NCBI RefSeq assembly: GCF_004010195.1
Contig: NC_057718.1
Span: 44,242,949-44,306,948 of the forward strand
Source of the DNA: Chiloscyllium plagiosum
Lineage: Eukaryota
Direction: 5' to 3'
DNA: 64,000 nucleotides
Below, one piece after another: positions 1 through 64,000 of this stretch; positions within the stretch are counted from its first letter, which is position 1; each line of letters begins with the position of its first letter. A model generated the notes under the pieces. It was not told where the DNA came from. It made no database searches and saw only the letters and a program-made list of their open reading frames with translations. A program made the position numbers and the translations under genes.

Positions 1-89
1 TAATGTTCCTCCTAGGAATTGGCTGGGAGACATATAGTTGGAAGGCTTGGGGTGGAGACTTCTTCTTCCCACCTCCGTCCTCTTAAAAC

Positions 90-816
90 AAACTGCGCCC
101 ACACCTCCTCCCTCACCTCCATCCAAGGCCCTAAAGGAGCCTTCCACATCCATCAAAGTTCTACCTGCACATCCACCAATATCATTTATTGTATCCGTTG
201 CTCTCGATGCAGTCTCCTCTACATTAGGGAGACTGGACGCCTCCTTGCAGAGCGCTTTAGGGAACATCTCTGGGACACCCGCACCAATCAACCACACCGC
301 CCTGTGGACCAACATTTCAACTCTCCCTCCCACTCTGCCGAGGACATGAAGGTCCTGGGCCTCCTTCACCGCCGCTCCCTGGAGGAAGAACGCCTCATCT
401 TCTGCCTCGGAACACTTCAACCCCAGGGCATCAATGTGGACTTCAACCGTTTCCTCATTTCCCCTTGCCCCACCTCACCCCAGTTCCAAATCTCCAGCTC
501 AGCACTGTCACTATGACTTGTCCAGCTGCCTATCTTCTTTTCCACCTATCCACTCCACCCCCCTCCCCCCTGACTCATCACCTTCATCCCCTTCCACACT
601 CACCTATTGTACTCTATGCTACTTTCTCCCCACCCCCATCCTACTCTCATTTATCTCTCCACCCTTCAGGTTCTCTGCCTGTATTCCTGATGAAGGGCTT
701 TTGCCCGAAACATCAATTTTACTGCTCCCTCAGATGCTGCCAAAGCTGCTATGCTTTTCCAGCACCACTCTAATCTAGACTCTGCTTTCCAGCATCTGCA
801 GTCATTGTTTTTACCT
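90..816 (+). mobile_element. Penelope-like element remnant (GIY-YIG endonuclease C-terminus plus pseudo-LTR)
   Basis: ORF 19..516 contains TCTSTNIIYCIRCSRCSLLYIRETGRLLAERFREHL...HFNSPSH...LGTLQPQGINVDF, the typical PLE GIY-YIG region. It is followed by a pyrimidine-rich 3' tract and a pLTR ending ...AGCATCTGCAGTCATTGTTTTTACCT. Confidence 0.9.
687..714 (+). ncRNA. Minimal hammerhead ribozyme core in PLE pLTR (cleavage triplet GTC decayed to ATC)
   Basis: CTGATGA-AGGGC-TTTT-GCCC-GAAAC-ATC gives the CUGANGA box, helix II and GAAA box. Minimal hammerheads are an established PLE pLTR feature. Confidence 0.75.
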
Positions 817-2817
817 ACATTGGGGAATCGCCCAGTGGAACCTCCAATTTCCAGGTAATTCCTGTAAAGAATGCTACGTCAGGTATTCTGCAGGGTCCTA
901 ATATACATTATCCTTTCTACACTGTAGAAATTACTATCAGCCATTGGAAAATCCAAACCATAACATCTTAGCATCTTTCCTCATGTGATGTCATATTTAC
1001 CACTGAGTTTGCTGAATCTTGTGAACAGTTTGGGGTATCCATTCTCAAAAGGAACTGTTACACCTTTGCTGTTCCAATTCTTCAACCTTTTGAACAAGTT
1101 TGAGGACAAAACACATTTTCTTACTCAAGATTAAGCTTTTTTTGTTTAAGAATTACATGTGCATTCTCTACTTTGTGAAACAATCAATGTTACTTTGCTA
1201 TCTATCGCATACCATTCATGTTGAAAGTTCTACCTCCTGCACTCTGCTTCAAGTCTGCAGGCTATGATGTCTACTCCTTTATCTGTGGCATTTGGTTTGC
1301 TAGGGAATTGAAACTCATGCCTGTACCAAGCTTAAAATTTGTGAAATGTTCATTGACAAAATAAACTTGATCAAACTTGGGTCAATTGACTCACCAAATT
1401 TACCTTGGAATCCCCTAGCACCTTTCCAATAATAGAAGCTTTAGCTCATTAACACCTTTGTACGAGTAAGCCTTTGGCTTTCCACTACTTGGAAACTATG
1501 TCTTCCTTACTGTTACGATCATTGTTAAAATTAACTATCAATGTTTAACTTTCACCATTTATCTTGAATACATGAGATTTTATAAAGGACACTTCGGACC
1601 TAAAATGGCTGCAGTGATCTCTTGATAAGTCCACGCAACCACCATGCAATTTACAAGATCACTTGCCTCAGAAGAACCATTTTAATCATGGAGCATTAAA
1701 ACTCTGAAATATAGTACATATTTTATGTTTTACTCACAGTTGTATGATAACTGTACAAAAAAAAGATTAAAAATTGCCTGCAACTGTCCAGCTTGAAATG
1801 AAACAATCATCAGATACGAAAATTTGCAAAGGAACTGTATAACAGCACCCTGAGAGGGAGAACTTAATATGGACTAATAACAGCAGGGATACTGAAAACT
1901 CTTTTCTCTCTCTCTCTTAATCACAGAAACCAACGCTAGTTAAAAAACAACCCAGAAACATCATTGTTCACTGAGGACTGAAATCTGTACTTTGTCACTG
2001 CTAAAGAAACAGGACAGCATTTGTAGTTTTCCCAGCTGATCACCAAAGGAGGTCACACCACCAGATGCAGTAATCCTGTATCGAAGTGGCAACTGTCTCT
2101 GTTCACTGTCTCTTGTGAAAAGGCATGAATTGTGAAAGGAAACAACCATTTTCTCTCCCTTACCTCTTACCCATAGGGGTACCACTTGAAATCTGCCATT
2201 GCACACACATCTCACCAAGACTAATGGATTACAACATTCACTACTGCATGCATCATATTGACTCATTGCACGATTAGACGCCAGAGCACAATCTGATGAG
2301 CACGTTCCTGACATGCCTCTGTAGCAGTTCCCTGACACTGAGAGGCCTGCCACAGACTAGACACCTGCTCAACCTCAGGCAAAAGGTGATCAATAGTCTC
2401 AGAATAAACAGATTGCTTTCATCAAACTGCATGGACAGATACAGGAGCAACAGGCAGGTATGTCAGAGGCAGTTGGTAAATTAGATCTCAGGACAGAGGA
2501 ATACACCAATGTTATCAGTGCTGTGTTGGTTCTGACATGTGTCTGACAGTGGCCAGGCTGGCTACTGCCAAGGAGACCAAGGTCCATCAAACTGAGTATT
2601 GCCAGATGCACATACACAGACTCACACAGTTCAGGACATCTAGTGCATGTTCCAGAGTCTTGCATCAAAGATCACAGACAAGCTCAACATTGATGGAGTG
2701 GAAGATTTTTCTGTTTACAAACTCCGTTAAGTTGGAAATAGGTACAAGTCATTATGATTAGTTAGGTATAAAATGACGTGAGCCAGAGATGACATGGCTG
2801 ATGCCATCAGGATCTAG

Positions 2818-3305
2818 AGTTGCACCCAGTGTGGTCTCCTCTACACTGGGGAGACAGGATGCCAACTTGCAGATCATTTCAGACAGCATCTCTGGGACAC
2901 TCAGAACAACCAACCCTACTGCCCCATGGCTGAACACTTCAACTCCCCCCCCAACTCCTGGGCCTCCTCCATAGCCAAATCCTAACCACCCGACGCCTGG
3001 AGGAAGAATGCCTCATCTTTCGCCTTGGGGCACTTCAACCACATGGGATCAATGTGGATTTCACCAGTTACCCCATTTCCCCTCCACCCACCTTATCCTA
3101 GTCCCAACCTCGCAACTCGGCACCGCCCTCTTGAACAGTCCTACCTGTCCATCTTCCTTCCCACCTATCTGCTCCACCTCTTCTCCAATCTATCACTTTC
3201 ATCCCCATCTTCATCTACATATCCCATTCCCAGTTACCTTCCCACCAGGACCATCCCCCTCCCATTTATTTCTCACAAGCCTCATTCCTGATGAAGGGTT
3301 TATGC
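2818..3305 (+). mobile_element. Degenerate Penelope-like element 3' fragment, truncated inside its hammerhead by a CR1
   Basis: Nucleotide similarity to 90-816 (CTCCTCTACACTGGGGAGAC, CCTGGAGGAAGAATGCCTCATCTT, ATCAATGTGGATTTCACCAG). Ends at CCTGATGAAGGGTTTATGC. Confidence 0.85.
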
Positions 3306-3307
3306 AC

Positions 3308-3846
3308 ATCAACCAGATCTAAACTGATCTAGTCATCTGTCAGAATTGGGACCATATCCATCTAAACCTTCCTAGTCATCTACCTACAGATGCCTTTTAA
3401 ATGGTGTAATTGTACCAGCCTCCACCACCTCCTCTGGCAGCTTGTTCCATACACACACTACCATCTATGTATAAAAGTTGCCCCTTCGGTCCCTTTTAAA
3501 TCTTTCCCTTCTCACCTTAAACCTATGCCCTCTAGTTTTGAACACCCCTACCCTGAGAAAAAGACCTTGACAATTCATCCCATTCATGTCTCATGATTTT
3601 ATAAACCTCTATAAGGCCACCTCTCAGCCTCCAATGCCCCAGCCTATTCAGTCTCTCCTTATAGCCCAAACCCTCCCATTCCAGCAAATTCCTGGTAAAT
3701 CTTTTCTGATCCCTCTTCAATTTAATAATATCCATCTTAGAACAGAGAGATTGTATTGTATTGTATTACTATTCAAATTCTAGTAGTGTTCTAAAAGTAG
3801 ATTCACTAATGTCCTGTACAGCTGCAACATGACGTCCTAAATCCTA
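3308..3846 (-). mobile_element. CR1-type LINE 3' fragment (continues at 6257-6311)
   Basis: Minus ORF IIKLKRDQKRFTRNL...LNRLG..RLRGGLIEVYKIMR is CR1 ORF2 C-terminus. The sequence resumes at 6257 (CCTGTACTCAATG...GCATGCCAAACACCTTC), colinear with the uninterrupted copy near 58990-59060. Confidence 0.85.
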
Positions 3847-3992
3847 TGTCGGACCAAATTACTGCAAGTACTGGAATCTATTCTGAAAACAAAAAATTGC
3901 TGGAAATTACAGTGGGTCAGGCAGCATCCATAGAGAGAAAGAGAGCAAGCTAACATTTCAGGAAGAGATGACTCTTCATCAGTGCCGACATG

Positions 3993-5960
3993 TCAAGTCG
4001 GCATAAGGAGGGAGGAAGTGTTGGATATTCTAAAAGGCATTAAGATGAATAAGTCCCCACGTCCGGATGGGATCTATCCCAGGTTACTGAGGAAGCGTGA
4101 GAAGAAATAGTTGGGGCCTTAACAGATATCCTTATTGCATCCTTGAACATGGGTATGGTCCCAGAGGACTGGAGAATAGCTAATGTGGTCCCCTTTTTTT
4201 TATGAAGGGGAGCAGGGATAATCCATGTAACCATAGACTAGTGAACTTGATGTCAGTGGTAGGGAAGCTGCTGGAGAAGATACTGAGGGATAAGATCTAT
4301 TTACGTTTGGAAGAACATGGGCTTATCAATGATAGGCAACATGGTTTTATGCAGGGAAGGTCATGTCTTATCAATTTAATAGAATTATTTGAGGAAGTGA
4401 CAAAGTTGATTGATGAGGGAAGAGCTGTAGATATCATATACATGGACTTCAGTAAGCGATTTGATAAGGTTCCCCATGGTAGGCTTATGAAGAAAGTAAA
4501 GTCGCATGGGGTCCATGGTGTACTAGCTAAGATGGACAGAGAACTGGCTGAGCAGCAAGAGACAGAGAGTCGTAGTGAGAGGGAGTTTCTCAAAATGGAG
4601 AACTGTGACCAGTGGTGTTCCACAGGGATCAATGTTGGAGCCACTGTTGTTTGTGATAGACAAAAATGATTTGGAGGAAGGTATAGTAGTCTCCAAAGTT
4701 TGTGCGAAGATTTGTAGCTCGGGTGCTTGTTGTTGTGGTTCTGTTCGCCGAGCTGGAAGTTTTTGTTGCAAACGTTTCGTCCCCTGGCTAGGCGACATCA
4801 TCAGTGCTTGGGAGCCTCCTGCGAAGCGCTTCTTTGATGTTTCCTCCGGTGTTTATAGTGGTCTGTCCCTGCCGCTTCCGGTTGTCAGTTTCAGCTGTCC
4901 GCTGTAGTGGTTGGTATATTGGGTCCAGGTCGATGTGTTTGTTGATGGAGTTTGTGGATGAATGCCATGCCTCTAGGAATTCCCTGGCTGTTCTCTGTCT
5001 GGCTTGCCCTATGATAGTAGTGTTGTCCCAGTCGAATTCATGTTGCTTGTTGTCTGCGTGTGTGGCTACTAAGGATAGCTGGTCGTGTCGTTTCGTGGCT
5101 AGTTGACGTTCATGTATGCGGATTGTTAGCTGTCTTCCTGTTTGTCCTATATAGTGTTTTGTGCAGTCCTTGCATGGTATTTTGTACACTACCATGGTAT
5201 AGTAGCAAGTTTGCAGATGACACTCAGATTGGTGGAGTAGCAGGGGACTGTCAAAGAATACAGCAGAATATAGATAGATTGGAGAGTTGAACAGAGAAAT
5301 AGCAGATGGAGTTCAATCCAGGCAAGTGCGAGGTGATGCATTTTGGAAGATCCAAATTAAGAATGAACTATGCACTAAATGAAAAAGCCCTGGAGAAAGC
5401 TGATGTACAGAGCAATCTAGTGTTCAGGTCCATTATACTCTGGAGGTAGCAATACAGGTCGATAGTGGTCAAGAAGGCATACGGCATGCTTTCCTTCATT
5501 GGATGGATATTGCCTGGTATGGGGGGACACTAGCTGTGAAGAGACATTGAGTAGATTGGGATTACTTTCATTAGAAAGATGAAGGTTGAGGGGGGGCTGA
5601 TTGAGATCTACAAAACCATGAGAGGTTTAGACAGGGTGGATAGCATGAAGCTTTTTCTCACAGTGTTCATGAGTTTAAGGTGAGAGGGGAAAAGTTTAAG
5701 AGAGATTATGTGTGGAAGGTTCTTTATGCAGAAGATGGTGGGTTTCTGGAATGTGTTGCCAGCAGAAGTGATAGAGGCCGGCATGATAGCGCCATTTAGG
5801 ATGTATCCAGACAGATAATGAATGGGCAGGGAGCAGAGGGATATAGATCTTTAGAAAGTAGGCAGCAGGTTTAGATAGAGGATCTGGATCAGTGCAAGCT
5901 TGGAGGGCGGAAGGGCCTGATCTTGTGCTGTAATTTTATTTGTTCTTTGTTCTTTGTTCT
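3993..5960 (+). mobile_element. 5'-truncated CR1 LINE (reverse transcriptase region, degenerate)
   Basis: ORF 4202..4669 with QHGFMQGRSCLINLIELFEEVT...[35 protein letters not shown] at ~5205; (TTCTTTG)n tail ending at 5960. Confidence 0.95.
4690..5195 (-). mobile_element. Penelope-like element (Poseidon-type GIY-YIG) inserted in the CR1, with 10-bp TSD and hammerhead core
   Basis: ORF VVYKIPCKDCTKHYIGQTGR...REFLEAWHS. TSD GGTATAGTAG at 4680-4689 and 5196-5205. Minus-strand CTGATGA-TGTC...GAC-GAAACGTT near 4771-4804. Confidence 0.92.
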
Positions 5961-6379
5961 ATGAAGGGTGGAGGGGACACCATTTATGCAATAGTGGGAG
6001 GTGGTGGGGGAGGGCTGCTGAGGGAGAGAATCTGTTGATAGTGCGGATTATGTGATTGGAATGTGAGCTTCATCTCACTGTCAACAGCCTTTCTCGCCTA
6101 TCCTCCATCCTATCCCACCCCCGCCTATTGCATACATGCCGTTCCCCCCACTCTTCATGTCAGCTCTGATGAAGAGTCATCTAGACTTGAAATGTTTGCC
6201 TGCTGTCTCTCCATGGATGCTGCCTGACCCGCTGCAATTCCCAGCAATTTTTGTTTCCTGTACTCAATGTACTGATCAATGAAGGTAAGCATGCCAAACA
6301 CCTTCACCACCCATTAACCCTTTCAGAATCATTGCCTTGTACAACACTATCTACTCACTCCAGGCTCCAAATCATTCAG

Positions 6380-6540
6380 GGAGAAAGTAAGCATTGCAGA
6401 TGCTGGAGATCAGAGTCAAAAGAGAGTGGTCTGGAAATCCTCAGCTGGTCAGGCAGCATCCAAGGAGCAAGAGAGTCAATGTTTCGAGCATAAGCTCTTC
6501 ATCAGGAATGTGTGTTTCCAGCACCACAATGTTCAACTCC
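6380..6540 (-). mobile_element. PLE pLTR fragment with hammerhead core and short inverted arm
   Basis: GGAGAAAGT...TGCAGATGCTGGAGATCAGAG...GTTTCGAGCATAAGCTCTTCATCAGGAATG; same family as 39227-39437. Confidence 0.8.
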
Positions 6541-7247
6541 AAATCCTTAATGCTGTTTCTTTCTTTGCAGCAACATACGCATAGTGAAAATGCTCCTGAC
6601 TTGTTGTTATGCAGAAAGCTGCAATACAGCCTAAAGTTCCTCACAATTTCCGTCAATGAGGTGTCATCACTTTATTGGAATTATGATCTAAGCATGCTTA
6701 CGAACCTAAGCTAAATTTATGTCGTATATCTGATGAATTATAATAGTTTCTGTTACACTTGTGACACAGTTACAGCCGCTCAACAATAGAAATCCAAAAA
6801 CTTTTTCTCCGCCAAGCTGAGGAGTAATTAACCTCTTTTCAAAATTTCATCTTATATAAATCTTATACTTTGAACTTCTTCCAAGTTTGTTTATTGGAAG
6901 AGAATACAAATACTGAAGGGAGGCGAACTGACTTCTACATTTTCTTCATAATCAAGCTACAACTTTTTGTGCAAAACAAAGGATAAAAATAGAGACCTGT
7001 GTGGTTCACTTTGCCTCATAACTTGTGCTAAAATGTTCATATTCACTCTATTAACTCATAAGTAATAGCAAGCTTTGTCAAATGAAATCAATTGACTGTT
7101 CCTAGTAAACGTTAAATGTTCAATACCGTCTGTCATCACAAGCACAGTTCCTCTCTAAATAAATAAAATTAGATATAACCAACCTATTTTCTTCCAGACT
7201 TACATATATTAAATGGATGAATGCTTTAACTTATTTCTGATTTACAG

Positions 7248-7601
7248 ATTGCCTGTTGGGACTCAGGAAGAACTGCTGATTTTCGTTTGGTCTGAAGGTG
7301 CTTTGGAGTTTATAGATTCTTCAGATATGCGTCACCTTATACTAGATATCAGTATTGTGTCAGAGCTCATAACTCCAGGGGATCAGCAGACAGTCTGTGG
7401 ACTTTCATGCAAGCTCTTGAAGCAGCTCCTCAAGGCATAGTTGCTCCCTTTGCTCAAACCACAAGTGTATTCTCGGTCATATTGCACTGGACTGTACCAA
7501 GCTTTCCTAATGGAGTTATTTTTCAATACTGTGTTGTCTATCAAGAGAGAAACCATGATCCAGCAATTAATAAATCCATCAGTACAGCAGTAACAATACC
7601 A
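7248..7601 (+). pseudogene. USH2A: Inactivated usherin FN3 exon (homologous to human USH2A exon 61)
   Basis: Acceptor tttacag at 7241-7247. Translates LPVGTQEELLIFVWSEGALEFIDSSDM, then a 1-nt deletion near 7330, then PYTRYQYCVRAHNSRGSADSLWTFMQALEAAPQGIVAPFAQTTSVFSVILHWTVPSFPNGVIFQYCVVYQERNHDPAINKSISTAVTIP. Remembered human sequence: FVWSEGALEFMD...YEYRVRACNSKGSVESLW...YRVVYQERPDDP. Length 354 nt versus a recalled 355 nt. The donor reads ATAAGC instead of GTAAGC. Confidence 0.93.
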
Positions 7602-8239
7602 ATAAGCAAAAAATAAAACATCTAGCTTATTTAACATTTCACATATTTGTTTCTTTTTCATTTATGGTCTTACTCAATGGATTGTTCATGTATTTGATTA
7701 GTTCTTTGTCTGGACTTGGATAAGAATAGCCTTCAGGCTGAATATGAGGGTGCCTGTGGCTTAAACCTCGGTTTTGCCATTGCACCATCTCAGATTTCAC
7801 CAATGTACCATGTGACACATGTGAAGAAATGTCTATAATATTTATATTATATTTTAGGATTTGAAAATTAAAATAGGGGCAAATGAATGTGGGTCTGTTC
7901 TGTGAAGATAATATTTTGGTACAGGTCAGGAATTGTGTTTGGAACAGTGACACAAGTGCATCAACTCTAAGAAAAAATGCAATTGCAGTCAAGTGGCAAT
8001 ACTCCCATAGTCTTGATGCTTATACTGCTGAATTGACAATAGATTAGATACCCTATAGATTTAGCCTTGAGTTCAGATCAAAAGAATCAGGAGTGCTGTT
8101 CAGAAGGGGTAACAGTTTCTTCTAACAAAAGAATTAAGTTTTTAGTTAAGAGTAACAGTCACCCCAGACAAAGTGTTTTAGTTGTGGAGCTTTAAACTGG
8201 GGGAGATTGTACAAAAATCTTCAAGTTGTTAAATTGAGA

Positions 8240-8640
8240 AAAGGTTAGGCCATCAGATTGTGAGAGATTATCCATTCTGGACATCGCTGAAGATAATGAA
8301 TCCTTGGAGGAGTGCAACAAGAGTGAAGCACCACAGGTGACCTAGCTGTCTAGGGGGAGAGAAAGAAGAGTGGAAGGGAGGCACAGATAGGGGATTCTGC
8401 CACAGGACTCAAAAGGGAATTTAAAAATGTTCTACATGGTCCAAAGATAAGAAACTGAGATGAGTTAGTTAAGCAAAATCTTAAAGATTTGAGATAGGAG
8501 TAGAGCTTCTCTCAAATAGCTGTTCATATAAGTTAGTGGTGACTATTCAATAAAAAGTGAAACAAGCTTCACCTTCACAATTCATCGGATGCATGTCTAT
8601 GAGCTGGTTGGGAGTTTTGGAGGAACAAAATAACCAAAAC
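8240..8640 (+). mobile_element. Probable very degenerate CR1 5'/ORF1 remnant
   Basis: GGAGGAGTGCAAC...GGGGGAG...ATAGGGGATTCT resembles the start of the CR1 ORF1 esterase-like region (IGDS motif). No open frame remains. Confidence 0.4.
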
Positions 8641-11600
8641 TCTCTGATTTCATGCAAAGGCAATCCCCCCTCTTTCAGGAAATGTACACATGGAATTCAG
8701 CTGTTTGATAAATATGCTTCTTATTCCAAGTTTGCTGATGCTTGTAGATATTGTGAAGCGAGATGAAAACATAAAGGCTAGATGGATGAAGGGAATCAGC
8801 TAATGTTGCAAGAATGGTAGTGCTAAGGATTGTGGAAGTATTATTGTATTGGTAAAGGAAGGATAGTTTAGTTGATGTGCTCTTCTTTGTGCTATCCTGT
8901 AAGAGGCACTGGCAGCAAAGGCTGCTGGTGACCTTGCATAGCCAGCATTTGTCCAGCTGCTCCTCCTGCTCTTGTTGCTGTTGACCACAAGCAATGCTTC
9001 TGAAATACAGACAGTGTTGCAGCACTGCCAATCGTGAGGGTTCCAAATCTTGTTTGTATGTCACATTATCCACTGATTGGCAGACAATTACACATAAATC
9101 ATTATTTCATTTTTTATTTTAAAATGTTGTCGGACCTGTTAGCCTTTCCAATGTTTTCTCTTTTTATTTCAGATAGTCAGTATCTGTGGCTATTTTATTC
9201 ATGAGAAAAATAATCAGAGAAAACAAGTGCAAAAATCGCAAATTCAAATATTTGCTTTTTCCCCCAATAATGTTCAGTAGACCTTGCCCCCAGAGAAGGC
9301 AATTGATTGAAAGACAACTGGCAATATCAAAAAAGAACTTAATCAGTTTGGAGTTATAGAGACTTTTAAGAGTTCCCACTTTCAATAGAAATCCCACTTG
9401 CTTTCTGCTAACCAAGGTGAGACGTAGAACTTTGGGGGCTGTGGAATTCAACTTCAGCAGGGCATGAGTGAGCATGAAACTTCTGTCCAATATACAGCTT
9501 GTCTGAGTGGCCTTTTTGTTATTTTGAAGAGAGGAAAATCAGGCAAATGCATTGAAGTTGGCCAGTCCCCTTCTGCGTGATTTGTGTCTCTGCTGATGTT
9601 GGATTTCACTTGTTTACTAATCTTTAAAGTAAGCTTCAAAGGGAGAGGCAGAGAAATCTGTATTAGAATAGTTTACAAGGACACAAAATGAATTAAAGCA
9701 TAATGGATCAGATGTTTTTTTGATACAGACCTTTGTTCTATGTTGAAAAAAAGATAGAGACATGGTGTTTCAGCTCAGCAAGCTCAGATGCCACAGCCCA
9801 TGCGATATATCACTGCAGGAGCATTCTGCATAAAATATCTTGCCAGATTCCTCCCTCCATAAGTCTTAAATCATGCAACAAAAAAAAATGAATAACAACA
9901 CCCTTTACAACACTGCTTAATTACTTGGCAAATCAGATGGACATGCATCTCCTTTCAAATTGACACTACAACGTCTAGTAGTCCACTTAGACAGCAAGCC
10001 AGTCTAAATATGCTGCCAAAGCTCAGAGAGCATAATGCAACTATTGTAAGGAAAGGAGATATATGGGAATTATGAACAGATGACCACATTTTCATAGTTC
10101 AAAGCTAATCAAACTTAATGGAGACTTCAGAGCTAAAAGTCAGCAGCTGTTATGGACAGGTGACTACCCTAACTGTTCTATCATAACCTGTAATGTAATG
10201 GGAATATCATTAGGATAGGGGTTACTTGCTGTTATTGGCAGGTGACAGCTTTATTGAAGTTCAGAGACTATTAACCCCAATGGGCTAATCATTTGGACAA
10301 GAGGTTAATTACTTCTATGGGCAAATAACCACTCTGTTTTGTGAATGCATAGCGCTAGTTCATAACTACAAAATAATATCTGGATTGGAACGTAACACAT
10401 AATTAACATTGATCAGTATTTTTTGTACAACATATAAACCACATTCTGGTCAATAAAATTGTGCAAAAAGCAAATTATGTCAAAAAAAAAACTCATGACA
10501 TACAATCATTTTCAAAAGCATTCAATGTCAGAAATGCATTCTAGAGTTTGAAAGGTTTTGAATTATCCTGTTGTTTGTTTGACATTTGCTGCATTGATAA
10601 GCAGTATGAAGATAATTTGGTTGCGATAGGTTGCTCCTGTTCTGTTTTTAGCCTTGTGTTATTTGCTACTTATGAAAACTTTATTTACTTATCAGCAAAA
10701 GTATGAATTCAGTTGCAATGTTAACTAAACATTATCTTTCAATATTTGAACAAAAATAGTTGATTGCAAAGCTCAAATGGAAAGCAAAAGAAATCTAATG
10801 CACTGACAGCTTTTTTTTGTAACTGGAAGATAATTATGGCAATACTATTTTTCCTGAAGCAGTGGCTGATATAATGGCCAGATAACCATGCATGCCAGAG
10901 GCAGTCTCTGTATTTTTTTTAGGACGGTATTGATCACCACTGAGCTGAGGTTTCAGCTCCATGCCAGATTGTTTGATTAATGGATTGGTTTCTAAAAGAG
11001 GACTGAATGGGGATAGAAAATGCAGGCGGTCTGCACTGCCACTGTATATCCGTCAAGAAGTACACACCTCATTATAAAATGGTTATCAAGTATACATGAA
11101 AAATTAATTGGACTCAGTTTGATTCTGAAAAGAATCAGCTTTCAGCACCGCAGTCCCCAGAACTTTCCAGATGTGCTTTGTGGCCCCTAGAGAAGGAGCG
11201 ATGGGAGATGTATTAATACATCGTATTGATTGGATCAGGACCTCTGACAGTCATTTGTAGAGATACCATCTGTCTGCTGTTCACATTCCTTCACCAGAAC
11301 AGGACGTGACAGATTATTAATCTCAACTCTTGAAGTATAGACAGTCCCCTTTCTGCTAAACTGCATTCCGATTCTGTAGGAGATGAAGCAGACCTGAAGG
11401 GTGCAGAAATTAAGGTTATTACACAAATTGAGCCATATGGTACAAATACTGAAGTGAGAAAATTGCCAGGCAATAAAAATTGTGCTGCCTTCCTAATGGT
11501 GTAAATTACAGTTAACCATGGCTCTAATGATGTCCTTCTGCTGCATTTAACTACTGTTACATGAAGGACATTGTTTAAAAAATAAAAAAAAACGTGAATG

Positions 11601-13373
11601 CCAACAGCATGTGTAACAATCTGTTAGATTTACATTAGGAAAATTGTCAACAGTAGGTAAATATGTGTGCTAGCCAAGAAACCAGAAGTTACAGAAAACA
11701 AATTGTTCATAAATCTTTGCCATATCGTTGTACTTAACCTTTTGAAGACTGAACATCCCTTGTAAATTAAACATTCAAATCTTTATGATTGTATAAAATA
11801 TTTACACAAAGGTACTTTAAATTATAATTCTGAAAATTGCTAAGCATAAAGAGCAAAGTAATATACCCCATGCATGAGAAGTGAACTGTGAAAATATTAT
11901 CTCAATTTTCAATGTCATCATTATCATTTACAGGAACTTTCTTCTTACTGTTTTTTGGTCCCAAGAACTATCATATGCTTTTATGTTGTACAATATTATA
12001 TTTCATCTGTTTCTCATAAAGCTGCTTAAAATTTTCAACACCCTTATTATTCTCTATGTTTTAATAAAGCTAATGATGATCAAAAAGTATTTAAATATAA
12101 CTTATTTCAAGAAGTAAAGAAAGATATACTGGCGCTACACACACACTTTCTAAGCTAAACATCATTGTAATGTGATTTTTACAGAAATTGGATTTTGTTA
12201 CCTGCTAATGATTTCTCACTTGGCATAAGAAGGAACATTAAACAACTGTCCACTCAAGACTAATTTCATACTAACTAAAACATGAATGTAAATATAAAAA
12301 TATGTTTTAAAAATCATAACAAGCTTCTTTAAGCACTCATAGGTGTATGATAAACGAATATTTGTACAGAGCCTTCCACTATCATGCTTTCACGATAATC
12401 AGCTTGAAGGATAGTATGATAAGAATTCTCTTAAAGAAGCTTTTCAAGTTTCTTTTTTATTATGTGCAATAATAGATGTTGTAATCTAGACTGCAATGCA
12501 GAATACAAAAGGAAATATACATCAATTGCAATGCAAATCATATTTAACTCTGAAACAAAAAACAAAATTGTTCAATATAAAGAGTGGCATATTTTACATT
12601 TTTACCTCTCTAAATTAAGATGATTGTCTTCATGTTAAAGTTACACAATGCAAGGAGTGCAAAATTACATAATACAGCAATATGGTAAAGGGCTATTTCA
12701 TAATGCTAACACCTCAACTGTCTGAGATACTACATTATTATTTTCCTATTATTCATTAATAATAGCATATGCCACCTCTAACATTAGGATTTTATGCCAT
12801 CAGTAGCTCATCCACCTAGTTTATGAGGTAAAATTGAACCATTTAATTGAGAGATCTAGCTGATACCTACTCAGATATTATTATCAGAGGAAAAAAACAA
12901 AAGCGGGCGTGACAATACATGTCAGAATTGAAGAAATATGTAAATTAAAGAAATTCAAAATTTAATATAAGACCCAACTTTAAATTCACAGAAATGAAGC
13001 TCTAGTCTCCCTTCCATTGACAAGACCAAATGCAGACTGGGTCATCACTTCATGGATCTGCTGTGTCCTTAAGAATGACCCCACCCTTTCCAGTTGATTC
13101 CCATTTCAATAAACCATAATGCTGCCACGCTAATATTTCCATCTGGGCTTGTTACAGTGTTCCAACAAAGATCAACACAAGCTGAAAAAACAACACCTCA
13201 TTTTCCACTTAAGCAATTTACAGGTTCTAGAAATTTACATAGAGTTCAACAAGTTCAGAGCATGATGTCTGTTCACCAGCTTGATTACAACCCCAAACTG
13301 TGCTCTGTTTGTGTTTGTTGACTTTGCTTTCAGCAGAGCTGATCCATTTTCTCCTTTTGATACCTAACATTTA

Positions 13374-13551
13374 CATTCAGGAACCTCGATTATCCAGCAT
13401 TCAATTATCCAAATTCTGGATTATCCGGACAAGATCGCAAGGTCTCAATGCTTGGCTAAATTGCATTATCCACCATTCGATTATCTGAACATTCGATTAT
13501 CTGAACAAAATACTCCCCACCCAAGACAATTGGATAATCGAGGTTCCTTTG
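13374..13551. mobile_element. Tigger/pogo-type (TcMar) MITE
   Basis: TIRs GGAACCTCGATTATCC (13380-13395) and GGATAATCGAGGTTCC (13532-13547); TA flanks; internal repeats of ATTCGATTATCTGAAC. Confidence 0.8.
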
Positions 13552-13689
13552 TACTTTGCATCTCTAGCATCTTTTCATTTAGCATTCCCTTTGTCTTTTG
13601 CTGTAGACATCCTCACCATCTGTTTTACTTGTTCCTCCACACCCTACTATCAACAGTAGAAAAACATCATTTTCAAGCCCCTTACAGTT

Positions 13690-13822
13690 CAAAAGAAAAA
13701 CCGTATTGAACTCAAAAACAATAGCTGCTTATCTTTCTACAGATGCCATCACAGCTGCTGAGTTTCTCCAGAATTTTATGCTTTTATTTCAGATTTTCAG
13801 CATCTGCAGTACTTTGCTTTTG
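13690..13822 (+). mobile_element. Old PLE pLTR fragment
   Basis: TCTACAGATGCC...GCTGCTGAGTTTCTCCAG...TTTCAGATTTTCAGCATCTGCAGTACTTTG matches the 3' end of the other pLTRs in the window. Confidence 0.6.
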
Positions 13823-16437
13823 TTTTACTGTGATTTTGACATTGACTGTAACTTTAATCCAGCACTTTCATTTTGTCAAGCATTGAGGATATTGCATAAG
13901 CCTTTCCCATTGCATTCTGACACTAAGATAGAAAACAAGGTGAAAAAGTATGAGAGCAAATCTGGGAATTAACAGTTTAGTTTGTCCCAAATGGTCCAGC
14001 CAGAATTGAGTCAATGCAGTACACTTGATCAATGATCCATCCATACTTACTTTGTTATCTGCTCGTTGCTTTTTTTCAAAATCTTAACACATTTTAATGT
14101 TTAAGTCAAAGTGAGCAATATGCATGGTTAATGATTGCTGCATTCTGCACATGCATGCAGTTTAGAGAAAATGTGATTGATAAGATTAACAGACAGCATG
14201 TGACAGCTCTGCTGTAAATACCGTGAGGTACGATACAAATTTGTCCTTCTTAGTGAATTTGAAATTACAGGTGTAATACAGCAAAGTACATCTAAGTAAA
14301 TGTATTTTAAAGAAATATTACAGTTATTAGGTGTCCGAGACAAGACCTGTAACTGCAAATGTGTTGATTGATATCTTTATTGTTTCAATGGGCTGGTTCA
14401 ATATAAACTGAATGACCTAATATGTCCGTTTCTTTCCATTCACCCCAGCATCTTGGAACCCTCAATCTTCCCATCCTTAATCTGTCCCAATTTACCTGTT
14501 TAGTGAATTCCAACACTAACATTGTGCAATCATTAAGTGAAGCAAATGTGCTTTCACAAGTAAAATGGTAAATGTCATGTTTTCTGATAAACTATATCTT
14601 CAGCTTGAAAGGTGGCAAAAAGTATGACACAAATCCATGGTCACTAAGCTATTGAGTGCCCTTGCATTTATTTCCACTTTGGAAATGTTTATTGATCCAA
14701 TATTCTACTGCATGATTTAGTTTTTCTTATTGAATGCTATATTACACAAATCAAAATTTTATTGGCACTCCAAAGCTACATGGTTTTCCCATCCTTAAGA
14801 TCACTTATATTAGATGGGCGATTTTAATTGGTTCATAGTTGGATACAGAATGAAAATTCATGCATGCAAAGAGTTCTACTTCCAAAGATGATGGAGAAAT
14901 TATACCTTTCCTTTGTTCAGACTGAACCACACATCAGTCAGTAGATTAAGTAGCACAGATTGCAATCATAAAGGTGGCTCAGACGATTCTGATCTCTCAC
15001 CCAAGATGATTATTCAAAGCGCTTATTACCAAGATGCCATGATATAATTATGTTGGATAAGGCAAAGTAAAATGTGGCACTGGAAATTTTTGGACATCAT
15101 GATAAATATTTGTACCATAGTTACAAAACAAATGCTGCTGTAAAAACAAGAACATTTTACCAGCATTGTGGTTACACATCACACTTATCTTCCAACAGAG
15201 AGAATATCCAAGTGAAAATATTGTTACAGCCATATAAAATCAACAAAAAAAAAACATTATCACACATTAGATACTAGTCACTTAAAGTGTAAAAGGTTTA
15301 AGAACCAAAGGCAATATGTGCACACATTTCTCTGGAAGCTTCCTGTGTTGCCTCTGTACTTCAGCTCACATCAGCTCTTGACAGCTACAGATCAATGCAA
15401 AATTTTGATCATTTTCAGCCTTAGCAGCCTCTTGACCTCTTGACTACGTTTTGAGGTACTTCAAGTAGTTGAATACAATCACAGTAAACTATGTGAAATT
15501 GGTACTGTAGCTGGATCTCCCAGCAGTATGCGGTGACCCTGAGGTCAATACTCTTAGGAGTTGACCCTCCCCAGTGTTTTATGAAGAGATTGGAACAACA
15601 AGACACCACACTGAATAAGTAAGTACAATGCACTAATATGAGTCATTTTTACAGTTACACAATGCTTTATCGTTTTAAATTTTAACCACTTTTTGAGCCA
15701 AAAACAAAAGATCTGTAGTCTTACCACAAATGAAAGTAGAGTAATTATACTTTCCATGTAAGTCTTTTTGAGCAAATATGTTTTATATTTACATGTTTTA
15801 GCCACGGCAATCATAGAATTAGTCATTAACTAATGAATTTGAAAAATCAATTATGAAAGTGAAAATTATCAATTAAATAGCATGGCACCTGCTTTTGGAT
15901 GATAAATGTAAAATGGACTTGGGATAGCGTGATACATTCTGATACTTTCTAAGGGGAGTAATAGAGAAAGATGAATAAGGTTTTTGTGCTGCAACTTCTG
16001 TACCTCAATTCAGAATCTATACAGCTGAAAGTGAAAAAGATATAGGATAGATTAGGCTTCAATATAAACAGGTGATAATCAACTGGATATTTGATAGATC
16101 TGAGTAATTCTGTAAGAGTACTGATATAAATAATTATCCAAGTTCATAACTTTTTAGCAGAGTCGATTTCTTTTATTAAAGCTATAATAAGTTTTCATTA
16201 TCTTTCTGCACTCTCGCTCCACATATTTCAATTGAACTATTTGTTTTGTCACGTTGATGCCAGCAAGATCAGCTATGTAATGTGCAGCAGCCAACACCGA
16301 GTGATACCTCCTGTTGGTAATAACTGGGAGCAGTCAGAAATACCACCGAGACCAAGTTGATTTTTGACTTGCCCATCATTTTGGCAGCTGGCTAATACTG
16401 CAGCATATAAAAACAGCAAGTGGGAACAGAAACAGAA

Positions 16438-16565
16438 CTCTGAAAGAGTCACACTGGATTCAAAACTCTAACTGATTCTCCTTCCACAGAGGTTGCAAGA
16501 TCTGCTGAATTTCTCCAATACTTTTTGTTTTTTATTTCACATTTATAACATCCAGAGTGTTTTGC
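16438..16565 (+). mobile_element. Old PLE pLTR fragment
   Basis: CTCTGAAAGAGTCACACTGGATTCAAAAC...CCACAGAGGTTGCAAGATCTGCTGAATTTCTCCA; decayed hammerhead core. Confidence 0.6.
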
Positions 16566-19500
16566 TATTATACTGTAGCACATTCTCCTTTCTTTAGTAT
16601 CTTCTCGATCTCTACTGCTTTGATTTAAAAACGAAAGATGAATTATATTAATAGCCATGCGCCATCAATATGTTCCTCAATAATTATTGCTATTGGCAAG
16701 TACAGAACAAGTCAAAATATATTACTGCATCTTCCACAAAATTTATTTCATTACCTTGTCGCATCTATTTCTGAATACCAATGGAATGTTCTTTTGGTCA
16801 GAGGAGATGCCAGCAGAGCCTCTTATCTTAAAATATTACCAACTACCATTCCACTGAGACAGTCTATTACAATATGCATGGGTCAGAAATGGCAAATATT
16901 TGCATCCATTTGTGGGCACTACAAGTGCACTTAGATTTCTAACATATCATCATTCACATTTTTGGGACAAATTGCAGCACATGGCATGGTGAGCAGAGCT
17001 TTCTCATGGATGCCGTGAACAGTTGGTGAAAATATGCGGAACAGACAGATTAGGATGTCAAATAGCTGCTCTATACTGCTTTGATGTCAGTAGTGCCATT
17101 TTGGAGTTCAGTGTTCTAATTAACACTTCTGCATCCTCTCATGGTTGAACATGGTTTTGCAAGCCAGAAAGAATCTCCAGCTAGTAGAACCTTTCGAAGA
17201 GATCCTCAACCAGTTCCACATTTGTTGTTGATTGATTTCTTGTGGCTCTTGCTGTAATCCAGCAAGTATTTATTGATTTGTAGTTGTTTCAAGTTTACAA
17301 AAATCTACACAGACTGGTCTTACAGGTGTTCAATGAGATTGTGCTGAAGTCAAGACATCTGCACAAATTGGTTGCTCCCAGGCATGGGTGCTATAGTAAT
17401 CAATCTCCTTGCTATACTACATGACTTCAAGAATTACAGAGGCCATGCAAAAGTGGGACAAGCTATTGGAAGAGGGAGGAGAAGTGAGGGGGATGGTAAA
17501 ACAATTCTCAGTGGAGGCTATATTTGTTCAGGTAATTCAGGGAGCAATTCTACTCTGAACGTCAGCAAGGAACATTATGAGGTTTCTGTGTTTCAGCAAG
17601 GAAACTTTTATTCTTCTTTATTTCTTTCTTTGAAGGAAGACCCATCCAATTGCAAGCCCAACTCATACCTTCACCACAAGTAGGGTAGGAAGGTAAGGCC
17701 CAAATCCACTTGAGTCAGAACTGGGATAGAATCTTATCCAATCTGATCCACACTGGCCACGCAGCTAACTGTGTTAACTGGACCTGCAAGGAGATCGGTT
17801 TCTCTGAATGTATAATTGTAGTCCAGAACTACCAACTGTAATAGTAGATGTTCCAATTTCATTTCTTTCACACTACTGACTGGAAATCATTCCTGCTCCT
17901 ACTACCTCCAATCAACACATGTTGGAAGGATTTTCAAGTTAATGTTTAACTTGTTCATGTTATGAATAACGTTCCACACTTGGGTATTCAAATTTGGAAT
18001 GGTACTTGAGCCCAGAGCTTCTGTTTCAGAAGCAGGGACATTATTCACTGCACCTCAAAAACCTTCTTCAGATGGACATGCTTGCTGAAATCTGCCACCC
18101 ACGTAACTACAACTACAACTTCAAAGGAAAGGAAGGAACACATTGATAGTAGTTGCAAAGGTGGCATTGAAGATTGATCTGTAGGCATCCTTCTTACCAG
18201 CTTCCATTACTCAAGGGACTGATGCCCTCTGTATTCATTCAGAGGTAAATATATTGAATTCTGCCTTGCCCAATCTGAAATAAAACATTGTTAGGATTGC
18301 CGCCTTCCTTACATCTGAGTGTTCAGTAGAATAGATGCCAATATTTGTCATAGCATGCTATAATTTATAGCAGTTTGTTATCAAAAGGGAACAGCCTCTT
18401 ATAATAATCAGCTGAGGAACAGGAGCAATAGATTGCGGATTAAGAAAAAAAAAGAGAAGACGACAAAACCTCTTTCTCCTAGACTGTAGTTGAAGAACTT
18501 AACCGAGTGAAATGTCAGTAAAAGAAACAGCAAATTCCCCAAACACAAACAGTGTCGTACCTTACTTTAGCTCTGCCACTGAAAATTACATGGTCATTTG
18601 ACAGATATGCAAAATTATAAGTCATCGCATAATAAACATTAATAAAGCACAACACAAAATTACTCTGTGTATGAACTAAATAATACTATATTGCATACAG
18701 AAGTCAGAAAATTACTCGTATGGGTTCTTTATCAGTTAATGTCTTCAGTATTCTTTTGCCTGTCTTGGTGCCTTCTACACAGGTTAACCCTAGTGTTTGT
18801 ATATTGGCTGTTTAAATTTCAACTGGCTCAGGAGGATGATATTGAGTAGCTGTGGGCTTAGAAGGCTTGATTGAGGATTCCACTGTCTTGGCCTTGGTGA
18901 AATCAGTCTGGGTTCACTGCCTGACACTGGAGGAGTGGCAGGATATGCTCCATTGAGCTACTACTGCTCCTCCAGATAACATCTCTGGTATTGTAGTAAT
19001 TTCTTGGAGGAAGGATTGCTGGGTTGCTGGGGTACTCGCTGTTTTGGAAACTGCAACCCCAACCATGATGGCAGCAGTGAGATGTTGTATTTATATAACT
19101 TCATATTGAGATATTACTGTATTGCTCAGACATCTTGAGATACTGCTTGTCCAGTAATAGAAGCTGAGACATCAGATGCTCCATCACGGTCAGACACAGA
19201 AGTGTACAAATGGTGTTGGCCACCATAACCAAGATGGAAACGATAGGCTTCAAGCCCTGCACAAAGCTCTCTGCTGTGCTGGTGTTAGAGTCATCCATCT
19301 GTCTCCGAATGAACAGATGCACCAAGCAGCATTCTTCTAAAGGCCACTGAAGCGCTCATCTAAAAACTCTATAGCAGGACTTGTGTGTGGCTTCACCCTT
19401 CAATGAGCTGCAATTTGCACTATTCTTCCCTCCTAGTGGCTGCAGGTCACTCATTGTTGTGCTTTAGGTCAACACATGGAGATCCTGGGCTGTAGTTTCT

Positions 19501-20969
19501 CTTCCAGTGTCTGCACATACAATGTTCCTGAGGTTGCTCATTTCTTACCTCTAAATAAAGCTCTTCAACTCCTTATACACTGAAACACTCTTCAATTTAC
19601 AACTATACTTGGGAGGTTGTCAAGTATAACTCTGTAGTGTAGTTTCTAAGAGGTTTCCCTCTCTTCGCATGTTCATTCGAGACAGATGTCTTCTCCCTTG
19701 CTGATATCAGCATTATATGTTCAGTTATATTATCATGGTTTATATCTCATTGTAGCACAGGTATCTCACCATGTCTGAACTGGTAACTGTGAGTGTGAAA
19801 TCAATGACAAGACATCGTCATCATGATCATCATTGCCTCCTTGCTGTCCCTCCAATGCAGTCTGTTGATATGTGAAAGGGTAAGATCCCCCCAGAAAGGG
19901 AAACATGAAGAGACAATGCTTTACACTATTTAAAACCTGCCTCTGGTCACTAATTAGCTTCACCCCAGGAATATCACAACAAATAAGTATTTCTCACACA
20001 ATGCAGGTTTCTGACCACATTTGAGCCCAATCATGGAGTTTAAAAGCCCACACTGAAATTCCAAACTGTGTCGAATTTAATTGATCAGCATAAGCAAACT
20101 AAAATAAATTGTCTCATAATGGGTGTAGTTTCAGTCCTACTAAATCTGCTGTCACCCAATGATAGGTATATTTAGACCATTATATTTATCTGACATGACC
20201 CCTGACCTGAAAATGTTCGTACATGTACACTCAACACTAATTCAGCTCATTCACTGTTTTGGTGCATCTTAGTGCATATTCATTCATCTTACTGTATCAC
20301 AAAACACACATCAGAAGATTTGTTCTCTAAACTTAAGTGACACAATGTTGAATTGTTATTGCAACTAAAAGTAAAAACATAATTCAAGTAATAATTTTAA
20401 TGATCTTGCAAAGTTATGGCATGACTCTCCTTCTTATTTAAGTACATTTTAGCTCCCCAGTTAACTTGCAGGCTCATTCGATTGAATGGTGTCCTCTTAG
20501 GTTTATTTAATTTTGAAGAAAAAACACAGTACTTTACATGGAAAATACAATAGCATGGTATAACTAGGGTATATTATCTGTGGTGTGAATACAGTGCTAA
20601 GGAATTATCAAAATGTCAATCAAAACTGGGCTACATTTGATTTTATGCTTGTTTGAAAATGCATGCACATATTCTGAGGCAATATTATCTTTACCATGTG
20701 GGCAGCAGTGTGGTGGAATAAACAACCAAATCTTTAGAGAGTCAGCCTATTTTTTTTATTTCACTGAACCTAATGGAAAAAACAATGTAATGATGTCTAT
20801 AAAAGGCAAGCCTACCAGATTTCTGCCCATGCAGTGAAAAGGAAAGTTGGAGATGGGCGTCTATTTATATTTTGCTTCCTGCTTCTATACGTAAGTGATA
20901 TTCTTTTCTAATACCAATGCATTAAATCTAAATGGCATTCAAATGACATGTCAATAATTAAAACATTTA

Positions 20970-21260
20970 GGATCTTGAGGGAACTTGACAGAGTGGTTAT
21001 TGAAAGGATATTGGCTCATGTGGAGAATGTAGAACTAGGGGTCACAGTTTAAAAATAAGGGAGTGCCTATTTAAAACAGAGATGAGGAAACGTTTTTGAG
21101 AGGCTTTGCAGTGGATGCAGAATCTTTAAATGTTTTTATGGCAGAGGTAGATAGATTCTTGATTATGAGGGATGAAAGTTTATTGGGAACATGCAAGAAT
21201 GTACAGCTGACATTAAAATCAGATCAGCCATGATCTTACTGAATGACAGAACATGCTCGT
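20970..21260 (+). mobile_element. Old CR1 3' end fragment
   Basis: AGAACTAGGGGTCACAGTTTAAAAATAAGGG...TTTAAAACAGAGATGAGGAAA...AGATCAGCCATGATCTTACTGAATG, typical of CR1 ORF2 end and 3' UTR. Confidence 0.75.
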
Positions 21261-23379
21261 ATGTACATATGATCATTTGATCCTAATAATTTTGAGTTGC
21301 CCAAGACTGCAGCAAATACAACTCAACACTGCGTGTGAAGGTATTTCTGTAATCCAGTATGGGATCTGGTTTGCACACCCTGAAAAATGTCTCGCAATGA
21401 TTTGGTTGAGGTGAGATAATTGTTAATAATGCAACTTGTATATTTGCCTTTTTGGGTATCATAATGACGTCAACAGAATTGCTCACTAAAACTAACTCTG
21501 CTTTGTTATGGTGAGATTAATAAGTATATAAGCTTATAATTCTTCACAGCACTCTGATTTTTAATAATTAACTGCAGACAAGATGCATTTCCTGAATAGA
21601 TGGTGTGCCATCTCACCACACCAAATATTTTCACAAATGAGTGGCTTTCAATGCCATTTACAAGTCAGGCAATATGTCATTTAGGCAGGGGCAGACTAGG
21701 TAGGGTATCAGCCTTTCGTTTCTGAAGGCTATTACGATACTATTTAGATTTTACAACAACACAATAGCATAATGAGTACATCTTAGCCAAATTGACAGAT
21801 TTCCTAAATTCAGTTCCACAACATATCAGGCTGAAATTTGAACTCTTTGTGGGGTAACTCTAATTTTGACAATAACTTAAAAAGAATGATATAGCTTTCA
21901 CTGCTTGTCACACATCTCTTGTGATTTTCTTTCTTATTCACTCCATTGCACCTGCCCTTGTTAACACCAGGTGAAGACAATGAATATTGATTCCATGGAA
22001 ACCCAGGTTTTGACTGTGCAAATCAGAGATAAGCTCAAATATATTAAAAAAAGGCTCCTAGCTATGTAAAGATTGCAGTCCATCATAGGCCAGGATTGAA
22101 TGCAAACCTGAGATTTTACAACACTGCCCACAGATAGATCTATCTATTGAAGGCATGTTCCATCTACTGCACACTACATATTAAAAGCTTCATTTGCAAC
22201 AAAGCTACTTGCGTTACTTTCAATTATTTGAAAGGATTAGTTTTATTACTTAAATTATTTTGGTGTGTGTGGAGTATACAATATCACATTTAGATTGTCA
22301 CACACATCAGATTCTATCTGCGCTTGATTCTGACATCACTTGTAATTGCTAACAGCAATGTTATGTCCTTCATTATGTTTGTAAGAAAGGATACCAAAAC
22401 TTGTAAGAGTGATCATGGAATCAACACATTTTAATGTATTATCATTTTAATTTCATTGAAAAATATAATTTCAAAGGTATAAATTTGATATATCCTTATT
22501 TCTTAAGGTGTGTATCACATTTTCTTAATGGTTATATAAAGTATCAGTGCAAAATAATAAGAAATAGAATTCAATTTTCTCCTGTTAAAAATCTACTCTT
22601 TCCACCTTCCAAACTGTTGTCAGGTTCTTATGAGCTCAGTCTAACAACAATTAATATCCATTATAGAATCAATTCTGTTATGAATGTCTAACTCTGTCTC
22701 TCACGTCTATGATGAATTAGTGCAGGCTATAAGTTATTGACTGTCTCTCTCTGCAAGTGTTTGATAGTATTGCCATCTAGGGGCAGAGTAGAATTCTCTA
22801 TGCTGAAATAAACTGTAATTAAACATCTGTTGCTATTGACAATGTGCATATGTTTTTCTTTTATAGTCCACATGGTTTCCATATTTCATCTCACAAAAGT
22901 GTCTTTAAATAGCCCAGTGTTCCTGATACTGAAATTGTTTTTCCCTTAATCTATTTATTTTTGATTACTGTTTGTATTTAAGCTTGTGTTATGTTTTGAC
23001 ATTTGCTGTTTTACAGCTGGAATGTGAGCAAACAGGATTAACCATGCATTTTAATTACGTTTTTTTTAACAACTGTTAATCCTTGTACGAATTCTTACAA
23101 CACTATCTCTGTTTCACAACAAAAGTTTCAGTTTATTTCAGATATTAGTAGTCAAAGATGAATGTTTATTTGGTTAAGTGAATTATTTATCTTTGTTACT
23201 AAATATCATGAGCACTGAAGAAAAACCTGGGGCCAATTTTAGTTTAAATCATGAAAGCTTCATGAGAACATGAGAACAAAATGCTGAATTACGGTATTCC
23301 CATTCAGCATTAATCTTCATTAATTTCAACAAAGAATAAAATTGGACAGAGTGTAAAGGGAGGATCACTCTCCTAATTA

Positions 23380-23580
23380 AAGCAAAATATTACAGATGCT
23401 GGAAATCTGACAGGTAAACAGGAAATGTTGGAGAAACTCAGTAGGTTTGACAGCATTTGTGGAGAGAGTAACAGAGTTAATGTTTAAGTCTGATGTGACT
23501 TTTCTTCGGAACTGATGTTCTCTCTCCACAGATATTACCAGACTTGCTGAGATTTTCCGGCATTTTCTGTTTCTGTTTCC
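23380..23580. mobile_element. Palindromic PLE pLTR element (old)
   Basis: GGAAATGTTGGAGAAACTCAGTAGGTTTGACAGCATTTGTGGAGAGAG is inverted relative to CTCTCCACAGATATTACCAGACTTGCTGAG...CATTTTCTG. Confidence 0.7.
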
Positions 23581-24734
23581 CCCTCCATCCTGCTAGGTGA
23601 ATTCTGTGTTAGGTGAATTAAGCTAGTATCACAATCAACCTTGATTCAGCTTTTCTATTGATAGGTGCTGCAAATTCAGTTTAATTTCCATATTAGCGCC
23701 ATTTTTTTTAAAAAATTTGCTTTATCAAAGATAATGCTTGTTTATCAAAAGACATCACTATAGAAACTCTCTTCTCTGTTTTCCAAGTTGGGGAGATGTT
23801 ATGATTGGGAAATCCAGAAGTTCAGGTTTCCCTGAACCCTTAATTCCTGGGGTGTGTTTGAATTTTTGTTTACCTAAACTCCCATCCAACAGTCAGCAGG
23901 ATTGGAAAGCCGGCTGTTTACCTTCCTCTCCAGTCAGAAAGACAGCAAGTAGACTTAGTGGGAAGGAGGAATGTGGAAAGTAAAGAATGGCACATCATGC
24001 TGTGGGGTTTAGGGAAGCAAAGACATTGTGAGTGGGAATGAGTGAAGTCAGTATGAGCTATCAGGGAGATCTGGGGTCCATGACAGCATGGTGCAGAGGT
24101 CGATGATTGAAAGGAGTTTTTTTGTGAGGACACTGCACAGGTGGATCTGCAATAATATTCTTGTATTATCTAAATGAAATACCAAGGAGATGTGTTATTT
24201 ACTGTTTGCTTTAAAATTTCTGGTGACTTATACAGAGATTCCTCCTTCTCCACAAGGTTCCGTCCCTGAAAAGCCCTACGAATGATGAAGTTCCCGAGTG
24301 GGAAGCTCATTAAATTTAGGGTAAGATGGTCAAAAAATATCTCAGTTTTGTGATTTTCGTCCACAGATCTTGATTTTTTTGTTGTTACTTATGTTTTGCA
24401 CAAACTGGCAAATTTGTGATTCACAAGTTTGTGGATACAGAGGGTTTACTGTATACTACTGAACTCATATGCAGCACACAGAATAATCTCCAGACACAGC
24501 CAGTATCCTGAGTATTATCGTGCAGAGCGATGGTGGTCATGTGATAACATCTGGATACAGCTTATTTGCATGTTAAGGTCTTAAAGGGATATCACTCTAA
24601 ATGTGATAAGGCAGAATACCCTTTGTTTCCGAAAATAGTTCCCGTAAACTGCCAGTCAAAACTCTGAAGTGTAACCTGATGACACAGAAACCTTGCTTTG
24701 TTGTTTTATGCTTCAGGGTGAGTGATTTAACAAT

Positions 24735-25870
24735 GTAAACCTTTCAGTCAATGATGCCAGTTGACCTGGAGTAATGGGGAGAGGGCATCAGGTGGTTCAC
24801 AGCCCATTTGACACAAATATCCTTGAAAGTTTTGTCTGTATTCTGTGGCCCATTGTCAGAAATGGTTTCTTCAGGTGCACCAACAGACTGAATATGACAT
24901 TGAGTGCATCTTGAAATATTCTCTATCTATCTGACAATCAAAAAATGAAGAAATAGTAAGTGACTAATATGAGTAATCTTAAATCATAGCAAGTAGTTCA
25001 GGGGCAATGTGGAACTAAGGGGCTGATGGAATCTCATGAGGGAGTAGACATTCTCTTTATTGCTGTGGGTGGTGGTTCTGGCATGTTTTGTAAAACCTCA
25101 CTAAATTTTAAACACACCTGTTAGTTCTACTCAATAGACTGTGTCATGTGCTAATCCACTTTATATGTTCTTGGTGTCTTTGCAGCAATATGTCCTGGTA
25201 GAGAACTTCGGCCTTAAATTCCATTTGAAGATAGCACTTCTCTAGATATTGAGTTATCTCTTTAATCGTGTCAGGGCATCCTTCAATGATAAGTATCCAC
25301 AGTGCTGTCAGTTTCTGGGATGTTAGTCGTTTCCAACTGAAGCTGGTCACAGCTATGCTGACTAAAATATAGTAGATTGATTTTAAGCACCTCTTCCACC
25401 TCAATGTCCATGTTGCCTGTTTGTTGATCATGTGGAATATCTATGGTCTGCTCAGCATACCTGTTTGGAGAAGAATTTGCCTCTTATTAACATGGAATTC
25501 AGTTGCTCTTGTGTTGGGACCTTGTGAGGGATCTCTTCAGGGAGTGAATTAAACATCTTGAATCCACACATACCCTGATTCCACCATCCTTATTTACTGT
25601 ACATGTCATTGAATTACACCAGTCTATGCAGTGATCCACACGGCAGATGATGCCCTGTGTTCCATGTCACCCAGCACATACTTAAGCTTTTCTTGTATGT
25701 GAATGCTGCACATTCTGGGATGGACAATTGATAGACTTGCACCTTCTCTGAGGCAATATATTTGAAACTTCCCATGGTATTGAAACTGTTTGGGTATGAT
25801 CATTGTAAATCCTGAACTGACTCAAAGTGAGTACTCTTGATCTCCTCTGCCACCATGCCACTTTGATGGA
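24735..25870 (-). mobile_element. Gypsy/Ty3 LTR-retrotransposon pol remnant (RT, linker, integrase core), heavily deleted
   Basis: Minus-strand translations: DWCNSMTCTVNKDGGIRVCVDSRCLIHSLKR..HKVPTQEQLNSMLIRGKFFSK (RT N-terminus, ~25465-25650); LWILIIEGCPDTIKE (GWP linker); GAPEETISDNGPQ...KWAVNHLMPSPHYSRSTG (integrase, ~24750-24885). Confidence 0.85.
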
Positions 25871-26002
25871 TAGTCACAATGAAGAATGCCACGCAAGCTG
25901 GAAATCCTGACACTGCATGTCCACTTTTGTCTTTCAGATTCCAAATTTGTGTCCCATGCCAAATTGCAATTGCTATATTGTAATATTGTTGGCATACCAA
26001 TG

Positions 26003-26225
26003 CAAGAGTCAAAAGGTGTGGTGCTGGAGAAAAATACAGCAGGTCAGGCAGCATCTGAGGAGCAGGAGAGTCAATGTGTCAGGAATAAGCCCTTCATCAG
26101 GAATGTCTTATGCCCAAAACGTTGACTCTCCTGCTCTTCAGATGCTGCCTGACCTGCTATGCTTTTCCAGCATCACATGTTTTGACTCTGACTCTCCAGC
26201 ATTTGCAGTCCTCACTTCCTTTCAG
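26003..26225. mobile_element. Palindromic PLE pLTR element with 8-bp TSD
   Basis: Inverted arms CAGCAGGTCAGGCAGCATCTGAGGAGCAGGAGAGTCAA and TTGACTCTCCTGCTCTTCAGATGCTGCCTGACCTGCT. TSD TACCAATG at 25995-26002 and 26226-26233. Confidence 0.85.
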
Positions 26226-26781
26226 TACCAATGGAAGGGATTGGGAATCCATTTTATGCAATGAATTTCAAAGTTGTCAGTTGTACCTTTTCAGTTCCAA
26301 ATGACTCTGGCACATGTCCTTTCAAATTCAGACCGTTAGGAAATTTACACCATCTGCTATGTTAATATAAGTTTTGAGCGTGTTTGCCAGTTTACTTTGA
26401 GCAAATGATGTTAACCATGGCAAAAGCTTCTAAATGAGTAAATTCGTACAAATGTAGGACTGATTCTTACACTTTTTAACATAGTGGAGATATGTCAAGG
26501 TTGGTGCAGTGATTTCCACCATAAGGCCTAGACAGTGTTCTTGATGTATCTCACCAAATTTGCTACATTAATTGGTTTTTACTCTTACGATGAGTGCCAC
26601 ATCTGATTTCTACCATATCTTACCACCCACCATTCCCAGTGCAACTCACCATCCACCAGAGATCCCAGAAAAGGCCGATATCCCTGGCTCTAGAGGCATA
26701 TTGCAAAGACTGCAGGAATATCCGGACAAGTACTGGTCAGTCCCGAACTGCTCTGCATTGTTCCTGACATTTGCCCCAGAC

Positions 26782-27360
26782 ATGGCACAAAGGGGGAAAT
26801 TAGTGCTTGCTTTGTAGGCATCATCTTGGAGGCTCCTGCTGGATGGGATTGTGCACCAACAAGATTTCCTCTTCCCCAAGAGCAACTCATGCCAGTCTGG
26901 TTAGGGGATGCCACCCAGGTTAGAGCAGTCACAACTATCTGGAGAATGCCCAACCCTGCAAAATGAAGGCCAATGTCCTTCTCAACGCCATCAGCTTAAG
27001 TGCCACCATACTTCTTCCATCATCTCACACTCACTGCTACTACACAAACCTTCCAACAAGGTTTACACTCTCCACTCTCACTATTGCCTGCAACATGCTT
27101 GCTCTGATCCATGCCAACCTGTGACAACACTAACCCTGCATACTCCCTGTACAGCGTACCCGCTTCCTCGGGAAACTACCCCACTGGAACCAACAGTAGT
27201 AGCTAAGCCAACTGTGTTCATCTTCCATAATACCTGCCACTCTCAATTTCCAGGATTAAAATAGCACCCAGTAAAACAGAAGAAGTCAAGATGGGTGGTG
27301 TGCCTCCAGTCATTTGGCTCCTCATCTTTTATGAGGAAAGGATCTGGACTCTGACTGCCC
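26782..27360 (+). mobile_element. PIF/Harbinger Myb/SANT-like gene remnant, nested in the Gypsy remnant
   Basis: MAQRGK...LLDGIVHQQDFLFP...VWLGDATQVRAV...CKMKANVLLNA, with frameshifts, fits the Harbinger Myb/SANT pattern. A second block near 27258-27360 (KMGGVP...YEERIWTLT) resembles the KTGGG exon. It starts with the same ATGGCACAAAG as 58380(-). Confidence 0.6.
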
Positions 27361-28402
27361 AGAGTATGGCTTGGAGTTGCATTGAAAGCTGCCCTTGACT
27401 GACTATCCCAGGATCCTCTAAGTGAAGGCTATCCCCCTTGACTGGCTGAAGCACTCTGACAACTAATGCAGACTTTGTGTCTGTGCTCACAAAGATAGTA
27501 GTAACGTGAGCCTGGTAACTTGAACAAAGGGGAAATGCACAAAAAGGCAAGGCAGGGCAGGGATGCTGTAAGTATCCATTCAGATTCAGAGTGAGTGAAA
27601 GCTATGACAACAAGTGGAGAGCCCTGAGATGCAACCTGGTCCAGTCCATGAGCTAGTGTCCCATGAGGACACAGTGTCCTTCCTGCAGCATTACAATGTT
27701 AGTCACCGATGCAGCATGAGGTATAGCATTGAAGTGCAGAAACATCCAGTATGAGAAACTGAGATATATGTAATGGTTCATAGAGACTGGCACATGTCAG
27801 GTGCATCTGGCTGATACCCATGGAGCATGCCCCAAAACATTAGTGCCTGGTATTCAACATGGATGTTTTTTGGAGCAAGCAAAGAGTTAAACCCACTGAG
27901 AATCCACACGGGTTTCCACATTGAGTTTACCCAACAGCTAGTTTGTATGGCAAATTTGGTAAGATTGTAGCCCATAGTGGATCGGACGTTTAAACCAAAT
28001 GTTTAATAAGCAATCAGCATCAATGAGGCATTTGTTGCTGGCTAGCTAAAATCTCACTATATTGCTTGAGAAAAGTGTATAAGTGCAACAAGGTGACCTC
28101 CATGCAGACATGGGCCTCATTGGACATCTCACCACATTCTAAAACTCACCTCACTACTACGCACGTCACTGCAAGCCTGAGAAGATTTCATCCTTTGTAT
28201 TAGATATACAATGTGGAAAGCTTGTTTGTCCTCTGAATGGGAGTTATTCCACTTTGGGTATCTACTTGGCTCTTTGTTGTGGTGAAATCCTTGTATCAGC
28301 TGTTGTTTTTACAGGTCTCAGGCTCATGCTGTTGCCATCCTCCTGTGTCTATCTTCTGTTTGGTTCAGCCCTGTTTTAGCCTCTGGCTGCACTTCTTCTG
28401 TA

Positions 28403-28455
28403 CTTTCAGCATCTTCTATCGTGTTCCTTTCAGCATCTTCTATCGTGTTCCTTTC
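28403..28455. repeat. 24-bp tandem duplication CTTTCAGCATCTTCTATCGTGTTC
   Basis: Two exact copies followed by degenerate partial units. Confidence 0.85.
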
Positions 28456-28816
28456 TATCTTCTATTGTGTTCCTTTCTATCTTTTAAGTTGAAGCATGTT
28501 TTAGGGCTCTGCACTGTTCTTGAATGAAGACCTTTTTTATCGCTTTAATTTCAGTTCATTTTTTCTTTATTCAGTGCAGGGTTGATGTCTGATAGTTGTT
28601 CAAATTTGAAACAGCCTTTGAACAGGGTGGGTTCAATTATCTGATTGCCTGGTCAATCCCAGCCAACCCAGAGATACCAAAGTTTATAAAGAAATCTTAT
28701 TTTCTTGTGTGTTCCATAATATGGAAACTTCTGTTTTCTTGTTATATTTTGTTTGCTGCTGCTCCTCTTGACCTTCAAGATTGTGAGGTTGGTTTCTTCT
28801 GATTCTGATAAAAAAA

Positions 28817-29035
28817 ATCCCAGCTGTGCACCATGTAATAATATTCTTCCTTTATCTGAACGTAACATGTGAGTTGTGTGGATTCAGATTACTTGCAGAT
28901 CTCTAGTAGATCCATTTACAGCTAAACTGATAAATAAAATACAGATTAATTTCCCGTGCCTCGAGTGCTACTGGGCATATAGCTTTGTGCCCTGTGTCAT
29001 GTGATAACATCTGGAAACTTGGCCTATTTGCATAT
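28817..29035 (-). mobile_element. Putative 5' LTR end and primer-binding site of the Gypsy remnant
   Basis: Minus strand reads ...TTACA-TGGTGCACAGCTGGGAT (PBS-like). GTCATGTGATAACATCTGGA...TATTTGCAT occurs at 28996 and at 24536, flanking pol as a direct repeat. Confidence 0.5.
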
Positions 29036-29449
29036 GGGGCTCTCAAAAAGGACATGATACCAAAGATGACAATCCGAGTGGTGAGGTTGCAGAAATCATG
29101 GAAGAAGTGCATATTTGCAAGGTTAGTTGTTGGTACAGGAAAACCTAGCCCTGCTCTTCCTGGCTTATGAAGACACTGTAGAGACATTTACTTTATAGGG
29201 ATAGCTCTTCTCACATCCTTTTCTAACCTGTCAATAAAAATCTGACTGACATGATGTAAAAATACAGCTTATTCAGATGGATGCACGTACAGTCTCTCAA
29301 GATTTTAATAACCAGTATGCTTCCTGAGAGAAAATTGGTCCCCCAGACTTCATCCTCTTTCCATTAAAACAGTGTATGGGTAACGTTGGGGGTGTAATTT
29401 GGAAACTTATGAAGAAATGGTCATTTGACATTATGCAGCTTAATTCCTA

Positions 29450-29738
29450 ACTCGATGTAGACTCCATCTACCACCCCCTGAGAAAAGGAACAGGAATTGA
29501 CTTCACCACAGGAAATGACTTCACCACAGGAAATAACATCACCACAGGAAATGACATCACCTCCCAAAGAAACCCAAACATATAAATAGAAATCAGGAAT
29601 TTTCAGCATTGTTTTGTGTGAGGTCCACTGACAATGTTACCTAGTAAGGTAATGAAACGTCTGGAAATTAACCTTTCAGCTCAGCGAGCAAACCTACATC
29701 CAAAACCTCAACCTGAGCTACAAATCTTCTGAAAACTC
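29450..29738 (+). mobile_element. Poseidon-type PLE 3' end/pLTR with 4 x 18-bp internal tandem repeat and decayed hammerhead
   Basis: CAGGAAATGACATCACCA-like x4 at 29491-29562; CTGACAATGTTACCTAGTAAGGTAATGAAACGTC at 29628-29661. The terminus CTGAGCTACAAATCTTC matches the reverse complement of ~4706-4722. Confidence 0.8.
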
Positions 29739-32700
29739 ACTAATACTTTAAACTGTCCATATGTTTTCTGTCTCATTCAGAAATGCTGTAAGAGCGGCTA
29801 CTTTGGGAAATTAAAAATAACACACTAGTGCAGAGGGATTGGAGTCATGGTGCATTGTTGGCAGGTGGTGGAAGGAGCACTATCTTGCATTTGGCTGGCC
29901 TTAGCTATATTGCGAATGGTCTCACGTTGCAGAATCCTCAGTAATCCTAAAACCAGTTTGAATAGCAATCATTTGCAAACAGAACCAACACATATAGGTA
30001 ACTCTGACTTTCCAGTTCGTGCCTTTTATCATACAGCCAGTGGCAACCGTACATTTAATTATAGCCTTTTACAAGAATTGTAGAGGATCTTAGTAATTGT
30101 TCCATTATTAAAATTAAAATTTGGTTTTCTGATTTAAAGTGGTTTTATCACTAAGATTTACATATTTTTGTTAATAAATTGTTGGAAAAAAAACAAAGTT
30201 TTATTCAGGAATGGTGAACCCAATGTTCTGATGTCAGAAAAAGAATTTATTATGAATTTACTTCAATGATCCATATGTCAATAGTTTGGCCACCTAATTT
30301 CTGCTACACAAGTACTAAAATCAGTCAGTAAGTAAATTCAATTTTTCTCAGAAACTTTCAGACGAACATTTTTTATCACGGTGTGAATCATATTAACATA
30401 ATTTTATGATGCAGCCAAATAAAATTAAATGTGTCATTAAGTATTGCAGGAATATTTATACAATTTCTTGCGACTTGACAAATACGTGCTTCCACTGACT
30501 TAGCAGTGGCTAAAAGTCTGCTCTTTCAGCCATGGTCAGAAAGTTTTTGAAGGAGGAAGGATAATCACTTATTGCTTGGATGAAGAGCTAGATAGTGAGG
30601 TATAAATGAACTGCAACCTGTCAGAATGAATCAAATGCAACAACAAAAACAAGAAAAAAAAGAATTGCTTTCAGACATAGAAATGAATTGAAATGATGTA
30701 TATGTTGACAAGATGGTTTGCTTTTCAGTCAATGGAATTAGAAAGTCACTCATTCATGGCTCTTGTCCAAGAGAAATTTTCCCTGCCCTGCCCTGCAGTT
30801 AGTAAGCATTTTTGTGTGGCTTAATTATTAATTACTCATGTATTTATTACTAAGAATAATAGAGAGAATAGCTGTTGGATACGTGCCCATTTTGTGTTTT
30901 TTTTAAAGTTGTCTTTGAATTTCTGTAGGATTATATGCTAGACCCTCTAAATGTGGTTTATTTAGTATCCCACAAGTGTTCCCTTTAGAAATGCCCTTGG
31001 CAATAATTATACAAAATACATGAGAAAAAAGGAAATGTAAGTTGATTTTTGTCTCCCACAGGAAATGTTGTAAACTATATAATTGCTGAGTCGATTTATG
31101 CTCTCTCCTCCATCTGCTACAGACTCGTGAGTTTGCATTAGAATTTGAATTAAGTATGTGGAACAATTATACTCAAAGCCGAAATTCTGCAACTATTTCA
31201 ATACTGAGGGGTAGAAATTGGATCTCATTCCAACCTTGTTACAAGTACAATGAGGGCCAGTTTTAGGACCAGTGTCCCACACATAAAGGATACCACAAGG
31301 ATCTGTGAACCTCTATTCAATCCAGTGTATTCCCAAGCCTCTTAGCAGTTCCCTAGGAATGTGATTAAGTGGCTTAACACCTGTTTTTGGCCTTTGTTTC
31401 CCAGTATCAGAGCTGTTCTGCACTGAATTCATAATTAGTTGCCTAGCATCAACAACCAAAAGGCTGTACTGTATTTTCCCAGTTCCTTTGAGCTGCAGTT
31501 AACAGTCACACCCTTCCCAAACACACTGTTGTTGCACCTTCAAGTCACTGCTAGCTATATAAGTGGCCTGACAGTTGTTTTTCCAAAAAGTACTGACAGT
31601 GGCAAGCTGCCTTCTTGAATTGCTGCAGTCCATGTGCAGTCCTCAATGCCAATAGGTGGAGGGATTTCCAGGATTGTGACCCAATGACACTGAAGGCGTG
31701 GTGGCACATTTCTAAGTCTAGATGGCGAGTAACTTGGAAGGGAACATGCAGCTAGTACTGTTCCCATGTATCTGCTAACTTTGTGCTTCCAGGTGATGTT
31801 GAAGGAGCTTTGGTGAATTATCTACAAGTGTATCATGTAGATAACACACACCGCGGCTCTTAAGCGTCCTTGGAGGGTTGACTGAATATTTGTTGATGTA
31901 GTGCCAATCAAACTGGCTACTTTGTCCTGGATAAATGCACTTATCCAGGCAAGTGGACAGCATTTCATCATACTTCTGGCCTTGCCTTCTGGATGGTGGA
32001 CAGGTCTTGGAGAGTCAGGATGTGAGTTACTCACTGCAGTGTTCATATTTTGACCAGCTCCTTTGTAGTCACCATATTTATATGGCAAGTCCAACTCAGG
32101 TTCTGTAAACTGTTTTAAAAGGACAATAGTCCATTCTAGTCAAGACAGACATTTTCTAATTAATACCACTGTGGGAACAACATCTTCAAGGAACCTAACA
32201 GTTGAAGGAATCTGTTGTATAAGGACTTGAGGACCATGGAGCAAGCTTGTGATAATGTCTCAGAGCTGTTCCTCACAGGGTATAAATAGAGCATTGTGGG
32301 GGGAATTAAGAAAAAGGAAAAGAGAGTAGAAGAGAGAAACAAAAACAGAACTAGGCTGAAGCTGGAGGTCCAGCCACGTGAATGTGAGAAACATGCAGAG
32401 TAACGTGTGGAGCAAAACAACAAGCATTAGGCTGTAGAGTTTATCGAGTAGTCCTTCAATGGTGAAACAGTGAGATTACAGTCTGATACATCAACAAATA
32501 CAATGGATTGTAGTATTTACTCTTATTATATGACAAGCAGTGTCATATACTTTAAGTTTCTAAAATTCTAAATACTTTACCTTCTGTTCAGCTATGCTGT
32601 CAAACTCATGGATCTGAGCACAATACCACACAAAACAGAAACCGCCATCTTTTTGAGTTTCTAAGGCTGAGAAAAGCTGAGAACCAAGCAGTTGTCCTTT

Positions 32701-34087
32701 AAAATTCTACAATCCTTTTCCTGAGAAGCTTAATAGTCAATGAATTTTCTACATTCTGGAGGCAAACAGGTGTAATCACATCAACACAGAGTAAAGGAAT
32801 GGATGATACTTCAAAATTCATCATGTATATGTAACACAGCTGATAACAGAACATTAAGAGAATCCCAGCACTAAGAAGCTAACTAAAGTTCAACTCTCCA
32901 AAGACACTAAGGAGAAAACATTAACATAAAAGGAGTGGTATTCCTATATTGGTGTTGTAGTGTTCAATATGAGATTATTCAAATTTTATGGATTTTATAT
33001 TAAAGAACACTAACTGCACTGAAACAAAAATGGTTAAAATCACTTTGAGATATTTTGGAAATGTTATTTACAGGAAAATATTTATCATTTTTTTCCCATT
33101 GCCTAATATTTTCGATTTGGCAATGTACTGGACTTCAAACTGGACGCAGTTAACTGGAACATAATTAGGAACAGCTCTCAGGAAGCAGTTTGTTTCAGCA
33201 TAGTACACCATTGAGATAGCACCAACACACTTGCCTTGTATACTTATGGGCTCAATAAAAAATATTAAATAAAATTGAGATGTTATTTTGTAACACTCTA
33301 GGCAATGACTTTCAGTGACATTTACAGCAAATATATTAAATTCTCGATTTGTAATGCACAACCACATTGTGCAATGTCAAACTTTAACATTCCTTCATTG
33401 AAGGAGTACATAGATGTTCCCTATCTCCTGTCCTGTCTGCCATGGACAGCCAAGAACCCATCCCACATCACAGAATGTGTTTTGGAATGAACGACTAAAC
33501 AAAAATGTCACTGCATTCTACTAAGGTATATGTAATCATTGCAATAATCTCATTCTCCAAGATCTTTCTTAACAAAATAATAATAAAATTGGGGTGGGAT
33601 GTGAAATGCAGCAGTGAATACTTGAAATGAACAATCTACCTATAGAACTGAAATATCAAAGAACTTAGGTGATTCTGACATAAGGCTTTCTAATTTATTC
33701 ATCTCATCTAGTTAAGATGGGCGATTTTTGATGATCTGATTTTTTTTAAAACAGTGACCACCGATTCTAGATTCTCTCATAAAAGTAAACATCCTCACTG
33801 CATCTGCCTTGTTAAGACCCCTCAATCTTATATATTATAATCAATTCCCTCTTGCTCTAAATTACAATGGATACAAACCTAACAATTCAATCTTCATAAG
33901 GCAATCCATCCCCCATACACGTTCCAGATATTAGTCGAGTAAACCTTCTCTGAACTGCCTCCACAGCATTGACGTCCTTTCTGAAATAAGAAGGCCAATA
34001 CTGTGCACAGTACTCCAAATGCAGTCTGACCAGTGCCTTGTATAAGTGGACCATAACCTCCCTACTGTTATATTAAATTTCCCTTGC

Positions 34088-35769
34088 AAGGAGGGAATCC
34101 TGAGGGACAGGATGTACATGTATTTGGAAAGGCAGGACAGATTAGGGATAGTCAACATGACTTTGTGCATGGGAAATCATGTCTCACAAACTTGATTGAG
34201 TTTTTTGAAGAAGTAACAAAGAGGATTGATGAGGGCAGAGCAGTAGATGTGATCTATATGGACTTCAGTAAGGCGTTCGACAAGATTCCCCATGGGAGAC
34301 TGGTTAGCAAGGTTAGATCTCCCAGAATACAGGGAGAACTAGCCATTTGAATACAGAACTGGCTCAAAGGTAGAAGACAGAGGGTGGTGGTGGAGGGTTT
34401 TTTTCAGACTGGAGGTCTGTGGCCAGTGGACTGCCACAAGGATTGGTGCTGGGTCCTCTACTTTTTGTCATTTACATAAATTATTTAGATGCGAGCATAA
34501 GAGGTACAGTTAGTAAGTTTGCAGATGGCGGCATGGTGGCACAGTGGTTAGCACTGCTGCCTCACAGTGCCAGAGAGACCCGGGTTCAATTCCCGCCTCA
34601 GGCGACTGGCTGTGTGGAGTTTGCACATTCTCCCCGTGTCTGCGTGGGTTTCCTCCGGGTGCTCCGGTTTCCTCCCACAGTCCAAAGATGTGCAGGTCAG
34701 GTGAATTGGCCATGCTAAATTGCCCATAGTGTTAGGTAAGGGGTAGGTGTGTAGGGGTATGCGTGGGTTGCGGTTCGTCAGGGTGGTGTGGACTTGTTGG
34801 GCCGAAGGGCCTGTTTCCACACTGTAAGTAATCTAATCTAATCTAATCTAAATCTAATCATGACACCAAAATTGGAGGTATAGTGGACAGTGAAGAAGGT
34901 TACCTCAGATTACAACAGGATCTTGACCAGATGGGCCAATGGTCTGAGAAGTGGAAGATGGAGTTTAATTCAAATAAATGCAAGGTGCTGCACTTTGGGA
35001 AAGCAAATCTTAGCAGGACTTATACACTTAATGGTAAAGTCCTAGGGAGTGTTGCTGAACAAAGAGACCTTGGAGTGCAGGTTCATAGCTCCTTGAAAGT
35101 GAAGTCGCAGGTAGATAGGTTAGTGAAGAAGGTGTTCGGTATGCTTTCTTTTATTGGTCAGAGCATTGAGTACAGGAGTTGGGAGGTCATGTTGTGGATG
35201 TATAGGATATTGGTTAGGCCACTGTTGGAATATTGTGTGCAAGTCTGGTCTCCTTCCTGTCGGAAAGATTTTGTGAAATTTGAAAGGGTTCAGAAAATGT
35301 TTACAAGGACGTTGCCAGGGTTGGAGGATTTGAGCTACAGGGAGAAGCTGAATAGGCTGGAGCTGTTTTCCCTGGAGCATCAGAGGCTGAGGGGTGACCT
35401 TATACAGGTTTACAAAATTATGAGGGGCATGAATAGGAGAAATAGACAAAGTCTTTTCCCTGGGGTCGGGGAGTCCAGAACTAGAGGGCGTAGATTTAGG
35501 GTGAGAGGAGAAAGATATAAAAGAGACCTAAGGGGCAATGTTTTCACACAGAGGGTGGTATGTGTATAGAATGAGCTGCTAGAGGAAATGGTGGAGGCTG
35601 GTACAATTGCAACATTTGAGGCATTTGGATGGGTATATGTAGAGGAAGGGTTTGGAGAGATATGGGCTGGTTGCTGGCAGGTGGGACTAGATTGGGTTGG
35701 GATATCTGTCCGGCATGGATGGGTTGGACCGAAGGGTCTGTTTCCGTGCTGTACATCTCTATGACTCTA
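34088..35769 (+). mobile_element. 5'-truncated young CR1 LINE (HER1-like), RT region
   Basis: SQHDFVHGKSCLTNLIEFFEEVT...MDFSKAFDKIPH; GLPQGLVLGPLLFVIYIN...SKFAD; 228-aa ORF 34883..35569; tail CTCTATGACTCTAT. Confidence 0.95.
34527..34859 (+). mobile_element. HE1-type V-SINE inserted in the FADD catalytic motif of the CR1
   Basis: tRNA head GGCGGCATGGTGGCACAGTGGTTAGCACTG; B box GGGTTCAATTCCC; V domain GTGTGGAGTTTGCACATTCTCCCCGTGTCTGCGTGGGTTTCCTCCGGGTGCTCCGG; CR1-like tail GGGCCGAAGGGCCTGTTTCC; (TCTAA)n. Confidence 0.93.
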
Positions 35770-38199
35770 TTAGTTTTCATAATTACTTGTTGTATTGCTA
35801 ACAAACTTTTTGTGATTCTTGGTCAAGCCAACCCAAATCTCTGCACATTAGACATCTTACTATTTAGAAAATATGCTTTTTTATTCTTCTCATCAAAGTC
35901 AACAATTTCAAATTTGACACATCATACTTCATTTGCCACATATTCACCTAGTTACTTAATCTACTTATAACATTTTATATCCTCCTTATGTCTTCTTCAC
36001 AACTCAATTTTCTACATATCTTTACGTCGTTAGCAAATTTGGCAACCAAACCTTCAATCTCTTAATCAAACTCAATGACATAACTTTAAAACCATTGAAG
36101 TACCAGTACTGACCATTGTGATGCACTTGCTAATTTGCCTCCATCCAATTTCTTCAAGATATGTTGAGTTAAAATAACCTTCATTACTAGTGCACAGCAC
36201 TTTTTCTCTTAACCTGCTATGATATATTCTAGAAACAAGCAAAATATTTCAACTCCTAAGCCAAATACTCCTCATATTCCAAGTAAAATAATTCTAAGAT
36301 GTTGTTATCCATCACTATCAAGCAATAAAATTATAAGGTTGCTTCATAATGTCAATGTGTGTTTCTGTGTTCTTGAGAACTAAATGCAAAATAGAAGTCC
36401 TCCTTTACCATCAGCAGTTATTATTCTCCTGAGCATTCGCCCTTCTGCAATAGTGGGTAGTTAATTTGCCCTACTTACATCTTTCAGAAATTGGCCCAGA
36501 GGTGTGTTTGAGACATGCTGCAGCATATGTGAGTGAATTGTCAGCTTTTATCTATTTATCCCGCGTATCCAGTTTGAAATGAATACAAAACAGATGTTTG
36601 TATCTTCATGTAGAAAAATAGGAACAGAAAGATGGCAAATACAATTTAGCTTTTTTTTTTAACTGCTTTTCAATTTCATCCCATTTCCTACTCTTTTCCT
36701 TAAACCTCTAATTCCTTGCTGAGAAACAACTCCACAAGGGTTTGAAGATATGGCTGCTTGTAAAATGCAGCATGTGACTTGTTCACCATATATGCACCTA
36801 TTCTGATTCTATCTCCCATTTTGCTGCGCTGATTGAGGATTTGACCATCTTGTCTGACCTTAAGCTCCTGAATTGTCCTTAAGTGGTCAATTAATGCTGG
36901 GGGATGGAGAGCAGCAGCTTCAGTCATGCACTGTGAGGTTGGTCAAGATTTTCAGGAGACCGTCTAGTGTGGAAATTCCTTGACAGATCCCCTGTGCCTT
37001 TTTCAGAGGAAACCCTCATCAAGGTTGTAACCAACTGTGATGAAACGTATTTAATATATGTAAAACAAAAATCCAGTTTGGATCTTGAAATAGTAGGATA
37101 AAGGTGTTGCTTACTTTTATGAAGGGTTTTTAAAATAAATAAAATCTGCATCAGACTATTCTTCTGGAATAGTGACCTAATCCAGCATGTGTCAGAGAGC
37201 AGTGAATCCCTGGAATGTTCATGGAAAATTATTTGTCTTGTAGGGGTTTATGACCACTAGGGTAAACATTGAAAGATATTCAATTGTATTCAGTTTACAA
37301 TGATCAAGGATTGATATTTGCCTTAGAAAACCCTAAGACTGAAGATTCTTAGGCCAGTATGGAGGACACCTGACTCGGGTCAGAGCGTGTATAGCTTCAT
37401 TCCTGGTAAGTGCAATTAAGGTAATAAGATACCTCAGCAGAAAAATTTGGGTTGTGCAACTTCCAGACTACAGTATTTTTTAAAATTTGCAGGTTCTTAG
37501 AACCTGAGCTCTCAATCTTATGAGTATTCATGTAAGCAGATTCCATAGTCCACAGGACAGAATAGAAAGAGAATCAGTTCAGTCAAACTTAAAGTTTTGA
37601 TCTAGAGGTATCATTTATCTGGATTAGCATTATTGTAAAGTGATCAATTTAGGGAAAAAAAGTTGAAGCTTTCTTATGCTTGTTAGTTTAATACTTTACT
37701 AATTGTGTTCTATATGTAAGTACATTGGTGTTGTTGTTCTTTGTTTTTATCTGTAGTGCAATCAACTTCTGTTCTGTTCTTGAAGAAATTTGCAACTTCA
37801 TGTGGTGTAATTTCAGTGAGGGACCATCACATTAACTAAAACAGTAAAAAAAATCTCTCAGACCAGGTTTCATTCTGGGATCTAACCTGTCCAATAGTAA
37901 AAGCAGCTGGGGTTCACAACATACTCCCTTAACTCATATCCTCTCAAAGCTGAACCACCAATGCCCTCACTTCCCTTGCTCAGGCTTTTCAGCCCACAAT
38001 ATTCGAAACATACCACCAGACCATCCTTCATCAACTCCTTTTCATTTAGGGACTGTCACTTATCCAAATAGTGAGGTAAACTAGCACAAGGGGGAAATGA
38101 CCAGAGCTGGTCCAAACTGGTCTTGTTAATTCCATTTCTTTTGCTTGATCCTCTATTTCCTTTGTTCCTTCTGTAACTGAGCTTTCATATTAGCTAATT

Positions 38200-38436
38200 A
38201 AAAACGGAAAGAAACAGAGATGCTATAAACCAGAAACGAAAACAGAAGTTGCTGGAAAAGCTCAGCAGGTCTGGCAGCATCTGTGAACAGAAATCAAAGT
38301 TAACGTTTCAGATCAGGTGACCCTTCCTCAGAAGGGTTCTGTGGAAAGGTCACTGGACTCTAAATGTTAACTTTGATTTCTGTTCACAGATGCTGCCAGA
38401 CCTGCTGAGCTTTTCCAGCAACTTCTGTCTTTGCTT
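38200..38436. mobile_element. Palindromic PLE pLTR element with a perfect 63-bp inverted repeat
   Basis: 38242-38304 is the exact reverse complement of 38366-38428. Minus-strand hammerhead-like CTGAGGAAGGGTCACCTGATCTGAAACGTTA. Confidence 0.85.
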
Positions 38437-39226
38437 CCAAAATAGCTTCCAGTTTCAATATGAGCTGATCACAAGGACTGAGCTTCGAAATGTGATAACC
38501 CCTGAAAATGGACACATGGAAGGCAAAACATGATTAATGTAGGACTTTGGAGCAGGAGTATCCATTTGGAACTTTGAACCTGGCCCCTATTCAATCATGG
38601 CTGATCTTGTTGCAATCTCATCGCTACCTTCTACTTCTGATCTTCTTCAACAAAAATACATCCACTATGAATAACCCCCTGAGAGAAAAAAGAATCTCTT
38701 CATTTTAGTCCTAAAACATTTGGAAGCATGAAGTCCTGTGATTCAGCACCAACCACCAACATTCCCAAAAAAGGCCTTGATCTCAGTCCCTCCTACAGGG
38801 ATTCTGAACTCACCAGCAAGATCTCTTATACTTCCCCAGTTCTCTCATCTTTCATATTGGGTCTCCATTTATCCCACACCCCAGTCTCTGGTTCTCCATT
38901 CTCCACAAACCTCTCTCCTTGGCCCCTGAATGTCTCCTTTCCACAGGTCTCCTCTCACACCTCTGTTTCCAAAAAGGGCTCCAATTCTTCCCTTTCCCTC
39001 AATCCCCCACAAATCTTCAATATCACATGTATCTAAGACCTCAAGATCAGAAGTCATTCTGATCAACCCACTTCTCTAATCAAAGCTCCCCTGTCACATC
39101 ATTCCCTAATTCCTTTCCCCAGTGTAGAGTTTAACACCTATCCTTCATTAACTGACTTCTCATCTAATTGGAGGTCATTGCTTTCAGATCTTCCCTCTCC
39201 CGAGGCTTGGGTACATAAAAATGCAG

Positions 39227-39437
39227 AGCTGAAAATGTGTTGCTGGAAAAGCGCAGCAGGTCAGGCAGCATCCAGGGAACAGGAGAATTGACGTTTCGGG
39301 CATAAGCCCTTCTTCAGGAAGGGCTTATGCCCGAAACGTCGATTCTCCTTTTCCCTGGATGCTGCCTGACCTGCTGCGCTTTTCCAGCAACACATTTTCA
39401 GCTCTGATCTCCAGCATCTGCAGTCCTCACTTTCTCC
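39227..39437 (+). mobile_element. Young palindromic PLE pLTR mini-element with 15-bp TSD
   Basis: About 85-bp near-perfect inverted arms. TSD TACATAAAAATGCAG at 39212-39226 and 39438-39452. Confidence 0.93.
39290..39317 (-). ncRNA. Minimal hammerhead ribozyme core
   Basis: Minus strand CTGAAGA-AGGGC-TTAT-GCCC-GAAAC-GTC. Confidence 0.75.
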
Positions 39438-40219
39438 TACATAAAAATGCAGCCTATCTTTCTTCACTGAGGTTCAGGCCAGAACTTAATACCTTAGGTA
39501 GATATGACACTGAACAGTATTGTACAATTATTGCAATAGGCAATAAAAATTGCTCAACAACAAACCAGAGAGTAGTTGATAAACACTTCGTGCCGGTAGA
39601 GTGCACATTGCAGCAACTTGTGATTAAAATGTGGCTTTAACTTTTGACTTGAGCTCTCAAAAGACAGTGAAAACTTCAAGTCCATGCGGTATACTAAGTA
39701 ATGACATATTCTACCTGTCATACTTCCAACAGGGACTAACTATTGTTCAGACACTTGTGGTACCCAGAAAACAAGCACCAAGTATCTGAATTTTGCAGTC
39801 TTGAAGTATTCCCTCTCACCCTTTCTTCACAGATGCAGTCTGCACCATTGGCATTTCCGCCAAATTTTATTTTCACATCAGATTCCCAGAATCGGTTCCT
39901 GGAGTTATTTCTATCAGACAACTATGACTCATGATCTTCTCCCTTGCCCAGTGGCACTACTATCAGTTGCCATTTCTTCACCACAGTTTTAGGTGATTCT
40001 GTATTGGCTTAGCACAAAAACAATGTTTCTGAGGCAGAATTTTAGGTATGGTGGGGACGTTTCCCATCTTATCACTCAAATATTTAGAGAAGAATGCATC
40101 CCAATTGCCTCACTGCTATTTAAAACTCTGAGGAACACAGTTGGCTGGAGGCAGGATGATTGCCTCACACTCACGTGGAAGTTTTGCCCCAGAGAGCCAC
40201 TAGCCAACATGCTTAGCTG

Positions 40220-40320
40220 ACACAAACAGAAATTGCTGGAGAAACTTAAAAGGTCTGATAACATCTGTGGAGAAAAGTCCGAGTTAGTGTTTCTAGTCTG
40301 GTGGCTCTTTTTCTGAACAG
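40220..40320 (-). mobile_element. Old PLE pLTR fragment
   Basis: AAACAGAAATTGCTGGAGAAACTTAAAAGGTCTGATAACATCTGTGGAGA matches the pLTR family at 38242 and 23420. A similar fragment lies at ~45435-45560. Confidence 0.6.
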
Positions 40321-40896
40321 ACTGGCATCTCTGTTGTGCCAGCAGTGCCACGATGAACAATGGCCATTTCTAAAAATACAAGCAGGTACTGGATTCTGAA
40401 TCCAAGGCACAATATGGATGATATTCCAGCTATCCAAGGAGGGTGACCTGCCAGGGAGAGTGACCTGCCAAACAACCCAAAACCTCAATCATCCCTGAAC
40501 TCCTCCAGTCCCACAATTGAGGCTGGGTGATAAGCAACCCTTCGATAGCCAATAATTGTCTCTCAAGCCAAGCCTTGCAGAATCCTCAAATTTCTGGACA
40601 GGACTGGACAGCAGGAAACCCATCTGAGGAACTTATGGGACATCGTACCTCCAAACCAGCCAGCAGGGGGCTATAAAATTTTGTCCCTGCTTTTCATGCT
40701 TCACAGCTGCTTATTGATTCAGTCCCTTGTGCCTTCAAGAGAATGGCAAGTTGTTTCTAGTAAGAAAATTTCTTGGGTTCCTCTGTGTGTGAAACATCCC
40801 TGTAATTAGAAATTCCAACCTCTATGAAATGCAATGCTTTCCAAATGAAGACTCCTAGCTGGTCATAAAGGTATGATAACAAACCCATTCCAAGAA

Positions 40897-41933
40897 TTGG
40901 AGATGCTGGTGTTGGACTGGGGTGTACAAAGTTAAAAATCACACAACACCAGGTTATAGTCCAACAGGTTTAATTGGAAGCACACTAGCTTTCGGAGCGA
41001 CGCTCCTTCATCAGGTGATAGTGCAGGGCTTGATCATAACACAGAATTTATAGCAAAAATTTGCAGTGTGATGTAACTGAAATTATACATTGAAAAATTG
41101 ATTGTCTGTTAAGCCTTTCATCTGTTAGAATACAGTGATAGTTTCACTTCTTTCATGTGTAAATCACAAAATCTTTTTTTTAAAGTTGCATTCTCGGGTT
41201 AGCTGTTAACAATGTTAATAGCTAGACAATATGTTGAAGGTGTTAGCCCCCTGTGTTCTCTGTCTATGACCTGATGTTTAGATTGATTCTAATCTAAAAA
41301 GTGAGATAACAGAGTTTTACATAAATTCATGCAGTTTTGAGCTCAGAGTGCTACATTAATGTATGTAGTTTTTGAGCAAAGTGCAATGTAACTCTGCAAG
41401 TACAAATTCACCCCACAAAATATATGTGTGCATGTGGGTCTTTGTCTTCCTCTGTTGCCTGTCCCGAAGTCCACCTTGGAGGATGGTCACCCGAAGGTCT
41501 GAGGCTGAATGTCCTGGACCACTGAAGTGTTTCCCAACTGGGAGGGAACCCTCCTGTCTGTTGATTGTTGTGTGGTGCCCATTCATCCATTGTCGTAGCC
41601 TTTGCTCGGTTTCCCCAATGTACCATGCCTCCGGGCATCCTTGCCTGCAACGTATAAGATAGACAACGTTGGCTGAGTCACATGAGTACCTGCCATGTAC
41701 AAGGTTCCCACGCGTAATAGTGGTATCAATGTCCACAATCTGACACGTCTTGCAGCGTCCACCGTGACAGGGTTGTATGGAGTTGTCCTGAGAGCCGAGC
41801 AGTTTGCTACGAACAACGATCTATTTGAGGTTTGGCGGTTGTTTAAAGGCAAGTAGTGGAGGTGTGGGGAAGGTCTTGGTGAGGTGCTCATCCTCATTGA
41901 TAATGTGTTGCAGGTCACGAAGAACATGGCATA
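40897..41933 (-). mobile_element. Penelope-like element (GIY-YIG, long pLTR) with 10-bp TSD
   Basis: ORF 41356..41736 YSCDSANVVYLIRCRQGCPEAWYIGETEQRLRQWMNGHH. TSD ATTCCAAGAA at 40887-40896 and 41934-41943. Confidence 0.92.
40986..41014 (-). ncRNA. Minimal hammerhead ribozyme core
   Basis: Minus strand CTGATGA-AGGAGC-GTC-GCTCC-GAAAG-CTA. Confidence 0.75.
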
Positions 41934-44900
41934 ATTCCAAGAAGGTTTGCTTCATTTGCTTATTTCTACTTTTTATAAGCTTGCAGCTTTAAAAATTAAG
42001 CAAACATCCCCTCCATCACATTACAAGCTGAAATTGAAGGTGAATGTCATAACACCAGATTATGGAGATGATTACACCATAAAATCAAAAAATTCCCAAA
42101 ATAAACTGCAAAATTATTTTTTATATGATTTGCATTTATGTGAAATTGTGATAATAATACTAAGATATGGTTTTGCTAAGATATTGTTTGCTGGTTTGAA
42201 TGTCACTGACTTATAACAGCAAATGTGTTTTTCTTGTAAGGTAACAGCAGCCAAGCTCACATTTTTGGATTAAAGTCATTCACCATTTATAATTTTCAAA
42301 AATAATGTTAATAAAGTAGCAAATCCATGGACGTCTATACTTAACCAAGAAGCATCATCTAGTAGACTCAGTATGCACATAGAGCAAATGACTATGCACT
42401 GTTACTGATGTGGTCAGAATCCACTGATCCAAACAGAGTAATCAAGATAAGACAACTTAAAACACAGCTAGCAGATTCCTCTTGAGATTTGGATGTTCAC
42501 ATGCATTTTTTTGATCTTGCAGACAATTATTAAAACAATGCATTTTTCAATTTTATTTTAACTTCAAGCAACACCATGGAAATGAATGTTGGTAAAAAAT
42601 ATGCAGTTAAATTAAAATAGCTGACATGCTGTTTGGGGACTGAAATTAGCAATTAAAACACTTTTCTTAATGGAGTTAAATTGTGAAAGCATCTCAGGAA
42701 AAAGTACCTTAGAGTTGGAGGGGGGAGTAGCAAGAACATTTACTAACAATTAATTTAAAGCAAATATATAAACCATACAATATAGCAAAATTGGCAGTGC
42801 ACTACTGACATCCCCATATGTTTGCATATTTGCATATCTGAATGTGAACATTTTTCAGTAAAAAGTAACTGCTCCAACATTTTGAGACTCAGTGATTTAA
42901 TGCTTGCTGAACTTCACCATGAATTTAACAAAAATGTAAAGTTCTAAAATCATTATACCAAGTCAATTAGCATCTGTAAAGAAAAAGAACAGGCTTTTCA
43001 GAACAGATTTTCCCCTTGAATTTGATAATTTAAATAATCAGTTCAGCAGAAAGTAAGGAAAAAATCAGACAGGGAAGATTACTTGTTTGATATGGAACAT
43101 AGCTGATTGTTCCTTTCATCCATTTATGTGCATAAAAAGTTGGGCGGGCTGTTTTGGGGGCCATTGATACTCTCCACTCAATGCTATCTCTTTGCCAAAG
43201 ATTATTTAGACATAGGTGAAGAAGTAGAAGAAAAGCTACTCCTTGACATACAACCACATTGAATAGATCAGGCCTGTCAGGGAGTTGAGAATACTTTTCT
43301 GGCAGTTTTATCTGAAAGATAAAATGTAGTGAGATAAAATTACCCATGTATTTTTGCAGGAAAGAGTAATTTTAACAACGAACTAGGAAATATAGACTAG
43401 ATTAGTAATCTAGAATTACACAGCCAAAGGTTCGATGACTGAAAATGAAGAGTACAAATTCTGGGCCAGGTCAGATTCAGTATGGATGAGGGACACACAG
43501 GGCTTGCCTATCACCCACTCTCCTTCCTATGTGTTGGAATTTACATACCTATCTGGAATTAATTATCTTTCCTTAAAAGAAAACTTTAAGAAAATAAAAT
43601 ACTTTTAATATGGTGTCTCTTTGGCTATTTTTGGTCTCTTAGACAAAATTACTCTCTCTCCCCTCCTTTACATGTCCTTACAGAAATAAGCTGCCAAATC
43701 CAAGTGCTGAAATAGCCTTATCCCTGCAAATTGGAACTGGTTCTACATTCTCTCTTTGAATGATATTGATTTCCATTATTTCACCTTTCTCCAGAGAAGT
43801 GAGACTCCTGAAATTTTGGAGTTAACTACTATTTGTGCTGTATAATGAAAAGTCTAAACATAAGTTCTAAAAAGGTATTCAAAGAAAATAGCTAGGATGT
43901 TTTTAAAAAAAAAGTTTGCCATTCATGTTTTCATTTTCTGTTGGGTTACCATAATTCTGGCAGAAGGTTCATGGAAATTGGTTTAAATGATGTTCATGCT
44001 ATGCTTTCAGGAATTCTGTAGATTTACCATGAAGGTTACCACAGGTACTTGGTAGAACCTTCATAAAAATTCAACCTTGGAATCTCCAATTCATAAAGGA
44101 AAACCCTTTTATAATTTGTTCAAATGTACTGACATTCAGTTTATACTGAATGCTTAATTAACTTACTGTTGTAATATATTGAAAATCGGCCATTGTCCTG
44201 ACCACAAGGTGGAAAGAAAAATAGATTTCATAGTTCTATATGCAATTGTTCCCCAGAGATAAAGTACTTTGGATACTAATTTCATCTCCCTTGAAGCACT
44301 GGACGATTAAATGTGTGATGGCTATACAGGCCAGCACATTTCTCTACCAGAAAAGTTTGAGATCATTCTTTTCTTTTGATGCTCTTAAAAACAGAACAAC
44401 CGTGCAATGCTCTTGTTTGGAATGAATGATGGCACGTATGGATATCTAAGTGCTGACTGGGCACCTGAGGCCTCGAGTAGACTCTCGTTGGTATCAAAGC
44501 ATCGAGATTCTCAACAATATTCTCAACAATCAGATCCAGATCTTTCAAATAAGGCAGCAAAAGTTCACAATGCAGCTCACAGATTTCGTAGAAGCTCCCA
44601 AAAGCACCAAATAATATTGAATGCAATCAACAAACCATGCATTAAAAAAATCATTTAAAAAGCACAGCAAGAAAATTAATGGTAAGTAAATCCGAATTTA
44701 TTAATCTTTTCACTTAATGCAAAAAAGTCTGTCTATTCTATATGGCACAAAAACTATAAAGATAGAAACAATGAAAACAATAACTGTCAAAACTATTTAG
44801 AAAATAAAATAAAAGGTATAAATAAACTGATGTGTAAAAATAATAACCATCAGAACAATGAAGATCATAAAAATGATGAGAACCATGAAAATATTTGAAC

Positions 44901-45014
44901 TCAGATTCCCTCTGGTTCTTAATTAGCTACATGTCTCCCATTATTTGACTCTAACCATGCTGGACCTTGCCTCGACTATTGACTTTGGACAGCAATTGGT
45001 GATGGTATTGTTAG

Positions 45015-45120
45015 GGCCCTTGGGGTACAGTGGTAGTGTTCTTACCTCTGAGCCGGGATACATAGATTTAAATCCCAACTGCCCTAAAGATGCGTAATAA
45101 CAGGTTCATTAGAAAATATC
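45015..45120 (+). mobile_element. Short tRNA-derived SINE (old); related copies at ~49050-49150(-) and ~17960-18063(-)
   Basis: GGTACAGTGGTAGTGTTCTTACCTCTGAGCC...GATTTAAATCCCA gives degenerate A and B boxes. Confidence 0.6.
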
Positions 45121-46220
45121 GGTGATGGTGTTGTTGAGTTCAGACTTGCGTTACTCGCACTCCTTTTTTATGATATTGTTGAATTAATCATGCAAAGCTA
45201 ACAAGTATATACGTCAACTCACCTTCTTGAGTGCTTCCTGTTCCACATCAACCTCTTGCTCCTTCACTGCCGAGAGAGTAGACAGTTCGAGGGGAAGAGA
45301 TCTGGGCAGGGGAGTGAAAGAGTTCAGGAGAACTGATTGGAGGCAGTCAGAGATATGTGGGAAAATCCCAGGGATTGAAAGATCAGAGAGAATCTGACAG
45401 TCAGTGAGGAAGATTTCAGAAAGAAAAGCTCTAAAATGAAGCAAAGTAGATACTGGAGATCTGAAAGAATAATACAGAAATTGCTAGAGAAACTCAGCAG
45501 ACCTCTGTGGAGAGAGGAACAAAGCTACTATGTTGAATCCAATGTGACTTTTCTTCTGAAGAAGAATTTGTATACTGTATTGAAAGTTAAGAGTCGAAAA
45601 GATCTTAAAACCTCTTAATAGAAACTTACCAGATTCCTTTCTCAGTTGTAGAGCAAGAACTGATTCCAATCAGCAATAATGAATATAATTCTGTCTCTAA
45701 CTGCCTACTTGCCACATAGTCCTTTTCCTGCCTGCTCTTTTCAGTGCTGTTGATTGCTCATCTAGTGCCCACCTTGTCTGTTCCTCTAGGTGACTCTAAC
45801 TGCCTTTTGCAGCATTCTCTAATGCAAACTACATCAAATTAGATCATGTGATAGGTAAATCTTTGCTTTTAAAATTAAATGAAAACTGTTAAATATTGTC
45901 AAATTTTCTCAAAAAACAATTCTGGTAGGCTTCTTTTCCTGCTGGTCACTTCCAGTGAAGGCCACATAATGCTCAATAGTAGAAAGGGTGGCTGGCATCT
46001 CCAGCCAGGCCTAAGCTAATGTCACACAGCCTCTTCCCAGCTGATTAAATGCCTATTCCCCTTAGTTAACCAAGCAGGATCAGGCAACAGATCTGGACAC
46101 CGTTCACTTGAGCTAAGTCGTACTACACCAAGAACTTATTCTGAGCCAATGCTATTTAGAAGCTACTAAATAAGTTGCAGGTATAGTGCTTCTACCATTG
46201 CGCTATCTTGGACTGAATTT

Positions 46221-46437
46221 TATCTGGTTGATCATTCCATTAGCATATGTCTCAAAGATTAAGCTATGTGTGTCCAAGTACACTTGGCCAGTACAGTAAA
46301 ACTGCAAATAGTTCATTAAATCAGATATGATTCCTTTGATCACTTTAAACATTACTTGGATAACTCTGGTAATTCTGGCGTTAATACATGCAAATGAGCA
46401 CTGATCCACACGGGGATTTATCAGACCAAAACCAATC
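46221..46437 (+). pseudogene. 18S rRNA pseudogene (5'-terminal ~220 nt)
   Basis: TATCTGGTTGATCATTCCATTAGCATATGTCTCAAAGATTAAGCTATG...AAAACTGCAAATAGTTCATTAAATCAG...TACTTGGATAACTCTGGTAATTCT...TAATACATGC...ATTTATCAGACCAAAACCAATC matches the eukaryotic SSU rRNA 5' end, with many substitutions and small deletions. Confidence 0.95.
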
Positions 46438-48052
46438 ATGTGACTGTGTTTGAGGAAGCACTATGCTGAGAATTTGGTAGTTGGTAGTTACAGTTGGTGG
46501 GTTACTTGAATACCTTCCCCAGGTTTTGGGGTAGATGTCACAATACCTCTTAGTTAGCAACCTGACCAGGTCATGGAGCAGCAGATGCAAGGAGGGGAAA
46601 AGGAGAACAGTTGAGGGGGACACCCTCCCCACCAAGAGAGCAAGTATCTTACCGTCACTTGTCCAAGGAACAACTCATAGGCACCAGAGATTCAAAAGGT
46701 TGTACAGATTCTCTGCTACCATCCCTGTTCTGTAAGGTATAAATAAGGTTAGCTCAGTAAAGGCTTCCTGCTGCTGAGCATGTGATGTCATGCTTATGTA
46801 ATGCGCAACAGAAAATTGAAGATGAGATTGGGTTAGAATTTTCGTTTACAATTCATTTGAGAAATTAAGGATTGACAAACATTGTGAGACATTTTTAAAA
46901 CTCCTAAAGTTGATTTTGAGGTAGTATGAGTAATTTAAAGATTTGGTGCAGGTGCGCTTTAAATCCAGTACACAGTGAATCAGTACACAATGTCGTTGGA
47001 CCAATGACATAGAATGCATGTTTGAGGGCAATCAGATAAATCAACTCCAACAAAGAGAACAAGCATAATTAAATGCCAGTGTTCATATTTCACTGAATCA
47101 CAAACATGTTACAGTGCAGAAAGAGGCCATTCGGCACAATGTCTGTACTGAGTGCCAAACCCTTGCAGTTTTCCCATGTCTTTACTTGTTCTGGAATGCC
47201 TCAGTTGGTCATTTGGCTGGAAATGTATCAAATATACGATGAAGATAAAGTAGTGTTATTGAGTGGCAGAGCAGACTTGGTGGAGTGGGAAACTGAGGTT
47301 GCTGAATCACTCGCATCTGCTCCTCATTTCTAGATTTTTATGGATATAATTTGTAGCTTGTTTCTCTGTTCACTGATGATTCATTTAATTATGCATTTAG
47401 GAATATTAATGCCAATTTAGTTATGATATTCAATCACTTTGATTCAGAATAGCATTATTTTTATAAATACAAGCCAAGAAAGAGCTGTTGGCATTTTTAA
47501 TAGGTGATTGCTTTCATTTAGCATTCCTCTGTCAACAGCTTAACAAGGCATTATCCAATCAGTCTGTCAGTTGGTTAGCTTGGTTGGCTAGGTGACCAGA
47601 GTGCGATGCAGAATAAAGCAAACCATGTCCATTTAATATGATAGTTCATGAAGGTCTACCTCTTCACCTTACCCCATGCCTGCGGAGTGGTTCTCCTCAA
47701 GCCATACGTAACCAATTGTCTCTCCCTGGCGCAGAGAGATGACAATATCTGTAAACATGCACTTGTGTTTAAGTGAACAAAAGCCTCTGCACGCTGAAGA
47801 AACATATATGCACATATTATCCAGTTAAACAGTGATATGATCTAGGCTGTGGTCAGTTATAAAATTATCTGCAGAGAGAGCCGAGTTAAACTTCAATCAT
47901 AGTTAAATAAATTGTGATTGGAGCATAATCTTTATGTAAATATTCACAGTGTACATATTGGTTTGCATAATTTTGTGCATGAAGTTTTAACCCACCTTCT
48001 TTCCTAGCAGAGGTGGTTGGGGGATTAAATACTTAAAATTGAGAATCCTAAC

Positions 48053-48982
48053 CAAGATTAGAATGGTGCTGGAAAAGCACAGCAGGTCAGGCAGCATCCA
48101 AGGAGCAGAAAAATCGACGTTTCGGGCAAAAGCCCTTCATCAGGAACGAGGCAGGGAGCCTCCGAGGTGAGGCTAGGGAGAAGGTAGCTAAGAGTGCAAT
48201 AAGTGGACGGAGTGGGGATGAAGGTGATAGATCGGAGAGGAGGATGGAGCAGATAGATGGGAAAGAAGATTGGCAAGTAGGACAGATCACGAGCTGGCAG
48301 GTTGGAACTGGGGTAAGGTGGGAGAAGGAAAAATGAGGAAACTGGTGAAATCCACATTGATGCCCTGGGGTTGAAGTGTTCTGAGGCGGAAGATGAGGCG
48401 TTCTTCCTCCAGGCGTCGGTTGGTGAGGGAGTGGCAGTGAAGGAGGCCCAGGACATGCATGTCAAGCACTGAGGAAGCAGATGTGGCTATGGTAGTGAGT
48501 CTGTTTCAGGACATGGTTGAAGAGCTTCAGGGCAGAGGAGATGACCTGAGAGTTGCAGTGAGAGAGAGACTCACTGAGATCTTTATAGAGAGAGGAGGAG
48601 AAGAATCTCTTCAGCGTAGGCATCCTTGCAAGAGGATTCGCAGTAAGGTTAAAATCAACTCGGCAGAAGTGAGGACTGCAGATGCTGGAGAGATCAGAGT
48701 CTGGATTAGAGTGGTGCTGGAAATCCACAGCAGGTCAGGCAGCATCTGAGCAACAGGAAATTCGATGTTTCGGACAAAAGCCCTAAGCTACCTTCTCCCC
48801 AGCCCCATCCCCTTTCCATTTGTCGCTCCACCCCAGAGGCTTCCTGCCACATTCCTGATGAAGGGCTTTTGCCTGAAACATCGATTTTCCTGCTCCGCGG
48901 ATATTGCCTGACCTGCTGTGTTTTTCCAGTACTACTCTAATCTTGACTCTGATCTCCAGCATCTGCAGTCCTCACTTCCACC
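48053..48982 (-). mobile_element. Internally deleted Penelope-like element with tandem and inverted pLTRs and 13-bp TSD
   Basis: On the minus strand: inverted pLTR (~48785-48982), pLTR (~48666-48785), putative ORF N-terminus (KLFNHVLKQTHYHSHICFLSA) joined directly to the EN end (RRLEEERLIFRLRTLQPQGINVDF), then a pLTR with CTGATGAAGGGCTTTTGCCCGAAACGTC. TSD TGAGAA(T/A)CCTAAC at 48040-48052 and 48983-48995. Confidence 0.88.
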
Positions 48983-50499
48983 TGAGAAACCTAACACCAA
49001 CCCACAAAAAAAACTTGTTTTTTTTTGGTTGAACCTTTTTTTTTAATCTACATGTTCAGAAATGTTATTACACACCTATGGAGTAGGTGGCACTTGACTC
49101 CAGGCTGCCCAGTCGAGAGGTAGAGATTTTACCACTGCACCACAAGAGGGCACCTCCATCATTACTTCACTGGGACAACAGCCTCGGGCTTTATGCCAAA
49201 ATATCTGGAGTAGTCCTTGAACCCACAGCCTTGCTGACTAAGAGGCAAGAATACTACTAATGGAGCCACAGCTCAGTCAAGCAACAATCTTCCTTCTGGC
49301 TTAAATGGAGCAGGCAAACAATCTGCTCTTGAAAGATTTGGTATTTAGAATGTGTTAATGAGGCTATATTCTGCAGATTTTAGCAAGTGTGTGGATTTAA
49401 AGTCTCTGGGCCTAATTTTCTGGTGTTTGAAACAGTACAATGATAAAGAGAGGTGAGAGTTACATTGCACTTATTACAAAAAGACTGCTCACTGATGTTC
49501 AATTTGGGTTCTGGTAGGCCTACACTGTCCCAAATTTCAAAATAGCCTTGGTCCAAACATGAGCAAAGTAGCCAAGGTAAAGTGAGTATATCAACCTTGT
49601 TGCTAAGGTAGCAACTGAGTTGGTAACAAGTAGAATTAAGGTCTGTTGAAATTAAGAAAAAAGTCGCTACCGGCAGGCATAATTAGTTGTTCCAGTTCAA
49701 TCATGTCAGCACCTTCAGACACTGCTAAATTCCTCAGGGCCATGTCTTAGATTCAACCATCAACAGCTGTTTTATTAATGAAATCATAACATCCAAGGTG
49801 TTCTGTTCTGTGTGCAACTTCTCAGGTAATGTAGCAACTTTCAAGACTGAGCTGATATGTGGTAAGTAAAATTTGTGGCGCCACATCCTTGCAATTGGCT
49901 AAATGCTCCCACCTTTAACTGGGTCCTTGCACAATCAGAAAGCAGTCTCTTCACCCCCAAATCATTGTGATGTTTCACTGCCTTGCAACCTGGTATTTAG
50001 CCTCAAGTGATCGTCAGATCCCACTACAAATGGGTCTCCCATGTAATCAGCCAACTTCTCCTTGACAATCTCTTCCTCTTGGGTCCTACCTGCAGACTGG
50101 CAGGAAATGAAAAACATGTTAAAATGATATTTTGTTGTTCAATTCAGCACATCTTTCACCTTTCTACTACTTCTAGGTTTCTAGGCCGGTAATGCCTCCA
50201 CTACCACCACCTTCCTGTAAATATCAAGCTCTTAAAGCTTAAGTAAACTATTGGTCAATAATGAAGTTAACATTGTAGTTGAAAGTGTATGACCACTGGA
50301 TAAGCATCATGGGAAATGGCCAGCAAACAGACTTGGATTTTTTTTTAAGTAGCCCTTGAGTCAATATTTTCCCATGTTGTGAACCATGTGAGCACCAGTT
50401 TCTGTTGGGAACACCAAGTTGGTCCAATAGTGTTAAATGTGATTCATTTTGACAAATCTGTGTTACGATTTCAAAATTCATATTCATGTGTTCCAATCT

Positions 50500-50862
50500 T
50501 CCATGATGCCACCCCTCACTATTTCTGCTATTTCCTCCAGCCCATAAACGTCTGAGATTTCCACACTACTCACTAATTCTGGCCTTTTGAACATCCGCAA
50601 TTTCAATCATTCAACCATTGTTGCCTTACCGCAATCTGTCAATGCCCTAAATTCTGAAAATTCTGCCTTTAACCTCTTTGAATTTCTACCATGAAATTCT
50701 TCTTTATGTTACTCTTTAAAACTTGCCTATTTCATCAAGCTTCAAGTCATGTTCTCCAATATCTTCTTAAGTTGCTCAGTGTCAAATTTTGTTGGATCAA
50801 GTCCTTGTGAAAATTTTTCAGACAATTTATCACAATAAATATGCTGTATAAATGTATGTTCT
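50500..50862 (+). mobile_element. Old L2/CR1-group LINE 3' end
   Basis: CTCCAGCCC...CTAATTCTGGCCTTTTG...GCCCTAAATTCTG...CTTTAAAACTTGCCTATTT...GCTGTATAAATGTATG resembles L2-clade termini. Confidence 0.5.
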
Positions 50863-51718
50863 TATCATTGCTGTGATAGCTACAATTAAGTATATCTCAA
50901 ATTTGATAGAATCTAAAATATTTCAGGTGGACTGAAAGGAATTAGTTTTATTTTTCAAACAACATTTTACAATCTTTGATAAGCAGACATTATTGGACAC
51001 ACCCAGCATGGCAGGTCATGGGAAGATCAGATGAGTTACTATTTTATCAAATCTCTTTTGATAATCCAGAATGTTAACACATTCATTATTCCACAGTTGC
51101 TGTCTTAGTTGCTGAGTCCCTCCACAGTTTCTGAATTTGTTTCAGATTTCCACAATTTGCAACCTGTTTTTTTTCAACTACATGTTTTCCCATTCATCAA
51201 TTATTCAACTTGTATGGCATTAATGATTTTTAAAAGCACGAGTATATGATTTTGGAAGAAGACACAGGGAAATTGGTTTGCAGAAGTAATGCAGGACTAT
51301 TAATTAAGAATTGATAAGTTGTTATTAGAAAAGGAAATTGGGTGATGGGTTAAACAGACTACCCATTTGTATTTGTACCGTTGCTAAGGGTCAGTTTGAC
51401 CCTCTTCTTCCTGAGGGTTGAGTAATAGTAAACGTTTGCTGGGATCTCACACAGACACCCTTTTAGAATCCTATTCCTAGCTGCCAGTCAAACTCAATTC
51501 TTATTGATGGTTCAACCACATCAGTTTTTAACAAGTTATGAGATTGAAATTTTGTATTGCCTTTTTCCTTGTTAAAGAGTCGGAGTGGAAAGTAATAATG
51601 TTAATACCAAGAAAAGCAGTAAAATCTGTATCCCATAAGATTTGTTTTTGTTTTGTTCTACACAGAAACAAGATTCTAAGTTTGTAACTAATATTGCCAC
51701 AATTAATTTGTTTCACAG

Positions 51719-53532
51719 ACATACAATATTTATAGTGATGGCAATTTGGAGTATAGTGGGTTTGTTCTGTCAGTTCTTATGTTGATGCCTAGAGCCTTAC
51801 ACAGTCTATACACTCAATCTTGAAGCTTATACCAAGGCAGGGTGTAAGCATCTTCCACCACAAGAAGTAAGGACAGACAAAGCATTGCCAACATCTCAGC
51901 CTGCACCTACAGTGTGGAAACAGGCCATTTGGCCCAACAAGTCCACACCGACACTCCGAAGAGTAACCCCTCCAGATCCATTACCCTACCCTATTATTCT
52001 ACATTTATCCCCGATTAATGTACCTAACCTACATATCCCTGAACATTATGGGCAATTTAGTACAGTCAATTCACCTAACTTGCATGTCTTTGTATTGTGG
52101 GAGGAAACCGGAGCACCCGGAAGAAACCCATGCAAACACAGGGAGAACATGCAAAGTCTACACAGAAGGTTAACTGAGAATGGAATCAAACTTGGGTCCC
52201 TAGCACTGTGAGTCAACAGTACTAACCACTGAGCCAACGTGCCGCCCTTTAGAGAGTCAGTCAGTGAATGCAACACAGTGAATGCACTGGATTGAACCAC
52301 TTAGTGCAAATGGAAAAAATAATACAATATGATGTGTTTCATAAAGTTAATAGACAATCTTTGAGCTGATAGAAAAAGAGATTATATTCAGAGACTATGA
52401 GACTGACAAAAATGAATATGTATTTATTGATAACAATTTAATACTACATACAAGGTATGAGTACAAAGTACCTAGTTGGAATTCTGTTGGACATGCAGGC
52501 AGTCTGTGGGTGGTTGTGAAAACCAGTCAGGATGCACCTATTGGCCTTCCTGCTCCTGAGGTTCAACATGTACCAGATAATCCACATAAGCTAGTAATCT
52601 CCTGGTCTCCTCCAGAAAAGATCAATAGTGTTCTTCAGTCCTATAGACTACAAAGGAATGAACTTCCTTTTTGTTTCAGTTTTCATACTGTAATGTGTAA
52701 TTATATAGATGAAGGCCTGCTTACAAACACTGTTTACAGCTATCCAGTGATTGCTGGTAGAGCAGGAGGCTGCTGTACCAGTAAAACAACTAAAACACCA
52801 ACACTTGAAACTGCTCCAGCTTTTGTGAGCTCTCCAATACTTCAGACTATTACTGCAACATAAATCAATGCTTCAGGAATAGCACCAATAATACAAACTG
52901 GAAGTATTTCTGAATACGGATTACTTATTAATAATGAATCTGACCTGTTCTGGGCAGGGGCTAACTATTGTAGTTTATGGTCTAAAACCATATATGCAGT
53001 ACTTTTTTTTATCTTAATTGCCTTCACTAATGGTGGTATCTCCAGCTCATTTATAAATAATTGGACACTGGACACACCTTCATCTAATATAAAACCCAAG
53101 CTACAACTTATATGGAAGAAACCAACCAATCCTAATGGGCAGATCAGAGTTTATGAACTCAGGCAGGATGGGCTGCTCATTCATACAAGCCTAGAAACTC
53201 GGTATCATGACTTCACTCTGACACCAGCTGTGGAGTACAGTTATACAGTTGCTGCCAATAATAACCAAGGAAACTCCATCAGCCCTCCTTCCAAAGCTAG
53301 GACTAATCCTTCAGGTTTTTCTGGAATGGCTCCTCCAAAACTATGTGTATTGCCTTCTAGTGATATCATTGTAAATTGGCAACCACTTGCTCAGACCAAT
53401 GAACTGACTGTCAACTGCACGATGATCTGCCGTGATCTCGCCACAATTGATCTTCAAGCTTTCATGTTTTCTCCACCTTACACATTTTTAAGAGGCAATC
53501 TTTCATGTCAACAGGTCAACATCATACTGTAG
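51719..53532 (+). pseudogene. USH2A: Inactivated large usherin FN3-array exon (homologous to human USH2A exon 63)
   Basis: Acceptor tttcacag ends at 51718 and donor GT starts at 53533. Fragments TYNIYSDGNLEYSG / LEPYTVYTLNLEAYTKAGC / YEYKVPSWNSVGH / KLVISWSPPEK..VLQSYRLQRNE / WKKPTNPNGQIRVYELRQDG...LETRYHDFTLTPAVEYSYTV / SGMAPPKL match remembered human usherin. Lesions: +1 at ~51761, TGA 51783, SINE 51909-52247, TGA 52279, +1 at ~52318, TAA 52861, and further frameshifts near 52360, 52945, 53005 and 53490-53505. Confidence 0.95.
51909..52247 (-). mobile_element. HE1-type V-SINE inserted antisense within the USH2A exon
   Basis: Reverse complement begins GGGCGGCACGTTGGCTCAGTGGTTAGTACTG, contains the V domain and ends GGCCTGTTTCCACACTGT; same family as 34527-34859. 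Confidence 0.93.
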
Positions 53533-54849
53533 GTGTGTGGTAATAAACCTTCAAAATCCATGTAATGTTTGTTATCAAGGTCCAACCAGTACCAACCACT
53601 GTTGACTTCATTAAAGCATTCATTTAATAAAAAGCAGGTGGAGACAAAATGGTATTATATTGTTAAATAAGAAAAAAATAATACCTGTACCTGAATCTAT
53701 GCAAACAAGAGGAGTTAAGTGCACACAGTTCTGGATTATATAAAATTTCTAGCAATTCTGAAAGTGTTTTCAACAAATTATAAACATTCACAGTGACATT
53801 TTGTGAAGAATATAATCTATGAAACAATAATGATAGCAGCAGAGTTTTGAGTATTTCATCTAATAATAATTGTTTTTCGAATGAGATGTTTTTCTCAGAA
53901 CAGAGGTTCAAGCAAGAGATACACATACAAAACAAGCTAACTAGGCATTTACTGATACACAATCCACCACAACAAACATTTGTTGTCTGAGGATTCATTC
54001 TATGCACCGTCAACTACTTAATTTAGAAATGTACCTTGGGAATTCTAGTTTGTGTAAAATGGGGAAAAACAGCGGATTGCACTGTTGCAGTGTTAACTGC
54101 TTTGAAATACAATTTACTCCAGATATTTAGAGTTTGCATGTTTTTCCTATTAGTTTCAAGCTCCCCTCTGGATAGTTTGCAGCTCTGTGAAACTGTCTCA
54201 GCAATTCCACAACTGCTGCTGATTTTTACAAGCGACATCAAATATTCTAACATTGGCATTCTCACAACAGAGAATAAGTGGTTAGGGCCTGGATAATTTT
54301 GAGGTAGTGAAGAATTTACCATTGAAGATACAGCTGTGAAGCTATAAGTCAGGTTGCAGATATTGAGAAGAATTATTGCCACTGGCCCAGAAAGGTGTTC
54401 TCCTGAGAAGATGCTTGTACAATAAACATGATAGCTAACATGTTAGATACTCTCACCACCATCTTTCAGTGAAATTTTCCCTCTGAGTTCAGAGAATAAT
54501 TCTGAGCATGATGACTTAATTGGGCAGTTTTATAAAAGATCGCATTGTCAACCTTAAGAAAAACTCATGTGATTATATCCTCAAGCTTTCAGTGGTGAGT
54601 TCATAATCCTGCTGTCAGGTGATGAGAAACATACCTCCATGCAATTGCATCACATTAGTAGTCAATTGTGGTGTATTAATATCACACTTTCAATCTTCCT
54701 CTTCACAATCTATAAACTCAATGGTTCAAAAAGCTGATTGACAAAACAGGCAGTACCTTGTCTCATTAGCAACTTGTGGAATGGCTATGCAGGCCTTGGT
54801 TAAAGAATACACTTTTCTTGGAACATAATGCATGCAATTTGGCATCAGA

Positions 54850-55200
54850 GAAGCAGGGGGCTATCAATTGCAGCCATGTTGTTATGTGACTGCCCTATGA
54901 CCAAACAGCAGTGTTTATAAACAGAAAGAAAATTACACTCCCTTAATCTTCGACTGATTTGTCACCAATGAAGCAACATTTTGGTGATCTGTGCCAGATA
55001 CCCCAGGGGCTGCCAATGCTGGTAATGAACTGGAGTACTGGGGTTCCTGCCGCTTACCAAGATCCCTGGGATGGCTGATAGAAAATAAGGGGCAACTCCT
55101 CCAAATGTGTTCATGATACCTGTAGGAAATGCACAGAGAGGCAAAGAATGAAGGTATACTGGGGCTACAGTGCAACAGGTTATCAGGCTCCTGACAATAA
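54850..55200 (+). mobile_element. PIF/Harbinger DDE transposase remnant
   Basis: QGAINCSHV...FINRK / HSLNLRLICHQ*SNILVICARYP...GWLIENKG match the HARBI1-like motifs GAIDCTH, NRKGxHSxNVQxVCD, ARxPGS and GWLLGDxGY. Confidence 0.8.
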
Positions 55201-56176
55201 CTAGGCCTCTCCAGCAAGGTTTTTCATGTAGCCCTGATGACATGTCCTGCATTATTGTAGTATGCTGTGAGCTTCACAACTTGAGCAGAGAAAAGGGTCT
55301 GCAACCTAGTGCTTCCAAACAAACCTATTGAGCAATAAGCTGGTGTTGTGTGATTTTTAACTTTAGACAAAAGGGTGACATCTTGGGTGATGACAAATGG
55401 AGGAATGAGAGCAATCCTTTGAGGGTGGGGATGAAGCTGAGTATCAGGAGGTTGACCATGAGTGGTGTCTACATGAGAAAGACAGCGCAATGTTTCAGCG
55501 AGCCCAAGAAGTCAGATACAACCTTATTGTCACCCACTTTCAGGATGCAAAAATGAGGTTGACATTTTGTTCATTGTTTGCACATCTAAGTAGCTCATCT
55601 GTTTAGTGTAAAGAACATGTCTAACTTGTTGGACTTGCTGGTTACAGGATACATTTTACATGTTAACATGTAAGTGATATCTTTAGTTGAACAAAGATTG
55701 AAATTGTGATGTATAACTATCCCTAAGATAACTGTTAGGGGAAAAGCATATGTGAGCGTGCAATTACATCACATAGCACTACATTTATGTGGCTCTGAAA
55801 GCTTTGTTGAAAGCTCTGAATGTGTCATATATAGTCTGGTTCCTCATTATATCCACCAGTTTGGCATGAATTCTGTGAAAGCTCCTTCAGACTCTTCCTT
55901 CATCAGCATCCTGTCAATGGTTTAGAGTACACAGAGACTGTTCAATTGCCTTGATACATTTGAACACCCTTTATGATAGCATTTAACCTGGGAGAGGCAG
56001 AATTTTGTGTAACTTTTCTCTGAAGACTGGTGGATAATGAGAGACAACTGACATAGCAGCTTCCCATTGTACATTGTGTAGAACACTCCCTTGAAAAGCT
56101 CACACCTGGGAACAGCCTTCCCACTGAGATGAGTAGAATCATCACTGATTCCATATCCTCACCCATAAAGGTGGGT

Positions 56177-56220
56177 GGAAATGGTGAAAACGGTGTGCGG
56201 AAATGGTGAAAACGGTGTGC
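56177..56220. repeat. Exact 22-bp tandem duplication GGAAATGGTGAAAACGGTGTGC
   Basis: Two identical adjacent copies. Confidence 0.9.
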
Positions 56221-57419
56221 AGTCCAGGCACTGGGTTATTCCCTGGACTTTGCCATTAGCTCCAGTGTCCTCCATATTAATGTACAATGGCTTGGCTGGA
56301 CTCCTTTAAAGCTAATGTTCAAGGATATGCAATGTCTAAGGTTATCTGCATTCAAAGATTCAGATGCTCACCGAGAGATGCGCAATGCAAATTGATGACA
56401 ATGCTTACTCCTTGCAATACATGAAAAGCTCATAATCTCTCACATGAGTATGACTTAAACATGTTCCACATTGAAAACTGATATTACAGCAGGCATTAAA
56501 GCAGTGCAAGTTAAAATATATTGAGGCAAGCTATGGATTATTTACAATAATGTAACACTGTAGCAAAAATGTGCCTCAGTATGTTTTTCCCTCTTCTCCC
56601 TCCATTACAGCTAGGCACAGGCCCAACAGTGGGGTGTGCAGAGGACTTGCTCCGTGATTGACTTCTAAGATTTGGTAATCACCCCCCTGGTGCATTTGGA
56701 CCCAGAAGGCCCCATCCAGCCGAGAGTGTCCTGCCCAGATGCCGGTTGCCTGTCTCTCTGAGAGGAAGGGACACCTGGATTGAGCTGAAAGTGCCTCATT
56801 CCCCTCTTGCCTTGTCATTGTTTCTGAGAATCCTTGCCTGGAGCAATGGAATGCAGGTGTGTCTGCATGTCCAGGAGCCACTGGATATTCTGCTGAACCT
56901 GGATCTCCAAGGCAGCTGACACTGCTTCCTTGGTGACAGCCCAGCAAATATGTGCTGGAACCACCATGTCACTGAGAATGTTTAAGGATTCCTGCATCTT
57001 TCACTCCAGCCTCCCAAGTGTCCCTGATACTCCTGCCCGATGTCCCTGTGCCTGTCTCTGCTGGTTGAGTAAGTCTTTATGGCAAGAACAAGAACACATC
57101 TTTTGCCTGTGGCTAAGCTGCCTAGGCTCCAGCAATGGTCCCTCTAGGTTGCAATGGCAATTGGCTATGCCATTGACTTCCAGTTCCAGATATTGCTCAG
57201 AGCTCCACACCACCAGTGAGAAAATTAGAGGGAACACTGGTCTCCCAGCAGTCTTCTGAGTGCCAGAAAACTTGGACATTTCATTTTTCACTAAGCTGCA
57301 GAGTTGCATCAATGTGTGCCAACCAGATTATGCCCATAAGTCTTATCTAGACAGAAATGTGAAAGTCTTTGAGTCAGTGCAGTTGAACACGTTGTTGGTG
57401 CATTCTCTGAGGATCCTTA

Positions 57420-57850
57420 AGAACTAGGAGCAGGAGCAGGCAATTCAGCCCCTCAAGTCGAGTCAGTCACTTCATAAAATCATGGCTGATCTCATCTTGG
57501 CCTCAACTCGACTTTCCTGCCCACCTTCCCTAACTCTTCACTAAATAAAGATCTGTCTATCCCCTGCTTTAACCTATTACTAAGTAAAGATCTAAATAAA
57601 TAAAAATAAATATCTCCTACCTAACTTTATTCAGCAATCACCACACTCTATGATAGTGAATTCCATAGATTCACAACCCTTTGAGAGATGTGATTCCTCC
57701 TCACCTCTGTTTTAAAATTGCCACCCTTTAGCCTCAACCTAGGACCTCTTTCTTTTGAGATAGTTGCACAAGGGAAAACATCTCTATGTCTCCTTTGTCC
57801 ATTCCCTTTCGCATCAATTAGATCTCCTTTCATCTTTCTAAATTCTAGCA
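57420..57850 (-). mobile_element. Old CR1 3' fragment
   Basis: ORF 57648..57851 LEFRKMKGDLID...FKTEVRRNHISQRVVNLWNSL, plus a CR1-type 3' UTR. Confidence 0.8.
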
Positions 57851-58141
57851 AAAACAGGGCTTCTTCCTCTGAGATGGGGAGCTGAGGGGATGCATGCTAC
57901 AGCCTCTTACTTGCAGATGTGTCCTGGGTGCTGCTTGTGTCTATATTAGTGAAGAAATTAGTTGGGAAAGATAGATGCAGAAAAATCTTGTGCAGAAACG
58001 AATAAGTGTTGTTGGTAATTGAAGAGGACCATAGCACACTGCAGATTATTGAATTGTGATGCTGAGAGTTGTACCTTTGTGAGATATGTGTGCAGTGGCA
58101 GAGTTAAAATAAGGTAGCAAAGAGGATATAGTGCCAAATAT

Positions 58142-58380
58142 TTTTACAGAATGCAGGATATCATTGACCCTCTTCTTGTAATGCTGGCCATTATTTTTAA
58201 TGGCAGAGAGAGCACTGACCTGTGCAACAATGTCTGCCCAGGTTGGATGCAATTGTTGGCATTGTCTGTTGTTGTAGTCAGCCAGTAAGAAGACTGACAT
58301 TCAGTCCATCACCCAATTCACTAGCACCTTGAGATCTTTCTCCATGAAGCGAGGAACTAGTTCATTTTTCTTTGTGCCAT
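58142..58380 (-). mobile_element. PIF/Harbinger Myb/SANT-like gene remnant, convergent with the transposase at 54850
   Basis: VPRFMEKDLKVLVNWVMD*MSVFL...PTWADIVAQVSALSAIKNNGQHYKKRVNDILHSVK fits the PRF..DL..L...W..VA..VSA.....QC.K+.NDL Myb/SANT-like pattern. Confidence 0.75.
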
Positions 58381-58402
58381 GCATTGGGATAGTAGAGGTG
58401 AG

Positions 58403-59403
58403 TAGAGTCATAGAGTCATAGAGATGTACAGCGTGGAAACAGACCCTTCGGTCCAACCTGTCCGTGCCGACCAGATATCCCAACCCAATCTAGTCCCACC
58501 TGCCAGCACCCGGCCCATATCCCTCCAAACCCTTCCTATTCATATACCCATCCAAATGCCTCTTAAATGTTGCAATTGTACCAGCCTCCACCACTTCCTC
58601 TGGCAGCTCATTCCATACGCGTATCACCCGCTGCGTGAAAAAGTTGCCCCTTAGGTCTCTTTTATATCTTTCCCCTCTCACCCTAAACCTATGCCCTCTA
58701 GTTCTGGACCCCTGAACCAAGGAAAAAGACTTTGCCTACTTACCCTATCCATGCCCCTCATAATTTTGTAAACCTCTATAAGGTCACCCCTCAGCCTCCA
58801 ATGCTCCAGGGAAAACAGCCCCAGCCTGTTAAGCCTCTCCATATAGCTCAAATCCTCCAACCCTGGCAACATCCTTGTAAATCTTTTCTGAACCCTTTCA
58901 AGCTTCACAACACCTTTCTGATAGGAAGGAGACCAGAATTGCATGCAATATTCCAACAGTGGCCTAACTAATGTCCTATACATCCACAACATGACCTCCC
59001 AATTCCTGTACTCAATGCTCTGACCAATAAAGGAAAGCATACCAAATGCCTTCTTCACTATCCTATTTACCTGTGACTCCACTTTCAAGGAGCTGTGAAC
59101 CTGCACTCCAATGTCTCTTTGTTCATCAATACTCCCTAGGACCTTACCATTAAGTGTATAAGTCCTGCTAAGATTGGCTTTCCCAAAATGCAGCACTTCG
59201 CATTTATCTGAATTAAACTCCATCTGCCACGTCTCAGCCCATTGGCCCATCTGGTCCAGAACCTGTTGTAATCTGAGGTAACCCTCTTCGCTGTCTACTA
59301 CACCTCCAATTTTGATATCATCTGTAAACCTACTAACTGTACCTCTTATGCTCGCATCCAATCATTTATATAAATGACAAAAAGTAGAGGACCCAGCACC
59401 AAT
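58403..59403 (-). mobile_element. 5'-truncated young CR1 LINE, same subfamily as 34088-35769
   Basis: 227-aa ORF 58678..59361 (SRFTDDIK...QKRFTRMLPGLEDLSY); (CTATGACT)n tail. Confidence 0.95.
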
Positions 59404-61488
59404 TCTGGAAGTTCCTAGTTTGCAGTGCTTGAACTGATGATTAGTTGGACTTTGAATATTGAATCGAAGCCTTAGAAATCAGAAGTCCCAGTAGCGATGA
59501 ACACTTCTTTTTGCTAACTATGTGATTTGCCAAGTAATACACCTAACATCTTGCTTACATATATAATGAGGTGTGAATTATGTGGATAACTAGCCCTGGG
59601 CAATGGCAAAAATGATGCCAATGTACTCACTTGTTAGCATTCTTTAACTTCAAATGGGAAAATCACAGCCCTAATTTTCACTACAGGAAAATATGGCAGA
59701 CCTAATGACAAAGCCGATGAGATTAGTTTCCTCAACTGATAGTTATCCTGAGTATGCATGTCACAAAGTGTTTCCAGTTAACTTGATATTGTTTTATTCT
59801 GCCCCAGCTATTCATTCAGACAAATGTATAGATTTTCAAATCCTTACCTGTACAAATGATGATGGGCACTCCCTATTTCGGATACAAATGTTTGACGTTC
59901 ATCATCTTACTCCATTGGGTACTCAAGACATAATGCCAGGCAGTAATTTCACTGAGTAATGGGAATCTGTGTACTAGCGTCACAGCAGGCTTCAAGAAAA
60001 TTTGGTAGCTTTCCTCTAATGTCATTTATGCATCTGAACAGTAATATACCTGTGTGCCTCCATTGTTGCTGTCCATGTCTCCTCCTAGCCACCACTAAAA
60101 ACACACACACACACTCCAGCTTATAGCAACAATTACATTTAAAAGTACTTTATAAGCTGTCATGTGGTTTGGGATGTGCCAAAGTTGTGATGGGGGCTAC
60201 ATAAATACATATTTTCCTTTTTATTGGTTCTCATCTCATATTTTCATTGCTGCCATCCTATCCACCCTTTTCTCTGTGCTACAGAACTGCCCAGCGCACA
60301 ATGATCAGTCAGCAGTCTTACATTAACAACATTTGGCACTCCAAATGTGTCATAGGTGACATGCTCAGAGCACAAGATAATTAGGGGAATGAGCTGATGT
60401 GATGTCTTCTGGCAAGGTCAGTTCACTTGTTTGGAGCTGCTGGTGAAGCTGTACACAGGGTGAATAACCAGCACCTACAGTCTATTGTGAAGTGTTTTCA
60501 CACTGAAAAATCATTGAGTGCGACCTCGCTGCATGATGAATATAAATGTACTGAGGTAGGATGAACTGTATGTTGCACAGGAGTCTGTTACTGTAAGCAT
60601 ACTTTAAACTTGTAACATTTTAATAGTACAGCTGTGGTGGCAGGACACCGTGGCACATAATGAAATGGAGCATTTCAGATTTGTGGGAAAGGTCAGAATT
60701 TCAAGACCTTAATGCCATATTCAAATTCATCATCATGTGTGTCAAGAATACAAGGAATAATGGGACCTCAGAAACACCTCTCCCCCTTGTCAGTAGGTAC
60801 ATTGCCTGTGTTTTTATCACCAAATTGACAATATATAAATTTTAAAAAATTTTGTATCAGCTCCTTGCTGGTGGCAATATATTATCACTGTAATATATGT
60901 AGAGAAAGTGGTGTTCAGAAATTCAGTGAAAAATTATCACAACCATTAAATTAATTTTTATATACTATATGTTAGTAAATATTTCCTTTCACAACTAAAT
61001 TAGAATTAGGATGTATTGAAGTTGTGAAAAATTAGGAAGACTTAATTTTCAGTATGGAACTGAAAGAATTTGTTGTTTCAAAATAATTTCCTATTATTTT
61101 AGAAACATGCAAAAAATGCCCATTATGAATTTTGATTTAATATCCAGCAATGAAATTGTAAGAACTTGTGAAGAGTTTAGTTTTAGACTCTTCAAAATAA
61201 GGAAACATCTGCATCTGCAATGTCAGGTGCAGAATATTTTAATGAGATCACATCATTCTTCTGAACTCTGGAGAGTATAGGTCCATTCTGTGCAATGAGG
61301 ACAATACTATCAACCGAAGAGTCAATGTAGTGGACACTTGTTGCATCTCCTTTAATATATCCCTCATTACGTAGAGAGATGAAAGCTGTATTCTGTACTC
61401 TTGGTGTGGTCTCAGCAAATACTTGTACATTGCAAGTTGACTTCTTAATTCTTAAACGTTTGCATTTCTTGCATTCTTCTTGATGTGG

Positions 61489-62261
61489 TTGACCCTTAAC
61501 TGCCCTCTGGGTTATTAGGGATGGGCAATAAATGCTGCCTAGTCAGCAACCTTTTCATCCTGCAAATGAATGAAACAAACTCTACCTCTTGCACAAAGAC
61601 CAACATATCATTTGCTTTTTTAATTGTTTGCTGTATCCTCATGCTTACTTTCTGTATTTGTTTCACAAGCACACCCAAATCCCTGAGAACACCAACATGA
61701 TTTTTTTTTTCTCACCATTTAAAGGATATCCAGTTTTTCTACTCTTCCTACCAAGATCACGTGGCTTTGAATTTCTTCACTTCTGACTCCTTTCAAGGAT
61801 CAGCTATAGCCCTCAATGACATTTGCAAATGGTTACACAGCTTTGTAGCTCACAGGTTACTGATACCCTATATTCCGTACTTGAGCAATACATTGAATTC
61901 CAGGTTGATGAGATATCACAGGGACAGAGGGCAATGGGTTTCACTGGCATCACTGGTTTGCCTCATGTACTTGCTGGGCCTCATGTACTTGCTGGGCCTC
62001 ATGTACTTGCTGGGCCTCACCAATTGCACCCATGTATCCACCAGTGTGCCCAGTGACTGCCTCTTCAAATTTATCAGCAGGAAAGACTTCCATTTCCTCA
62101 AAGTCTATTTGTCTGCGACCATAATATTAAGGTAACTGTTGTATCTCTGGTCTTTGTGCAAGAGGTAGAATTTGTTTTATTCATTTGCAGGATGGAAAGG
62201 TTGCTGGCTAGGCAGCACTTATTGCCCACCCCTAATAGCCCAGAGGGCAGTTAAGGGTCAA
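61489..62261. repeat. Inverted duplication, arms 61489-61602 and 62148-62261
   Basis: TTGACCCTTAACTGCCCTCTGGG...CTACCTCTTGCACAAAGACCA recurs as its reverse complement with scattered mismatches. Confidence 0.85.
61960..62019. repeat. 18-bp minisatellite GCCTCATGTACTTGCTGG x3.3
   Basis: Three exact units plus GCCTCA. Confidence 0.92.
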
Positions 62262-62869
62262 TTATGTTATTCATAAAGTTATGGCAGTGAACTGTTTTCT
62301 GAATATTTTCCCTGGATTAATTGTCACACTGCCATCATGTGCTGATTAACAATGGATCAGTCTATTACTCTGCCAATCACATGGAGAGATGCAATAAAAA
62401 CATGCAATGAAACTTCAGGAGAAATGTTTATCCAAATTAATGTGAAAGAAAGAAGAACTGGAGTGAATCATGCTGAACTGAAATAGAAGAGGGTGAAAAG
62501 GGAGTTGAGGGGAAAAGATTGAGATCAGAACACAGAGTAGCATCACTCTGTTCAAACAATACTGACAGATTGTTCCTGAAAATATGAAAGAAATTGGTTA
62601 TGCAGAGAAAGCTGTTCTGAAACCAAGCAATATCTTGGTAGAACCAAGATTTGACAGGTAGGAACAAATCAAATCAATGAGGCACAGAAAGGAAAAGAAG
62701 CAAACTGAATATCCTATGCCATTGAAACCGATGGTCTTGCTTTCCTGGGGTTGCACAGCTGCAAAGATCTGCAACTGGTCTCAGTAAATCATAAGGTAAA
62801 AGATCAAGATGGAAAGATCCATCATGTACTGTATAATACTACCAAAATAGAATCAGATGACATATATTA

Positions 62870-63535
62870 GACCAACCAAGATGAAGAGTTACAGATGCTC
62901 TCTCAGCAAGTGATCCAGAGATGGCCTGACAAGATACATCAACACAACAAGCAATATGGCCATACTGGTCTATCAGAGATAAAATCTCACTGGAAGGTAC
63001 CAGTCAGAATGAGAATAATCATTCCCAAAATGTTGCAGGAAGCATTCCTCTAAAACAAATATGAAGTCTACATGGGAACAGAGAATTGTTAACTCAAAGC
63101 CAAATCAGTTCTTTACTGCAAAATCTTCTCCATAAAAAATGCTGAAATAATAGTATCTACATGCAATGTATGCCAGAAGTGCAGAAATACACAACAGAAG
63201 GAAGAAATAATAGCTTCTAAAGTGCCATTAAGATCAAGGCATTCCATAGGAACAATTCAGTCACACGCAATCAAGAATAGTATCCTGTTATTGCAGACTT
63301 CTATTCAAAGTGTCATTTTATCCAAAAGGTGAAAGAACTGAGAGATACAAGTTACCTTAATATTATGAGTTTGATTCAGTGAGCATGTGATTTGTGAAAG
63401 AGTAATATATGTTATAAAATGCAAAGCAATTCACATCAAGAGAATGGAAGGCATTTGCTGAGCAGTATGTGTTCAACATCATCAGCTCATCCTCACATTA
63501 CTCAAGGGGAGAGCAGTTTATAGAAAGACATGTAC
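62870..63535 (+). mobile_element. Gypsy/Ty3 pol remnant (integrase zinc finger and core)
   Basis: TNQDEELQMLSQQVIQRWPD...WPYWSIRDKISLEG...RIIIPKMLQ...STCNVCQK...VIADFYSK...QFTSREWKAFAEQY.FNIISSSSHYSRG..FIERHV, with stops and frameshifts. Confidence 0.85.
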
Positions 63536-63694
63536 TGTGGTCTTTTGGCATTTAAATAATATTTAAGATCTCAACTATTCCTGCCAAAATGCATAAACTT
63601 ACACCTTCCCACATTATATTCTATCAGGTTAGTTTTTGTCCACTCACCTAAACTGCCATATCCCTCTGTAGACCCTGTGTCATCTTACCACTTG

Positions 63695-63904
63695 AGGAGA
63701 AAGTGAGGTCTGCAGATGCTGGAGATCAGAGCTGAAAATGTGTTGCTGGAAAAGCGCAGCAGGTCAGGCAGCATCCAGGGAACAGGAGAATCGATGTTTC
63801 GGGCATAAGAAGGGCTGAAGAAGGGCTTATGCCCGAAACGTCGATTCTCCTGTTCCCTGGATGCTGCCTGACCTGCTGCGCTTTTCCAGCAACACATTTT
63901 CAGC
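63695..63904 (-). mobile_element. Young palindromic PLE pLTR mini-element with 15-bp TSD, inserted in an old minus-strand CR1
   Basis: Near-identical to 39227-39437 in opposite orientation. TSD TCATCTTACCACTTG at 63680-63694 and 63905-63919. Plus-strand hammerhead core CTGAAGAAGGGCTTATGCCCGAAACGTC at 63815-63842. Confidence 0.93.
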
Positions 63905-64000
63905 TCATCTTACCACTTGCCTTCCCACAATTTTTGTGGCATCTACAAACCTGGCTTTAGTACATTCACTTTCCTCATCCAAGTCACAAATTCATTGTAA

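Follow-up and report, generated by a model that had tools for sequence, protein, structure and literature searches.

USH2A is a leading cause of inherited deaf-blindness, and the size of the gene is the main obstacle to its gene therapy. In human and mouse, its product usherin is described as a secreted isoform a (exons 1–21), a transmembrane isoform b (72 exons), and an inner-ear form involving the splicing of exon 71, and no tail-only isoform is described in the pertinent passages of the two papers (PMC8268283; PMC7317166). The loss of sws opsin in cartilaginous fishes represents a unitary pseudogene of a sensory gene (PMC12361510), and two amino-acid changes in Ush2a are described in the cavefish Sinocyclocheilus anshuiensis (PMC4698820). 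Furthermore, ERR-gamma is reported to have USH2A, present in a single copy, as its neighbour (PMC7617844). No report of USH2A loss in sharks, other elasmobranchs, or Polypterus was found in the literature searched, which took in neither subscription papers and bioRxiv supplements nor the lists of lost genes that accompany other shark genomes; “USH2A” and “usherin” are absent from three supplements of a bamboo-shark genome paper (PMC7677710). Here, the USH2A locus of the bamboo shark Chiloscyllium plagiosum is analysed.

Decay of the usherin ectodomain

The window, i.e., the whole stretch of 64,000 nucleotides that was analysed, contains three usherin exons on the plus strand, which carry a total of three stops, nine frameshifts, three dead splice sites, and one SINE. 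Pseudo-exon A (7248..7601) corresponds to residues ~3922–4039 (FN3) of basking-shark usherin and has one frameshift at ~7330, an intact AG acceptor, and a dead donor (7602..7603, plus strand), in which AT stands where GT is expected. Pseudo-exon B (42240..42446; residues 4040–4115) has two frameshifts, a deletion of seven codons, and two dead splice sites (acceptor AA, donor AT). Pseudo-exon C (51719..53532; residues ~4116–4620, several FN3 repeats) retains both its acceptor and its donor and lacks 20 codons; it is interrupted on the plus strand by in-frame stops at 51783..51785 (TGA, residue 4137), 52279..52281 (TGA, residue 4189, adjoining a one-codon net deletion), and 52861..52863 (TAA, residue 4390) and by six frameshifts at 51758, 52315, 52364, 52942, 53003, and 53485. 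Exon C is also interrupted by the SINE-like repeat (51906..52247, minus strand; 68 matches in 864 kb), which diverges by 15% from the consensus of the local family, compared with a median of 10% for the other copies; no target-site duplication was resolved around it. The best protein matches of the window exons are a sawshark usherin-like protein (65%) and basking-shark usherin, to which the exons are colinear with identities of 88/122 (A), 43/68 (B), and 55/68 plus 303/426 (C; tblastn E = 4e-140). Exons A and C are presumably human exons 61 and 63, respectively. A search of a phage collection gave no match.

The preliminary description had reported two lesioned usherin exons, 44 kb apart on the same strand, in the correct order and with acceptors in place; this holds for A and C, which together contain three stops, seven frameshifts, the dead donor, and the SINE, whereas the third exon between them had been overlooked. 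It had also argued that the stops are not errors of the homopolymer type, and indeed all stops lie outside homopolymer runs, as do all but three of the window's frameshifts.

The entire USH2A locus occupies C9:43.41–44.40 Mb, where 4977 of the 5221 residues of basking-shark usherin were aligned in order, N gaps being present. Exon order and introns are retained, and the domains are colinear from laminin N, laminin EGF, and laminin G through the FN3 array to the transmembrane helix and the PDZ motif; introns of up to 44 kb rule out a retrocopy, in agreement with the preliminary description. Lesions are present in 51 of the 72 segments of this alignment and amount to 52 stops and 54 frameshifts, the first at codon 12, and decay spans >90% of the gene length. 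Full-length usherins of Cetorhinus maximus (XP_078412490.1, 5221 aa), Carcharodon carcharias (XP_041063177.1, 5227 aa), and Callorhinchus milii (XP_042189091.1, 5264 aa) share with the locus the domain order, colinear exons, 55–94% identity per segment, the C-terminal DTQL, and the neighbour ESRRG; by contrast, the bamboo-shark gene carries >100 lesions across residues 1–4812, and only its last 409 codons are open. The ectodomain coding sequence is decayed throughout, which precludes production of both the 5,200-residue transmembrane form of usherin and the short secreted isoform. The loss of at least the long transmembrane isoform, as originally suggested, is therefore borne out and extends to the short N-terminal isoform, because of the stop at codon 12 and the lesions through the laminin domains. 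Selection on the ectodomain may have ended long ago (~0.10–0.13 substitutions per site), probably before the split of bamboo sharks from zebra and whale sharks.

Ectodomain loss in the bamboo shark is almost certainly real. That the lesions reflect assembly or sequencing error might be suspected from the N gaps in the locus and from the three window frameshifts in homopolymer runs, but this explanation has already been largely refuted and is hardly credible. Read-derived contigs were searched with 143 sampled words from the 1281 bases of lesioned exon C downstream of the SINE; the word share was 1.00 in two runs and 0.85–0.90 in three runs from another study, so that the presence of the lesioned exon C in the reads is supported indirectly, where reads lacking the stops would have spoken for error. 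The seven lesions within the query would remove ~17% of 31-mers if they were errors, as against shares of 1.00 in the two runs and 0.90 in a run of the other study. Furthermore, neighbouring and partner genes have open frames in the same assembly, and approximately one quarter of the conserved residues at the locus are replaced as well.

Copy number and synteny

The preliminary description had left undecided whether the gene was lost at its only site or the copy was a dead duplicate. One USH2A locus was found in five genome-wide searches covering usherin outside residues 638–3300, two of which applied a stricter first look; no intact USH2A was found elsewhere, and all other matches were weak. 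ERR-family exons lie upstream at C9:43.21 Mb, on the same strand as USH2A, which confirms the synteny sought with ESRRG; we take this gene to be the gamma paralog ESRRG, in view of the reported synteny (PMC7617844). Minus-strand exons at C9:44.408–44.418 Mb lie downstream, tail-to-tail with USH2A. The gene they belong to is presumably KCTD3 or KCTD3-like; its third match in the Atlas was the SHKBP1 family at 0.89, which is below 0.9 and serves as a lead only, and a BTB_2 search gave no match there.

These observations support a unitary loss at the ancestral site beside ESRRG. A working USH2A elsewhere, absent from or scattered in the assembly, would make the locus a dead duplicate, and the assembly does comprise 101,977 contigs, with the usherin exon for residues 340–404 on the unplaced contig C96568 and the searches leaving residues 638–3300 aside. 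However, C9 carries no twin of that exon and has an N gap at the position where it would be expected, the lesioned copy itself occupies the ancestral site, the remaining matches are weak, and the tail described below is the only usherin model found for C. plagiosum; a dead duplicate is accordingly very improbable.

The retained 3′ end

Beyond the window, the last seven exons of the gene span 23 kb and encode the membrane anchor, the cytoplasmic tail, the PDZ motif, and a 24-residue alternative exon, which we take to be the inner-ear exon. They carry no lesion, have canonical splice sites (15/15 AG/GT over the last eight exons), and form an open, correctly spliceable frame that contains a start codon and the transmembrane segment and ends in the PDZ-binding motif DTQL. 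Because these exons are intact, only the ectodomain part of the gene is classed as a pseudogene: the initial reading of a usherin pseudogene stands for the ectodomain and fails for the gene as a whole. The last six constitutive exons have 0 lesions against 8.2 expected (P = 2.7e-4), and the lesion-free run of 409 residues at the C-terminal end, the next longest being 170, has a permutation P = 1.8e-4, the tail having been chosen after the data were seen (P for any gap this long = 0.013). Conserved residues are kept at 228/259 positions in the tail exons vs 2549/3435 upstream, the alternative exon is identical to that of sawshark at 23/24 positions, and the tail core matches the Stegostoma model at 209/219 positions. 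The only exonic indel among those listed for organism C is in frame. No CpG island or internal promoter was found over exons 66–70 (C9:44.368–44.386 Mb); no reads fell on exons 71–72 in ~2/100 of RNA run X21 or in run X23 (tissue unstated), no RNA was listed as containing exon C, and no PDB relative of the stub was better than E 0.77.

The last seven exons probably encode a short membrane protein. On this basis, we propose that the ectodomain underwent unitary loss and that a putative 219-residue “mini-usherin” was retained, which is the probable reading of the locus, and the retained tail is predicted, with good likelihood, to be functional. An internal start, a methionine in a strong Kozak context, would have preserved this protein, with ~40 residues on the outside, a single membrane helix that also serves as signal-anchor, and a ~155-residue tail. 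From known usherin biology, such a stub might still tether whirlin or PDZD7 to the membrane of hair cells or photoreceptors, in which case any extracellular link would fall to ADGRV1. ADGRV1 and whirlin are apparently kept in the bamboo shark, since their sampled exons are open in the same assembly. A suspected frameshift after exon 1 of whirlin was ruled out; this exon is bounded by a GTAAGT donor, and PDZ1 is open 5 kb on. A PDZ search returned 148 matches, among which PDZD7 was not distinguished.

The whole gene may instead be dead, its last exons being spared by DNA-level constraint (regulatory elements near ESRRG or KCTD3), by a locally low mutation rate, or by a function that ended later. 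Retention is uneven among the dead exons (chi2 132 on 65 df), and five upstream exons keep 88–95% of conserved residues, far above the neutral-decay prediction, so that exons at this locus can evidently be spared by constraint at the DNA level; these spared exons are, however, isolated, and one of them carries a stop, and of the upstream segments of <=80 residues just 14/56 are free of lesions. Exon 66, with just one stop, and exon 67, with 41/52 conserved residues kept, resemble graded, later decay. The intron beside exon 71 differs by only ~2–2.6% from organisms B and C, and divergence from organism B was 3/306 in exons vs 22/885 in introns among the differences listed, which in this underpowered test is not significant (P = 0.16) and in the worst case is no difference. 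Against this, seven consecutive exons over 23 kb have kept their frame and splice sites together with the stop codon and the PDZ motif, and the stub is open in every aligned carpet-shark and ray model; we consider complete death of the gene unlikely. A retained product of 289–380 residues with one or two FN3 domains is far less probable. In-frame ATGs yield 380, 357, 349, and 289 residues besides 219, the 356-residue RefSeq model P0290 equals letter for letter the genomic frame from a methionine in exon 66, and bichir models begin at the exon 68 position; by contrast, the Stegostoma, C. punctatum, and ray models begin in exon 69, exon 67 shows roughly the wear of the dead exons, and FN3 domains without a signal peptide would hardly reach the outside.

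Short usherin models in other lineages and comparison with known systems

The loss in a cartilaginous fish was at first considered possibly lineage-specific; the loss itself is supported, but it is probably not limited to C. plagiosum, as suggested by tail-only usherin models of 134–297 residues annotated in databases for eight other elasmobranch and two bichir species. These RefSeq/GenBank models belong to Stegostoma, Rhincodon, C. punctatum, Hypanus, Hemitrygon, Mobula, Narcine, Polypterus, and Erpetoichthys. They share the same tail-only content, four starting at the same methionine and two rays <=4 codons from it, but they are automatic annotations, and upstream loss in these species is putative. 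Of 18 short usherin matches, 10 (including human, camel, and carp) resemble ordinary annotation fragments, and exon-63 fragments from the protein search (37–54% identical to basking shark) were excluded from the evidence. In the four full-length ray stubs, leucine replaces the tyrosine that long usherins conserve immediately ahead of the stalk, as would be anticipated were the upstream FN3 fold free of constraint. We tentatively suggest that usherin might have been reduced to the same membrane-anchor-plus-tail protein on at least three independent occasions, namely in carpet sharks, in rays (stingrays, devil rays, and electric rays), and in bichirs. If correct, this would imply that USH2A has an ancient internal isoform, hitherto undescribed, whose job does not depend on the ectodomain, and would provide natural vertebrate models of sight and hearing without the 5,000-residue link. 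A like history in rays and bichirs would amount to a convergent, partial loss of the gene, which presence/absence screens overlook since the gene is entered in databases as present. The role of the ectodomain and the stand-alone capacity of the tail are both testable in the bamboo shark, which is bred in laboratories, namely by whether ankle links and a periciliary complex are present and where the stub is located.

Compared with the human and mouse isoforms, the bamboo shark keeps the transmembrane helix, the cytoplasmic tail, the PDZ-binding motif, and the 24-residue alternative exon, whereas isoforms a and b are both impossible and the proposed mini-usherin would lack the ectodomain, i.e., ~97% of usherin. 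As far as the passages of the cavefish study extend, S. anshuiensis likewise shows a natural Ush2a change in a fish, tied by its authors to sensory reduction, but it consists of two amino-acid changes rather than gene decay. With other sensory unitary pseudogenes the locus shares a single orthologous position, many lesions, and intact relatives; it differs from them in that the loss of USH2A is partial, the 3′ piece appears to be under selection, and partner genes are open in the exons sampled.

Usherin pseudo-exons in the window

Three usherin (USH2A) pseudo-exons were located in the window (G000:C9:44242949-44306948) by tblastn of related usherin proteins, and their lesions were read from a frameshift-aware alignment to P0139, the basking-shark (Cetorhinus maximus) usherin of 5221 aa. 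Exon A (7248-7601) carries one frameshift and AT at its donor; exon B (42240-42446) carries two frameshifts, and neither its acceptor (AA) nor its donor (AT) survives; exon C (51719-53532) carries six frameshifts and three stops between intact splice sites. The preliminary description recognized A and C, which both stand, but its count of two missed exon B; the lesions that it listed, i.e., the dead donor, stops, frameshifts, and repeat insertion, are all correct according to the alignment and a splice-site check. The human exon numbers applied here are 61-63 for the window and 66-72 for the 3′ end. Exon C is interrupted by a 342-base repeat (51906-52247), presumably a tRNA-derived shark SINE, with 68 matches across the surrounding 864 kb; judged by the repeat's 15% divergence from a consensus of 36 further long copies, the insertion is old. 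An exact 11-base direct repeat (52262-52286) lies across the TGA at 52279, a pattern which suggests that this stop arose via slippage or small deletions and not a point change. An intronic fragment (46272-46578) is similar to eukaryotic SSU rRNA (55.4 bits, model positions 57-388), and the open frames at 4788-5312 (minus strand), 34847-35569 (plus strand), and 58678-59361 (minus strand) look like retroelement remnants, which we take to be Penelope/GIY-YIG-like and CR1-like.

Sequencing error as a source of the lesions was weighed using reads and other genes. The read query (52260-53540; 143 words sampled) carries seven lesions and lies outside the repeat and exons A and B; it is wholly or partly present in 20 of the 24 listed runs. 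Two runs, both possibly the assembly's own source DNA, hold 1.00 of the sampled exon C words and three from another study hold 0.85-0.90, the word loss expected if the seven lesions were false being ~17% by an arithmetic estimate. In the same assembly, the ERR exons are open, as are all eight sampled ADGRV1-like Calx-beta exons (frames of 80-297 aa); so too are a whirlin-like gene's first exon and its PDZ1. All of these are samples short of complete gene audits, and the names ADGRV1 and WHRN are putative assignments from domain content. The whirlin-like first exon stops short of PDZ1 (G000:C30:20752300-20754300 and C30:20748163-20748378), leaving an intron of ~5 kb, and the two portions presumably form a single exon in human whirlin.

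Extent, copy number, and age of the decay

The alignment of P0139 to contig C9 at 43.41-44.40 Mb consists of 72 colinear segments that take in 4977 of its 5221 residues and do not correspond one-to-one to exons; residues 252-303 lay outside the DNA compared, and residues 2914-2970 had no match in the aligned C9 DNA. With segment ends trimmed, 51 segments carry lesions (52 stops and 54 frameshifts), and the earliest is at codon 12; therefore, the short secreted isoform is dead too. The exon for aa 340-404 is found on an unplaced contig (G000:C96568:17790-17999) and fits an N gap near C9 43,526,540.

Unitary loss and a dead duplicate were both entertained in the preliminary description. Genome-wide searches with exon C DNA, the 1885-aa C-terminal usherin, Laminin_N, residues 1-637, and the tail, a set spanning residues 1-637 and those beyond 3300, revealed no second usherin locus; the 1885-aa and 1-637 queries were run with a stricter initial screen. 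Of the synteny with ESRRG and KCTD3 that the preliminary description proposed to check, the upstream side holds, with an ERR-family gene on the same strand 200 kb away, and the KCTD3-like exons downstream on the opposite strand are, in identity, a lead only. USH2A is described as a single-copy neighbor of ERR-gamma (PMC7617844). Full-length usherins are present in two lamniform sharks and a chimaera, and a sawshark usherin-like model is open through the exon C region; the loss is thus lineage-restricted. The sawshark usherin-like model P0002 (1201 aa, odd ends) keeps 91-100% of conserved residues in segments at aa 4040-5120 and probably represents an intact gene that was annotated in pieces. 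With many lesions at a single syntenic locus, the ectodomain loss is almost certainly real, old, and unitary.

The upstream dead part keeps 2549 of the 3435 residues common to basking shark and chimaera. In a rough neutral simulation, from which the age is estimated, the 52 stops are reproduced at ~0.10 substitutions/site and the residue loss at ~0.12-0.14. The decay would be several times older than the split from organism B, another genome compared, because the intron beside exon 71 differs at only 22 listed sites of 885. The share of exon C words in organism B (0.22-0.39) equals the prediction for a divergence of at least 3%, consistent with neutral change along both lineages.

The spared 3′ end and a putative mini-usherin

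Downstream of a lone stop at aa 4812, 409 codons are open, the next longest lesion-free run being 170 (permutation P = 1.8e-4 for such a run at the gene end and 0.013 at any position). The last six constitutive exons are lesion-free, where 8.2 lesions would be expected, and retain 228 of the 259 conserved residues; a 24-aa alternative exon among the last exons, which we take to be that of the inner-ear exon-71 splice form, is identical to sawshark at 23 positions. Canonical dinucleotides occur at every one of the 15 splice sites in these eight exons; once spliced, the genomic frame is identical to P0290, the 356-aa RefSeq model 'usherin-like [Chiloscyllium plagiosum]'. The inner-ear splice form with exon 71 is described in PMC8268283. 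Exon 69 contains a Met codon, with G at both -3 and +4, that opens a 219-aa frame, the mini-usherin, with a predicted layout of ~40 residues, a single helix (aa 44-62) whose positive charges lie on the inner side, and a DTQL-terminated tail; 209 of 219 residues are identical to a Stegostoma model. In organism C, exon 71 has a 6-base in-frame insertion (L010:7510).

Against selection on the tail, the exon-versus-intron comparison with organism B gives no significant difference (P = 0.16), and the dead exons are unevenly kept too. Five isolated ones retain 88-95% of conserved residues, namely C9:43593358-43593552 (61/65; basking shark versus chimaera, 65/65), 43612071-43612229, 43681620-43681751, 43809078-43809284, and 44063689-44063814; one of the five has a stop, and they are candidate exonic regulatory elements, perhaps for ESRRG. 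Neither a promoter nor a transcript of mini-usherin was found in a CpG-island scan of C9:44.368-44.386 Mb and in RNA runs of unstated tissue. On balance, mini-usherin is probably functional.

Short usherins in other lineages and a possible mechanism

Eighteen proteins of <660 aa are similar to the tail region, including six from elasmobranchs and two from bichirs; the remaining ten, unnamed or from human, camel, carp, etc., look like fragments, and short records alone therefore prove nothing. Clusters of short tail models add Hemitrygon and two Mobula species. Four short models start at the same Met, two ray models at most four codons away, and the bichir models one exon earlier; in the four ray stubs that are full-length, leucine replaces the tyrosine that long usherins conserve before the stalk. 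Protein searches at 684-2000 and 3300-5000 aa found no long usherin in rays, carpet sharks, or bichirs, and convergence is a strong lead and not a result because only these lengths were spanned. Ectodomain loss with a kept tail has possibly been repeated in rays and bichirs, at slightly less than even chances.

According to PMC7317166 and PMC8268283, the ectodomain makes up ~97% of usherin, the PDZ-binding motif of its tail binds whirlin and PDZD7, and whirlin anchors usherin and ADGRV1 through their cytoplasmic regions. With the ectodomain decayed at one syntenic locus and the 3′ frame intact, the link function may have been dropped and scaffold-anchoring kept via an internal start; the mini-usherin helix would act as a signal-anchor that leaves the tail on the inner side. 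It may be guessed that relaxed selection is owed to a benthic, dim-light ancestry. No report of USH2A loss in this shark was found among the literature listings, abstracts, and excerpts searched.
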